DNA from: Spirochaetota bacterium
GTDB taxonomy: Bacteria; Spirochaetota; UBA4802; UB4802
Length of the DNA stretch: 48,092 nucleotides
Assembly (NCBI GenBank): GCA_035420565.1
Contig: DAOLVF010000003.1
Location: 1-48,092, forward strand
Reading direction: 5' to 3'
How positions within the stretch are numbered: the stretch's first letter is position 1; the number at the start of each line of letters is the position of its first letter. Shown one piece after another: positions 1-48,092 of this stretch. Below the pieces are notes generated by a model. It made no database searches and had not been told where the DNA came from. It saw only the letters and a list, made by a program, of their open reading frames with translations. The translations under genes and the position numbers were made by a program.

Positions 1-363
1 TCCCTTACACCTGTTTATTCTCATCATTGCACTATACAGTAATTACTATCTTCAACTATCATATTTAAAATTATACAATGACTGCTTTTACTACCTTACT
101 CACAAAGATAAACTATTCATTTCAATTACTATGCTATAGCATCACTATTTCTTGTTCATTTCAGTATTTATAAACAAAAATGTCAATTACGTTATTGTTG
201 AAAATATCCCATTTGTTTTCAAGAAAATTTTTGCTTGCTAATATAGAATGGTTAGCTATCATATTACAATACATAGTTAATTACTCTGAATGTAACCAAA
301 ATATGTTTTACTATACTTATTAATACATTTATTACAACAATTATATAATTACTGGAGGGAGTT

Positions 364-1794
364 ATGAAAAGATTTTTAAAATGGCTTGCGATAGTTATTG
401 GTGGATTGATTGCACTGGTTATTATTGCCAGTATTGTTTTAATGCTCATCATCAACAAAGATATGATTGCTCAGCAGGCAGAAAAAGTCCTTAACCGTCA
501 TGTAACCATTGAATCCATTGATGTCAGTATATTCAGTGTGCTTTCTGGCATTGAGGTGAAAGGCGTTGCTATATCCAATTTCAAAACACCGCAACAACTA
601 TCAGCATTAAAGGGAAAACCTGTTGATAAAGCTGATCTTTTTGCAGGGCTTGATTCGTTTACCTTTAAGCTCAAAATCCTTCCATTGTTACAGGGTAAAT
701 TTGAGCTAAGAGAACTTTTACTCAGTGGTCCGAAGGTAAATATTGTACGCTATAAAAGCGGTGCATTTAATTTCTCCGATTTAATGAAACCATCTACAAA
801 AGAAGAGAAAAAAGTAGAAGAGGTTAAAAAAGAAGAACCATCAAAACCTTTAACAGCAGATACATTGCCGGTAAGTATTACCATTGGCAGGATTGGCATA
901 GAAAAAGGAACTGTCACCTTTACCGATCAATCATCAGGGCAAAAGGTAATGCTCTATAATTGCAATGCATTGGTGCACAATATAGAAATTGATCCTAAAG
1001 ATTTAAAGAATAAAAATCAGGTAAAGCTTACCGTAGACATAGGCATCAAGACCATTGGCAAGACAAGTACCGGGAGTGTCGAGTCATTTGATATAGGGCT
1101 ATCTGCAAAAGGCAACGTAAAACCATTTGATCTTAAAACACGTATCTTAAATCCTGAAATAGCGCTTAAAGCGGGAAGCCCCTATGGTACCATGACAGGA
1201 TTACAGATATTTGATGCTATAAAGAGCAATGAAACACTGGCAAACTACGCCGGGAAATTTGATTTCCTGGCAAAGGATGTTAAATGGAAAAACGGCTATA
1301 TTGATATATGGTACAAGGGAGGATTGCTGAAGATCACTAACGGTAAAATAAGCACTGATGATTATGCAGGCAACTTCAAAGCCGACATAAATCTTAACAC
1401 CAGCACAGTTAATGCCGACATTGATATGATCCTCAACGAGAAGCACAATAAGAGTATCTATAACGGTATAAAAGGCAACGCTTCTAAACTTATCAAGGGT
1501 GATGTTGCAAAATATGTAAAACCTGAAAATGTTGCTGATCAAGCCTTCAAATACTTAACCAATAAAGACGGGAAGGTTTACCTTAAATTTGCTGTAACCG
1601 GCCCAATGAATAAACCTAAAACAAAACTTGTAGAACCAAAGCTTCCTTCTTTAAATGATATTATTAAAGATATGGCAGGCGATGTTGTTGATGTTGCTAA
1701 AGAAAAAGCCGTTAAAAAAGTATCACAAACAGTAGAAAAAACAACCGACAAAGCAAAAGATAAAGCTACAAAGAAACTTAAAAAGTTGTTTTAG
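364..1794 (+). CDS. AsmA-family-like membrane-anchored protein
   Basis: The 476-aa ORF has GGAGGG about 5 nt upstream of its ATG. An N-terminal TM anchor (LAIVIGGLIALVIIASIVLMLII) is followed by a segment resembling AsmA N-termini (VTIESIDVSIFSVLSGIEVKGVAISNF). The C-terminal tail is Lys-rich. Confidence 0.55.
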   Translation: MKRFLKWLAIVIGGLIALVIIASIVLMLIINKDMIAQQAEKVLNRHVTIESIDVSIFSVLSGIEVKGVAISNFKTPQQLSALKGKPVDKADLFAGLDSFTFKLKILPLLQGKFELRELLLSGPKVNIVRYKSGAFNFSDLMKPSTKEEKKVEEVKKEEPSKPLTADTLPVSITIGRIGIEKGTVTFTDQSSGQKVMLYNCNALVHNIEIDPKDLKNKNQVKLTVDIGIKTIGKTSTGSVESFDIGLSAKGNVKPFDLKTRILNPEIALKAGSPYGTMTGLQIFDAIKSNETLANYAGKFDFLAKDVKWKNGYIDIWYKGGLLKITNGKISTDDYAGNFKADINLNTSTVNADIDMILNEKHNKSIYNGIKGNASKLIKGDVAKYVKPENVADQAFKYLTNKDGKVYLKFAVTGPMNKPKTKLVEPKLPSLNDIIKDMAGDVVDVAKEKAVKKVSQTVEKTTDKAKDKATKKLKKLF

Positions 1795-1800
1795 ATCAAA

Positions 1801-1849
1801 CCTCATCATTACTCCCTCTCCTTTTTTTAAGGAGAGGGCGATAATGAGG
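1801..1849. terminator. Hairpin terminator between convergent genes
   Basis: The sequence CCTCATCATTACTCCCTCTCC-TTTTTTTAA-GGAGAGGGCGATAATGAGG has a perfect 8-bp inner stem (CCCTCTCC/GGAGAGGG) plus outer pairing, with a T/A-rich loop and flanks. It lies between the stop codons at 1794 (+) and 1858 (-). Confidence 0.6.
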
Positions 1850-1857
1850 GTTCATTA

Positions 1858-2676
1858 TTATTTCCCGGTAAAGTTTGGCTTTCGCTTCTGAGCAAATGCC
1901 GTAAAGGCTTCAAATAGATCATCAGAAGGAATGATGTTGGCACTTATTGATGCTACATATTTTAATGCCTCATCAGTAGTTTTACCAATACCAAAGTTTA
2001 ATACATCCTTTGATGCCTGTACCGCTAATGGTGAATTTTCAGCAATCTCCATAGCCATCTTCTCAGCCCCTGCATACAGTGCCTTTTGATCAGCAAACAC
2101 TTCATTAATTAACGATATCTCTTTTGCACGCTGTGCGGTAATATATTTTGCGGTATAGGCTAACTCACGTGTAATGCCCTGACCAACAATGTGAGGGAGG
2201 CGCTGCAAAACACCAACATCAGCCACAAATCCTACCGCAGCTTCACGAAGGCTAAACTGTGCATCAGCACTTGCCAGCCTGATATCACACGAGGCTATCA
2301 TATCTAGCCCGGCACCAATGCAGTATCCATGCACTGCGGCAATAACCGGTTTACGGCATTTTTCAATGCATGTCATGGTGTCCTGCATTCTATAAATTTT
2401 CTGTAACAGGCTTCGCTTAATCCCTCCTTTCTGGGATGGTTCGGCAAGCTCTTTTATTTCACCAGCCATCTCAATCAAATCAATCCCAACCGTAAAGGAT
2501 GCCCCTTTAGCAGCTAAGACAATAACTCGTATATCATCATCAGCATCCAGCTCTTTAAACACAGACGGCGACTCCCACCACGCTGCAGGATTCATAGCAT
2601 TTTTCTTTTCAGGCCTGTTCAAAAAGACCCATGCAACCGGCGGCTTTTTCTCTACTAAATAATATTTGTATTCCAT
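1858..2676 (-). CDS. Enoyl-CoA hydratase/isomerase (crotonase) family protein, dienoyl-CoA-isomerase-like
   Basis: The 272-aa ORF shows crotonase-fold hallmarks: VAWVFLNRPEKKNAMN, FTVGIDL, and VIAAVHGYCIGAGLDMIASCDIRLAS. Confidence 0.85.
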   Translation of the reverse strand: MEYKYYLVEKKPPVAWVFLNRPEKKNAMNPAAWWESPSVFKELDADDDIRVIVLAAKGASFTVGIDLIEMAGEIKELAEPSQKGGIKRSLLQKIYRMQDTMTCIEKCRKPVIAAVHGYCIGAGLDMIASCDIRLASADAQFSLREAAVGFVADVGVLQRLPHIVGQGITRELAYTAKYITAQRAKEISLINEVFADQKALYAGAEKMAMEIAENSPLAVQASKDVLNFGIGKTTDEALKYVASISANIIPSDDLFEAFTAFAQKRKPNFTGK

Positions 2677-3150
2677 AGTCTATACCCCTATTACAATATT
2701 TATGAACATAGTAATCACCATGCATTTATTTATCAATTAAAAATTACACTGTTATGTTTTATTGTGTTCGATAGTTACTATCAACAAATACAGATTATAA
2801 TTATGAATATGTTTATATTCCTTAAAAAATATTTTTTTGCATTTTTTTATTTACCTATAGATTTTCAATTTTCAAAAAGAAAAATATTCAATGTACTGCT
2901 TCTATGAAACGCTATAGTAATGGATTTACAGCAATAAGAACAATGTTTATTCATAAAATTAGCTGCGTTATAAATTTCTCTGAGGAATAATCTACACCAA
3001 TAATACATCTTTATAATAATGTTCCACAAGAAAGTTCTATAAGGCATGATTATTTGTGAATAAACTTTTTTAAATTCTTAATTTACAAATTGATTACATA
3101 CAGGAACTTTTGAGTGCCATAGAGGAAAAGAAAGAGTATAAGGGTTCACA

Positions 3151-3255
3151 ATGAATTTTGAATCGATAATCCAGCATTTTGGGTATCTTGCCATAGTCAT
3201 AGGTATCTTTCTTGAAGGAGGAATGATATGGACAATACTGAAAAACCTCTTATAA
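3151..3255 (+). pseudogene. Remnant of a DedA-family membrane protein (N-terminal 34 codons only)
   Basis: The ATG at 3151 gives MNFESIIQHFGYLAIVIGIFLEGGMIWTILKNLL*. The segment GYLAIVIGIFLEG matches the conserved DedA N-terminal motif (G...f...fLEg). The ORF then runs out of frame into the next gene. Its LEGG codons (GAAGGAGGA) also serve as the Shine-Dalgarno sequence of the dehydrogenase gene. Confidence 0.4.
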
Positions 3256-4220
3256 CAATAAGCTTTAACTTAAATGCTGAAGAAAAAGATCGTATAGAGT
3301 CTGTTCTGTCTCCCATTGCAAGGATTATTTATATAAAAGACCTCAACGCTGATGAACGCGCAAAATTGTTGCAAACATCCCATGTTGTGCTGGCATGGGC
3401 ACCACACAGTGAATTTTCACCAGCTGAAATTACCTTGCTGGAAAAAGTAAAGTTTATGCAACTTTTGTCTGCTGGCGCTGATCATCTTGACTTCAGCCGT
3501 CTGCCAGCAAACCTGACAGTGGCAAGCAATGTAGGAGCCTACGCCCAACCAATGGCTGAACACGTTCTTGCTATGGTGCTGGCTTTGAGCAAGAGACTCT
3601 ATATCCATCATGAAAAGTTAAAGCAAGGAATTTTTGACCAATTTTCGGAAAACAGAGCATTGTCCGGCACCACCGCAGCTATACTGGGTTTTGGCGGGAT
3701 TGGTAGAGAGGTGGCAAGGCTTTTCAAGCCTTTTAACATGCATATCCTTGCCATTAACCGTAGTGGCAAAAGTCCTGATCCGGCTGAATTTTTAGGTACA
3801 CCTGATGATATGGGCAAGGTATTACCACTTGCCGACATCATTGTCATCACATTGCCCTTAAACCGTGCAACGCGAGGGCTTATTGGCGAGCGTGAATTTA
3901 AACTCATGAAACCAGATTCAATTTTGGTTAACGTAGGCCGCGGGGAAATTATCGACGAAGGAGCATTTTACCATCACCTTAAAAATACTCCAACCTTTAT
4001 GGCCGGGATTGATGCATGGTGGACTGAACCGTTTCGACACGGTCATTTTGAGATGAAGTATCCCTTCCTTGATCTGCCAAATGTGCTTGGCACACCTCAT
4101 AATTCAGCACTTGTGCATGGTGCACTTGCTACAGCAGCACAAAAAGCTGCGCAAAACATCAGGCGATTTTTGCTATCAGAAGCCATTACGGGGCTTGTAC
4201 GCCCTGAAGACTATGAATAG
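3228..4220 (+). CDS. D-isomer-specific 2-hydroxyacid dehydrogenase family protein (NAD-binding)
   Basis: The 330-aa ORF has a strong RBS (GAAGGAGGAA). It carries the Rossmann motif GFGGIGREVARLF and the catalytic-region motifs NVGRGEIID and GTPHNSA. Confidence 0.85.
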   Translation: MDNTEKPLITISFNLNAEEKDRIESVLSPIARIIYIKDLNADERAKLLQTSHVVLAWAPHSEFSPAEITLLEKVKFMQLLSAGADHLDFSRLPANLTVASNVGAYAQPMAEHVLAMVLALSKRLYIHHEKLKQGIFDQFSENRALSGTTAAILGFGGIGREVARLFKPFNMHILAINRSGKSPDPAEFLGTPDDMGKVLPLADIIVITLPLNRATRGLIGEREFKLMKPDSILVNVGRGEIIDEGAFYHHLKNTPTFMAGIDAWWTEPFRHGHFEMKYPFLDLPNVLGTPHNSALVHGALATAAQKAAQNIRRFLLSEAITGLVRPEDYE

Positions 4221-4226
4221 GCAGTC

Positions 4227-4254
4227 TTGACAGGGAAATATAAACTGGTATAAA
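4227..4254 (+). promoter_or_regulatory. Sigma70-type promoter with extended -10, upstream of the cyclase gene
   Basis: TTGACA (4227-4232) is followed by a 16-nt spacer ending in TGg, then TATAAA (4249-4254). The site is about 150 nt upstream of the ATG at 4403. Confidence 0.4.
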
Positions 4255-4402
4255 GTAATGCAATCACATTTCAGGATTAAAAATCAACCTTGTGTAGTCT
4301 GCATCAACCACAGCTGCCTTTATACCAAAAACATTTTTCTATTGCAATAGTATTGATTATACTGTAATATCATATAAATATTGTATTACAGGATAATCCA
4401 TT

Positions 4403-6460
4403 ATGAATAATACCACTCTTGTATCAGTAACTATCGCCATGATTTTTTCTTGTTCTTCTCTGGCTTATAGCGCTGAGGCTACCTATGACATGCGTAATCT
4501 AAAATTTGACACTACAACAACCTATGCCATTAAAGCACAATGGCTATTCTGGTGGAATCAGATCATTGACCCTGTATCTATTGATGACAACAAAGCGCCT
4601 CAACCTACCGATATCGTTATGATGCCGCAACACTGGACCGACTACAAGCTCAATGGCACCTTGCTCCCTGCAAAAGGATGTGCAACCTATGCACTGAAGA
4701 TACTCCTTCCTGATAATGCCATCTATGGGATTTATTTAGACCACATGGTCACAGCGTACCGATTGTACATCAACGGTGTTGAGGTTGCAAATAACGGGAA
4801 GGTGTCAAAGAATCTGTCAGCAATGCGTAACGAATGCAGGCACCAGGCAATATATTTTACTCCAAAAAATAAAACTGCATTGTGCGTGCTGCAAATCAGT
4901 AACCGGGACTATCGCACCGCTGGTATGTGGCACCCCCTCATTGTTGGTAAAGATAGAGCAATACTTGCGCACTACAACACTAAAGTCATAAGCGATCTTT
5001 TTCTGTTTGGCGCAATCCTCATCATTGGTTTATACAACATAGCATTGTTTCTTTTCCGAACCAGGGACAGGGCTCCACTGTGGTTTGGGTTATTTTGTTT
5101 AACAGTATGTGCCCGCATTGCAGCTACCGGCAGTACAACCATTGCCAATATATTTCCGGGATTCCCATGGGAGTTGCAGATCAAAATGGAATTGAGTGTA
5201 TTTTATTTAGGCAGTCTTTTCTTTGGACTTTTTTTCCATGAAATTTATCCCATGGAAATAAAAAAGAAACATCTGCAATTCTTCAACGGCATTTTTATAC
5301 TGCTGACAGTGCTGGCAATAACCACACCGGTTTCATTTTTTAATAGGTTGGTACCTTATATGCAAATAGCAGTTATGGCAGGACTTTCATATATTCTTGT
5401 TTGTCTTATCATTGCAGCATTACGCAAACGTCCGCATATACACTATTTCCTTGCAGGGTTTGTGCTATTTATGGTAACAGCCGTTAATGACATCCTCTAT
5501 GCAAAAAATATATTGCCAACCATGTATATTCTTCCTGCAGGATTGTTTGTTTTTATATTTACCCAGGCTATTGCTATTGCACGCATCTTTTCATTTTCTT
5601 TTTTGCAGGTTGAGCATCTTTCCGCACATCTTAGCGATCTCAACATATCGCTTGAACGCTTTGTTCCGCATGAATTTTTATCATTTTTGCAAAAACAGAG
5701 CATCCTTGATGTGCAGCTTGGCGACCAGACGCTCAAAGACATTACCATCCTCTTTGCAGATATTCGTTCGTTTACCACGTTATCCGAAAAAATGTCTCCG
5801 GAAGAAACATTCAAATTTTTAAATTCGTACCTTAACCGTATCGGGCCAATTATACGCAGCCATAACGGTTTTATTGATAAATACATAGGGGATGGCATCA
5901 TGGCGCTTTTCCCGCAATCTCCTCAAGACGCATTGAATGCGGCGATAGCCATGGTAAAACGTATTGCTGAATATAATGACGAGCGTAAAAAATATCAGCT
6001 TTCACCCATCAGTATTGGAATAGGTATTCACACCGGCAGCGCTATCTTAGGAATAATTGGCGAAACCATGCGTATTGAAAGTACCGTTATATCCGACACA
6101 GTAAACCTATCAAGCCGTATAGAGAGCTTAACAAAACATTTTCGCACCACCATACTTGTTTCAGGTGACGTCTACGAACAGGTAAAAGACATTCCAGAAT
6201 ATAACTTCCGCTACATCAGTAAGGTAATAGTAAAGGGAAAATCCCAACCAACAAAAGTTTATGAGGTATTATCCATGTATCCGGATGATGCAGTGGCGCT
6301 GTTTACATCTACAAAGGAGCAATTCAAGAAGGCTTTAACCCTCTATAACAAAAAACAGTATACTGAAGCGCTTCACATCTTTAAAGAGATTGCATTAAAA
6401 AACCCCTGCGACATGATTACAAAAAATTTTATAGAGGACATGGAAGAAAAAAAGGACTAG
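4403..6460 (+). CDS. 7TMR-DISM sensor adenylate/guanylate cyclase (class III)
   Basis: The 685-aa ORF has a signal/extracellular N-domain and about 7 TM helices (residues about 195-400). The class III cyclase catalytic domain shows ITILFADIRSFTTLSE and DKYIGDGIMALF. The C-terminal tail is TPR-like. Confidence 0.85.
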   Translation: MNNTTLVSVTIAMIFSCSSLAYSAEATYDMRNLKFDTTTTYAIKAQWLFWWNQIIDPVSIDDNKAPQPTDIVMMPQHWTDYKLNGTLLPAKGCATYALKILLPDNAIYGIYLDHMVTAYRLYINGVEVANNGKVSKNLSAMRNECRHQAIYFTPKNKTALCVLQISNRDYRTAGMWHPLIVGKDRAILAHYNTKVISDLFLFGAILIIGLYNIALFLFRTRDRAPLWFGLFCLTVCARIAATGSTTIANIFPGFPWELQIKMELSVFYLGSLFFGLFFHEIYPMEIKKKHLQFFNGIFILLTVLAITTPVSFFNRLVPYMQIAVMAGLSYILVCLIIAALRKRPHIHYFLAGFVLFMVTAVNDILYAKNILPTMYILPAGLFVFIFTQAIAIARIFSFSFLQVEHLSAHLSDLNISLERFVPHEFLSFLQKQSILDVQLGDQTLKDITILFADIRSFTTLSEKMSPEETFKFLNSYLNRIGPIIRSHNGFIDKYIGDGIMALFPQSPQDALNAAIAMVKRIAEYNDERKKYQLSPISIGIGIHTGSAILGIIGETMRIESTVISDTVNLSSRIESLTKHFRTTILVSGDVYEQVKDIPEYNFRYISKVIVKGKSQPTKVYEVLSMYPDDAVALFTSTKEQFKKALTLYNKKQYTEALHIFKEIALKNPCDMITKNFIEDMEEKKD

Positions 6461-6501
6461 GAAAACAGTACAGGCAGGGTTTCCCTGCCTGTACTGTTTT
6501 C
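6461..6501. terminator. Rho-independent bidirectional terminator
   Basis: GAAAACAGTACAGGCAGGG-TTT-CCCTGCCTGTACTGTTTTC forms a perfect 19-bp stem flanked by A and T runs. It lies between convergent stops at 6460 and 6534. Confidence 0.85.
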
Positions 6502-6533
6502 TAAGCTGTTAGCTATAAAAATGCATGTCTATA

Positions 6534-7136
6534 CTATATCCCCGTTGAACGGGTGCGTGTACCTATACCAACATACACAGCATAATCATAGTTGTTATCA
6601 ATATCACCAACATCTTCAAACTGGTTTTTGGTAAGGTTCCAGCCAAATCGTGCCTGAACATCCAGATAAACAGCCTCGGCGATGGGGGTCATCCAGCCTG
6701 CAACAGCGTTGACCCACAGGTCAACCTCTTTGTCAGGTTCATCAACACCTGAAGGTGTATCTGCACTCATCATGTACCGGGCAGAAATTCCAGGACCAAT
6801 GTATAAGCCGCCGGCAGCTATAAATTTTAATGAAATCATTGGCGAAAGGTAATAAAAAACAAAGTCGCTATCATCATCATTTACCAAACGTGCCCATTCC
6901 AGTGAAACTCCCAGCAACCATCCACCTAAGTTCAGGTTATACTCACCTTCTATTGCTATACCATTATTTTCCAAATTATCACCTATGACCGGTAAATTCT
7001 TATCAAAATTCACTGTATTCCACTGATAGCCTACACGCAAAAAAGCAACATCATCAGTTAGTTCCTGTGCCAGTAATCCAGTAGTCATACATGCCATGCA
7101 TAAAGCCATGATACACAACGACAATTTTTTAACCAT
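6534..7136 (-). CDS. Small outer-membrane beta-barrel protein (OMP_b-brl-like)
   Basis: The 200-aa ORF has an AGGAGG RBS and a signal peptide (MVKKLSLCIMALCMACMTTGLLAQE). It shows alternating hydrophobic/aromatic beta-strand periodicity with Gly/Asp-rich turns. Confidence 0.6.
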   Translation of the reverse strand: MVKKLSLCIMALCMACMTTGLLAQELTDDVAFLRVGYQWNTVNFDKNLPVIGDNLENNGIAIEGEYNLNLGGWLLGVSLEWARLVNDDDSDFVFYYLSPMISLKFIAAGGLYIGPGISARYMMSADTPSGVDEPDKEVDLWVNAVAGWMTPIAEAVYLDVQARFGWNLTKNQFEDVGDIDNNYDYAVYVGIGTRTRSTGI

Positions 7137-7394
7137 TGAAAACCTCCTGAAATAATATAATCTTTACTCATCTTTGTTTTATGTATCATAAAACAAAATG
7201 TAATAATAGAGATTTCGCATTATAGCAATTAGTATATATGAAAATCAAGCCTTATTTTTATTCATACACCTTTTTTTACCGATACATTGGCCTTACTTAT
7301 TTATGCTCATGGTATTAATGTTATTTTAGTAAATAGCCTATTTGACATGCTTTTGATGAATGGTCATTGTTGATTAAAAAATTGGTTTTTTAAT

Positions 7395-7880
7395 CTATGG
7401 CTTACATCGGGCATATTTTCGTGGCAATCCCCAATAAAATCGGCAGCAATGAACACCTTCTTTAGTATCATATTCAAATAGGTAGCTTCTATTTATCTCG
7501 TAAACCAGATAGTTATCGATATCCCCTTCCCTTTCTGCTTCAATCAAGTTATTTAAAAATTGTACAAACTCATCCAGCACATTTTCAACACAAAACGCAA
7601 TTGCCCTTGCAACACTCATTTTCCATATTTTCTTAACATCCAGTAAATACTCATACTCCTTAAATGCTAAATATAAATGCACCCTCTTCCACGGATTAAG
7701 CTTGTTCCTGCTTCTATATGAAATACCTTTAAACGCTTTTGCTGGTGCTTTTTCTTTTTTTGCGGCATAGATAAGAAGGTATACAATACATGAGTGAAGA
7801 GGCATATTAAATTTATCTGCTAAACTATAAAGTGTGTTTAAATGTTCATACGAAATACAAGTAGTGGTTTCAAAATCCAT
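7395..7880 (-). CDS. Hypothetical protein (no confident family; faint resemblance to DUF1564-type proteins)
   Basis: The 161-aa ORF has an AGGAG RBS 8 nt upstream. I recognised no known catalytic motif. Confidence 0.5.
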   Translation of the reverse strand: MDFETTTCISYEHLNTLYSLADKFNMPLHSCIVYLLIYAAKKEKAPAKAFKGISYRSRNKLNPWKRVHLYLAFKEYEYLLDVKKIWKMSVARAIAFCVENVLDEFVQFLNNLIEAEREGDIDNYLVYEINRSYLFEYDTKEGVHCCRFYWGLPRKYARCKP

Positions 7881-8000
7881 GGTACAATCTCCTATATACT
7901 ATATACTATTATTTTTCTATTTATAATGGTAGACTATAAAATAACATCATATTATTCAACTATATTTTAATACTATATATTTTATTGGTGTATTGATTAT

Positions 8001-8294
8001 TTATGCAATTGCATCAAAAAAAGTACCGGGAATTGTATACTGCATGTTTTTCTGTATAAATGCATTGTTTGTATACAGCGGCTCTTTATTGTCATGTATC
8101 TGTGAAAGTAAGCGAGCATGTTCATCCGGGGTTGGTTTTACATACTGTACATTATTTTCTAACCGCCGTGCAATGCCTTTGATTGGGGTAACGCGCGTAT
8201 CATCATATACAGGCCAAACCATCATCGTTGACTTTGGCTGTGACGAAACCGCCGATGGTAGTGAAAATAGTGATAATCCTTCAGAGATTCTCAT
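8001..8294 (-). CDS. Hypothetical ORF or gene fragment (weak call)
   Basis: The 97-aa ORF has protein-like composition but no obvious RBS. It is mirrored by a TTG-initiated ORF on the plus strand and lies in a spacer with other degraded reading frames. Confidence 0.3.
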   Translation of the reverse strand: MRISEGLSLFSLPSAVSSQPKSTMMVWPVYDDTRVTPIKGIARRLENNVQYVKPTPDEHARLLSQIHDNKEPLYTNNAFIQKNMQYTIPGTFFDAIA

Positions 8295-8371
8295 AGAGTA
8301 ACTATCGGCATAACAGTATCAAAAATGAAGCCAATTATTTTATAATGGTTTCTGTTTCATCAACGGTACCG

Positions 8372-8611
8372 TTAAGGAACCATGTTATAGTTTCTTTGCA
8401 TAATTTCCTTTAACCCCTTCAACTCTCTGACATGGGCAGGACCATGTACAACTTCATCCATTTTGTTATCAGAAACTATTATTCCATGGGTACCATACAA
8501 TACTGTTGCCTATTCCATACAATGGGATAAAGTTTGTCTATCACCATGTGCACCTTTCTTCATCAAATTATATACAATATCATCAACCAGCACTGCAATT
8601 TTTTTAGTCAA
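8372..8611 (-). pseudogene. Interrupted reading frame (one in-frame TAG), unidentified
   Basis: A single frame reads (TTG)TKKIAVLVDDIVYNLMKKGAHGDRQTLSHCME-TAG(8510-8512)-ATVLYGTHGIIVSDNKMDEVVHGPAHVRELKGLKEIMQRNYNMVP-TAA. There is no ATG start. Confidence 0.25.
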
Positions 8612-8692
8612 TTATACGTTATTATAGTTATTATTAGATTCAACAATATTCCCCAAAAATATGATCATCAATACTGATGTACATCGTTTATT

Positions 8693-10501
8693 TTATTTGT
8701 TTTTATTAATAAGCACCTCATAGTCCCTGCCGGCATTCCAGAAAATATATCCCTGCGTACCGGTATCAGTGCATGCCTGTATCTGCTTCTGTATATAGTC
8801 ATATCCCCAGCCCGGAGAAAGCATGTTAAACGCCTGCAGGTAAGGGCGCACTGTTGCCTTTGAATACATATATGCCCTGCTAAGACTTTCACGCACTATT
8901 GTATAATAACCCTCTGGGGTTATCTTTCCATCAAAAAATTTCCTCCCATAGTGCGACGGATATACCATAGGACAGAGCACATCTATAATGCCTGTCATTG
9001 CCTCAATATCCTGCCCCAACCATTGTCCAAACTCATACCATACCGTAAATCCATACACATCTACCGATACAGGCACAGCAAGTGATGCTTTTGCTGTACG
9101 CAAAAAATCGGTAATGGCTTCATACTTATATATGCCATTATCCGGTTTAAAGGTAAACACACATCTATTGACCGGACCATCCGTAGGGAAGCGTACGTAG
9201 TCAAACTGTATCTCATCAAAGCCTGCATCCTGTGCCTGTTGTGCAATCGCAATAGTATACCTGTGTACAAAATCGCTGTACGGATCAATCCAGTATTCCT
9301 TTGGATTTCCCTGCCATGCCTTTTTTGTTGCAGCATCAACAATTGCATACCTATGCTTAAAACCGCTAAATAAACGCTTGTCTTTAAACACCACCATACG
9401 CGCTATAGCCTGTATGCCATTGGCGTGACAATAATTGCACAACTCATGTAATGGGAGTGATGTTTGCAAAGCACCTATCATGGCTGCTGTTTCATTGTTT
9501 ATGCCATACACGTTGCCATAATCATCTTTAATGTCAAACACCAGGGCGTTACAGCCTGAGCGTTTTGCATACCCCACACACTTTTTGATAGTTTGCCATG
9601 AGGTTGGCGTAGCGGCATATAATCCTCGAATGGAATCGTTGCTGGTTTTTACTGCTTTTACAAAAATATAATGGGTGCCATCGGTCAATACGGCACAACA
9701 AAAGTTTTTTGGCGATAGTTCCTGATAAACAAATGTTCCGTTGTTATTTACAACCAGCCTATCACCATCAACTATCGCCCAGCCATCTTCGTAAAGAGAA
9801 CATCCATAGTATGGACCGCCATTCCCCGCAAACACCATCTTCCAGCCTGACGCACCGTATGAATACACCTGCGGTGTAAAGCGTGTTGCCGCCCGTACCG
9901 GCGAGCCACCGGAAACATGCGCAATTGTTTCATAAAAGCCAATGCTGTCCGAATACATCTTCCTGGGAAAACTGCCGTTTACTGCAACAAATCTGCCTGC
10001 CGTATAACGGTATATGCCATTCCACGATGTCCCCACAACAAGCTGACCGCCCTTTGCATAGAGCGCAGTAATGCATGCATTAGCAGGCAGCCCTGTCATT
10101 GGTATAACCTCCCAGCGTTTGCCCGCATCACCCGATGTATACAGCGTATATTTTGTTGCGCAGTACAGCCGGGCGGGGTCACAGCCATCAACACAAAATG
10201 CTGATATGCTTCGATACTGATTACACGGTGAATGTATGGTGCGTGTATATGCGCTTGCAGGGGTTATATTTTCCCAGTAACTATCGCCACCATTATTTTT
10301 AAAAATACCATGCTGCGATGTTGTAAGGTATATGATGTTCCCGTGAACCTGTATATCATTGATGACAATGTTTGCTGGTAATCCTTTACACTTTGCTTCA
10401 TGATAATATAAAAAGCCATTGTTTTGTACCAGCAATGGCTTCCATGAGGCATATACCGTTGAAGAAAAAACAAGAATAAGGCTAAGCGCTAAACTTTTCA
10501 T
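8693..10501 (-). CDS. Secreted two-domain protein: BNR/Asp-box beta-propeller-like N-domain plus putative glycoside-hydrolase TIM-barrel (DUF4015/GHL-like) C-domain
   Basis: The 602-aa ORF has a signal peptide (MKSLALSLILVFSSTVYAS) and an Asp-box (TSGDAGKRW). The C-terminal half (ALVFDIKDDYGNVY ... WIDPYS ... FDEIQFDYVRFP) matches my recollection of the DUF4015 putative hydrolase family. Its start overlaps the XPB gene by 20 nt. Confidence 0.6.
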   Translation of the reverse strand: MKSLALSLILVFSSTVYASWKPLLVQNNGFLYYHEAKCKGLPANIVINDIQVHGNIIYLTTSQHGIFKNNGGDSYWENITPASAYTRTIHSPCNQYRSISAFCVDGCDPARLYCATKYTLYTSGDAGKRWEVIPMTGLPANACITALYAKGGQLVVGTSWNGIYRYTAGRFVAVNGSFPRKMYSDSIGFYETIAHVSGGSPVRAATRFTPQVYSYGASGWKMVFAGNGGPYYGCSLYEDGWAIVDGDRLVVNNNGTFVYQELSPKNFCCAVLTDGTHYIFVKAVKTSNDSIRGLYAATPTSWQTIKKCVGYAKRSGCNALVFDIKDDYGNVYGINNETAAMIGALQTSLPLHELCNYCHANGIQAIARMVVFKDKRLFSGFKHRYAIVDAATKKAWQGNPKEYWIDPYSDFVHRYTIAIAQQAQDAGFDEIQFDYVRFPTDGPVNRCVFTFKPDNGIYKYEAITDFLRTAKASLAVPVSVDVYGFTVWYEFGQWLGQDIEAMTGIIDVLCPMVYPSHYGRKFFDGKITPEGYYTIVRESLSRAYMYSKATVRPYLQAFNMLSPGWGYDYIQKQIQACTDTGTQGYIFWNAGRDYEVLINKNK

Positions 10502-12164
10502 GGAACATGCTCTCGTTCATGATGATATAGGTGTATCCTTGCTCGGTTAAAAAAAGCTGGCGATTATGAGCAAAATGTTCCTCAACCGTATGAGCGGTAA
10601 TGATTGAATAAAAGTAAGCGGTATTATCACCTGGCTTTGGGCGCAAAATCCTCCCCAGCCGTTGTGCCTCTTCCTGCCTTGAACCAAATGTGCCTGACAC
10701 CTGAATGGCAACGTTTGCATCCGGCAGGTCAATAGAAAAATTTGCAACCTTTGATACAATGAGCCGTGTAATAGTACCACCTTTAAATTGTTTGTAGAGC
10801 TCTTCGCGCTCCTTTACCGGTGTACTTCCGGTTATGATAGGATAGTTAAAACGCTCCTTGATTATTTGCAACTGATCAATATATTGTCCAATAATCAATA
10901 CCCTGTCATTGGGATGTGCATTGAGGAGCCTTTCAATGTAGTATAGTTTTTTTTCGTTTTCTGATGCTATTCTAAACTTTTGCCTGTCGCCTGCCACGGT
11001 GTATTGATAGCGTATGCTTTCCGGCAGTTCAATGCGTATCTCAGAACAGATTGCCTTTGCAATCCAGTTGCATTCTTCCAGCATCTTCCATGGCATATCA
11101 AATTTTTTTGGTCCAATGAGGCTAAATACATCTGTTTCAAGTCCATCCTCACGCACCAGTGTTGCAGTAAGCCCTAACCTGCGTTTTGATTGAATCTCGG
11201 CAGTCATTCTGAACACTGGAGCTGGCAGTAGATGCACCTCATCGTATATAATAAGCCCCCAGTTGTTTTCGGTAAACAGTTTAAAATGTTTAAATTCATC
11301 TTCTTTTTTTCGACGGTAGGTTAATATGTTATAGGTGGCAATAGTTACCGGTTTTATATCCTTAACATCACCGGAATACTCACCAATCATGTCAGTTGAC
11401 AGCGTTGTCTTATCCAGCAGTTCATCAATCCACTGACGCAATGCAACGGTGTTGGTTACCAGGATAAGTGTTTTTGTTTGATAGATATGCATGATGCCCA
11501 TCCCAACAATGGTTTTCCCCGCACCACAGGGAAGCACAACAACACCACTCCCCCCTTCATCACTGCCATGCCTATAAAAGCTGTTTATTGCGTTTTGTTG
11601 ATAATCACGGATAACAAACGGACTACCACTTTGCGTAACCGTTCGCAATGCAAATGGACAGGGGTCGCCATCAATATAGCCGGCTTTATCCTCAACAGGA
11701 AATCCTATTTTTATAAGAGCCTGTTTTATATGTCCACGACTGTATGGTTTTATTACCAGTTCATAGTCGGACAGTTGACTATCAATAAACTTTTGTATGG
11801 ATTTATGGGTAACTATCTCACGAATGATATGAGCATCGTTACTTTGCAATATACAATTTTCATTGTGTTTTATTAATGTCAAAAGTCCATAGCGCTGCAT
11901 CTGTTCTTTAATGGTGGTGACAACAATTGATGGCACATCATACCGTGAATACTGCGCAATGCGCTCAAGTATTTCTTTTGTAGTTAATCCCGACGATGCT
12001 GCATTCCACAGGGATAATGGTGTGATCCTGTATGTATGTATATGTTCAGGACTTTTTTCAAGTTCAGCAAAAGGAAGAATAGCATCCCGCACCTCTTCAT
12101 ATAGTGGATTGTCTACTTCCAGAAGCAGAGTATTATCACTCTGAACGATAAGTGGTTTTATCAT
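10482..12164 (-). CDS. XPB/Ssl2 (ERCC3)-type SF2 DNA helicase
   Basis: The 560-aa ORF has an XPB-like N-terminal domain (LEKSPEHIHTYRITPLSLWNA), Walker A VLPCGAGKT, a DEVH box (IYDEVH), GLTATLVRED and a helicase C domain. Confidence 0.85.
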   Translation of the reverse strand: MIKPLIVQSDNTLLLEVDNPLYEEVRDAILPFAELEKSPEHIHTYRITPLSLWNAASSGLTTKEILERIAQYSRYDVPSIVVTTIKEQMQRYGLLTLIKHNENCILQSNDAHIIREIVTHKSIQKFIDSQLSDYELVIKPYSRGHIKQALIKIGFPVEDKAGYIDGDPCPFALRTVTQSGSPFVIRDYQQNAINSFYRHGSDEGGSGVVVLPCGAGKTIVGMGIMHIYQTKTLILVTNTVALRQWIDELLDKTTLSTDMIGEYSGDVKDIKPVTIATYNILTYRRKKEDEFKHFKLFTENNWGLIIYDEVHLLPAPVFRMTAEIQSKRRLGLTATLVREDGLETDVFSLIGPKKFDMPWKMLEECNWIAKAICSEIRIELPESIRYQYTVAGDRQKFRIASENEKKLYYIERLLNAHPNDRVLIIGQYIDQLQIIKERFNYPIITGSTPVKEREELYKQFKGGTITRLIVSKVANFSIDLPDANVAIQVSGTFGSRQEEAQRLGRILRPKPGDNTAYFYSIITAHTVEEHFAHNRQLFLTEQGYTYIIMNESMFHEKFSA

Positions 12165-12600
12165 ATCCGTTAAATTTTTGGTTTACTATTTTTTCTAAAA
12201 TTGTGAGTTCTTTAGCAAGTCTGTGTTTTATTATAGCACTTAGAAATGGCTGAACAATAAAATACCGTAAAGGGAGTACTATAGCACAATCTGCTGTTAC
12301 ACTGGTTTTATTGTCAGATTGTTCAAATGTATAGGTATAACTATATTCCTTAATAGCCCCTTTTAACTTTTTTAGCTCACAGTATTTAAAAGGTATCGCA
12401 GTATAGGTAAGCCTCATTGGAAATTTATTTACAATAAAACGAATATCAACATCAATAAGCTGTAATCCTTCTTCGTCACGAGCTATGCGATAGTTCCTGA
12501 AAGCGGGTTTTAACCGTGCCAATTTATTGATATGATCTATCGCTGAATAAACCTCATCAATGGGGAATGAAAATGTTCTGGAAATGGTTACTTTTATCAT
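12136..12600 (-). CDS. SRPBCC (START/RatA-like) superfamily protein
   Basis: At 154 aa, its size and beta-rich pattern with a long C-terminal helix are typical of SRPBCC ligand-binding proteins. It overlaps the XPB start by 29 nt. Confidence 0.45.
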   Translation of the reverse strand: MIKVTISRTFSFPIDEVYSAIDHINKLARLKPAFRNYRIARDEEGLQLIDVDIRFIVNKFPMRLTYTAIPFKYCELKKLKGAIKEYSYTYTFEQSDNKTSVTADCAIVLPLRYFIVQPFLSAIIKHRLAKELTILEKIVNQKFNGYDKTTYRSE

Positions 12601-12743
12601 GATACATCTCTTTTACCAAAAACTGCACCATGTATTCTGCATCCTATGAAAAATTTGTCAAATACTTAATTGTGCTGTTTCAAACCACAAAACAATACTA
12701 TCTCCCGCGAAAATAGAATTATACACCCCCTGTCATGATAGAT

Positions 12744-12885
12744 CCTGAATCGGAATTCAGGACGACACCCTGCATGCCTGTCATTTTGAGGGACGCAGTC
12801 CCGAAGAACCTATTTATTCATAAAACAACGAGATTCTGAGCTTGGCCCAAAATCAAAATAATTAGATACTGAATCAGCCGTTCAG
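12744..12885. repeat. Cluster of short hairpin (MITE/REP-like) repeat units in a 376-bp spacer
   Basis: The cluster has three units. CCTGAAT-cgga-ATTCAGG lies at 12744-12761. CCTGTCATTTTGAG-GGGAC-gca-GTCCC-GAAGAACCT lies at 12777-12811. CTGAA-tcagccg-TTCAG lies at 12869-12885. The middle unit resembles the unit at 47688-47713. Confidence 0.5.
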
Positions 12886-12976
12886 GATAACTGTCAACAT
12901 CCACATTTCCATCCTTCATGGATTGACTGATGCTAAAACCGGATGAGACTGGTCATCCCTGGTGATGAATGTTATC

Positions 12977-14359
12977 TTAAACCTTCTCTTTTTTTGCCAA
13001 TATGCTTATTATTTTCTTTTCATCATATTTCATAAACAATAACAACCCGGCAATACAAAAGAAACATGCTGCAATACAGGTTAACCGTACTCCTATATCA
13101 TTCTCTGGTGTCTTACCCAACAGTATTAATGAAGGGAACACCAGAGCTGCTATCATCTGTCCCATTTTTGACATAAACGTTCTGGCTCCAAAAAATATCC
13201 CGGCTTTAAAATTACCTTTTTCTATTCCATCTGCTTCAGCAATATCAGCAATAATTGCATTGGGCAATATCCCAAAGATTGCCAGCGGTAATGATGTAAT
13301 GATAATAACTATCAATCCCTGGATATTTTTATCAAAGGGAAACCATCCCAGCATTGAGGCAATAACATATCCCATGGAAAAAAGAATAAATGCAATTATC
13401 ATAAGCTTTTTTTTACCAATCTTTTGGGCAATTACATTGACCGGTACGTAAAATATAAAACTTAAAGCAAAAAGAATAATCATATACTGTGAATATACTG
13501 CTTTATCCATTTGTAAAAGCACTGTTACGTAGTATACAAGTCCAGTAGTAATAAATGTTAACGCTACCCAATATGCTAAATCAGAAATGGTGAAGAACAA
13601 AAAGTTTTTATTTTTAAAAGCTGAACGTAATGCTTCAAACGTTCCCTCAGTTGAAACATTTGATTCACAATACCTGCGTTCATCAATAAATAATACTGGC
13701 AGATACATGAGGATTAGTGATATTCCACCAAATATAACCATCACTGTCTGGAAGGCTCGGTGAGAACTATATCCATAGCTTTTTTCAAACATTGATTGCA
13801 GCGCCACAGCCTGTGAACCTATTGCAAATCCTATAGCCCATGTAATTGAAATGAGCGTACTTAAAAAAAGCCGTTCACGGGGATTATGGCCCAACTCAGA
13901 TAACCATGCAAAAAATGGTGTTACATACATTGTCATGAACAAGTAAAAAAGTGTCACCACAACAAAAAGCCATACCGCGTTCCATGGTGACATACCATTA
14001 ACCGGAGGGGTAAATGCCAATATACTCAAAAGAGCAAAAGGGAGTCCACCAATTGCCAAAAATTTTCTGCGCCTTCCAAACCTTGATTTTGACCTGTCCG
14101 ACATTGTTGCAATAATAGGATCAGTAATAGCATCCCACAGCCTGCCAAACGCATAGATCAATCCAATAATAGTCAAAACACCTATAACATACCCCTGATA
14201 AATGTAGGGCTGGAAAATTGCATTATTACTTTCCTCTGGTGGCAGGTAAAAATATACCAGAAGGTTCCCAACACTAAATGAAGCAAGTGACCATCCCAGC
14301 TGGCCTAATGCATAGATAATCTTTTTCCATAATGGAAGTGTTTCAACAGTACGTTGCAT
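12977..14359 (-). CDS. MFS transporter, glycoside-pentoside-hexuronide (GPH):cation symporter family
   Basis: The 460-aa ORF has about 12 TM helices, the GPH signature DAITDPIIATMSDRSKSRFGRRRKFL, and a GAGGTGG RBS. Confidence 0.85.
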   Translation of the reverse strand: MQRTVETLPLWKKIIYALGQLGWSLASFSVGNLLVYFYLPPEESNNAIFQPYIYQGYVIGVLTIIGLIYAFGRLWDAITDPIIATMSDRSKSRFGRRRKFLAIGGLPFALLSILAFTPPVNGMSPWNAVWLFVVVTLFYLFMTMYVTPFFAWLSELGHNPRERLFLSTLISITWAIGFAIGSQAVALQSMFEKSYGYSSHRAFQTVMVIFGGISLILMYLPVLFIDERRYCESNVSTEGTFEALRSAFKNKNFLFFTISDLAYWVALTFITTGLVYYVTVLLQMDKAVYSQYMIILFALSFIFYVPVNVIAQKIGKKKLMIIAFILFSMGYVIASMLGWFPFDKNIQGLIVIIITSLPLAIFGILPNAIIADIAEADGIEKGNFKAGIFFGARTFMSKMGQMIAALVFPSLILLGKTPENDIGVRLTCIAACFFCIAGLLLFMKYDEKKIISILAKKEKV

Positions 14360-14473
14360 GATACCACCTCACACTGCTTATTATATCGATATCGACATTA
14401 TTATGATATATATACTAAATTGCAATTATTTTTTCTCATAGCACCCACCACATTTAAAACTGTGATTTCCATT

Positions 14474-16600
14474 TTAACTGGTGGTAGCTTTTGAAACAAT
14501 TGTTTGTTTTTGTAAAACCATACGCGCATCAACAGCAATACAACCTTCACCTTTGGGATACACCATAACAGGGTTGCATTCAATATCAGCAATTTCATCA
14601 ATAGCTGAAATAGCATAGCTCAAGGTCATAATCACTTCACTTAATGCTTCTGCATCAAGAGGTTCTTTACCTCTGAAGCCATCAAACAACTGTGCAGATT
14701 TCAACTGCTGTATCATATCCCATGCTTCAACTTTTGTAACCGGGGCTAACCGTATAGCTATATCTTTAAAAAGTTCAACATATATCCCCCCTAATCCAAC
14801 CATTACAATGGGACCAAAGACTGCATCCTTTTGTGCTCCTACAATAAACTCAACGCCTGCTTTTGCCATTGTATGCACATATATGCCTTTAAATACTGCA
14901 TTGGGGTTATAATCATACAGTGACTGTTTCATATCTATAAAAGCATCTTCCAACTGTTCAACATCCATTATATTGAGCCTGACTCCATCAACCTCCGTTT
15001 TATGCGTTGCATCAGGTGATACAATTTTTGCCACAACCGGAAATTGGAATTCTTTTTCATAAATCTCATCAACTGTTGTAATAAGTGCACCATTGACAAT
15101 GGGTAATCCAATTGATTCACAAAAACTAATTGATTCATGCAACAACGGATTTTTATTGTTGCACAATACATCATTGAGCACGGCAAAATCTTGTTTAACC
15201 TTCTCCATTTTTCTATAGTCAATTTCACCTCTATTATTTCGCATTTGTTTTTTTTGATAATACTCTGCTGATATTGCAAGTGCATGTGCAGCACTGTATG
15301 GTGTGTTGAATATTGGCATGGGGTGATTCATGTTTATATCCAGCATTTCCTGTGCATCAGATATCATGGCAATCATGACTGGTTTATTATATTGTTTGAT
15401 AAGCCGTTCTACGGTATCTAAAAATGTCCGTGACATAGTAGCTTCATATTCGGATTGATAGAGGTGGTTAAACAGTATACCATCAACATTATCCAGCTTA
15501 ATAGTTTCTTCAACTATTCTGCCAAATATGGTATAATCAAAAATTTCTCCAAGATCCAGCGGATTCTGATGCGCTATGATACGTGTGTTATAAATGGTGC
15601 GTATTATATCAATATATGATTGCGGGAATGAAACCAGGTTGAAATTATATTTTGCACACGCATCTGCCGAGATAACGGCATGTCCTCCTGATCGGGACAA
15701 CACGGCAACATTTCGTCCTTTCATTAGTGGAAGCTGCATCGCTTTGACAGCTTTAATCATCTCTTCTTCATCTTCTGCTCGTATCACTCCGCTCTGTGCA
15801 AAGGCTGCATCAACGATTGCATCACTGGCAGATAGTGCTGTTGTGTGCGATTGAGCAATCTTAGCACTGATAGGCGACCTGTTGGATTTATGTACAATAA
15901 TGGGTTTTTCGGATAAACGGGCAATTTCAAAAAATTCCTTCCCTCTATTAAATCCTTCAAGATAGCATAATATTATTCTGGTCGCTTCATCCTCATTTAC
16001 TAAATAGTTTAAAAAATCAACTTCATCAAGCATTAACTTATTACCAATACTAATAAATTTATTCATAAATATATGATTTTCAGGGAGAGCGTGTAAATAA
16101 GTGTTCCCAATGCCCCCACTTTGTGAAATCAGTGATACCTGTCCTGCCTCCGGGATGTTCTGGATAAATGCAAATGGCATAATTACCTTTTCTTCAAAAT
16201 TTATTATTCCTATACAATTGGGACCTATAATCTGGATTCCATATTTTTTTGCAATTCCAAGTATTTGTTCCTCCATACTTTGCTCTTGTTCAGAATATTC
16301 ACTAAACCCTCCTGATTCAATAACAACATGGCAAATCCCCTTTTTACCACATTTTTCTAACTGTTCAGGAACAGTTTTAGCGGGGGTTATAATAATTGCA
16401 ACATCCGGGGTTGTTGGCAAATCTAAAATGTCTTTATATACTATTACCCCCTCTATTTCTCCTTCATGGGTGCTTACCCCATACAGTATTCCTTTATATC
16501 CCTGCCGTATATTGTTTAGAAGTATTATCTTTCCTAAATTTATTTTTGTTAATGAAACACCAACTACAACCATGCTCTCGGGGTAAAAAAATGTTTTCAT
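14474..16600 (-). CDS. ADP-forming acetyl-CoA synthetase / acyl-CoA synthetase (NDP-forming), fused alpha-beta
   Basis: The 708-aa ORF has an N-terminal CoA-binding domain (VVGVS...), a succinyl-CoA-ligase-like flavodoxin domain (SQSGGIGN, LSRSGGHAV) and a C-terminal ATP-grasp domain. Confidence 0.85.
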   Translation of the reverse strand: MKTFFYPESMVVVGVSLTKINLGKIILLNNIRQGYKGILYGVSTHEGEIEGVIVYKDILDLPTTPDVAIIITPAKTVPEQLEKCGKKGICHVVIESGGFSEYSEQEQSMEEQILGIAKKYGIQIIGPNCIGIINFEEKVIMPFAFIQNIPEAGQVSLISQSGGIGNTYLHALPENHIFMNKFISIGNKLMLDEVDFLNYLVNEDEATRIILCYLEGFNRGKEFFEIARLSEKPIIVHKSNRSPISAKIAQSHTTALSASDAIVDAAFAQSGVIRAEDEEEMIKAVKAMQLPLMKGRNVAVLSRSGGHAVISADACAKYNFNLVSFPQSYIDIIRTIYNTRIIAHQNPLDLGEIFDYTIFGRIVEETIKLDNVDGILFNHLYQSEYEATMSRTFLDTVERLIKQYNKPVMIAMISDAQEMLDINMNHPMPIFNTPYSAAHALAISAEYYQKKQMRNNRGEIDYRKMEKVKQDFAVLNDVLCNNKNPLLHESISFCESIGLPIVNGALITTVDEIYEKEFQFPVVAKIVSPDATHKTEVDGVRLNIMDVEQLEDAFIDMKQSLYDYNPNAVFKGIYVHTMAKAGVEFIVGAQKDAVFGPIVMVGLGGIYVELFKDIAIRLAPVTKVEAWDMIQQLKSAQLFDGFRGKEPLDAEALSEVIMTLSYAISAIDEIADIECNPVMVYPKGEGCIAVDARMVLQKQTIVSKATTS

Positions 16601-16852
16601 GTCAACCTCATATAATTATCATACAATATTACATCTTTAACGATATGTTATAGCTATATTTTAATAGTCAAGTAATTTTACTTTTATTATTTTATTTTAA
16701 TGGTATTGCTATTGACGTTTTACCAGGCTTACCATTATGATAAGTAATGATTGAAGTCTTTTTTACGAGATTTTGCAGGAATGAACATTAAAGTTTTACA
16801 TGTCTACTGTTATTTTTTAAGGGGGTCTTTACTATTATCATAACACATACAT

Positions 16853-17083
16853 CTACAATAACACATCAATTAACATGTCCAGATGATCCATAAGTTCTCT
16901 TGTAATGAGGAAGTTCTTCCTTACATGTTCTTTTCCATTTTTCCCCATACTGATTCTAAGCTCTTCATTTTTAAGAATCTCAATTACTTTTTTGGCACAT
17001 CCATCAATATCATAGGGATCAACAAGGAATCCGTTTTCACCATCAATAATCAGGACATTTTCAAACCCTACTAATGTCCCATC
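16853..17083 (-). pseudogene. C-terminal remnant of a GT4 (group 1) glycosyltransferase
   Basis: A start-less 76-codon frame reads DGTLVGFENVLIIDGENGFLVDPYDIDGCAKKVIEILKNEELRISMGKNGKEHVRKNFLITRELMDHLDMLIDVLL*. This is the typical GT4 C-terminal E..G.LV.P.D......I..LL.N.EL...MG..G...V pattern. Confidence 0.6.
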
Positions 17084-17104
17084 CTATCCATATATATTAT
17101 ATAT

Positions 17105-17251
17105 TCAATTTTCGGAGGATGAATTCTTTATAAAATCGATATATGCTTTTAATCCGGTTGAAAGCCCTCCCACACTTTCTTTAATAATCAACCTGCCATT
17201 TTTTTCAGAAACTGTAACAGGCAACCTGTTTGAAATAATTACTAAACGCAT
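17105..17251 (-). pseudogene. N-terminal remnant of a GT20 trehalose-6-phosphate synthase (OtsA-like)
   Basis: An AGGTGAG RBS precedes an ATG giving MRLVIISNRLPVTVSEKNGRLIIKESVGGLSTGLKAYIDFIKNSSSEN*. The signature RLV..SNRLPV...GGL.tGL is the GT20 N-terminus. A full protein would be about 450+ aa. Confidence 0.6.
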
Positions 17252-17296
17252 ACTCACCTACTTATCTATTTATTAATTATACAATAATCCATACGG

Positions 17297-18355
17297 CTAC
17301 ATCTTGCTTTTTGTTACATAAATAAGACTTGTTGGATAGGCAAATTCAATGTTATGTTTTTCAAATTCATCCTTTATCTTAAGATTGATTTCCTGTTGTA
17401 TGTCCATATATACATTGTAATCATTGCTGTTCACATAGTATACAATCTCAAAATTTAAACTAAAATCACCATACGAAAAAAAATGTGCTCTATCAAAGGT
17501 TGTACCATCAATATTCTGGATAATCTCTTTTATAATCTCTGGGATTAACGTTAAATCTTCAAGCCCTGTCTCATACACAACACCAATGGTAAAAACAACC
17601 CTTCTTCTATTCATTCTTTTATAATTGCGAACACGAGCATTGGCAAGGTTGGTATTAGAAATAATTATTTGTTCACCGCCTATACCCCGTATCTTTGACG
17701 ACTTGATACCTATTTTTTCTACTGTACCCATGAAATCTTTATCAATAATGATAAAATCTTCAATTTCAAAAGGACGATCAAAGAGCATAACAAAATATGC
17801 AAATAGATCTCCCAGTATATTTTGAGCAGCCAATGCAACAGCCAACCCGCCTATGCCAAGCCCGGCAATCAGCGGGGTAAGTTTAATCCCTAAATTTTCT
17901 AATAAAATAAAGATTGCAAACGACCATACAAGAATCTGTATCAACGGATTCAATGCTCTTAATGCTTTTTGTTTTGTTACATTGCCTTCTTTTTGTATTA
18001 TAGCGGAAATAAAAATTTTAATCCCATTGAGAACAAACATCACACCAAATATAGTCATCAGTATTAATACAATAACATCCAATGTCTTCTTTAAAGAAGG
18101 ATGTAATGTTAATTGTATAATACTGACATAGAATGAACATATATATATCAAGGGGATAAATTTTTTTTCAAATGCTTCAACAGCAATATCATCCAATTCT
18201 GTTGTTGTTTTCCGTGCCCATGATTTTAATAATCTTATAATTATTGTTTTGAAAATATAAATAGCTATAATCCCAACAATAAAAATTAACAAACTTACAC
18301 AATACTCTTTCACTGTATTGTTAAATAGCCTTATATTGAGCAACCTTTCAAGCAT
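17297..18355 (-). CDS. Mechanosensitive ion channel (MscS family)
   Basis: The 352-aa ORF has N-terminal TM helices and the MscS core LGDLFAYFVMLFDRPFEIEDFIIID...GTVEKIGIKSSKIRGIGGEQIIISN. Confidence 0.85.
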   Translation of the reverse strand: MLERLLNIRLFNNTVKEYCVSLLIFIVGIIAIYIFKTIIIRLLKSWARKTTTELDDIAVEAFEKKFIPLIYICSFYVSIIQLTLHPSLKKTLDVIVLILMTIFGVMFVLNGIKIFISAIIQKEGNVTKQKALRALNPLIQILVWSFAIFILLENLGIKLTPLIAGLGIGGLAVALAAQNILGDLFAYFVMLFDRPFEIEDFIIIDKDFMGTVEKIGIKSSKIRGIGGEQIIISNTNLANARVRNYKRMNRRRVVFTIGVVYETGLEDLTLIPEIIKEIIQNIDGTTFDRAHFFSYGDFSLNFEIVYYVNSNDYNVYMDIQQEINLKIKDEFEKHNIEFAYPTSLIYVTKSKM

Positions 18356-18856
18356 AGCTATATCCTCACATTATCATGTAATCAAAGGTAATAGTTATTG
18401 TATGAAATGAGAAGAATTTATTGCAAAAAAATTATTCAAGCAGATATGTTCATCTGTGAATTATACATATAGTATAATTATTATAATACTTTTATTCAAT
18501 ATTCATGACTTCGTTTTATTATAAACCATATTGAATATCTATAATAAATTTATACTTTGTCAAACTTTTTTCATGTTTTATGTTGTGATACATAATTACA
18601 AGGTCAACAGATATGGCACTCCTTTCAAACTTCATCTATCCATTTTTGCATATTTCAAGTAACTATCGCACCTCGCTATTGCCTTATATGTTTTGTAATC
18701 TTTGAACCATGGTCATGAAACGTATGTAACCATTGATTACAGCCTCTTATGTTTTATTGCAAAAAATATTGTACTTGATTTCTATGTAAAGATTCGTAAT
18801 TAAATCTAATACTATAACTATTTCAATTTACAAAACTTTTAATGCAGGGTAAAATT

Positions 18857-19348
18857 ATGAAAAAACTATCTCCTAAAAGTCAAAAATGGTTAAAAGCTTT
18901 CCATATACTATGTGTTTCATTATGGGTTGGCGGTGCAATCACAGTATCAGGTAAGCAATTTTTTATACAGGCAAAAACTGATGGTGAACTATATGGTATT
19001 GTATCTACAATGGATTATGTTGATCTTTTTATTATCATTCCTGGCGCACTTGGTTGTTTTGTAACAGGACTTATGTACTCAACATTAACACCATGGGGGT
19101 GGTTTAAATACAGATGGATTATTGTTAAATGGATAATATGTTTATATGGTATTATTTTTGGTACTTATTTTCTTGGTCCATGGTTAGGCAAACTTGTTCA
19201 TATAGCACAAACACAGGGGCTTGCCAGTTATGACAACCCACAATTCAACAGCACGGTTATCTTGTTGATGATTTTTGGTACTTTTCAGGCCGCTACATTA
19301 ATAGTTGCCTGCTTTATATCAAGCCTTAAACCATGGGGAAAAAGGTGA
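18857..19348 (+). CDS. Four-TM integral membrane protein (DUF2269-like, tentative)
   Basis: The ORF track starts at 18842. The ATG at 18857 (MKKLSPKSQKW...) has an AGGG RBS-like element 8 nt upstream. There are four hydrophobic helices. Confidence 0.5.
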   Translation: MKKLSPKSQKWLKAFHILCVSLWVGGAITVSGKQFFIQAKTDGELYGIVSTMDYVDLFIIIPGALGCFVTGLMYSTLTPWGWFKYRWIIVKWIICLYGIIFGTYFLGPWLGKLVHIAQTQGLASYDNPQFNSTVILLMIFGTFQAATLIVACFISSLKPWGKR

Positions 19349-19355
19349 GCAGTTT

Positions 19356-19775
19356 ATGGCAACCATTACTGAATACATTACCATAGCAACAAAAGGTCAG
19401 GGTGATATCATTGATATAACAATGGATGCGCAAGCGATAGTTACTAATAATACTATTAACAATGGGCTATTATGCCTTTTTGTGCCAGGTTCCACTGCTG
19501 CTATCACCACCATTGAATACGAACCAGGCTTACAGAAAGATATAAATATTTTTCTTGAGACAATCATTCCACGCAACGCTCATTATAACCATCACGATAC
19601 ATGGCATGATGATAATGGTTCTTCGCACCTCAGAGCTGCAATGATAGGTGCTTCAATCACTGTCCCAATAGTTCAGGGTAAGCTTACACTGGGGACATGG
19701 CAGCAGATAGTACTCATAGAATGCGATACCCGAAAAAGGGATAGGAAGATAGTAGCTCAGATTGTATATTCATAG
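19356..19775 (+). CDS. YjbQ/UPF0047 family protein (secondary thiamine-phosphate synthase)
   Basis: I re-started the ORF at the ATG at 19356 (MATITEYITIATKG...), which has an AAAGGTGAG RBS. The length (139 aa) and motifs (FVPGSTAAITTIEYEPG, HLRAAMIGASITVPI) are typical of the YjbQ family. Confidence 0.8.
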   Translation: MATITEYITIATKGQGDIIDITMDAQAIVTNNTINNGLLCLFVPGSTAAITTIEYEPGLQKDINIFLETIIPRNAHYNHHDTWHDDNGSSHLRAAMIGASITVPIVQGKLTLGTWQQIVLIECDTRKRDRKIVAQIVYS

Positions 19776-19802
19776 ATTTCAACATCATAATATTATTGTT
19801 AG

Positions 19803-20003
19803 TATGAAGTTTTAACACCACCGGTTGGGCGTAATGTTCTGGAAACTATCCGACAAATCCATGCTTTCCAATTGGTCCGTGAATCTAAAGGAACTCAAGC
19901 AACACCTTCAGGATGGCGTCCGGGCAAAGACACGTTAAAACCAGCTCCCGATCTGGTAGGTAAGGTGTGGGAAGTTTGGTCTGTTGATAAAGCTTTTGAC
20001 TAA
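19803..20003 (+). pseudogene. Start-less C-terminal gene fragment, unidentified
   Basis: The frame is open for 66 codons after a TAG and has no ATG: YEVLTPPVGRNVLETIRQIHAFQLVRESKGTQATPSGWRPGKDTLKPAPDLVGKVWEVWSVDKAFD*. Its composition is protein-like and locally more GC-rich than its AT-rich flanks. Confidence 0.3.
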
Positions 20004-20098
20004 AATTTTTAAAAAATACTTGATTTTTTTTAATATTATATTACAATATTATTAAGTTATGTGTACATTATAATTCGACTATCAAACATTTAATAATT

Positions 20099-21040
20099 AT
20101 GAGCTATACAGCATATTGCTTTCATCCACATTATTTAAACCATACAACAGGGGATTCTCACCCTGAATCCCCTAAACGCCTTGAACAATTAGATAAATAT
20201 ATCCGTAATAATAACAATTATTCATCATTGCTGTATGTCCAGCCACGAAAAGCAGACCCAAAAGTGTTAACGTATGCTCATGATATTAATTATATTCAAT
20301 CAATAGCCAATGCAAAACCCAATGGAATAACCTGTATTGATGGATACGATACAGTAATATGCGACGAAACGTATGATGTATCATTGTGGGCAGTGGGCGG
20401 CATTTTAGAAGTATGCGACTATATTATGTCAGGTGAAGCTCACAATGGATTTTGTGCCATACGCCCTCCCGGTCATCATGCTGAGATAGCTCAGGCTATG
20501 GGTTTTTGCATATTTAACAATGTAGCAATAGCTGCTCGTTATTTACAATATACATACAATATCCGAAAAATTGCTATTATTGATTGGGATGCACATCACG
20601 GCAACGGTACACAGCATATTTTTGAAGCCGATCCTTCTGTTTTTTACATCAGCCTCCATCAATTCCCTTTTTATCCCGGGACCGGTAGTGTTGATGAAAT
20701 TGGCATTGGACCTGGATATGGATATACTCTTAATATACCAATGAATCCGGGAAGCAATGATAAAACCTATAAAAGTGCATTCACTGAAATCATAATCCCT
20801 GCACTTGACCATTTTCAACCAGAGTTTATATTAATATCAGCCGGTTTTGATGCCCATAAAAGCGATCCATTATCCTCATTAAATTTATCAAGTAGTGCAT
20901 ACTACATGTTCACACGCATGCTGTTAGATATTGCACACAAATATTCCAATAAAAGAGTGATTGTAGTGCTTGAAGGTGGTTATGAAATCAATTCAATGGT
21001 AGAAAGTGTTGACTTTGTGCTGAAAGCACTGATGGAATAA
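20099..21040 (+). CDS. Histone deacetylase-family (arginase-fold) deacetylase, AcuC/Aph-like
   Basis: The 313-aa ORF carries IRPPGHHA, DWDAHHGNGTQ and VVLEGGY. Confidence 0.85.
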   Translation: MSYTAYCFHPHYLNHTTGDSHPESPKRLEQLDKYIRNNNNYSSLLYVQPRKADPKVLTYAHDINYIQSIANAKPNGITCIDGYDTVICDETYDVSLWAVGGILEVCDYIMSGEAHNGFCAIRPPGHHAEIAQAMGFCIFNNVAIAARYLQYTYNIRKIAIIDWDAHHGNGTQHIFEADPSVFYISLHQFPFYPGTGSVDEIGIGPGYGYTLNIPMNPGSNDKTYKSAFTEIIIPALDHFQPEFILISAGFDAHKSDPLSSLNLSSSAYYMFTRMLLDIAHKYSNKRVIVVLEGGYEINSMVESVDFVLKALME

Positions 21041-22120
21041 TCATCGAAAATTATATTCGATATAATTGTTAGTAATATAAGCTCTGTTTACAAAATTGCC
21101 ATCCAGCGGCTTTGATATTTGAAAAAAATGGTGCAAGAGGTGTGTTGCATCATCTGCACCCAGCACCTCAGGTTGTATAATCTGATCATCAAATTTACCT
21201 TTAATTGCATAGACACGTATCCTGGTAATTTTTCCCCCAGGTGCAATATATAAAGCGCATGCAATGGTATCATTGATTCCTTCATGCATCGATCCAAATA
21301 AAAAATTCCCCAATGAATAAATAATGGGCTTGTTTTTATATATTTCAATACCCTGATAAACATGCGGATGATGACCAACAATAACATCTGCTCCAGCATC
21401 TATAAGCGCATGGGCTATTCCAATCTGTTTTGAAGAAGGATAGTAAAAATATTCATTACCCCAGTGCAGATTGATAACAATGAAATCTGCAAAACGATAC
21501 CGTTGAATATCCTGAATAGCCTTTGATAATTCAAAAAAATTTACACCGGGGTTATCCCTGGCAATCATGTCTTTTGAACAGATTTGCGTATAGCATATAA
21601 TAACCATCTGCATGGTACCCAATTTACAAAATATTGGCTGAGAAGCTGTTGTTTCATTAATACCTGCTCCTGCATACAATATGTTACAGGAAGAAAGAGC
21701 AACAAGTGTGTCGGTTAATCCACCAACGCCATAATCCAATATATGATTATTTGCTATGGTTACAGCGTGTATGCCTGCTTTATGTAATAGGGGGGCAATA
21801 TCCATCGTTGTTTTAAAGATATACTTCTTATCAAAGGAACTATCGCCAAAACTATTATTGGTCAAAGGTGTTTCCAGATTTGCCATGACAAAGTCAAATG
21901 AATGTAAAAAGCTTTGTATGTTTTGCAGGGGATAATCCACACCCTTTTTGCTCATGGTATCTTTAACTGCCCATTCAAACATCATATCACCAACAAAAAG
22001 AACACTGCTTTCAGAAGGTAATCCAGAATATTGCTCTGGCAGGCGATGCTCGGGAGCTGAGCAGCATAATCCAACATTCAACAATAGTACTATAATCAAT
22101 CCAATTCTTTGCACTGTCAT
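21041..22120 (-). CDS. CapA-family (PGA_cap metallophosphatase-like) protein
   Basis: The 359-aa ORF has a signal/lipobox-like N-terminus (LLLNVGLCCS) and the motifs ANLETPL, IANNHILDYG, HWGNEY, and VIVGHHPHVYQGIEIYKNKPIIYSLGNF. Confidence 0.8.
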   Translation of the reverse strand: MTVQRIGLIIVLLLNVGLCCSAPEHRLPEQYSGLPSESSVLFVGDMMFEWAVKDTMSKKGVDYPLQNIQSFLHSFDFVMANLETPLTNNSFGDSSFDKKYIFKTTMDIAPLLHKAGIHAVTIANNHILDYGVGGLTDTLVALSSCNILYAGAGINETTASQPIFCKLGTMQMVIICYTQICSKDMIARDNPGVNFFELSKAIQDIQRYRFADFIVINLHWGNEYFYYPSSKQIGIAHALIDAGADVIVGHHPHVYQGIEIYKNKPIIYSLGNFLFGSMHEGINDTIACALYIAPGGKITRIRVYAIKGKFDDQIIQPEVLGADDATHLLHHFFQISKPLDGNFVNRAYITNNYIEYNFR

Positions 22121-22800
22121 TAATGCCCTTTCTGGATATACGGATACAGATAAAGCTCACCAGCTATAAAATCTTTTATATTGGGCAAGTCTTCAACATC
22201 CTGCATCTGCGATGTAATAAGCGATTCTGGATACGAGCATTGAAACTCCTTTATTGATATATGGAAGTGACGTGCCTGGATTAATAATTGTAAAAAAGCA
22301 GTATCAGGAAATTCTGTTATTTCAAAACTATCGCAATGCTTCATGGCAATCCCTTTAACAGGTGACAGGGGATCAACGATATGCAATCCTGTTCCATTAT
22401 TCAGGCAGGTAACAATTTCCCCATAAAACCCTTCAGGGGCACTGCATGAGGAGGGTAGTCTGTTCCCTGTAAGAATATCTGATGTTTCAAAATGCTGGAC
22501 ATACGTTGCTATTGCCTGCCAGCCGGTAAACGCTTCAACAGGCATTATAAATAGGTAGTGTAATGAAAAATCCCGTGCATACGATAGTGCACTGACCAGT
22601 GCTCCTCCATATCCTAACGGTTCTTCATGAATGACAAAATGTATTCCGGTATCAGCAAGTTCAGATGCAGATTCAATCTCCACACCATCATTGATGATAA
22701 GCGGCATCATGTTGGGGAATGGACATTCCTGTATATTGTCCAGATTTGTTTGTATTTCATTAGTATTACGGGCAACAAAAGCTGCTAATATATCACTCAT
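22120..22800 (-). CDS. Hypothetical protein, degenerate GT2-like nucleotide-sugar-transferase fold (tentative)
   Basis: The 226-aa ORF has LGYGGALVSALSYARD and ILTGNR, which resemble GT2 (DPM1-like) motifs. Its ATGAGTGA start overlaps the larE stop by 8 nt, and its TAATG end overlaps the CapA start by 1 nt. Confidence 0.35.
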   Translation of the reverse strand: MSDILAAFVARNTNEIQTNLDNIQECPFPNMMPLIINDGVEIESASELADTGIHFVIHEEPLGYGGALVSALSYARDFSLHYLFIMPVEAFTGWQAIATYVQHFETSDILTGNRLPSSCSAPEGFYGEIVTCLNNGTGLHIVDPLSPVKGIAMKHCDSFEITEFPDTAFLQLLIQARHFHISIKEFQCSYPESLITSQMQDVEDLPNIKDFIAGELYLYPYIQKGH

Positions 22801-23596
22801 GTGGTAACATCCTGTTTAAATTTCCTGATGAAAAACCTTCACAATCAACCGTTACGTATAAAAAACCAAGCTCCTTTATAAATGCAACAACTTTATTACG
22901 GAGGGTTGCATCCATAAAATATGCAATCTCTTCTTCTGGTATCTCAATACGTGCAATGGGATAATGATACCGCACCCGTACCGCTGTAAATCCCAACATG
23001 GCAATAAAAGTTTCTGCTTTTGCAATACTATCAAGCATAATATTTGTTATGCTGGTATGGTACGGTATGCGCGTGGCTAAACATGAGTTGGAAAATTGTT
23101 TGTGCGGTATCTGTATATCTGCCAGAGCACTATAAATATCATCTTTTGTTATGCCAGCCTCAACAAACGGCGATAGTATCCCTAATTCTGCCAGCGCCTT
23201 TTTTCCGGGCCTATAATCGTTACTATCAGAAGCATTGCTTGCATCAATGACATTTATAAAACCATTAGCGTGTGCATACGCAACCATATTCTTAAAAATT
23301 TCATGTTTACAGTGGTAGCACCGCATTTCAGTATTTGCTATAATCTGGCTATTGTTCATTACCGATACTGTAATTTCGTGATAGGGGATACGATGGTGCT
23401 GTGCAAAATAACGGGCATATTCTGTTTCACCCGGAATGGTAAATTCGCTGATGCAATGCACAGCACAAAAATCAAGATTCCAGCGCATGGATATTGCAAC
23501 AAGTAACGTTGAATCATTACCTCCTGAATATGCCACGATATACGGCTGGAGTTTTTTCAGTATTTGATGTACTTGTTCAATCTTTTTTTCATCCAT
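22793..23596 (-). CDS. larE: LarE-type ATP-dependent sulfur transferase (PP-loop ATPase, TIGR00268-like)
   Basis: The PP-loop is VAYSGGNDSTLL and the conserved Cys motif is SNSCLATRIPY. The ORF track begins at a TTG (23617). I prefer the ATG at 23596 (MDEKKIEQV...). Confidence 0.75.
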   Translation of the reverse strand: MDEKKIEQVHQILKKLQPYIVAYSGGNDSTLLVAISMRWNLDFCAVHCISEFTIPGETEYARYFAQHHRIPYHEITVSVMNNSQIIANTEMRCYHCKHEIFKNMVAYAHANGFINVIDASNASDSNDYRPGKKALAELGILSPFVEAGITKDDIYSALADIQIPHKQFSNSCLATRIPYHTSITNIMLDSIAKAETFIAMLGFTAVRVRYHYPIARIEIPEEEIAYFMDATLRNKVVAFIKELGFLYVTVDCEGFSSGNLNRMLPHE

Positions 23597-23605
23597 ACGG
23601 TAACC

Positions 23606-23633
23606 ATTATACCACAAATACCTTTTAGTGCAA
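23606..23633 (-). promoter_or_regulatory. Sigma70-type promoter with extended -10, directly upstream of larE
   Basis: On the minus strand, TTGCAC (23633-23628) is followed by a 16-nt spacer ending in TGg, then TATAAT (23611-23606). The ATG lies only 9 nt after the -10, which implies a leaderless or very short-leader mRNA. Confidence 0.4.
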
Positions 23634-23655
23634 CTACTCTATAGAATCAATTTAT

Positions 23656-25212
23656 CTAAAACCATGCAGTTGCACCAAATTCACCTTTAGCATTTTTTAT
23701 GTGCGATAGTTCCGATAATAACCTCAATGACAGCTGACATAACTTGCTGCGATAGCCAACCCGCATAGCCAGATAAACGGCTGTACTGGAGCAAACCTCG
23801 GTGAGTATATTGCTGTTTGCTAAAGGAAGCATTGCACAGTACACCTTCCTCCCATTACTGTTTACATAGACAACACTCATCGCCTGCTGTAAAGAACCCC
23901 ACTGTATAGTATAGCCTGATCGCATATACCATGCTGATTCCTCTCCCGTGTATAGCCCGTATTTCATATTCAGTGATACTTTTTTGGCAACCATCCATTC
24001 CATTCCTGTTTGATATCGCGAATCCCGCTGCTCTGCACCAGCTTTGTAAAATGTCATAAAGCGATAATCCGTTTGTATCTTAAAGGCGTTTATGGTAAAC
24101 TGAGTTCGTATACAATGGAGCCGTTTATGAGGATATTCAGCATAATAGGTTGATGGTACAAGATAGTTCTGGTCCATGTATGTCCATGAAAGCAACATCC
24201 ACCTGATTGGTTTTATCTGAGCTGAATAATAATAAATATCACGCGGCGCATTACCGCCAAATGAACTGCTGAATGGAGCATAAAAATATCGTTCTGTTTT
24301 TTGTATTATGCTGCACAATTGTATCCCTTTCTTTTTAACGGTAACCCCATACAGGTGAGCATTGTTGTATTGTGATGTTGAAGTGCTATTGCCTTTTACA
24401 TCCTTTTGTGAGATAGCCCACTCAGTAAATACAGTTAGTATGTTATCTTGATATCTTCCATAGAGGCTATACCCTCCAAACGACTGTATTGCTGTTGCAT
24501 TCTCATTATCTTTATCAAATACTATTTTTGTATTCTCATGATATAATCCGGTATGGTAATAGCATCCCTGCAAAACAACATATTCAAAGGGCTGCAACGT
24601 TACATTAGCAAAATAGGTTATAATGTTAACTGGTTCGGAATATAATCCATCCCTGCTGTCATGCGAAAGCAAACCACCAATACTATAGGGATACAGCTTA
24701 CCCTCAACATCATCAGATCGCATAAATCTCTCCTGCAATGATGCTCCAATACGCAATCGTACCTGCGGTTTGTTTAATCTATCATAGAGCGATGCAACTA
24801 TCCCATGCATCGCGTAGTCAGGATTTCCGCTTTTACATAGTGATATTCCCGTTTCGCTGCTCCGTACAGGGAATGAGTATGGATCGGGATTATAAACAGC
24901 AGGCTTACCCAGCAATAGCCCTGATGCATTATGGATAAAATAATATCCAGCTACTATCGCCGCATATTCCCCTGTATTGCTAAAAGCCCAGGTTGCCGTT
25001 GTTTTGCCATTATTTGTTTTTATCAATGTTGCATAAACCTTTGCATAATCTGTTGTGACACTTATTGAGGAACGTAGATATCGTTGCGTATCAGCTTCAT
25101 AATCCATGGCATCCTCTCTATATTCAACTGATATAGTGCTCAATGCCATTACTGCATGAATAAAAACTACCGTATATACCATGCTTAAAACTACAACTAT
25201 TGTATTCCGCAT
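23656..25212 (-). CDS. Large outer-membrane beta-barrel protein (uncharacterised family)
   Basis: The 518-aa ORF has an N-terminal signal-like segment (VVLSMVYTVVFIHAVMA) and is rich in Y/G/S beta-strand periodicity. The C-terminus (...EFGATAWF) ends in the aromatic residue typical of OMP beta-signals. It overlaps the upstream ORF by 16 nt. Confidence 0.5.
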   Translation of the reverse strand: MRNTIVVVLSMVYTVVFIHAVMALSTISVEYREDAMDYEADTQRYLRSSISVTTDYAKVYATLIKTNNGKTTATWAFSNTGEYAAIVAGYYFIHNASGLLLGKPAVYNPDPYSFPVRSSETGISLCKSGNPDYAMHGIVASLYDRLNKPQVRLRIGASLQERFMRSDDVEGKLYPYSIGGLLSHDSRDGLYSEPVNIITYFANVTLQPFEYVVLQGCYYHTGLYHENTKIVFDKDNENATAIQSFGGYSLYGRYQDNILTVFTEWAISQKDVKGNSTSTSQYNNAHLYGVTVKKKGIQLCSIIQKTERYFYAPFSSSFGGNAPRDIYYYSAQIKPIRWMLLSWTYMDQNYLVPSTYYAEYPHKRLHCIRTQFTINAFKIQTDYRFMTFYKAGAEQRDSRYQTGMEWMVAKKVSLNMKYGLYTGEESAWYMRSGYTIQWGSLQQAMSVVYVNSNGRKVYCAMLPLANSNILTEVCSSTAVYLAMRVGYRSKLCQLSLRLLSELSHIKNAKGEFGATAWF

Positions 25213-26438
25213 GCGGCCCTGACCATTTTTTGCTGATAGGTATCAAGACTTCTATATAATGGTGAACGCAGTATCCCCGGTATACCCGCCTTTTGATATT
25301 CCTCAGCCAGCACTATGGCAACATCCGACGGTATATCGGCAGCTACCATAGACTGAAAGAGCCTTTTTATTTTTTTATTCTGCTCTTCTTTTGATATATA
25401 TGTTCTGCCTTGATATTTCTTATGGTAATCCTTTTTTTCGTCCTTGTCATCATCACAATAATTACAGGTAACCTCCTGCAATTGACGTATCTGTTGTGTT
25501 GTAAATCCCAGCTGATATAATGATCTTGTGCTGACAGCTCCAAACATCTCTCTATATTTGATAATACGCTGACACAAGACATCAGGTGCAATACCCAGAG
25601 CAATAAGCTCCTGTTGGCTGCATGTCTGTATATTGAGCTTTATTGCAGTATTTTGTTTATATTCACTATGAGCCGGGAAAACATATCCCGCACCTGCATA
25701 GGTTATCCCAAATCTATGCGTGTTTCCCAGAAATGAATGATGCTGAAGCATATAGTAAAGAAGGATATTGCCCCATGCAACATTTACACCGGCTGTAGAT
25801 AATTCCAGTTCCTTACTGTATCCAACCAGTACGCTTACATGCCTGGTTATATATCCTTTTATCCATATACATTGCTGTATATCCCCATTGTACAAAAGCG
25901 TATATTCAATACCACATCCATCAAAAATATCAGCATCGCATGAAAATATGGTAGTTGGCGTAATATACTCATCATCGCCGTAATGCTGTATATTGTTGGT
26001 AAATAGGGTGCACGACAATCGTTGAAAGGGTGTTACCGTAGCCAGCAATCCATAATCAACACTATGTTTTGTTGTGGTAAACTCTTGAGTTTTTATTGAA
26101 AGGATATAGTCATGTACCCTGCAGCCAACCTTTATCCAGTGAGCTATCGCCCAATCAAGCCCTGTTGACAGTGTATCTTCACGATATTCAGGAATGCCAA
26201 AATAATGCCACCGTATGCCGCCATCATATTTTTTACCCTTATAGGCAACATTTGTATTTGTTTCCTTAAGCTGAGGAAAACCAAAAGGATTTGCATAACT
26301 AAGGCTGCACACAAACGCAGGATAATTGTTGTACAATTTCCCCAATAATGGGTCCTGCACATGTAACGGTAATGCTACTTTATATGCATTTTCAAATGCG
26401 CCTATGAACATGGTTATTGTCAGCAGCAATGAACCCAT
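25197..26438 (-). CDS. Beta-rich envelope protein with ComEA-like helix-hairpin-helix DNA-binding module
   Basis: The 413-aa ORF has an N-terminal half of about 260 aa that is beta-rich and aromatic, like a barrel. Next comes LNIQTCSQQELIALGIAPDVLCQRIIKYREMFGAVSTRSLYQLGFTTQQIRQL, which fits the ComEA HhH pattern (iN.ta...eL..l.Gi....a..Ii.yRe..G.f.s...L). A D/K/E-rich linker and a helical tail follow. The start shares TAATG with the upstream stop. Confidence 0.55.
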   Translation of the reverse strand: MGSLLLTITMFIGAFENAYKVALPLHVQDPLLGKLYNNYPAFVCSLSYANPFGFPQLKETNTNVAYKGKKYDGGIRWHYFGIPEYREDTLSTGLDWAIAHWIKVGCRVHDYILSIKTQEFTTTKHSVDYGLLATVTPFQRLSCTLFTNNIQHYGDDEYITPTTIFSCDADIFDGCGIEYTLLYNGDIQQCIWIKGYITRHVSVLVGYSKELELSTAGVNVAWGNILLYYMLQHHSFLGNTHRFGITYAGAGYVFPAHSEYKQNTAIKLNIQTCSQQELIALGIAPDVLCQRIIKYREMFGAVSTRSLYQLGFTTQQIRQLQEVTCNYCDDDKDEKKDYHKKYQGRTYISKEEQNKKIKRLFQSMVAADIPSDVAIVLAEEYQKAGIPGILRSPLYRSLDTYQQKMVRAACGIQ

Positions 26439-27412
26439 TACTCAACCACGATACAGTAAAATTTTTTACTCTCGCGGTTGGCATTGTCCTGAGCCTCAGC
26501 AATACCCAGATATAAACCACAGGTAAGATGCTTGATAGTGTTTGTCCAATCAAGTAACTGGACACCAGGCAATGCGTTAATCAGTGGACTTTCGTATATT
26601 TTGTAGCCAACAGAGGAAAACAGGCGTATCCTGAACTTGCATGGCTGGATAGCAAAAAGATTAAGCGGCTGCATATTTTTTTTAGAGATGACTATCGTGC
26701 GCTTAATTTTTATAAATTCGGACTTTGAATGATTTATTGGCAAAATATTGGGGCGCCCTGGCGTTTGATACGAGGTAATGACAAAATCATCAGCGCTATT
26801 GGTATCTACACCATTTTTTCTAATAATACTCTGATATTCTAAAATTCCTTTTTGACCAATATCAACCATGCATTCTTCACTGGCATAAGCACCCACCCAT
26901 TGATTATGGTCAATAGCGCTTTTGAGGTATTTTTCAATTGACTGGTTAAGAGTACCGTCTCTGTTGGCGTACGCCACAAAATCAATTATTCCGCCATTTG
27001 ACGGCTCATCATCACTATCTATTGCCACCACACAATCGGTATTCCATAAGCTATTGATATAGTTATTGCAATAAACATCAAGCACACCATTGCCATTGGT
27101 ATCTCCAGTAGCATCACACTCATCTGGTATTCCAGGCTTTGTACAATGCACAACAACAAACCTGTCATCCCATGGTGTTTCTGCCCTATCATAGCTATAG
27201 ATTGTAACCGGAGATTGTGAAAGAGGTTCATTGGTTCCATAATACATGGTTACATACAGCGATGAAATATCCATCGATAGCCTTTGTTCAGAGCAGTAAA
27301 ATAGCTCAACCCAATCACCCGCTGGTACATTACAGGCTATTTCATTAATGAGAAGTTGCGGATAGGCTAATGATGTGTGAAGCAAACACACAATAACAAT
27401 AATCCGACGCAT
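26438..27412 (-). CDS. Secreted lamin-tail-domain (LTD) protein with C-terminal FlgD-Ig/T9SS-CTD-like beta-sandwich
   Basis: The LTD hallmarks are LLINEI...GDWVELFY near the N-terminus and GVDTNSADDF...TPGRPN about 200 aa later. The last approximately 85 aa (FRIRLFSSVGYKIYES...CGLYLGIAEAQ...KKFYCIVV) resemble FlgD-Ig/sorting domains. I prefer the ATG at 27412 (MRRIIVIVCLL..., GGAG 9 nt upstream) over 27421. Confidence 0.55.
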   Translation of the reverse strand: MRRIIVIVCLLHTSLAYPQLLINEIACNVPAGDWVELFYCSEQRLSMDISSLYVTMYYGTNEPLSQSPVTIYSYDRAETPWDDRFVVVHCTKPGIPDECDATGDTNGNGVLDVYCNNYINSLWNTDCVVAIDSDDEPSNGGIIDFVAYANRDGTLNQSIEKYLKSAIDHNQWVGAYASEECMVDIGQKGILEYQSIIRKNGVDTNSADDFVITSYQTPGRPNILPINHSKSEFIKIKRTIVISKKNMQPLNLFAIQPCKFRIRLFSSVGYKIYESPLINALPGVQLLDWTNTIKHLTCGLYLGIAEAQDNANRESKKFYCIVVE

Positions 27413-27576
27413 ACAAAGCATCTCCGTGTTGTAAGGTTTGTTTATTAATACGCCGGACTGTTAAAAAATTAAAAGAATGGGGGAATTTTTTTGTTTTTTT
27501 ATAAAAATTTTTTAAAATATGCCAATGCATCAATTAATTGCTTGACCAACTAAATTTAAATGGAAAAGTATTTGCC

Positions 27577-28209
27577 ATGGTAAAGCTTGATAATCCTTAT
27601 TCACAGTATCGCCCCACATGGAAAGTTTTTATTCCAATGCTTGTGATGTACCCGTTATTGAAAGTAGCAATACAGTATGCGTATTTTTCTTTTTTATATC
27701 AGTATAGCATTGTGCTTTTATTGTTAATTGTCATTGCACAATATTGTGATAAAGGACTTTTTACAAAAGAGCGGATTTTTGCCTTTGACCTTCCTTTTGA
27801 ACGAAAGATATTTTACCTCATGGTCATGGTAATTATCCTGATCCCTATCCGTAATATAGCCATACAATTTACACAAAACTCTCAAACGTTACACTTTTAT
27901 CAGGGGCAGATGTCATCGCTTGAGTCAATGCTTGTCATGTTAGCTATTATTGCACCATGTGAAGAGCTTTTTTTCAGGGGATTTGTACAATACAACCTTA
28001 CCTTTTATTTTGGGAAATATGGGGCGATAGTTATCGGCGCATTATTCTATAGTTTGGTAGGGATAGCCGCACATTCACTGTACCTTGCAGTCATCTTCTT
28101 CCTCATTGGTATAACAATAGGATATATCTACAGCACGGTAAAATCACTGCTGCAATCGATAGTTCTTCATGTCATAACCATTATTTTTATGTATATCTAT
28201 CCTTTTTAA
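27577..28209 (+). CDS. CPBP-family intramembrane glutamic endopeptidase (CAAX protease/Abi)
   Basis: The protein is multi-TM and carries the motif-1 sequence EELFFRGFV and a distal His motif (SIVLHVITI). The ORF-track start at 27538 is a TTG, so I used the ATG at 27577. Confidence 0.75.
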   Translation: MVKLDNPYSQYRPTWKVFIPMLVMYPLLKVAIQYAYFSFLYQYSIVLLLLIVIAQYCDKGLFTKERIFAFDLPFERKIFYLMVMVIILIPIRNIAIQFTQNSQTLHFYQGQMSSLESMLVMLAIIAPCEELFFRGFVQYNLTFYFGKYGAIVIGALFYSLVGIAAHSLYLAVIFFLIGITIGYIYSTVKSLLQSIVLHVITIIFMYIYPF

Positions 28210-28352
28210 TTATCTATCTTTAAGCGTTCCTTCCATACACCGTCCCAGTTATTGTTAACATCACCCGGTGCTTCATTTTTACCAATCTTTGATATAATCA
28301 ATAACACTATAATCGATGAAATAACCATTATAGTGACAAATATTGAATGCAT
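28206..28352 (-). CDS. Small (48-aa) single-TM protein, unannotated in the ORF track
   Basis: An AAGGAG RBS 8 nt upstream of the ATG at 28352 gives MHSIFVTIMVISSIIVLLIISKIGKNEAPGDVNNNWDGVWKERLKIDN*. Its stop codon overlaps the CPBP stop codon on the opposite strand. Confidence 0.35.
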   Translation of the reverse strand: MHSIFVTIMVISSIIVLLIISKIGKNEAPGDVNNNWDGVWKERLKIDN

Positions 28353-28478
28353 AGCAACACTCCTTTTTAGGCAATAGCTGTAAGTAGTATCAATAGTAGA
28401 AGGATATCGTTAAAAATAAGGTTTTTCGTCAAGCTTTTTATAAAATTTTTGTTATAGTAGCACCGTTGTTGTGTTATA

Positions 28479-29231
28479 CTACACAATCGCCATTCTGTCA
28501 GTGGTAACCGCTATCCTTTTCTGGTAGATAGTACTTTTTAATGGTTCGACATTTGAAAAAGCTCTATACAGATCCAATTCAAATTCTAGTCCTACCATAA
28601 TTGATGTAGCTATATTGTGTGTTTTTGCGCAATCAAAGACTAAATGGCGTGTATTTATTCTATCTGGCTGAATAGCCTTCTGAACCAGTTCGGCATTGTG
28701 TGGATTAATCTGACCGCCAACAGAGGTTACCTTCCCGGCTATCTTTGAACATTGAACAATATGTGCTGTTGCATTGATAACATCATTGTCATCAACTGCC
28801 TTCTTCATTGATTGTGAAAGATCACTTCTCCCAACAGTGACCTGGTTAACATAAAGAAAGTATGGATTACTATAGATTGCTGGCAGATTGTTATATGCAG
28901 TGATAGTTTCCACATTTATTGCTAAGTATGGTAAAGTATTATTACTATAAATATCCATCATGGCCGAAACAAAATTTTCAAGTGAATATTCTGATTCAAC
29001 CATTGGTGCTAAAATTCCATCAATACCAATTGATTGACAGTAGCGGATATCATTCCGTGCCTCAGGTCCTCCTATTTTGACTATAACCGGTATATTGATA
29101 GCAATCTCCTTCATAAACAACAGTTCATTATGTGTCATGTCTTCTACTTCTGTACCACCTTTCAATGCTACAAGCCCATGAATATGTATTAATTCATCCA
29201 GTTTTGTTTCTAATGTTTCAATGAGTTTCAT
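28479..29231 (-). CDS. HpcH/HpaI aldolase / citrate-lyase-beta-like (PEP/pyruvate-binding TIM barrel) family protein
   Basis: The 250-aa ORF has an AAGGAG RBS. The motifs VIVKIGGPEARNDIRYCQSIGIDGILAPMVES and LAINVETITAY...VGRSDLSQSM fit the family pattern (R.n...d...al..G.dgi..PmvE..., iEt..., G..DLs). Confidence 0.5.
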   Translation of the reverse strand: MKLIETLETKLDELIHIHGLVALKGGTEVEDMTHNELLFMKEIAINIPVIVKIGGPEARNDIRYCQSIGIDGILAPMVESEYSLENFVSAMMDIYSNNTLPYLAINVETITAYNNLPAIYSNPYFLYVNQVTVGRSDLSQSMKKAVDDNDVINATAHIVQCSKIAGKVTSVGGQINPHNAELVQKAIQPDRINTRHLVFDCAKTHNIATSIMVGLEFELDLYRAFSNVEPLKSTIYQKRIAVTTDRMAIV

Positions 29232-29362
29232 AATTTCATTCTCCTTTCATAAGCAAGATGAAGGCAACTTACTATCCAATCATACTATCGGCACGGTTTC
29301 TTTTTTCATGTATCATTTTCACCGGTATGAGCATTATTTATGAACAAATATATAAAACATCC

Positions 29363-29412
29363 TTGACATCGATTGATGCTTTTAATATATTATCATCAGA
29401 CCATATGATGAT
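29363..29412 (+). promoter_or_regulatory. uxuA promoter plus candidate GntR-type operator
   Basis: TTGACA (29363-29368), a 17-nt spacer and TATATT (29386-29391) are immediately followed by ATCATCAGACCAT (29392-29404). This 13-mer is part of the inverted repeat ATCATCA-N7-TGATGAT (29392-29412). The same 13-mer follows the -10 box of the regulator gene at 39405-39417. Confidence 0.5.
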
Positions 29413-29448
29413 TAGTTGTACAATTCATTTATGCAAGGAGAATCGTAT

Positions 29449-30432
29449 ATGATAAAAATTGCTGAATTATTACCCCCTCACCCATCAGCACTGTGGCGTA
29501 TGGTTAAACAATGTGGCATTGAGCACGTTGTAGGTGGCATGCAACTTTATGCGGGCTGGGAAACAATGCCCCAGGATTTCTGGCCATGGAGCTATAACTC
29601 GTTAGTCCACATAAAAACCACCTATGAAGATGCTGGTTTTAAGCTTGAAGTCATTGAGTCGCGCCCACCAATGGATGCTATAAAATTAGGATTGCCCGAA
29701 AGGGACAGGGAGATTGAGAATGTCATCATGCTTATAAAAAATATGGGTGCACTGGGAATTCCGGTGTGGTGTTACGAATGGATGCCTGTTTTTGGCTGGA
29801 CACGTACTTCCACCACAACCCCTATACGCGGCGGCGCGCTGGCTACTTCATACAATCACGAATATATGGAGCATGCACCGCTAACGGAATATGGCATTAT
29901 CACCGAAGAGCAGTTATGGAAAAATTTAGAATATTTTTTAAAGGCGGTCATCCCTGAAGCTGAAAAAGCGCATGTTAAACTTGCCATGCATCCTGATGAT
30001 CCCCCTGTTTCGCCCATTAGGGGCGTTGCCCGCATTATGCGCTCTATTGATAATTTTCAAAAGCTTCTTGACCTTTATCCAAGCCCGGTCAATGGTATTG
30101 CACTGTGTCAGGGAAATTTTGCTCTCATGACCGACAACCTTCCTCAAGTTATACATCACTTTGGCAAACAGGGTAAGATATTCTTTGTGCACTTCAGAAA
30201 TGTGAAAGGTACTCCCTATAAATTTACCGAAACCTTTCATGATGATGGCATGCTCGATATGTACCAATGCATGAAAGCATACCATGATACAGGCTTTGAC
30301 GGTGTCATGCGCCCTGACCATGTCCCCACCATGGAAGGAGATAGCAACGAAAATCCAGCATATTCATCCATAGGGAGGCTTTTTGCTATTGGGTACATGA
30401 AAGGACTTCTGGAAGCTGTCAGCAAGGCATAA
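29449..30432 (+). CDS. uxuA: Mannonate dehydratase
   Basis: I re-started the ORF at the ATG at 29449 (AAGGAG 8 nt upstream). Motifs shared with E. coli UxuA are WCYEWMPVFGWTRT, KLAMHPDDPP..IRG..RI, FVHFRNV, and MRPDH...NPAYSSIGRL. Confidence 0.88.
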   Translation: MIKIAELLPPHPSALWRMVKQCGIEHVVGGMQLYAGWETMPQDFWPWSYNSLVHIKTTYEDAGFKLEVIESRPPMDAIKLGLPERDREIENVIMLIKNMGALGIPVWCYEWMPVFGWTRTSTTTPIRGGALATSYNHEYMEHAPLTEYGIITEEQLWKNLEYFLKAVIPEAEKAHVKLAMHPDDPPVSPIRGVARIMRSIDNFQKLLDLYPSPVNGIALCQGNFALMTDNLPQVIHHFGKQGKIFFVHFRNVKGTPYKFTETFHDDGMLDMYQCMKAYHDTGFDGVMRPDHVPTMEGDSNENPAYSSIGRLFAIGYMKGLLEAVSKA

Positions 30433-30435
30433 TGT

Positions 30436-30816
30436 TTATGCTTTTCTTTTGGCTGTGTAGTCTTTGATATTGAGGATTACTGAAAAGCATAAACAAATAA
30501 TAAAAACACCGGCTACGGTGATATCAGTTATGTGCGCATCGGGAGTATAGCCTGTTATTTCATGGAGTAAAAACTGTATATATGAATTATATACAATAGG
30601 TTTTCTCAGTGCATTCCGTACCTGCCAGTGCCAGTCGGTACAAAAGCAATAGCCCCAGCCATACCATATACCCAGTACACACCATGAAAAAGCGGTTAGA
30701 AGCATCGTCACAAGGTGTATCTTCCGTGTCCTTGCAAAAATCCACCCTGTCATGTTGAAGAGTGTAAACAGGGTATGGAAAAGTAAAAAAAATATATCAA
30801 GTACCTGAAGCATCAT
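30436..30816 (-). CDS. DUF2784-family small membrane protein
   Basis: The 126-aa ORF has 3-4 TM helices and the conserved WGYCFCTDWHWQVR segment (C..T.WE..LR-like). Confidence 0.65.
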   Translation of the reverse strand: MMLQVLDIFFLLFHTLFTLFNMTGWIFARTRKIHLVTMLLTAFSWCVLGIWYGWGYCFCTDWHWQVRNALRKPIVYNSYIQFLLHEITGYTPDAHITDITVAGVFIICLCFSVILNIKDYTAKRKA

Positions 30817-30894
30817 AGTGCATAACCATGTATATCATCCCATCATGGTAAATAGAGTGCGGATTGGCAATGTAATAGCACATTGTCTCATTAT

Positions 30895-31923
30895 CTATCG
30901 CAGCAATCGGCTGCTTTTATTCTGTATGATTGCGTCCATATCTGCTTTACCAACAATAAAATTATCACCATGAACACTATGCGCCAGGGCACACAAGGCA
31001 AGGGCAGTATCAACTGCTGTTTCAAGCGATTGCTGTTGTATCAATGAATAGATAAACCCTGCAGCGAGAGCATCACCTGCACCAATACGGTCAACGATAT
31101 GTGGTACCTCCAATGTTTTCATCGCCACCTCATGGTTACGTGTTGCTGCTGCTGCGCCCACCCTTACTTCAGATGCCGAAGTACCTTCGCGATAGGTTAT
31201 CACAATCGCAGAAAGATTTGCATACGTATTAAAGAGTGCCTGTATGGTGCTATGGATATCGTGTTTTTTCTCAGAATTGGGCAACAAAAAAAGTGCAAGA
31301 TGCTCTTCATTCCCTATCAACACATGAATAGAGGGCATCAGCCGTAAAAATGCATCCCTGGCATCATCAACACTTTTCCATAATGTCTGGCGATAGTTAA
31401 TATCAAATGAAACAACCCCCTTTTTTTCATTGACAATACTTGCTGCTTTAATGCTTTCGTCACAGATAGTATTTGAAAGCGCCAGGGTTATACCTGTTGT
31501 ATGAAACCATGCATTGCTTGGGATTATGGCGTTCCAATTAATGTCTTCATGCTGTAATTGTGCAAATGCACTGTTGTTTCTGTCATAGATAAGCCGTGAA
31601 GCCCTGAGTCCGGCACCCTGTTCATAAAAATACAACCCCATGCGCGTATCCTGTTTCATCACAATGTTGTCAGTAATGACGCCAAACCCCTGTAAATAAC
31701 GCTTTGCAGCATCACCCAGAACGGTATCAGGCAGAGCAGAAACAATCCTGCATGGTATTCCCACCTGTGAAAGTGTCACCGCACAGTTTGCCTCTGCTCC
31801 TCCAAAGTACGCTTCAAACATATTTGTCTGAAAAAGCCTGCTGTAGCCTGGAGGTGATAATCGCAGCAGTATCTCACCCCAGGCAATAAATTGACTTGTG
31901 ATAGTATGCTCTTTTCCCATCAT
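30895..31923 (-). CDS. kdgK: 2-dehydro-3-deoxygluconokinase (PfkB family)
   Basis: The 342-aa ORF carries GEILLRLSPP, FGGAEANCAVTLSQVG, YDRNNSAF and the PfkB signature DRIGAGDALAAGFIY. Confidence 0.8.
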   Translation of the reverse strand: MMGKEHTITSQFIAWGEILLRLSPPGYSRLFQTNMFEAYFGGAEANCAVTLSQVGIPCRIVSALPDTVLGDAAKRYLQGFGVITDNIVMKQDTRMGLYFYEQGAGLRASRLIYDRNNSAFAQLQHEDINWNAIIPSNAWFHTTGITLALSNTICDESIKAASIVNEKKGVVSFDINYRQTLWKSVDDARDAFLRLMPSIHVLIGNEEHLALFLLPNSEKKHDIHSTIQALFNTYANLSAIVITYREGTSASEVRVGAAAATRNHEVAMKTLEVPHIVDRIGAGDALAAGFIYSLIQQQSLETAVDTALALCALAHSVHGDNFIVGKADMDAIIQNKSSRLLR

Positions 31924-31996
31924 CCAGCACCATCATCAGTAACTATCGCCCACAACAATTTTTTGCCCTATCATCCATGGGTAATAGTGTACATGG

Positions 31997-33313
31997 TTAC
32001 ATTGAAAAATCTACCTTCATTATCACCGCATAGAAAAATAGTACAATAAAAAAAACAAAAAATAGCACCGACAGCACCCCTGTTATGGTAAGCAGCTTTC
32101 CCGGGCGGTATATAGCTTCCAGATGCTTATGGCAGATATAGATACCAAGCCCTATGATTAACGGTAAAAATATAGTATCAATCACCGCTGAGATTTGTAA
32201 AAGAATAACCGGCGCCGGAAATAATACCGAGAAAAGAGCTGTTAACAGTACATATATGATTACAAACAGACGGTAATAGTGTAACTTTGTATCATCCTTT
32301 TTACGACGCTGATACCATACGGAATTTGAAGCAACACGGCATAGCCCATCAATGTTTGCAAGCAGGGTGCTGAACAGCGTACCAAAAATCCCCACTAAAA
32401 AGATTATCTCCCCTATGCGTCCAAAGTTTTCGCCGGCAATCTGTGATATCTGAAGAGCAAGCTTTTCACCCTGCGGCACCATTCCTTTGGGATGTAATAT
32501 CAACACACCCGCAATTAAAAACATCACGGTTAACAGCGCAGTGATAATGGTGTTGATAGTTAAATCTATCTGATTAATTTTTATCCATTTTTTGATCCTG
32601 CTTTTATCTTCATCACTGTCTATCGTCCTATTGCCCTTTCCCCTTGTGCTTCCTTCAACCCATAGCGAATACCACACAACACCAATGGCACCGGCACCCG
32701 ACCATCCTAAAAGCGGTACAAGCTCACGCAGGGTGTTAAATGGAGCTCGGGGGATTAACCCGTCTGCCATTTCTTTCAGATCGGGCGATGTTTTTGCCAG
32801 AGCATATATCAAAAACAAAACCATTATCAACACTAAAATTCTTGATGCATTTTCCAGGGTAGTGTAGCTTCCCACATACAATACTATGCCAACAATAACG
32901 ATTGAGCAAACTGTAGCTACCTCCATGGAAATAGCAGGGAATATACCATAAATACAGCTTCCCACGGACAGCGCAATCCCCGCCATACCCGAAACGCTTG
33001 CAATAAACACTATCCAGAATAATACAATGATCCATCCTGTTTTTAATTTAAAAAGTTTAAAATCTAATTCTACCCGGGTAAACGCAATAAGCACATTTTC
33101 ACCGGTTGCGATGGTATACCGTCCAGCCATTTCAAATATGGCATATTTCATAATCAAAGAAACAATAGGTGCCCACAGCAATAAATACCCAAAAAGTGCC
33201 CCTGCACGAGTGGCAAAAACAAGCTCAGACACCCCGATGGCGCTTGCCGACCATACAAGCCCCGGACCTAAAACCTTTAGTAATTGTTTCCCTTTTGGTG
33301 GATTCTCTATCAT
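31997..33313 (-). CDS. NRAMP-family (divalent-metal/solute) transporter
   Basis: The 438-aa ORF has about 11 TM helices and the N-terminal motif LKVLGPGLVWSASAIGVSELVFATRAGALFGY. Confidence 0.65.
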   Translation of the reverse strand: MIENPPKGKQLLKVLGPGLVWSASAIGVSELVFATRAGALFGYLLLWAPIVSLIMKYAIFEMAGRYTIATGENVLIAFTRVELDFKLFKLKTGWIIVLFWIVFIASVSGMAGIALSVGSCIYGIFPAISMEVATVCSIVIVGIVLYVGSYTTLENASRILVLIMVLFLIYALAKTSPDLKEMADGLIPRAPFNTLRELVPLLGWSGAGAIGVVWYSLWVEGSTRGKGNRTIDSDEDKSRIKKWIKINQIDLTINTIITALLTVMFLIAGVLILHPKGMVPQGEKLALQISQIAGENFGRIGEIIFLVGIFGTLFSTLLANIDGLCRVASNSVWYQRRKKDDTKLHYYRLFVIIYVLLTALFSVLFPAPVILLQISAVIDTIFLPLIIGLGIYICHKHLEAIYRPGKLLTITGVLSVLFFVFFIVLFFYAVIMKVDFSM

Positions 33314-33376
33314 GGTAGTATCCCCCCTTATAACGTTTTTTAAAGACGCAGAGAGTATAGTGTTCCCTGCCTTTGC

Positions 33377-34084
33377 CTATACCGTAACCGCTATTCCTTT
33401 TCCATGGGGCAATATAACTTTTTGCGCTTCCACATCCCATTGTTGCAACGTTTCATCAACAAGATGCTTACCCTTAACCTGATAATGGATGGGGATCACA
33501 ATGGTTGGCTTGCATTCCCTCACAAACTGCGCTGCCTGCTGAAGGTCCATCCCATCTTTGCCAATGATAGGATAGGTAGAGCATGCCACCTGCACCATGG
33601 CGATAGTTATTGTATAGGGGGTCAGAGCCTTTTTTAACTCTTCCGTGTACAGGGTATCCCCTGAAAAATACAGCACCATGCTATCCTTTTTGATAATGAA
33701 TCCAACGGCATCCTTTGCCATAGGGTGAAAGGCTGGAACAGCAATGACGGTAAATCCTTCACACTCAACAGACTGCCCTGGTGTCATAGCCTTTACCTTT
33801 GTTGCGTTATGTTTTACAGCCCTTTTGACTGCACTCGTTGAACCTATGATTGGTATATTTCGTTTAACTGCAACATCGATAGCACGCTTACACCAGTGGT
33901 CAACATGGTTGTGCGAAACCAGCATATAATGAACAGGCATTATTGATTCGGGATCAACGGTTAAGGGAACTGCCCGTAAAAATTCAAAGGAACCCCACCA
34001 TGGATCGGTCATAACCACGATGCCATCAAGGTTAATACATACCGTTGCCTGCCCAATAAGGGTAAATTCAATCTTCATACCCAC
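33377..34084 (-). CDS. MBL-fold metallo-hydrolase
   Basis: The 235-aa ORF carries the H.H.DH motif (SHNHVDHW). It overlaps the upstream gene by 10 nt. Confidence 0.75.
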   Translation of the reverse strand: MGMKIEFTLIGQATVCINLDGIVVMTDPWWGSFEFLRAVPLTVDPESIMPVHYMLVSHNHVDHWCKRAIDVAVKRNIPIIGSTSAVKRAVKHNATKVKAMTPGQSVECEGFTVIAVPAFHPMAKDAVGFIIKKDSMVLYFSGDTLYTEELKKALTPYTITIAMVQVACSTYPIIGKDGMDLQQAAQFVRECKPTIVIPIHYQVKGKHLVDETLQQWDVEAQKVILPHGKGIAVTV

Positions 34085-35055
34085 CCCCGCATGTTAATAT
34101 GGTACTCATACGCGTCGATGGTACTTTCAATATCACTTTTTTCGGGCTGCCAGCCTAATAATTTTTTTGCACGTGTATTATCAAAGACATAGTCGCGTAA
34201 TGCTATTTCTAGATGTTGCGGTTCAATGGGCGATAGTTTTATGGCAGATAATCCCTTTACAATAGTACGGGCAATCCATGCAGGAACTGAAATTATTTTT
34301 GGCTTTTTGCCGGCATGTTTAAAGAGCGCCTCTACAAGCTGTCGCGTTGTTGGCACATTATCACTGGAAACATTTGCAATGATTATACCTTTTTTTATTT
34401 TTTCAAGACACAAATAAATTGCATTTGCAACATCGCGTACATCCACCATCTGTAATTTTGTTTTACCACCACCTGGCAGTATAACCGGACTTCCTTTGTA
34501 CACCGCTTCCATCTGGGCAACTAAAAATGGCTCATTCTGCCCGGGACCGTTGATCGTTGGTGGGCGCACTATTGAAACACCATATCCTTTCTCTGCCAGC
34601 TGCGTGCACATACGCTCCCCCTCAACCTTGTGCCTGCCGTAAGGGCATACAGGCTGTAACGGAACATCTTCACTGCAGGGGACCGGGACATCAATGCCAT
34701 ACACCTCTACCGATGAGATAAAGACAAGTTGCGGAATTTTTAATTCTTTGCATACCTCTACAACATTTTTTGTTCCCGTAACATTAATGGCAAACATGTC
34801 CTTTTCATCGCGCACAAACTGCGCTAAAGCCGCCGCACAATGGACAATAGCCTGTACACCCTTGCATGCCTTGTGCACAGTATCTTTCTGTACAATATCA
34901 CCCCTAATAAAGGTAAACTTTTTATTGGAAATAACTGATGGTTCATTCATGTCTTTCAGGTCTATCCCTGTTACAGCAAAGTTTTTCTCTAACAGGGTTT
35001 TTACAACCTGTCGTCCTAAATAGCCCGAACATCCTGTTACGCATATCGCACTCAT
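34075..35055 (-). CDS. NAD-dependent epimerase/dehydratase (extended SDR)
   Basis: The 326-aa ORF has the Rossmann motif VTGCSGYLGRQVV and the catalytic Y...K (PYGRHK). Confidence 0.85.
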   Translation of the reverse strand: MSAICVTGCSGYLGRQVVKTLLEKNFAVTGIDLKDMNEPSVISNKKFTFIRGDIVQKDTVHKACKGVQAIVHCAAALAQFVRDEKDMFAINVTGTKNVVEVCKELKIPQLVFISSVEVYGIDVPVPCSEDVPLQPVCPYGRHKVEGERMCTQLAEKGYGVSIVRPPTINGPGQNEPFLVAQMEAVYKGSPVILPGGGKTKLQMVDVRDVANAIYLCLEKIKKGIIIANVSSDNVPTTRQLVEALFKHAGKKPKIISVPAWIARTIVKGLSAIKLSPIEPQHLEIALRDYVFDNTRAKKLLGWQPEKSDIESTIDAYEYHINMRGWV

Positions 35056-35072
35056 GGCTCCCTCCAGATAAT

Positions 35073-35777
35073 TTATAGTTTACCGTATTTTTTATATATC
35101 TCCACCAGAGATTTTCCCCCTCGTATCTCTTCTCGTGAACGCCGTTCTGCTGTTACAACCTCTTCTGCCTTTTCCACCACCTCTTTCAAATCAACATCGT
35201 TAATGGGGATTACCACCACGCCGTCACAATCAGCAAATATAATATCACCCGGATTAACCCTGACACCACCACACCAGATGGGGCCTCCAATACCTACAAG
35301 GTCAACCCTCCCAACAGAATCAGTAGGTATATTGCCACGTGCCCATACTGGAAATTCTACCTCTATAACCCTGTTAATATCACGGATGGGACCATCCACC
35401 ACCGCTCCTTTCACACCACCATAATACTTGCAGGTTGTTGACATAAGCTCACCCCATGCACCTGCTTCATAAAACTCGTTAACATTGACCACTGCCACCT
35501 GACCTTTTTGCATGCTTCCAAAAAGATCTTCCAGAACCTTGGCTACAAACTCAGGGTCATACTCATTGAGGCGGGTGCTTTTGCGGGTTTTTGCTTCTTC
35601 CATGGTGAAAGCAGGACCGGCAATAGCAGCCCCTGGCATGATAGGAGTAAATCCTGAGCACATCGCCTGATGCATAAATCCCATCTCATCAAGCGTATCA
35701 CATACTGCAGGCGTATAGGTTTTCTCCAACCTTTTACACAGTTCAATTATTTGTTCATGGGTATACGCTGGTGCCAT
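35073..35777 (-). CDS. RraA-family protein (4-hydroxy-4-methyl-2-oxoglutarate aldolase/oxaloacetate decarboxylase-type)
   Basis: I re-started the ORF at the ATG at 35777 (AAGGAGG RBS). This removes the overlap with the upstream gene. The motif is AGAWGELMSTTCKYYGGVKGAVVDGPIRD. Confidence 0.8.
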   Translation of the reverse strand: MAPAYTHEQIIELCKRLEKTYTPAVCDTLDEMGFMHQAMCSGFTPIMPGAAIAGPAFTMEEAKTRKSTRLNEYDPEFVAKVLEDLFGSMQKGQVAVVNVNEFYEAGAWGELMSTTCKYYGGVKGAVVDGPIRDINRVIEVEFPVWARGNIPTDSVGRVDLVGIGGPIWCGGVRVNPGDIIFADCDGVVVIPINDVDLKEVVEKAEEVVTAERRSREEIRGGKSLVEIYKKYGKL

Positions 35778-35790
35778 ATAAAGCCTCCTT

Positions 35791-38664
35791 TTATTGAATT
35801 TCAATAGTAACAAAACGTAATTCATGTGGCTTAAGCGATAGTAACTGTTTATCTGCCACATCACCTTTCCTTTCCCCATAGCAGGTAGAATAATAAACTG
35901 CTATAGGCTGTATGGATTTGATACTTATGTGCGTACTCTGTGATTGTCCGGCAGTTTCAAATAGTCCAACGGTAAACTTTTTATTGGTTATGGGGTACAT
36001 CCACACCACAGCAATTGCTGGATTGGACACTGTTACCGGTGAAGAGGTTGTATAACCATATTCCTGGAAACTTTTATCATACGCCTTTGCCAGTGCATAG
36101 GTGATGCTATCAGCGCTAAAAGTTGTAAAGGTACTCCTGAATACTGTTTTATCCTTCAGGCTCTGCCCAAGTCCTACTTTTCCCCATAATGTCCATCCAA
36201 TGCAGCAATGATAAAATCCATTACTATCCCTGGAATAACTTGACTCAGGAACTATCGCTTTGCTGTCCTTTGTCATAAATACAGCATACATTGCATCATC
36301 CCTTACCATGGTAAACGCATCACAGTGGAACGATGGCGGCAATCCATACATCCACTGGAAGGGATATAAAGTGTCATTGATACTTTTAAACGGTGCAGTA
36401 TTCTTTGCAGCAGGAATGATATTGCCACCATTATAAATGGATTCCCAGAGTAATGGAGTAAATGCAGCATCATAGTACAGTGCATCCGATGTTAAAGGAT
36501 ATGCAAAACAATGTTCAGCTATCTGTGGCTGTGACCCGCTGAATGTCTGTATCAATTCAATCTTTTTTTCATCCGCTGGAAGTACAATCTCCTGGGTAAG
36601 GGTAAGCGAAGGTGTAAAAAGCTGGTAAAAAAAATACACCACCTTCAACAGCCATGGCGGCAATGAAACATGAAATGATTTATCCAGAAAATCTGCAATC
36701 AGTTCCATCCCCTTGTAATACTCTTTAACCGTACCCTCAATGATAAGTCTATAATCATCATGATAACGGTAAACCAAAACATCAGGACTTTTAAATCCTT
36801 CAATGCATTGATAATAATCCCGCCGTGCACCATTTTCGCCCCGCACTGTCTGTACATACTGATTAAATCCGTACTGAGCATTGTTTCGTATCCACTCCTT
36901 TTGCAGCTCTTTATCATATACACCGGTAATGCGTCCTTTTTTCTGGTCGATAGTTACCCTGTAAAAATGACTATCGATAATAATTATATTTTTTTTATAC
37001 TTTATTTTTTCCCAGCTCCGCCCGTCATGGAAAGCCTCACTATATCCAGCCTTATGCATCAATATCTGTGGCAGCTTTACCCATTCGGAGCGGGTATTCA
37101 TCCAGTCCTTAACATCATCCGAGGTATAATGTGTTTTACCAAAAGGAACGGGACGGGGATTGTGATCATTATTGAGGAGTATTGCTTTATATCCCGATTC
37201 AGCAACAATATGGAAAGAATCAACATCAATGGGCTTATCATGCACCATAGCATCAACAACGGTTGAAGCAAGCTGATACATCCCTCTATCAAACATGTAG
37301 CTTATCAAAAGTCTTTGGGGGTCCGCCTGAATAAAGTCCAGATAAATCTGCTCGCCCCAGAATGGTGCCATCTCACCCTTGATGCGCGGTATTACACTGT
37401 TGTAGCGCGAACGCACATAATCAAAAAACTGCGAAGGTGTAGCAATGATAATCTGTGGATTTATCATTTTTTTATTCCATTCCCGGGCTATTTCAGAGGG
37501 GACGATGTTTTGTGGTTGATTGTCGCCACCCTGTGCAGGATAGTAAGGCAAAAGGTATGCATCGTAGGGATAGTCCCAATGTGCATTGCCATAATCAAAA
37601 TACTGTTTTATTTCAGCGGTAGGGTACCCTTTCTCAAGTTGCGCCAGATGCAGGGCAATGCTGTTCTCCATAGTGGTAAAAGCATGCTCATCAAAGGGCA
37701 GTTTTAGACGCATAGCAAGGTCAAAGTTTTCGCCATACCCATTAAGTCCGGCACTGTGCCATACCAGTACATTCGCACTGGTATCCGGCGAAACACCATA
37801 AAACAGCGGAGGGAGTACATATCGTGTATCATTTGGGCCAACCAGAAGATAGGGGATGTCATTTGCACACAGTATCTTGGTTACCTTTGAAAAATCCATG
37901 ACATCATGAATACACGCAGTATGTATTGTTACATTGTACTTTTTTGCAAGGTTAAAGGTTGATTGCAGTGAAGCTATGATTGCGTCAGGGCTCATAAATC
38001 GATTCTGGTGTGAAATAAGGAATGCTCCCAGCTCAAAATCGCCCTTTTGTAATGCTTTGATAAGCTTTTGCTTTTTATCCTGTTCAATGGTAGCATCCGA
38101 CAAATATTCCTGAACCGCCCAGCTAACCTCGGTAAAAAGCTTAAATGATGCATCCTTACCATAGTGTTTTGTCTTCTCTACCAGTTCCAGTTCAATATCA
38201 ATGTTTTTGTAATTTTGTATACGAATATTCTTCTGCGATTGGGTAAACCCAATATCAACATGGGTAAATGGAACGCAGTATATCTTCCATGGTTTAACAG
38301 CAGGGATTGTAATCTTTTTTTTGACAGTGGTAGTATCGCACTGCATGGTAAAAACAGCTTTGTGCGTGTTTAAATCAGGCACCTTGATGTCTAAAAAGAT
38401 ACTGGTATCCGGGTTATCTGTATGCATTGTGCTGATAGAACCATCAACTGATGTCCGTATGGTCAGCTTTTGAATAGTTTCTTTACTGGGAAATACAACC
38501 TGTACACGGCGGTAGAGCAGTGTACCCTTTTTATATACCAGCGGTGTTGGAGTAATAGTTACATCGTGATTGCTATTATTAAATGTATCAATTGCTGAAT
38601 ACCCTTGAAGTGGTAACGATACAAAAAGTATTATTAAAAAAATAATGCTATACATGTATCGCAT
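35791..38664 (-). CDS. Secreted GH38-like glycoside hydrolase (alpha-mannosidase-family N-domain), tentative
   Basis: The protein is about 957 aa with a signal peptide (MRYMYSIIFLIILFVSLPLQGYSA). The metal-site-like motif VPFTHVDIGFT resembles the GH38 H.H.D motif. The central and C-terminal regions are large and beta-rich. The likely start is the ATG at 38664, directly after GGAGGG. Confidence 0.45.
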   Translation of the reverse strand: MRYMYSIIFLIILFVSLPLQGYSAIDTFNNSNHDVTITPTPLVYKKGTLLYRRVQVVFPSKETIQKLTIRTSVDGSISTMHTDNPDTSIFLDIKVPDLNTHKAVFTMQCDTTTVKKKITIPAVKPWKIYCVPFTHVDIGFTQSQKNIRIQNYKNIDIELELVEKTKHYGKDASFKLFTEVSWAVQEYLSDATIEQDKKQKLIKALQKGDFELGAFLISHQNRFMSPDAIIASLQSTFNLAKKYNVTIHTACIHDVMDFSKVTKILCANDIPYLLVGPNDTRYVLPPLFYGVSPDTSANVLVWHSAGLNGYGENFDLAMRLKLPFDEHAFTTMENSIALHLAQLEKGYPTAEIKQYFDYGNAHWDYPYDAYLLPYYPAQGGDNQPQNIVPSEIAREWNKKMINPQIIIATPSQFFDYVRSRYNSVIPRIKGEMAPFWGEQIYLDFIQADPQRLLISYMFDRGMYQLASTVVDAMVHDKPIDVDSFHIVAESGYKAILLNNDHNPRPVPFGKTHYTSDDVKDWMNTRSEWVKLPQILMHKAGYSEAFHDGRSWEKIKYKKNIIIIDSHFYRVTIDQKKGRITGVYDKELQKEWIRNNAQYGFNQYVQTVRGENGARRDYYQCIEGFKSPDVLVYRYHDDYRLIIEGTVKEYYKGMELIADFLDKSFHVSLPPWLLKVVYFFYQLFTPSLTLTQEIVLPADEKKIELIQTFSGSQPQIAEHCFAYPLTSDALYYDAAFTPLLWESIYNGGNIIPAAKNTAPFKSINDTLYPFQWMYGLPPSFHCDAFTMVRDDAMYAVFMTKDSKAIVPESSYSRDSNGFYHCCIGWTLWGKVGLGQSLKDKTVFRSTFTTFSADSITYALAKAYDKSFQEYGYTTSSPVTVSNPAIAVVWMYPITNKKFTVGLFETAGQSQSTHISIKSIQPIAVYYSTCYGERKGDVADKQLLSLKPHELRFVTIEIQ

Positions 38665-38684
38665 GGCGCCCTCCAAAAAAATTA

Positions 38685-39386
38685 TTAAATAATACCCAGT
38701 TTTTTATACCATATCACAACATCCTCGATATGCCTGTGCATATTCTGGTACGCTTTCTTTTCATCACCATCTTTAATTGATTGAAATATGATAGTATGTG
38801 AATCATATTCCCATTGCAAAAATTCACGATTGATATCAGCATTGGAACGTCTCCCAATCAGAAAGGAAAGAATTGCCTCAACAAATCGGGCACATACCAT
38901 ATTCTTTGATGCATAGGCAACGCGCAGATGAAACTCCCCTGACCATCTATCCACCTCGTCGGGTTTGTGTATCAACGCATCTATTGTAGTTAATGTTTCC
39001 TGTATCCTGGCAATATCCTTCTCATCACGCCGTTTTGCTGCTATTGATGCTATTTTCGGTTCTACCAGTAAGCGTGCTTCAAAAAAATCACCAATGCTGG
39101 TCTCATCAACAAGGGGTGCTAAAATGTGTGGGCTTATGATATCCTCACGCCGTATCAAGCGTATAAAGGTACCTTCTCCGGGGCGTACATCAAGGATACC
39201 CATAAGCGCTAATGACTGGATTGCTTCACGCAGGGTAGAGCGTCCAACACCCAGCTGAACCATTAAATCCCTTTCCGGCGGCAGTTTTGTCCCTGGCGCA
39301 AACCCTCCATCCTTGATCTTTTCAATAATCATATCCACGATAGATTCCGAGAGCTTCACCCGCTTGATAGGTTGTAATGCATCCAT
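38685..39386 (-). CDS. GntR-family transcriptional regulator, FadR subfamily
   Basis: I re-started the ORF at the ATG at 39386. The wHTH is LPPERDLMVQLGVGRSTLREAIQSLALMGIL, followed by an FCD-type all-helical C-domain. Confidence 0.85.
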   Translation of the reverse strand: MDALQPIKRVKLSESIVDMIIEKIKDGGFAPGTKLPPERDLMVQLGVGRSTLREAIQSLALMGILDVRPGEGTFIRLIRREDIISPHILAPLVDETSIGDFFEARLLVEPKIASIAAKRRDEKDIARIQETLTTIDALIHKPDEVDRWSGEFHLRVAYASKNMVCARFVEAILSFLIGRRSNADINREFLQWEYDSHTIIFQSIKDGDEKKAYQNMHRHIEDVVIWYKKLGII

Positions 39387-39404
39387 ATTACCTCTGATAT
39401 TCTG

Positions 39405-39446
39405 ATGGTCTGATGATAAGATATAATAATAGCCAGTATTTGTCAA
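39405..39446 (-). promoter_or_regulatory. Promoter of the GntR-regulator operon plus candidate operator
   Basis: On the minus strand, TTGACA (39446-39441), a 17-nt spacer and TATCTT (39423-39418) are immediately followed by ATCATCAGACCAT (39417-39405). This is identical to the 13-mer at the uxuA promoter. Confidence 0.5.
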
Positions 39447-39562
39447 GAAAATATTACAATTTTTGCACCGATAATCATGAGGGCATGGTAGATATTCGTT
39501 CTGGTAAATGTGAATAGCATTCAAAAATAGATCGCTATGTATGGCTTATACCGTTAGATTGA

Positions 39563-39694
39563 ACCAATTTAATTAATCGGTTGGTCAAAGATCAACTGGG
39601 ATATCGCTGGACAGTGGTGTATGATCTGGAGAATGACCCCGGTGAGACATATACTGTTATCGATACGTATCCAGATATCGCACACAACCTGTAA
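39563..39694 (+). pseudogene. C-terminal remnant of a sulfatase
   Basis: A start-less frame reads ...LVKDQLGYRWTVVYDLENDPGETYTVIDTYPDIAHNL*. The motif (L)YDLxxDPxExxNL...P is the characteristic sulfatase C-terminal motif. Confidence 0.45.
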
Positions 39695-39849
39695 AAAAAA
39701 ATGGGAGCGCTGGAAAGCTGAAACCAGCAAAAATCCTCGATATTTTTTCATTAAATCTATTTGAGAATACCAGCAAAGACCACAAGCATGATTGTATTAC
39801 CAGCTAAAAGGTTGCCAATGACATTTTTTTGCACTGCTGGTTTCCAGTT

Positions 39850-42800
39850 TCAATAAATGTACCTGTCAAAGCACTGTGCTTTTATTTCTTTCAGAAACTG
39901 TCTCTTCCACTCTTTACCAAGACATTGTTCAGCTATATATACAACAAGCGATTTACCGGTAACCTTTATTGTATCCTGAATCTTACATAATCCCTGGACA
40001 CAGCTTGGACAGGTTGTGAGCACCATGACATTTTTCCTGACAACATTTGCCCTTATATTGGTTTCTTTCCGTTCACGTAAACTGTTTGAAATATCAGGTG
40101 TGGATAATGCTAATGTCCCCCCTTCACCACAGCAATTAGGAACCGATAGTGGCTTTGTATTGAGCAACAGGGAAAATGTTTTTTGATATCCCATAGCTTT
40201 TAACGGTGTATGACACGGTTCATGATATATCAGTGTCTCATTGATGGTTTTTGAATATAATCCTTCACGGGCTATAAACTCATTGACGTCAATGAGCCTT
40301 GCTCCTCTGAAAACATTCTCTAATTGATAATCCAGAAGCATCTCATAACAGGTACCGCAGGATACTACAATATCTCCTATATCCAGATAGGAAAAAGTGT
40401 CTGCCATTCTGTGGAAAAGGACCCTATTCTCATTGGTTTTTATCCGTGCCTGATTCAATTTACCATTTGCTCTCATTGGATAGCCGCAGCACAGATATGT
40501 TGGCGGAATAATAACCCTTACTCCTGCATAATACAGCAGAGCAACAGTTGCAATACTAATATCAGGGAACATCCGTTCTGAACCACAGCCAGGAAAATAT
40601 ACCACGGTTTTTATAACTGGCTTATTCTTATTCCTGAACACATAAAATGTATTTGTATTTTTTAACTGTAACAGATCGCGCAAAGACTTATGCCCTGACT
40701 TAGGCAATCTCCCTTTCAGCATCATAGCGATATAGGGCGAAATAAACTGCACGACATGAGGGATAGGTTTGACGATATAATATCCAAACCGCTGTAAAGA
40801 ATACACCCATCGTAGCAGCAGCACCCTGAATAGTTTATTTATATAGTACCCTTTTTGTTTCAGATAGAAGAGCGTAAATGATGTTACGGGCTTGAATGTT
40901 GACTTTCTTCGAGCCTCCAGAATTGATCGTATCTTTAAGGTAATGGCTCCAAAGTCAATAGAGACCGGACATGGTTTTTGACAGTTATGACAGATGGTAC
41001 AATAATTTGAAATCTCACGTAAATTAGTAAAATGCTTAAAACTCAAGCTTGTGGATGTCTGTATATCATAGATTACAGCCTCCATAACGAGAGCTGTCGC
41101 CAAAATTTTGTTCCTTGGATTGTAAAATACCATACCATCGGGGTAATGGGTGTTGCATACCGATTTACATTTACCACATCGAATGCAGGTAGCAATAGAG
41201 TTAAAAACTGTTTCTAAATCGGTTGCTTTTAAAATAAATGCTTCACCCTCAAGAAGATTAAAGGAAGGTGTATAGACAGTTTCCAGATTAAAATCCCTGG
41301 TTAATTTTAAGGGATTAAAAAGATCTTCAGGATCAGCTAATCTGTTGTACTCAGCAAATTTTGCCAATGTATCATCATCAATAAATCGTATCTTTGTAAG
41401 CCCTATGCCATGTTCACCGCTTACCACTCCGCCAAATGTAACAGTAGCTTGCATAACATTGGCTGCAGTCTCTTCAGCATCTTTCATCATAAGATAATCA
41501 TTTGAATGAACAGGAATATTGACATGGATATTACCATCACCAGCATGCATATGAGTTGCTACTATGATACGACGCTTTTGTGTATCAGCTTGTAACTGGT
41601 AAATTGTGTTTAAAATATCATCATATCCATAGAAAAGTTTTGACAGTGGTTCAATAACATCAGCATCAAAATTAATGCTTAATTCATTATTCTGGAGTAA
41701 CTGAAAAACAGAATCCATTCTCAGAGCATATTCTGAATCATATTTAAAATAATCTTTTGCATGCGTATCAATATTATCCAGTATATCCATGTACCGGGAC
41801 TGCATCGTTTTTAATTGAGCAACCCCTGACTGGCATCGTTCCAGACATAGTTTGTCATCTTCGGTTTTAATACGTTCCTGCAGGTAATCTGCAAGAACAG
41901 CTATCACCTGAATATTGTTCTCTAATTCTTTTTGAATATTAAGCTTTTCAATAAAATCTGAGAAGTCCTGCAACCGTTCCAGTGGGATAACGACATCTTC
42001 ATTCAATTTAAATGCATTGGTATGTCTGGCAATGGCGCTTAAATTTTTTCTATCCTGCCAAAATTTTTCACGCATCCCTGCATCTTTTGCAATTATTCCT
42101 TCAGTATTGTACTGTTTAACCTTTGCAACTAAATCTAAGGTAGCCTTTTCTAAATGTTCTTCTTCATCGCTTTCAATATCTACCACAAGTACCGCTTTGG
42201 GGATTTCTGTACGAAGCGATTTATTTTTATACTGAATTGCCTTAACATACTGCTCATCAAAATGTTCAAGCGCTGTTAAAAACACAACAGGATCATTTTC
42301 AAAGGTTTTAACAATCTCAACAATTGCTTTCGACGCATTAATCATGTTGTTGCCAAAAAACTCAAAGCATACCGTCCGGGTAAATTTAAAAGGCTTATAC
42401 AAAACAAAGGTAGCCGAAACAATAATACCATCACATCCCTCTTTTTGTAATCCTGGCAAGCCGCCCAGTGCTTTATTGGTTATATCCTTGCCCAATCCTT
42501 TTTTTCGTATATCAAGTCCGGAAAGTGTTATGGTTTTGACTACTTTATTATTTTTTATAACCTCAAACTCAACCTCATCATTGGGAAATATTTTTCTATA
42601 CAGGTGTTTAACCCTTTTTACGGTAATAAGTTCTCCATTGTGGTCAACCATATCAAACGACAGCACATTATCAATACAGGTTCCCCACATAACACATTTT
42701 TTACCGCCAGCATTTTCAGCAATGTTCCCGCCAATGGTACATGCCCATGCAGAAGTTGGATCAGTTGCAAAGATATAATTTTGATGTTCACAGTATTGTA

Positions 42801-43560
42801 TTACATCCTCGGTAACTGCACCGGCATCAACTGTTATAACAGGAACTTCGTTACCGTTCAGGTATGTCTTTTCAATCCTGCCAATACGGTTAAATTTTTC
42901 AGTATTGATGACCATCGTATTGGGAAGAAGGGGGATAGCACCGCCGGTAAGCCCCGTCCCTCCTCCACGAGCAATAATGACAAGCCCTAACTTTTTTGCA
43001 GCCTTTACCAGTTCCTGTACTTCTTCTACTGTATCAGGGTAAACAACAACAAAGGGATATTCAACCCGCCAATCAGTAGCATCGGTAACATGAGCAGCTC
43101 GGTGAAAAGGACTAAATTGTATATTTTTTTCCGATGTAATATGCTTTAATTTATTCAATATTTTTTCTTGCTGCTTTTTACATTCTTTTAATTTTTTAAA
43201 AGCAGTATCATCCAATTTTTCAATCTTATCAATCAATTCAAGAACCTGCCCATCTCCATTAGCACCTTCTTTGACTGTCGCAAGCCTTCGCTGATGTCGC
43301 TTTTGCAGATTTTTTAATTTCGTGGGATTTTCAATAATATCAAACTGAATATACGGGTTTCTATCGATAATAAAGATGTCTCCAATGTTTTCAAACAGCA
43401 ATTTTGCACTTCTGCCTGTACGTCGTTTTTCCCGTAGTGCTTCCACTAAATCCCATGTATGGGCATCAAAATATTTTACTATAATCTCTTTGTCTGAAAA
43501 TGAGGTATAGTTATAAGGTATTTCTCTATATTTAAAATCTCGTTTAAAAATCTTTTCCAT
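39850..43560 (-). CDS. DUF3683 / FAD-linked oxidase / 4Fe-4S dicluster / 2x CCG-domain fusion oxidoreductase (D-lactate/2-hydroxyacid dehydrogenase-like, YdiJ-type)
   Basis: The 1236-aa ORF has an N-terminal REIPYNYTSFSD segment and a PCMH-type FAD-binding domain (IIARGGGTGLTGGAIP). The Fe-S motifs are CIRCGKCKSVC and CTICHNCQKPCP. Two Cys-rich CCG-like modules sit at the C-terminus (CCGYP..., CCGEGG...). Confidence 0.8.
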   Translation of the reverse strand: MEKIFKRDFKYREIPYNYTSFSDKEIIVKYFDAHTWDLVEALREKRRTGRSAKLLFENIGDIFIIDRNPYIQFDIIENPTKLKNLQKRHQRRLATVKEGANGDGQVLELIDKIEKLDDTAFKKLKECKKQQEKILNKLKHITSEKNIQFSPFHRAAHVTDATDWRVEYPFVVVYPDTVEEVQELVKAAKKLGLVIIARGGGTGLTGGAIPLLPNTMVINTEKFNRIGRIEKTYLNGNEVPVITVDAGAVTEDVIQYCEHQNYIFATDPTSAWACTIGGNIAENAGGKKCVMWGTCIDNVLSFDMVDHNGELITVKRVKHLYRKIFPNDEVEFEVIKNNKVVKTITLSGLDIRKKGLGKDITNKALGGLPGLQKEGCDGIIVSATFVLYKPFKFTRTVCFEFFGNNMINASKAIVEIVKTFENDPVVFLTALEHFDEQYVKAIQYKNKSLRTEIPKAVLVVDIESDEEEHLEKATLDLVAKVKQYNTEGIIAKDAGMREKFWQDRKNLSAIARHTNAFKLNEDVVIPLERLQDFSDFIEKLNIQKELENNIQVIAVLADYLQERIKTEDDKLCLERCQSGVAQLKTMQSRYMDILDNIDTHAKDYFKYDSEYALRMDSVFQLLQNNELSINFDADVIEPLSKLFYGYDDILNTIYQLQADTQKRRIIVATHMHAGDGNIHVNIPVHSNDYLMMKDAEETAANVMQATVTFGGVVSGEHGIGLTKIRFIDDDTLAKFAEYNRLADPEDLFNPLKLTRDFNLETVYTPSFNLLEGEAFILKATDLETVFNSIATCIRCGKCKSVCNTHYPDGMVFYNPRNKILATALVMEAVIYDIQTSTSLSFKHFTNLREISNYCTICHNCQKPCPVSIDFGAITLKIRSILEARRKSTFKPVTSFTLFYLKQKGYYINKLFRVLLLRWVYSLQRFGYYIVKPIPHVVQFISPYIAMMLKGRLPKSGHKSLRDLLQLKNTNTFYVFRNKNKPVIKTVVYFPGCGSERMFPDISIATVALLYYAGVRVIIPPTYLCCGYPMRANGKLNQARIKTNENRVLFHRMADTFSYLDIGDIVVSCGTCYEMLLDYQLENVFRGARLIDVNEFIAREGLYSKTINETLIYHEPCHTPLKAMGYQKTFSLLLNTKPLSVPNCCGEGGTLALSTPDISNSLRERKETNIRANVVRKNVMVLTTCPSCVQGLCKIQDTIKVTGKSLVVYIAEQCLGKEWKRQFLKEIKAQCFDRYIY

Positions 43561-43722
43561 TACAATTCCTGTAAAAAAACGTTTGTAAACAAAACATTAA
43601 TTAATAATTGTATCACAATTACAATGATTTACAATATTGGAGCGATAGTTATTGTTTATATCATATTTCCGTATGTATTGGTCAATAGCAAAATTAAAAA
43701 TTTTTTTAAAAGGAGCCTTTAT

Positions 43723-44322
43723 ATGAAAACGATAGATGCTCGAGGACTGGAATGCCCACAGCCGGTACTATTGACAAAATCTGCAATAGAGGATGAAAAC
43801 CCTGACGAACTGGAAGTGTTAGTAAGCAGCCAAACATCAGCGGGCAATGTTACCCGTTTTGCCGAACATAGTGGATACCGTGTACAAACCAGTATAAAAG
43901 ATGATTACTTCACTATTGTATTGCATAAAGCAATAGAAGCCAAACCGTTTGCTTCAGCAAAACTACAATCATCAATGAATAATGGGAAAAATGTTGTTGT
44001 TTTTATAACCAGCAATGAATTTGGCAGGGGCGATACTGAACTAGGCCAGCTCCTCATGAAATCATTCATCAACACCATGAACGAAGCCAATGTGTGCCCA
44101 ACAACCATAATCTTTGCTCACTCGGGCATATTTTTAACAACCGAGGATTCACCGGTTATTCAACCACTCCAGCAGATTGAAAAAAAAGGGGTACAGATAC
44201 TCAATTGTGGTACCTGCCTTGAGTATTATAAACGCACAAAACTGCTTAAAGTGGGAACTATCTCAAATATGTATACCATTACTGAAACATTAATGATGGC
44301 AGATAAGCTTATAAAGCTATAA
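43723..44322 (+). CDS. yedF: YedF-like sulfurtransferase-type selenium-metabolism protein (TusA-like N-domain + DsrE-like C-domain)
   Basis: I re-started the ORF at the ATG at 43723 (AAAGGAG RBS). The TusA-type motif is ARGLECPQPVL. The C-terminal half (VVFITSNEFGRGDTELG) is DsrE/YedF-like. The protein is 199 aa. Confidence 0.7.
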   Translation: MKTIDARGLECPQPVLLTKSAIEDENPDELEVLVSSQTSAGNVTRFAEHSGYRVQTSIKDDYFTIVLHKAIEAKPFASAKLQSSMNNGKNVVVFITSNEFGRGDTELGQLLMKSFINTMNEANVCPTTIIFAHSGIFLTTEDSPVIQPLQQIEKKGVQILNCGTCLEYYKRTKLLKVGTISNMYTITETLMMADKLIKL

Positions 44323-44323
44323 A

Positions 44324-45367
44324 CTATTCAAAGAGTGTTTGTATATCCTCTATCCCTTTATAGGCAAGCCCTAAATGTTCATACGCAAGGCGTGCTGCAA
44401 CCCTTCCTCGCGGGGTACGTTTGAGCATCCCAATCTGCACCAGATATGGTTCATAAAAATCTTCCAGCGTTGTAATCTCTTCACCTATTGATATGGCTAT
44501 CGTCTTTATCCCCACCGGGCCTCCGTCATATTTATCAATAATGGTGGACAATATCTTTCTGTCCATATCATCCAATCCCAGCATATCAATATGAAGTTTA
44601 TCCAGAGCATACAGGGCAATTTGTTTATCAATCATATCCTTTTTATGAACTATCGCAAAATCAAGCACCCGCTTAACAAGGCGATTGACTATGCGTGGTG
44701 TCCGACGCGAACGCCTTGCAATCTCCTGTGCAGCTTCTTCTTCTATGCTACACCCTATTATTGCTGCGGTTCGTAAAGCAATAGTTTCCAGATCATCTAT
44801 CTCGTAATAATCAAGACGCAGCGGTATACCAAACCTATCACGCAACGCTGAGGTTAAAAGACCTGTGCGCGTTGTTGCGCCAATCAGGGTAAAGGGGGCA
44901 AGTTGCAATTTTATGCTCTTTGCACCAACACCCTGCCCTAAAATAATATCAAGCTCACCATCCTCCATAGCGCTATACAAAAGCTCTTCAATCGCTGGCG
45001 AAAGCCTATGAATTTCATCAATAAAAAGCACATCCATTGCTTCCAGATTGGTTAAAAGTGAAGCCATATCGCCAGACTTTTCTATTGCCGGTGCCGAAGT
45101 AGCTTTAATATTAACGCCCAGCTCATTGGCAACAATGAATGCCAGTGTGGTTTTGCCCAGTCCTGGAGGCCCTGCAAGCAAAACATGGTCCAGTGGCTTT
45201 TTCCGTAATTTTGCCGATTCAATAAATACACGTAAGTTTTCGGTTAACTGCTTCTGTCCTATAAACTCACTGAGACGTTGAGGGCGTAATTTTTTCTCAA
45301 AATCTTCTTCATCCAGTGATAATGGTGAGATAATGCCCGGGTTATTATTTTCTTCCTTTTTTTTCAT
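44324..45367 (-). CDS. ruvB: Holliday junction branch-migration helicase RuvB
   Basis: The 347-aa ORF carries [12 protein letters not shown], Walker [10 protein letters not shown], Walker [10 protein letters not shown], and [15 protein letters not shown]. Confidence 0.95.
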
Positions 45368-45827
45368 ACTCTTTTAAAATCTTTATAATGTCCTGAACAT
45401 CCTTAGCACCAATGAGCGATTCACGTAAACTATCATCATTCATGAGCTTGGCAATATTAGCCAGTGTTTTGATATGTTGTGATATTTTATCCTTGGGAAC
45501 AATAAGTAAAATAACAATGTGAACCGGTAGATTATCTATAGAATCAAAATTAATGCCTTTTTGGCTCAATGACATGATCATAACAACATCATCGACATAG
45601 GGACAGCTACAATGCGGAATTGCAACCCCCTTGCCAATCCCGGTACTCATGGACTTTTCGCGTTCAAACAATGTTTTTTTTATTGCATCACGATGCTCTG
45701 CTTTCAGCGATTTATTCTTGATTGCCATGTCGAGCATTGCCTCAATTAATTCCCATCTATCCTTAACAGATGGATTGATAATAATATTCTTTTTATTTAA
45801 ATAATCTGTTAAAATCATAATAATCAT
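45345..45827 (-). CDS. PTS EIIA(Ntr/Fru)-type regulatory protein (PtsN-like)
   Basis: The EIIA-2 motif [13 protein letters not shown] contains the phospho-His. The ORF-track start at 45860 is a TTG. The ATGs at 45827 and 45818 are more likely starts. The 3' end overlaps ruvB by 23 nt. Confidence 0.7.
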
Positions 45828-46663
45828 TGGTCCTGCAAAAAAAATACACGCATACAGCAATCTAAACTAAGATACTACCTGTGCAAGATTTTCGTCAAGT
45901 GTTATATGGTTTTTTACTGTATATATTTTAGAGATAGATTTTTACGGAAGTTGCTCATGGTACACTAAAGTACACAAACCATTGAGATCTTCTGTTTTGT
46001 ATAGATCATGAGATTTAAAAAAACAGATAGACCTCAAAAATTCTCATTTTCCATTGAAACGTTATGCCGCAGAATCTCCACCATAGCAGCGTATCCATCT
46101 TCCAGTACTATAGGAGATGCCTTCTCGATTCAGCAACCTCCCCGAGGTCCGTTTCATACTGTAGTTCCTCGAACGCCATCATTGCCATCCAGCCATGAGC
46201 GGTGCAGCATCATGGTTTTAGGCTTTGTTTCCTCCGCGCGAACATCAGCATGCGGTGCATATCAATCCTCCGGCCGCGGAATCGTTCCACAATGCAGATG
46301 GATGATATGGCCGACCTCAGTTGATCACGGCGAAGGCCCGAGTACAATTATAAAATTGCATCATACACGATTGCTGTGGTACTTTCAGGACGATGCGGAT
46401 CCCCGCATGACACCGCGTACACTCCTACAAAAATTACGGTACACGATGTGCGCAGAATATCATATGCTTAAAAAATACGGTCTCTGTGATACCTGCATCA
46501 TCATACGCCCTTGAAAATATTTGATTAAATGAAAGAATACATATTTCCCGGCCGGAGGACAGCACGCCATGGCTGCGCCGTTCGCACCACCTAAACTTTC
46601 CGCCCCCGCGGGGCCGCTTTATATATCACGGTCCCTTGCTGTTCATGCTTCGGCAACAGGAAT

Positions 46664-47284
46664 CTACTTCACTATGATGAATGTGTTTTGTGGGGCGCCG
46701 CAGATACCGCACACGGCCGGCATGTTCCCGCTCATGGTGTTCCCGCAAATCGGGCACACGGCGTAGAGCACCGGCATCCCCGCCACTTTCTTCTTATCCA
46801 GACTGGCGAGAGCATCGGTGTAAAGCTTGTAGTGGATCTTCTCCACTTCGAACGCGTATTTAAACGTGGTCAGGACTTCCGCGACGTTCTCATCGGTCGC
46901 TTTCTTGATGAAATCCGGGTACATGCTGACGACCTCGTAATTCTCGCCTTTTATCGCAGTCTCGAGGTTCTCTCGCGTGGACTTCACCGTCACCGAGGGG
47001 TTGATCGCGTCCATCTTCTTCCCGAGCTTCGCAAGAGCGCGGGTATGGTTGTTGGCGTGTATCTTCTCGGCCCTGGACGCCGCATCGAAAAGCACCGCGA
47101 TGGGGGCTAAATTTTCCTCTTTCGCCTTTATCGCGAAAGCCGCGTAGGTGGCGCTCGCCGTCGTCTCACCCGTTATCGCGGCCTTCAGGTTCACCACCGT
47201 CTGGGGCTCAGCCTGCTGCGCCTTGCACCCGGCATAGATCAACAATCCTGCCATAAACAACAATACTGTCGCTGCCTTTTTCAT
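46664..47284 (-). CDS. rbr: Rubrerythrin with lipoprotein-like signal peptide
   Basis: I re-started the ORF at the ATG at 47284 (GGGAGGG RBS). The N-terminus is MKKAATVLLFMAGLLIYAGC. The ferritin-like diiron motifs are EKIHANNH and EVEKIHYKLY. The C-terminal rubredoxin-like site is CPICG...CGICG. Coding GC is about 60%, against about 37% in the surrounding genes. Confidence 0.85.
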   Translation of the reverse strand: MKKAATVLLFMAGLLIYAGCKAQQAEPQTVVNLKAAITGETTASATYAAFAIKAKEENLAPIAVLFDAASRAEKIHANNHTRALAKLGKKMDAINPSVTVKSTRENLETAIKGENYEVVSMYPDFIKKATDENVAEVLTTFKYAFEVEKIHYKLYTDALASLDKKKVAGMPVLYAVCPICGNTMSGNMPAVCGICGAPQNTFIIVK

Positions 47285-47315
47285 GCTTCCCTCCCATGAT
47301 ACCATCACGCAGAAT

Positions 47316-47332
47316 ATTCCAGCTCCTGGAAT
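47316..47332. promoter_or_regulatory. Perfect inverted repeat ATTCCAG-ctc-CTGGAAT upstream of rubrerythrin
   Basis: The 7-bp arms lie 32 nt upstream of the rbr ATG and overlap the only -10-like element (TATTCT on the minus strand). Confidence 0.3.
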
Positions 47333-47388
47333 CGGAAATCACCGCACCACGAGCAAACGCAATGCCCCTGCTGACGGCGAGATGTCCA

Positions 47389-47406
47389 AATTCCGAGCGT
47401 GGAATT
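47389..47406. promoter_or_regulatory. Second inverted repeat AATTCC-gagcgt-GGAATT
   Basis: The 6-bp arms share the TTCC/GGAA core with the repeat at 47316-47332. The site is about 105 nt upstream of the rbr ATG. Confidence 0.25.
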
Positions 47407-47687
47407 GATTGACCTCATTCAATAATCTATCACCCATCATGTCAAGTAAAAAGCTCTTTCCCAATCCGGGGGGTAAAATAATAGTTCTTCGTGCATGTAC
47501 GTCAATATTTTCAACCTGAGATATTGCTCATCTCAAATACCGTAAGCTCTCCGTTGTAACACTCGGATTTCATCGCCCAACCCATCGTCAAAACCCAACC
47601 GAACCTTGTTGAAGAATCACAATATGGTGGAATGCCATTTCAATAATAGAGTACGTCCCTTATATGTTATGCTGGATATATAAATAG

Positions 47688-47713
47688 TATTTCTGAGTAA
47701 TAGCGAAGAATCT
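47688..47713. repeat. Short dispersed repeat unit (TTCTGAG...GAAGAATCT type)
   Basis: TATTTCTGAGTAATAGCGAAGAATCT resembles the unit at 12777-12811 (GTCATTTTGAGGGACGCAGTCCCGAAGAACCT). Confidence 0.35.
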
Positions 47714-47763
47714 TGCTGTTTCGCCGTTATCAAGTGCTCTGACCCCATTTTTTACGTATTACG

Positions 47764-47836
47764 ATGTCACCCCCTACGGGATTTTACAATAATTAATGAG
47801 TCAGCGATTATAAAATGTCATCCCTATGGGATTTTA
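47764..47836. repeat. Direct repeat of a 22-23-nt hairpin unit
   Basis: ATGTCACCCCCTACGGGATTTTA (47764-47786) and ATGTCATCCCTATGGGATTTTA (47815-47836) form the repeat. The second unit folds as ATCCC-tat-GGGAT. Confidence 0.55.
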
Positions 47837-47901
47837 AGAAAAAAATACGCATACAGGGAATTATGGCGTCTTTGAATGCGGGCACAGGATAGATAATAGG
47901 A

Positions 47902-48092
47902 TCACATATATTTTACTCCTCGGTAAACCATGAGATAGTGGCACAAAGCTCCCGCTATGATAAAAAAATGAAAAAATTCATGAAATCCAACATAACCCTG
48001 TATCTTCTTAGGCCATTGCATAATATAAAAAACTGCCCCTGCTGTGAATGCAATGCCACCTGCAAATAGGTACCATAGCGATGTGCTATCCA
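47902..48092 (-). CDS. Hemolysin III / PAQR-family membrane protein, C-terminal part (5' end outside window)
   Basis: The frame is open to the window edge: ...DSTSLWYLFAGGIAFTAGAVFYIMQWPKKIQGYVGFHEFFHFFIIAGALCHYLMVYRGVKYM*. GFHE.FH....AG...H is the conserved Hly-III C-terminal motif. It is not in the ORF track because it has no start in the window. Confidence 0.7.
   Translation of the reverse strand, partial: DSTSLWYLFAGGIAFTAGAVFYIMQWPKKIQGYVGFHEFFHFFIIAGALCHYLMVYRGVKYM

Follow-up and report, generated by a model that had tools for sequence, protein, structure and literature searches.

A strand-symmetric, frame-independent 9-mer in an uncultured Spirochaetota lineage, a candidate DNA-uptake-type sequence

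Introduction

Uptake tags of the 'self-recognition' kind are so far known only from relatives of Haemophilus and Neisseria. The Pasteurellaceae USS (Hin-type AAGTGCGGT and Apl-type ACAAGCGGTC) is built on a non-palindromic core of 9 bp, beyond which weaker, A/T-rich flanks extend. It occurs once per ~1-3 kb without strand or replichore bias, mostly within ORFs and in several frames albeit with an excess in non-coding DNA, and ~10% of copies form inverted pairs (PMC1939737). Variant types are found in related lineages and copies evolve through point mutation at homologous sites. The Neisseriaceae DUS (GCCGTCTGAA, with dialects), read by the ComP receptor, is strict in its inner core but varies at the outer positions, and its species-specific dialects share a common core. 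The required part of this core is CTG (PMC3630211). DUS copies show no orientation bias and occasionally form inverted pairs with strong hairpins, many of which look like terminators. In N. gonorrhoeae only 35% lie in ORFs (PMC1939737).

Other abundant words are read inside the cell or have no proven function. Cyanobacterial HIP1 (GCGATCGC) is a palindrome overlapping methyltransferase sites (GATC, CGATCG). It is hyper-abundant in all coding contexts, its function is unproven, and it is reportedly conserved between genomes and periodic over 10-90 kb. Chi and KOPS/AIMS are short non-palindromic words, over-represented chiefly within genes and co-oriented with replication. Here we describe a motif from a spirochaete whose pattern closely matches that of the uptake tags.

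Results

The window studied, the whole stretch of 48,092 nucleotides, has a GC content of 38.9%. A both-strand exact search recovered 19 copies of AACTATCGC (reverse complement GCGATAGTT), 9 on the + and 10 on the - strand. A previous sequence-only reading had recognised this excess but counted 16 copies in a 9:7 orientation, overlooking those at 12487(-), 23703(-) and 31390(-). Its chance expectation of about 0.4 copies was close to the 0.33 (maximum 2) obtained from dinucleotide shuffles of the window. Markov models gave 0.49 (order 3), 0.97 (order 4) and 3.2 (order 5) copies, expectations that are inflated by the motif as the models were trained on the window itself. Across the 65-kb extended region the motif was the top outlier of all 9-mers (z = 28, order-3 Markov). 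Copies are randomly spaced (CV 0.96) at ~1 per 2.7 kb, and enrichment is ~40-fold. The 14-mer CAGTAACTATCGCC occurs three times (4425, 10275 and 31937) as had been reported, whilst the single-mismatch copies, put at a minimum of eight, number 19. The GC-rich patch at 46.1-47.4 kb holds no copy in the window-wide exact search, as previously noted. The GC-rich rubrerythrin insertion, missing from L008 and regarded as foreign DNA, has none. The motif is far above chance in this uncultured spirochaete chromosome, on both strands and in every stop-free frame.

Frame use was then compared across the copies. GCG-ATA-GTT (A-I-V) is read antisense to genes of the AsmA family (388..396, - strand), DUF4015 (9770..9778, +), the YjbQ family (19434..19442, -), an Rce1-like protease (28024..28032, -), a 961-aa GH38-like protein (36250..36258, +) and ruvB (44648..44656, +). 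A seventh possible A-I-V copy (43642..43650, -) lies at the 5' edge of a TusA-like gene, within its longest ORF, whereas the shorter gene call starts downstream of the copy and makes it intergenic; it is kept in L008, which is 95% identical. The frame x-ACT-ATC-GCx (T-I-A) is used twice as ACT-ATC-GCC, in sense orientation, in a 7TMR-DISM adenylate cyclase gene (4429..4437, +, with the full 14-mer) and a metallo-beta-lactamase-fold gene (33600..33608, -). The three xGC-GAT-AGT (D-S) copies are all antisense: GGC-GAT-AGT (G-D-S) in the DUF4015 gene (10279..10287, +, with the 14-mer) and a PGA_cap gene (21838..21846, +), and TGC-GAT-AGT (C-D-S) in a 226-aa ORF (22326..22334, +). CTA-TCG (L-S) is read in sense in the DUF4015 gene (9712..9720, -, an inverted pair with 9770 whose starts are 58 bp apart), a 518-aa ORF without Pfam match (23703..23711, -) and, as CTA-TCG-CCC (L-S-P), an NAD-dependent epimerase gene (34230..34238, -). 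AAC-TAT-CGC (N-Y-R) is read in sense in a 154-aa ORF (12487..12495, -), where the homologous site in the relatives L236 and L239 is AGCTATCGC, and in a PfkB kinase gene (31390..31398, -). The two plainly intergenic copies lie between a divergent MscS-type channel gene and a 168-aa ORF at 18842-19348 (18661..18669, +), and in the 73-bp Nramp/PfkB spacer at 31924-31996 (31941..31949, +, with the 14-mer).

All five stop-free frames are therefore occupied, and the sole empty frame, G-CGA-TAG-TT, contains a stop codon. The sequence-only reading had seen use of several frames but listed four coding contexts, missing N-Y-R; its six A-I-V, two T-I-A and three D-S copies stand, L-S rises from two to three, and one of its three intergenic copies is the ambiguous 43642. 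The 17 genic copies are spread over ~15 genes of unrelated Pfam families. Of the 38 peptide sites able to encode the motif, 17 do so, where codon usage predicts 0.69, and several of the codons involved are rare within their synonymous sets (CTA 5.7%, TCG 12.5%, GCG 13.8%). Enrichment thus acts on the DNA level, independent of reading frame, and the earlier view that peptide or codon bias cannot explain the excess is borne out.

The motif has no polarity. In 29 sequence stretches, equal numbers of copies (38:38) pointed each way relative to the G-rich (GC-skew) strand, and with respect to transcription the split was 30:27. The window lies on one replichore, its GC skew being negative from end to end. 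Like USS, copies are mostly intragenic with a non-coding excess, as 25% of non-seed copies were intergenic compared to ~13% non-coding DNA (~2-fold, p = 0.003). The four exact pairs with starts no more than 60 bp apart were all inverted and comprise 8 of ~100 copies, in line with ~10% of USS/DUS copies (PMC1939737). As in DUS, such pairs give strong hairpins. Unlike many DUS pairs, they lack a U-tract and are not terminator-like.

The enrichment extends beyond the window into an uncultured Spirochaetota clade. The flanks of the same genome contained 5 further copies in 16.9 kb. When metagenomes were scanned with a 16-mer as seed, 118 loci were recovered, 30 of which had tetranucleotide usage like the window (motif masked, r of at least 0.90) and were taken as clade loci; 28 of these come from elsewhere than the window. 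Not counting the seed match, the clade loci held 58 extra 9-mers in 261 kb and the remaining 88 loci only 4 in 589 kb (~2.2 per 10 kb in clade regions against 0.07 in unrelated DNA), whilst viral-contig controls held 6 extra copies in 998 kb. Pooled clade DNA (394 kb) contained 114 copies, or 88 without seeded ones, against 2.2-3.7 expected from Markov models trained with exact copies masked. Frame use, flanks and clade loci agree with the earlier proposal of a genome-wide, DNA-level signal of the USS/DUS/HIP1 kind.

The motif consists of a strict inner core, CTATC, and tolerant outer positions, as in DUS. Variants at positions 3-7 were not enriched whereas those at positions 1, 2, 8 and 9 were enriched 4-7 fold. 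The excess over expectation, (O-E)/E, was +48 in the window and +31 at other loci for exact copies, +1.1 and +1.4 with one mismatch, and ~0 with two. For H. influenzae USS the corresponding values are 183, 2.0 and 0.22 (PMC1939737), the same profile of a huge excess at zero, ~2-fold at one and none at two. The fuller consensus is ~yTTTnnCAGK-AACTATCGC-MMA. Its flanks are T-rich at -10 to -7 and G-depleted to +22, in sense, antisense and intergenic copies alike, with a G-poor, A/T-rich preference across ~35 bp. Information content falls to background beyond ~-10 and +12.

Relatives fetched via ruvB, and thus unbiased with respect to the motif, revealed lineage dialects that, as in DUS, have the core in common. 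Their top 9-mer was CTATCGCCC (18 copies against 0.3 expected), with the consensus GARCTATCGCCCA. In the relative L012, AGCTATCGCCCA occurs four times and AACTATCGC is absent. Between homologous sites the differences are A/G at position 2 or synonymous substitutions, and losses include G-to-A changes at the CpG (11338 and 44778). Copies are thus gained and lost through point mutation at homologous sites, not insertions. The ruvB site (44648) is intact in 5 of 6 related species, with a synonymous GCT in the sixth (L012). Overall, site conservation was not clearly above background, with 6 of 7 sites kept at 94% identity, where ~60% would be expected (p = 0.16), and ~3 of 11 at ~80% identity, where the expectation is ~19%.

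Discussion

The best reading, to which we give about even odds, is that AACTATCGC forms the core of a DNA-uptake-type sequence in this lineage. A USS/DUS-like role appears a better fit than a HIP1-like one: the motif is no palindrome, and it matches in mismatch profile, in A/T-rich flanks, in dialects and in inverted pairs. We infer that the protein reading it would be a receptor for uptake and not one that works inside the cell. A surface or periplasmic DNA receptor, part of a natural-transformation machine, would prefer double-stranded DNA bearing the motif. Conspecific fragments would be imported and recombined more often because this receptor binds motif DNA better, and point mutations creating or improving a copy would be over-transmitted, a molecular drive as argued for USS and DUS. 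The motif would then build up wherever tolerated: in stop-free frames through mostly synonymous or conservative changes, equally on both strands and somewhat more between genes. This candidate differs from USS in being unrelated in sequence, in its host (Spirochaetota rather than Gammaproteobacteria) and in its enrichment, which is ~4-fold higher for USS; DUS are also denser. Density and enrichment several times below those of H. influenzae or Neisseria count against the uptake reading. A crude signature search of ~0.5 Mb of clade DNA detected neither a type IV pilin, a ComP-like minor pilin nor a PilB/PilT-type ATPase, a negative of little weight since this sample from several species amounts to roughly a tenth of a single genome. 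We know of no description of natural competence in this lineage. Among the papers covered by a full-text search, the string AACTATCGC turned up solely in matter without bearing on such a signal, for example primers, in keeping with the earlier remark that no described signal of this sequence is known.

Two alternatives can be set aside as highly improbable. A polar chromosome signal of the Chi (RecBCD/AddAB) or KOPS (FtsK) type, read by a translocase or a nuclease and suggested by the sequence-only reading, would suit a short, non-palindromic word over-represented within genes, in a window that lies on one replichore. No skew exists, either in the window (9:10) or across the clade, so this option was rejected; Chi and KOPS are also strongly skewed and, so far as is known, far less enriched than ~40-fold. 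Descent from a dispersed repeat, whether mobile or paralogous (MITE, REP or gene family), or a codon or peptide bias, might be suspected as stretches of up to 14-16 bp are common to several copies and a few encode G-D-S. Yet the information drop-off, the ~15 unrelated genes, the five frames with 17 observed motif sites against 0.69, and the origin of copies through substitution rule this out. Neither confinement to the window nor to one sequence family, both raised earlier, was found.

Somewhat less improbable, but still quite unlikely, is a by-product of a sequence-specific methyltransferase with biased, VSP-like mismatch repair, or a mutational bias regenerating the word. The motif includes a CpG, whose transition variants, AACTATTGC with 15 copies and AACTATCAC with 12, exceed the base-composition expectation 2-3 fold, and the G-to-A losses fall at this CpG. 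However, position-7 variants have an O/E of 1.3 under order-3 Markov, that is no enrichment, and the commonest position-8 variant, AACTATCTC, is not a transition. Such repair restores only the methylated cytosine and could not bring all nine core and ~10 flank positions to a consensus, and contiguous 9-14 bp specificity is atypical of methyltransferases. VSP-type systems also, so far as is known, produce far weaker enrichment than ~40-fold. The main rival to the uptake reading is a HIP1-like word read in the cell by an abundant chromosomal protein (for nucleoid organisation, repair targeting or self-DNA marking), its density kept by selection. We consider this unlikely, though clearly less so than the others. 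At ~30-50 fold, enrichment is comparable to that of HIP1, for which 15-300 fold has been reported, copies occupy all stop-free frames and intergenic DNA, the strand-asymmetric footprint of ~35 bp resembles a protein-binding site, and some sites, such as that in ruvB, are kept across ~74%-identical species. By contrast with HIP1, the motif is asymmetric without a GATC or CGATCG methylation core, lacks clear excess site conservation, and changes its flank dialect fast among relatives, as is typical of uptake sequences. We know of no non-palindromic intracellular motif of such density and symmetry. All of the sequence features would equally be expected from a strong, sequence-specific, strand-symmetric intracellular drive or selection. 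HIP1 shares GCGAT with GCGATAGTT, by chance.

A short word in excess in the window and across the clade

An exact search for AACTATCGC and its reverse complement GCGATAGTT found 19 copies in the 48,092-bp window, nine on the plus and ten on the minus strand. The sequence-only reading had counted 16, split 9:7, and had overlooked those at 12487, 23703 and 31390. Dinucleotide-preserving shuffles gave a mean of 0.33 copies and a maximum of 2, whilst Markov models fitted to the window, motif copies included, predicted 0.49 (order 3), 0.97 (order 4) and 3.2 (order 5). There were also 19 single-mismatch copies rather than the eight that the sequence-only reading had listed. An unbiased ranking of every 9-mer over the 65-kb extended region, i.e. 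the window with its flanks from the same genome, put AACTATCGC first among the outliers (z = 28).

The enrichment is not limited to the window. The source genome held 24 copies in 65 kb, with four in the 9.6 kb upstream of the window and one in the 7.3 kb downstream. When metagenomes were scanned with the 16-mer YCAGTAACTATCGCCM, 118 loci came back, and their tetranucleotide correlation with the window, taken after masking of the motif, divided them sharply into two groups. Thirty had r >= 0.90 and resembled relatives defined through ruvB (0.96-0.97), and 88 had r <= 0.875 and resembled unrelated controls (0.69-0.86). Only two of the 30 clade-like loci overlapped the region of the window, with 28 lying outside it. 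All 30 together contained 58 9-mers beyond the seeds in 261 kb (2.2 per 10 kb), and the 88 non-clade loci 4 in 589 kb, or 0.07 per 10 kb. Pooled clade DNA amounting to 394 kb held 114 copies, or 88 without the seed copies by which loci had been fetched, against 2.2 (order 3) to 3.7 (order 4) expected from Markov models for which exact copies had been masked in training. The excess is real and robust, and in the DNA sampled it is of the genome-wide kind known from the Pasteurellaceae uptake signal sequence (USS) and the Neisseriaceae DNA uptake sequence (DUS), which lie tens to hundreds of fold over expectation with a copy every 1-3 kb or so.

Relatives fetched through ruvB were chosen without regard to the motif. 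Four of these loci (L008, L010, L011 and L013) carried 3-4 copies per 16-21 kb, and unrelated taxa about 0. A scan of viral contigs with the 14-mer CAGTAACTATCGCC gave 120 loci with one match each. None was clade-like in composition and they held six extra 9-mers in 998 kb, resembling the 88 non-clade loci in extra-copy density; we therefore rejected these matches as chance hits and used them as a negative control. A full-text search of the searchable literature matched the string in 215 papers, and none of the 20 listed treats it as a genomic motif, in agreement with the sequence-only reading, which knew of no such signal.

The signal acts at the DNA level

Two of the window copies are intergenic, and the other 17 are spread over about 15 genes that belong to unrelated families. 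The coding copies read A-I-V (seven), D-S (three), L-S (three), T-I-A (two) and N-Y-R (two), which covers all five stop-free frames; the sixth, G-CGA-TAG-TT, holds a stop codon. At peptide sites compatible with the motif, 17 of 38 were spelled as the motif, compared with the 0.69 that codon usage in the window would predict, and for A-I-V tripeptides alone 7 of 16 were spelled GCGATAGTT (0.34 expected). This occurred despite the rarity of the codons concerned within their synonymous sets (CTA 5.7%, TCG 12.5%, GCG 13.8%). Codon or peptide bias is thus refuted as the origin of the excess, as had been argued from fewer copies.

Dispersal as a MITE or REP repeat fares no better. In a logo of 75 non-seed copies the information was gone beyond about -10 and +12, indicating that the copies are not pieces of a longer element, and similarity stopped within ~12 bp of the core. 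Some 75% of the copies fall inside ORFs, and homologous sites differ by substitutions rather than insertions. With ~15 unrelated genes involved and no shared extended sequence, descent from one paralogous or mobile family is ruled out.

Orientation is without skew. Relative to the G-rich strand, copies were split 38:38 over 29 sequence stretches, and relative to transcription 30:27; in the window GC skew is negative throughout and the split is 9:10. Chi/KOPS-type polar signals are excluded because of this symmetry. The sequence-only reading had seen no strand skew, which these tests bear out, and had likened the word to USS, DUS, HIP1 (the hyper-abundant cyanobacterial word) or a polar motif: a frame-independent signal at the DNA level, extending beyond the window, is what we found, but the polar option has to be dropped.

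Spacing between copies was exponential-like (mean 2.4 kb, CV 0.96). Intergenic positions accounted for 19 of 76 non-seed copies, compared with 12.8% non-coding DNA (p = 0.003), with crude gene calls based on open frames of 100 aa or more. In four exact pairs the two starts were no more than 60 bp apart (22-58 bp), and each of these pairs was inverted, though the surplus of close pairs was not significant (p = 0.12). Inverted pairs of the extended motif in three metagenome loci (L297, 14239-14270; L249, 5657-5707; L332, 2797-2827) form strong hairpins with 10-14-bp arms (z about -6 to -7). The first of these settings is immediately 3' of a gene, the others being a divergent promoter region and the interior of an ORF. 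A role as terminators is unsupported, as no U-tract was seen in the pairs examined and only two of four lay 3' of genes.

Anatomy of the word

The 75 non-seed copies gave an extended consensus of yTTT (-10 to -7), two free positions, CAGK (-4 to -1), AACTATCGC and MMA (+10 to +12). In the flanks, G is depleted on the motif strand, to 6-7% at -10 to -5 and 9-12% at +12 to +22 from a background of 18.5%, and the depletion is equally strong in sense, antisense and intergenic copies. G-poor flanks in every context indicate that the putative recognised element is asymmetric and about 35-40 bp long.

Within the 9-mer, single-substitution variants at positions 1, 2, 8 and 9 were enriched 4-7 fold over an order-3 Markov model in pooled clade DNA, whereas those at positions 3-7 (CTATC) were not enriched, which points to a strict inner core. 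Judged against base composition, variants at positions 4-6 looked depleted, but this vanished under the order-3 model. Expressed as (O-E)/E, the excess was +48, +1.1 and about 0 at zero, one and two mismatches in the extended window, and +31, +1.4 and about 0 in the other clade loci. The G8-to-T variant AACTATCTC occurred 26 times in pooled clade DNA versus 4.9 by base composition (~5 times over), in the window for example at 11811, 18864 and 44256. This variant could be one that is tolerated, or one into which copies often decay.

Dialects and turnover among relatives

In the ruvB-fetched relatives the top 9-mer was a different one, CTATCGCCC, with 18 copies against 0.3 expected. Anchored on CTATCGC, the consensus was GAR-CTATCGC-CCA(TA) in the relatives L009-L013 and CAGK-AA-CTATCGC-M in the source species. 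One of these relatives, L012, carried AGCTATCGCCCA four times and AACTATCGC not once (p = 0.002). On this comparison, based on about 20 kb per species, GARCTATCGCCCA and AACTATCGC are dialect forms with a common core and lineage-specific surroundings.

Differences at homologous sites were point substitutions, often synonymous. At 12487 the window has AA where the related loci L236 and L239 have AG; at 11338 and 44778 it has GCAATAGTT where relatives have GCGATAGTT; and one homologous G-D-S site reads AACTATCGC or AACTATCTC depending on species. Six of seven sites were conserved at 94% identity (about 60% expected, p = 0.16) and about 3 of 11 at about 80% identity (about 19% expected), both comparisons having low power and leaving out pairs of metagenome loci, which are biased by the seed pattern. 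Because conservation is not clearly above the 9-mer background, these low-powered data suggest that sites are continually gained and lost rather than held under strong site-specific constraint.

Comparison with known words and competing explanations

The mismatch-load curve has the same shape as those of USS and DUS with a lower amplitude: (O-E)/E at zero, one and two mismatches is 183, 2.0 and 0.22 for H. influenzae USS and 392, 4.8 and 0.65 for N. gonorrhoeae DUS (PMC1939737). Both known words lack orientation bias, are in excess in non-coding DNA, evolve by point mutation and have about 10% of their copies in inverted repeats, and 65% of H. influenzae USS lie within ORFs (PMC1939737). The spirochaete motif mirrors each of these traits, and like USS and DUS it has a non-palindromic 9-12 bp core with a weaker extended consensus. 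It also resembles DUS, in which a strict core is combined with species dialects (PMC3630211), in having lineage dialects around a common core. HIP1, by contrast, is a palindrome overlapping methyltransferase targets, and its sites are reported to be conserved and to recur with a period of 10-90 kb (PMC5861425), whereas AACTATCGC differs from its own reverse complement and contains neither GATC nor CGATCG. The contiguous sequence covered for the source genome spans 65 kb.

Our first-ranked explanation, to which we give roughly an even chance, is that the motif is a DNA-uptake-type sequence. Biased uptake followed by homologous recombination (molecular drive) would build up the word, and to our knowledge is the only well-understood process that yields a strand-symmetric, frame-independent, ~40-fold, non-palindromic, extended and dialect-bearing excess; it is ranked first for this reason. 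Uptake bias, competence and a receptor are then what we infer for this lineage. A crude regular-expression search of ~0.5 Mb of clade DNA, a small sample, gave no match to a pilin (class III leader) or to a GspE/PilB/PilT Walker A motif. The sequence data are silent on where the protein that reads the word sits, and a HIP1-like role inside the cell is accordingly our second, tentative choice despite the lack of a palindrome. The word might also mark self DNA or chromosome structure, as a strand-symmetric, non-palindromic signal read within the cell by an abundant protein, with possible roles in repair or recombination targeting, in a defence system sparing marked DNA or in nucleoid organisation. 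Flank dialects would in that case evolve between species, but we know of no characterised precedent for such a system and consider it unlikely, although the present data fit it and uptake-driven accumulation alike. Biased repair linked to a methyltransferase is more doubtful still, since it is unlikely to push about 20 positions to consensus. Polar-motif, mobile-repeat and codon-bias explanations are all refuted by the orientation, logo and spelling results.

The motif, for which we found no prior description, is most simply filed, provisionally, with USS and DUS words, in a new phylum. We know of sequence-specific uptake tags from two proteobacterial families only. If uptake is the correct explanation, a third, unrelated tag would mean that self-biased transformation evolved independently in a distant phylum, and natural competence would be predicted for an uncultured lineage. 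The dialects should make the receptor discoverable by comparative genomics, as a gene that co-varies with dialect. The motif also offers a cheap marker for contig binning and foreign-DNA detection in the clade. Should it prove to be something other than an uptake tag, it would be a new hyper-abundant word comparable to the long-unsolved problem of HIP1.

Source organism and gene content of the window

The window consists of ordinary chromosomal DNA with a GC content of 38.9%. Its genes encode an AsmA-family protein, a 2-hydroxyacid dehydrogenase, a 7TMR-DISM adenylate cyclase, a DUF4015 protein, an XPB-type helicase, an MFS transporter, an acyl-CoA synthetase, an MscS channel, a deacetylase, a PGA_cap protein, UxuA, PfkB, Nramp, an epimerase, a large FAD/Fe-S oxidase, a TusA-like protein, RuvB and PTS-EIIA; Rfam and tRNA scans found no RNA genes. 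Proteins identical to those of the window occur on contigs of many metagenomes and in the MAG GCA_035385025.1, and the organism is known from metagenome assemblies only. Its RuvB shares 99% identity with the protein of "Spirochaetia bacterium UBA2205", listed in the NCBI taxonomy as unclassified Spirochaetia, and 87-90% with those of five further Spirochaetota MAGs, some of which were deposited under the name Leptospira. The record names of the contigs behind two clade loci mention activated sludge.

The segment at 45960-47700 is GC-rich (47.9% over 46-48 kb versus 39% overall), visibly more so within a rubrerythrin gene (46664-47284, minus strand); it also holds a 168-aa ORF (46008-46514) without a Pfam hit. 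An RNA gene was rejected as the source of this patch, given the rubrerythrin gene and the empty Rfam and tRNA scans. The 1.7-kb segment is probably a recent horizontal insertion, as it is missing from the 95%-identical relative L008. An exact search found no motif copy in it, as the sequence-only reading had noted for 46.1-47.4 kb.

Close by, at 47745-47840, are two tandem ~50-bp units, each ending in ATGTCAyCCCTAyGGGATTTTA with a small TCCC-TAy-GGGA hairpin. L008 holds one unit, and no further occurrence was found in ~0.5 Mb of clade DNA. On the minus strand at 23656-27421, ORFs of 518, 413 and 327 aa follow in tight succession, none with a Pfam match. The XPB/Rad25-type helicase gene (10482-12164, minus strand) overlaps by 20 nt the downstream DUF4015 gene (8693-10501, minus strand), which encodes a putative glycosyl hydrolase and has three motif copies inside, and this pairing is kept in the more distant relative L239.
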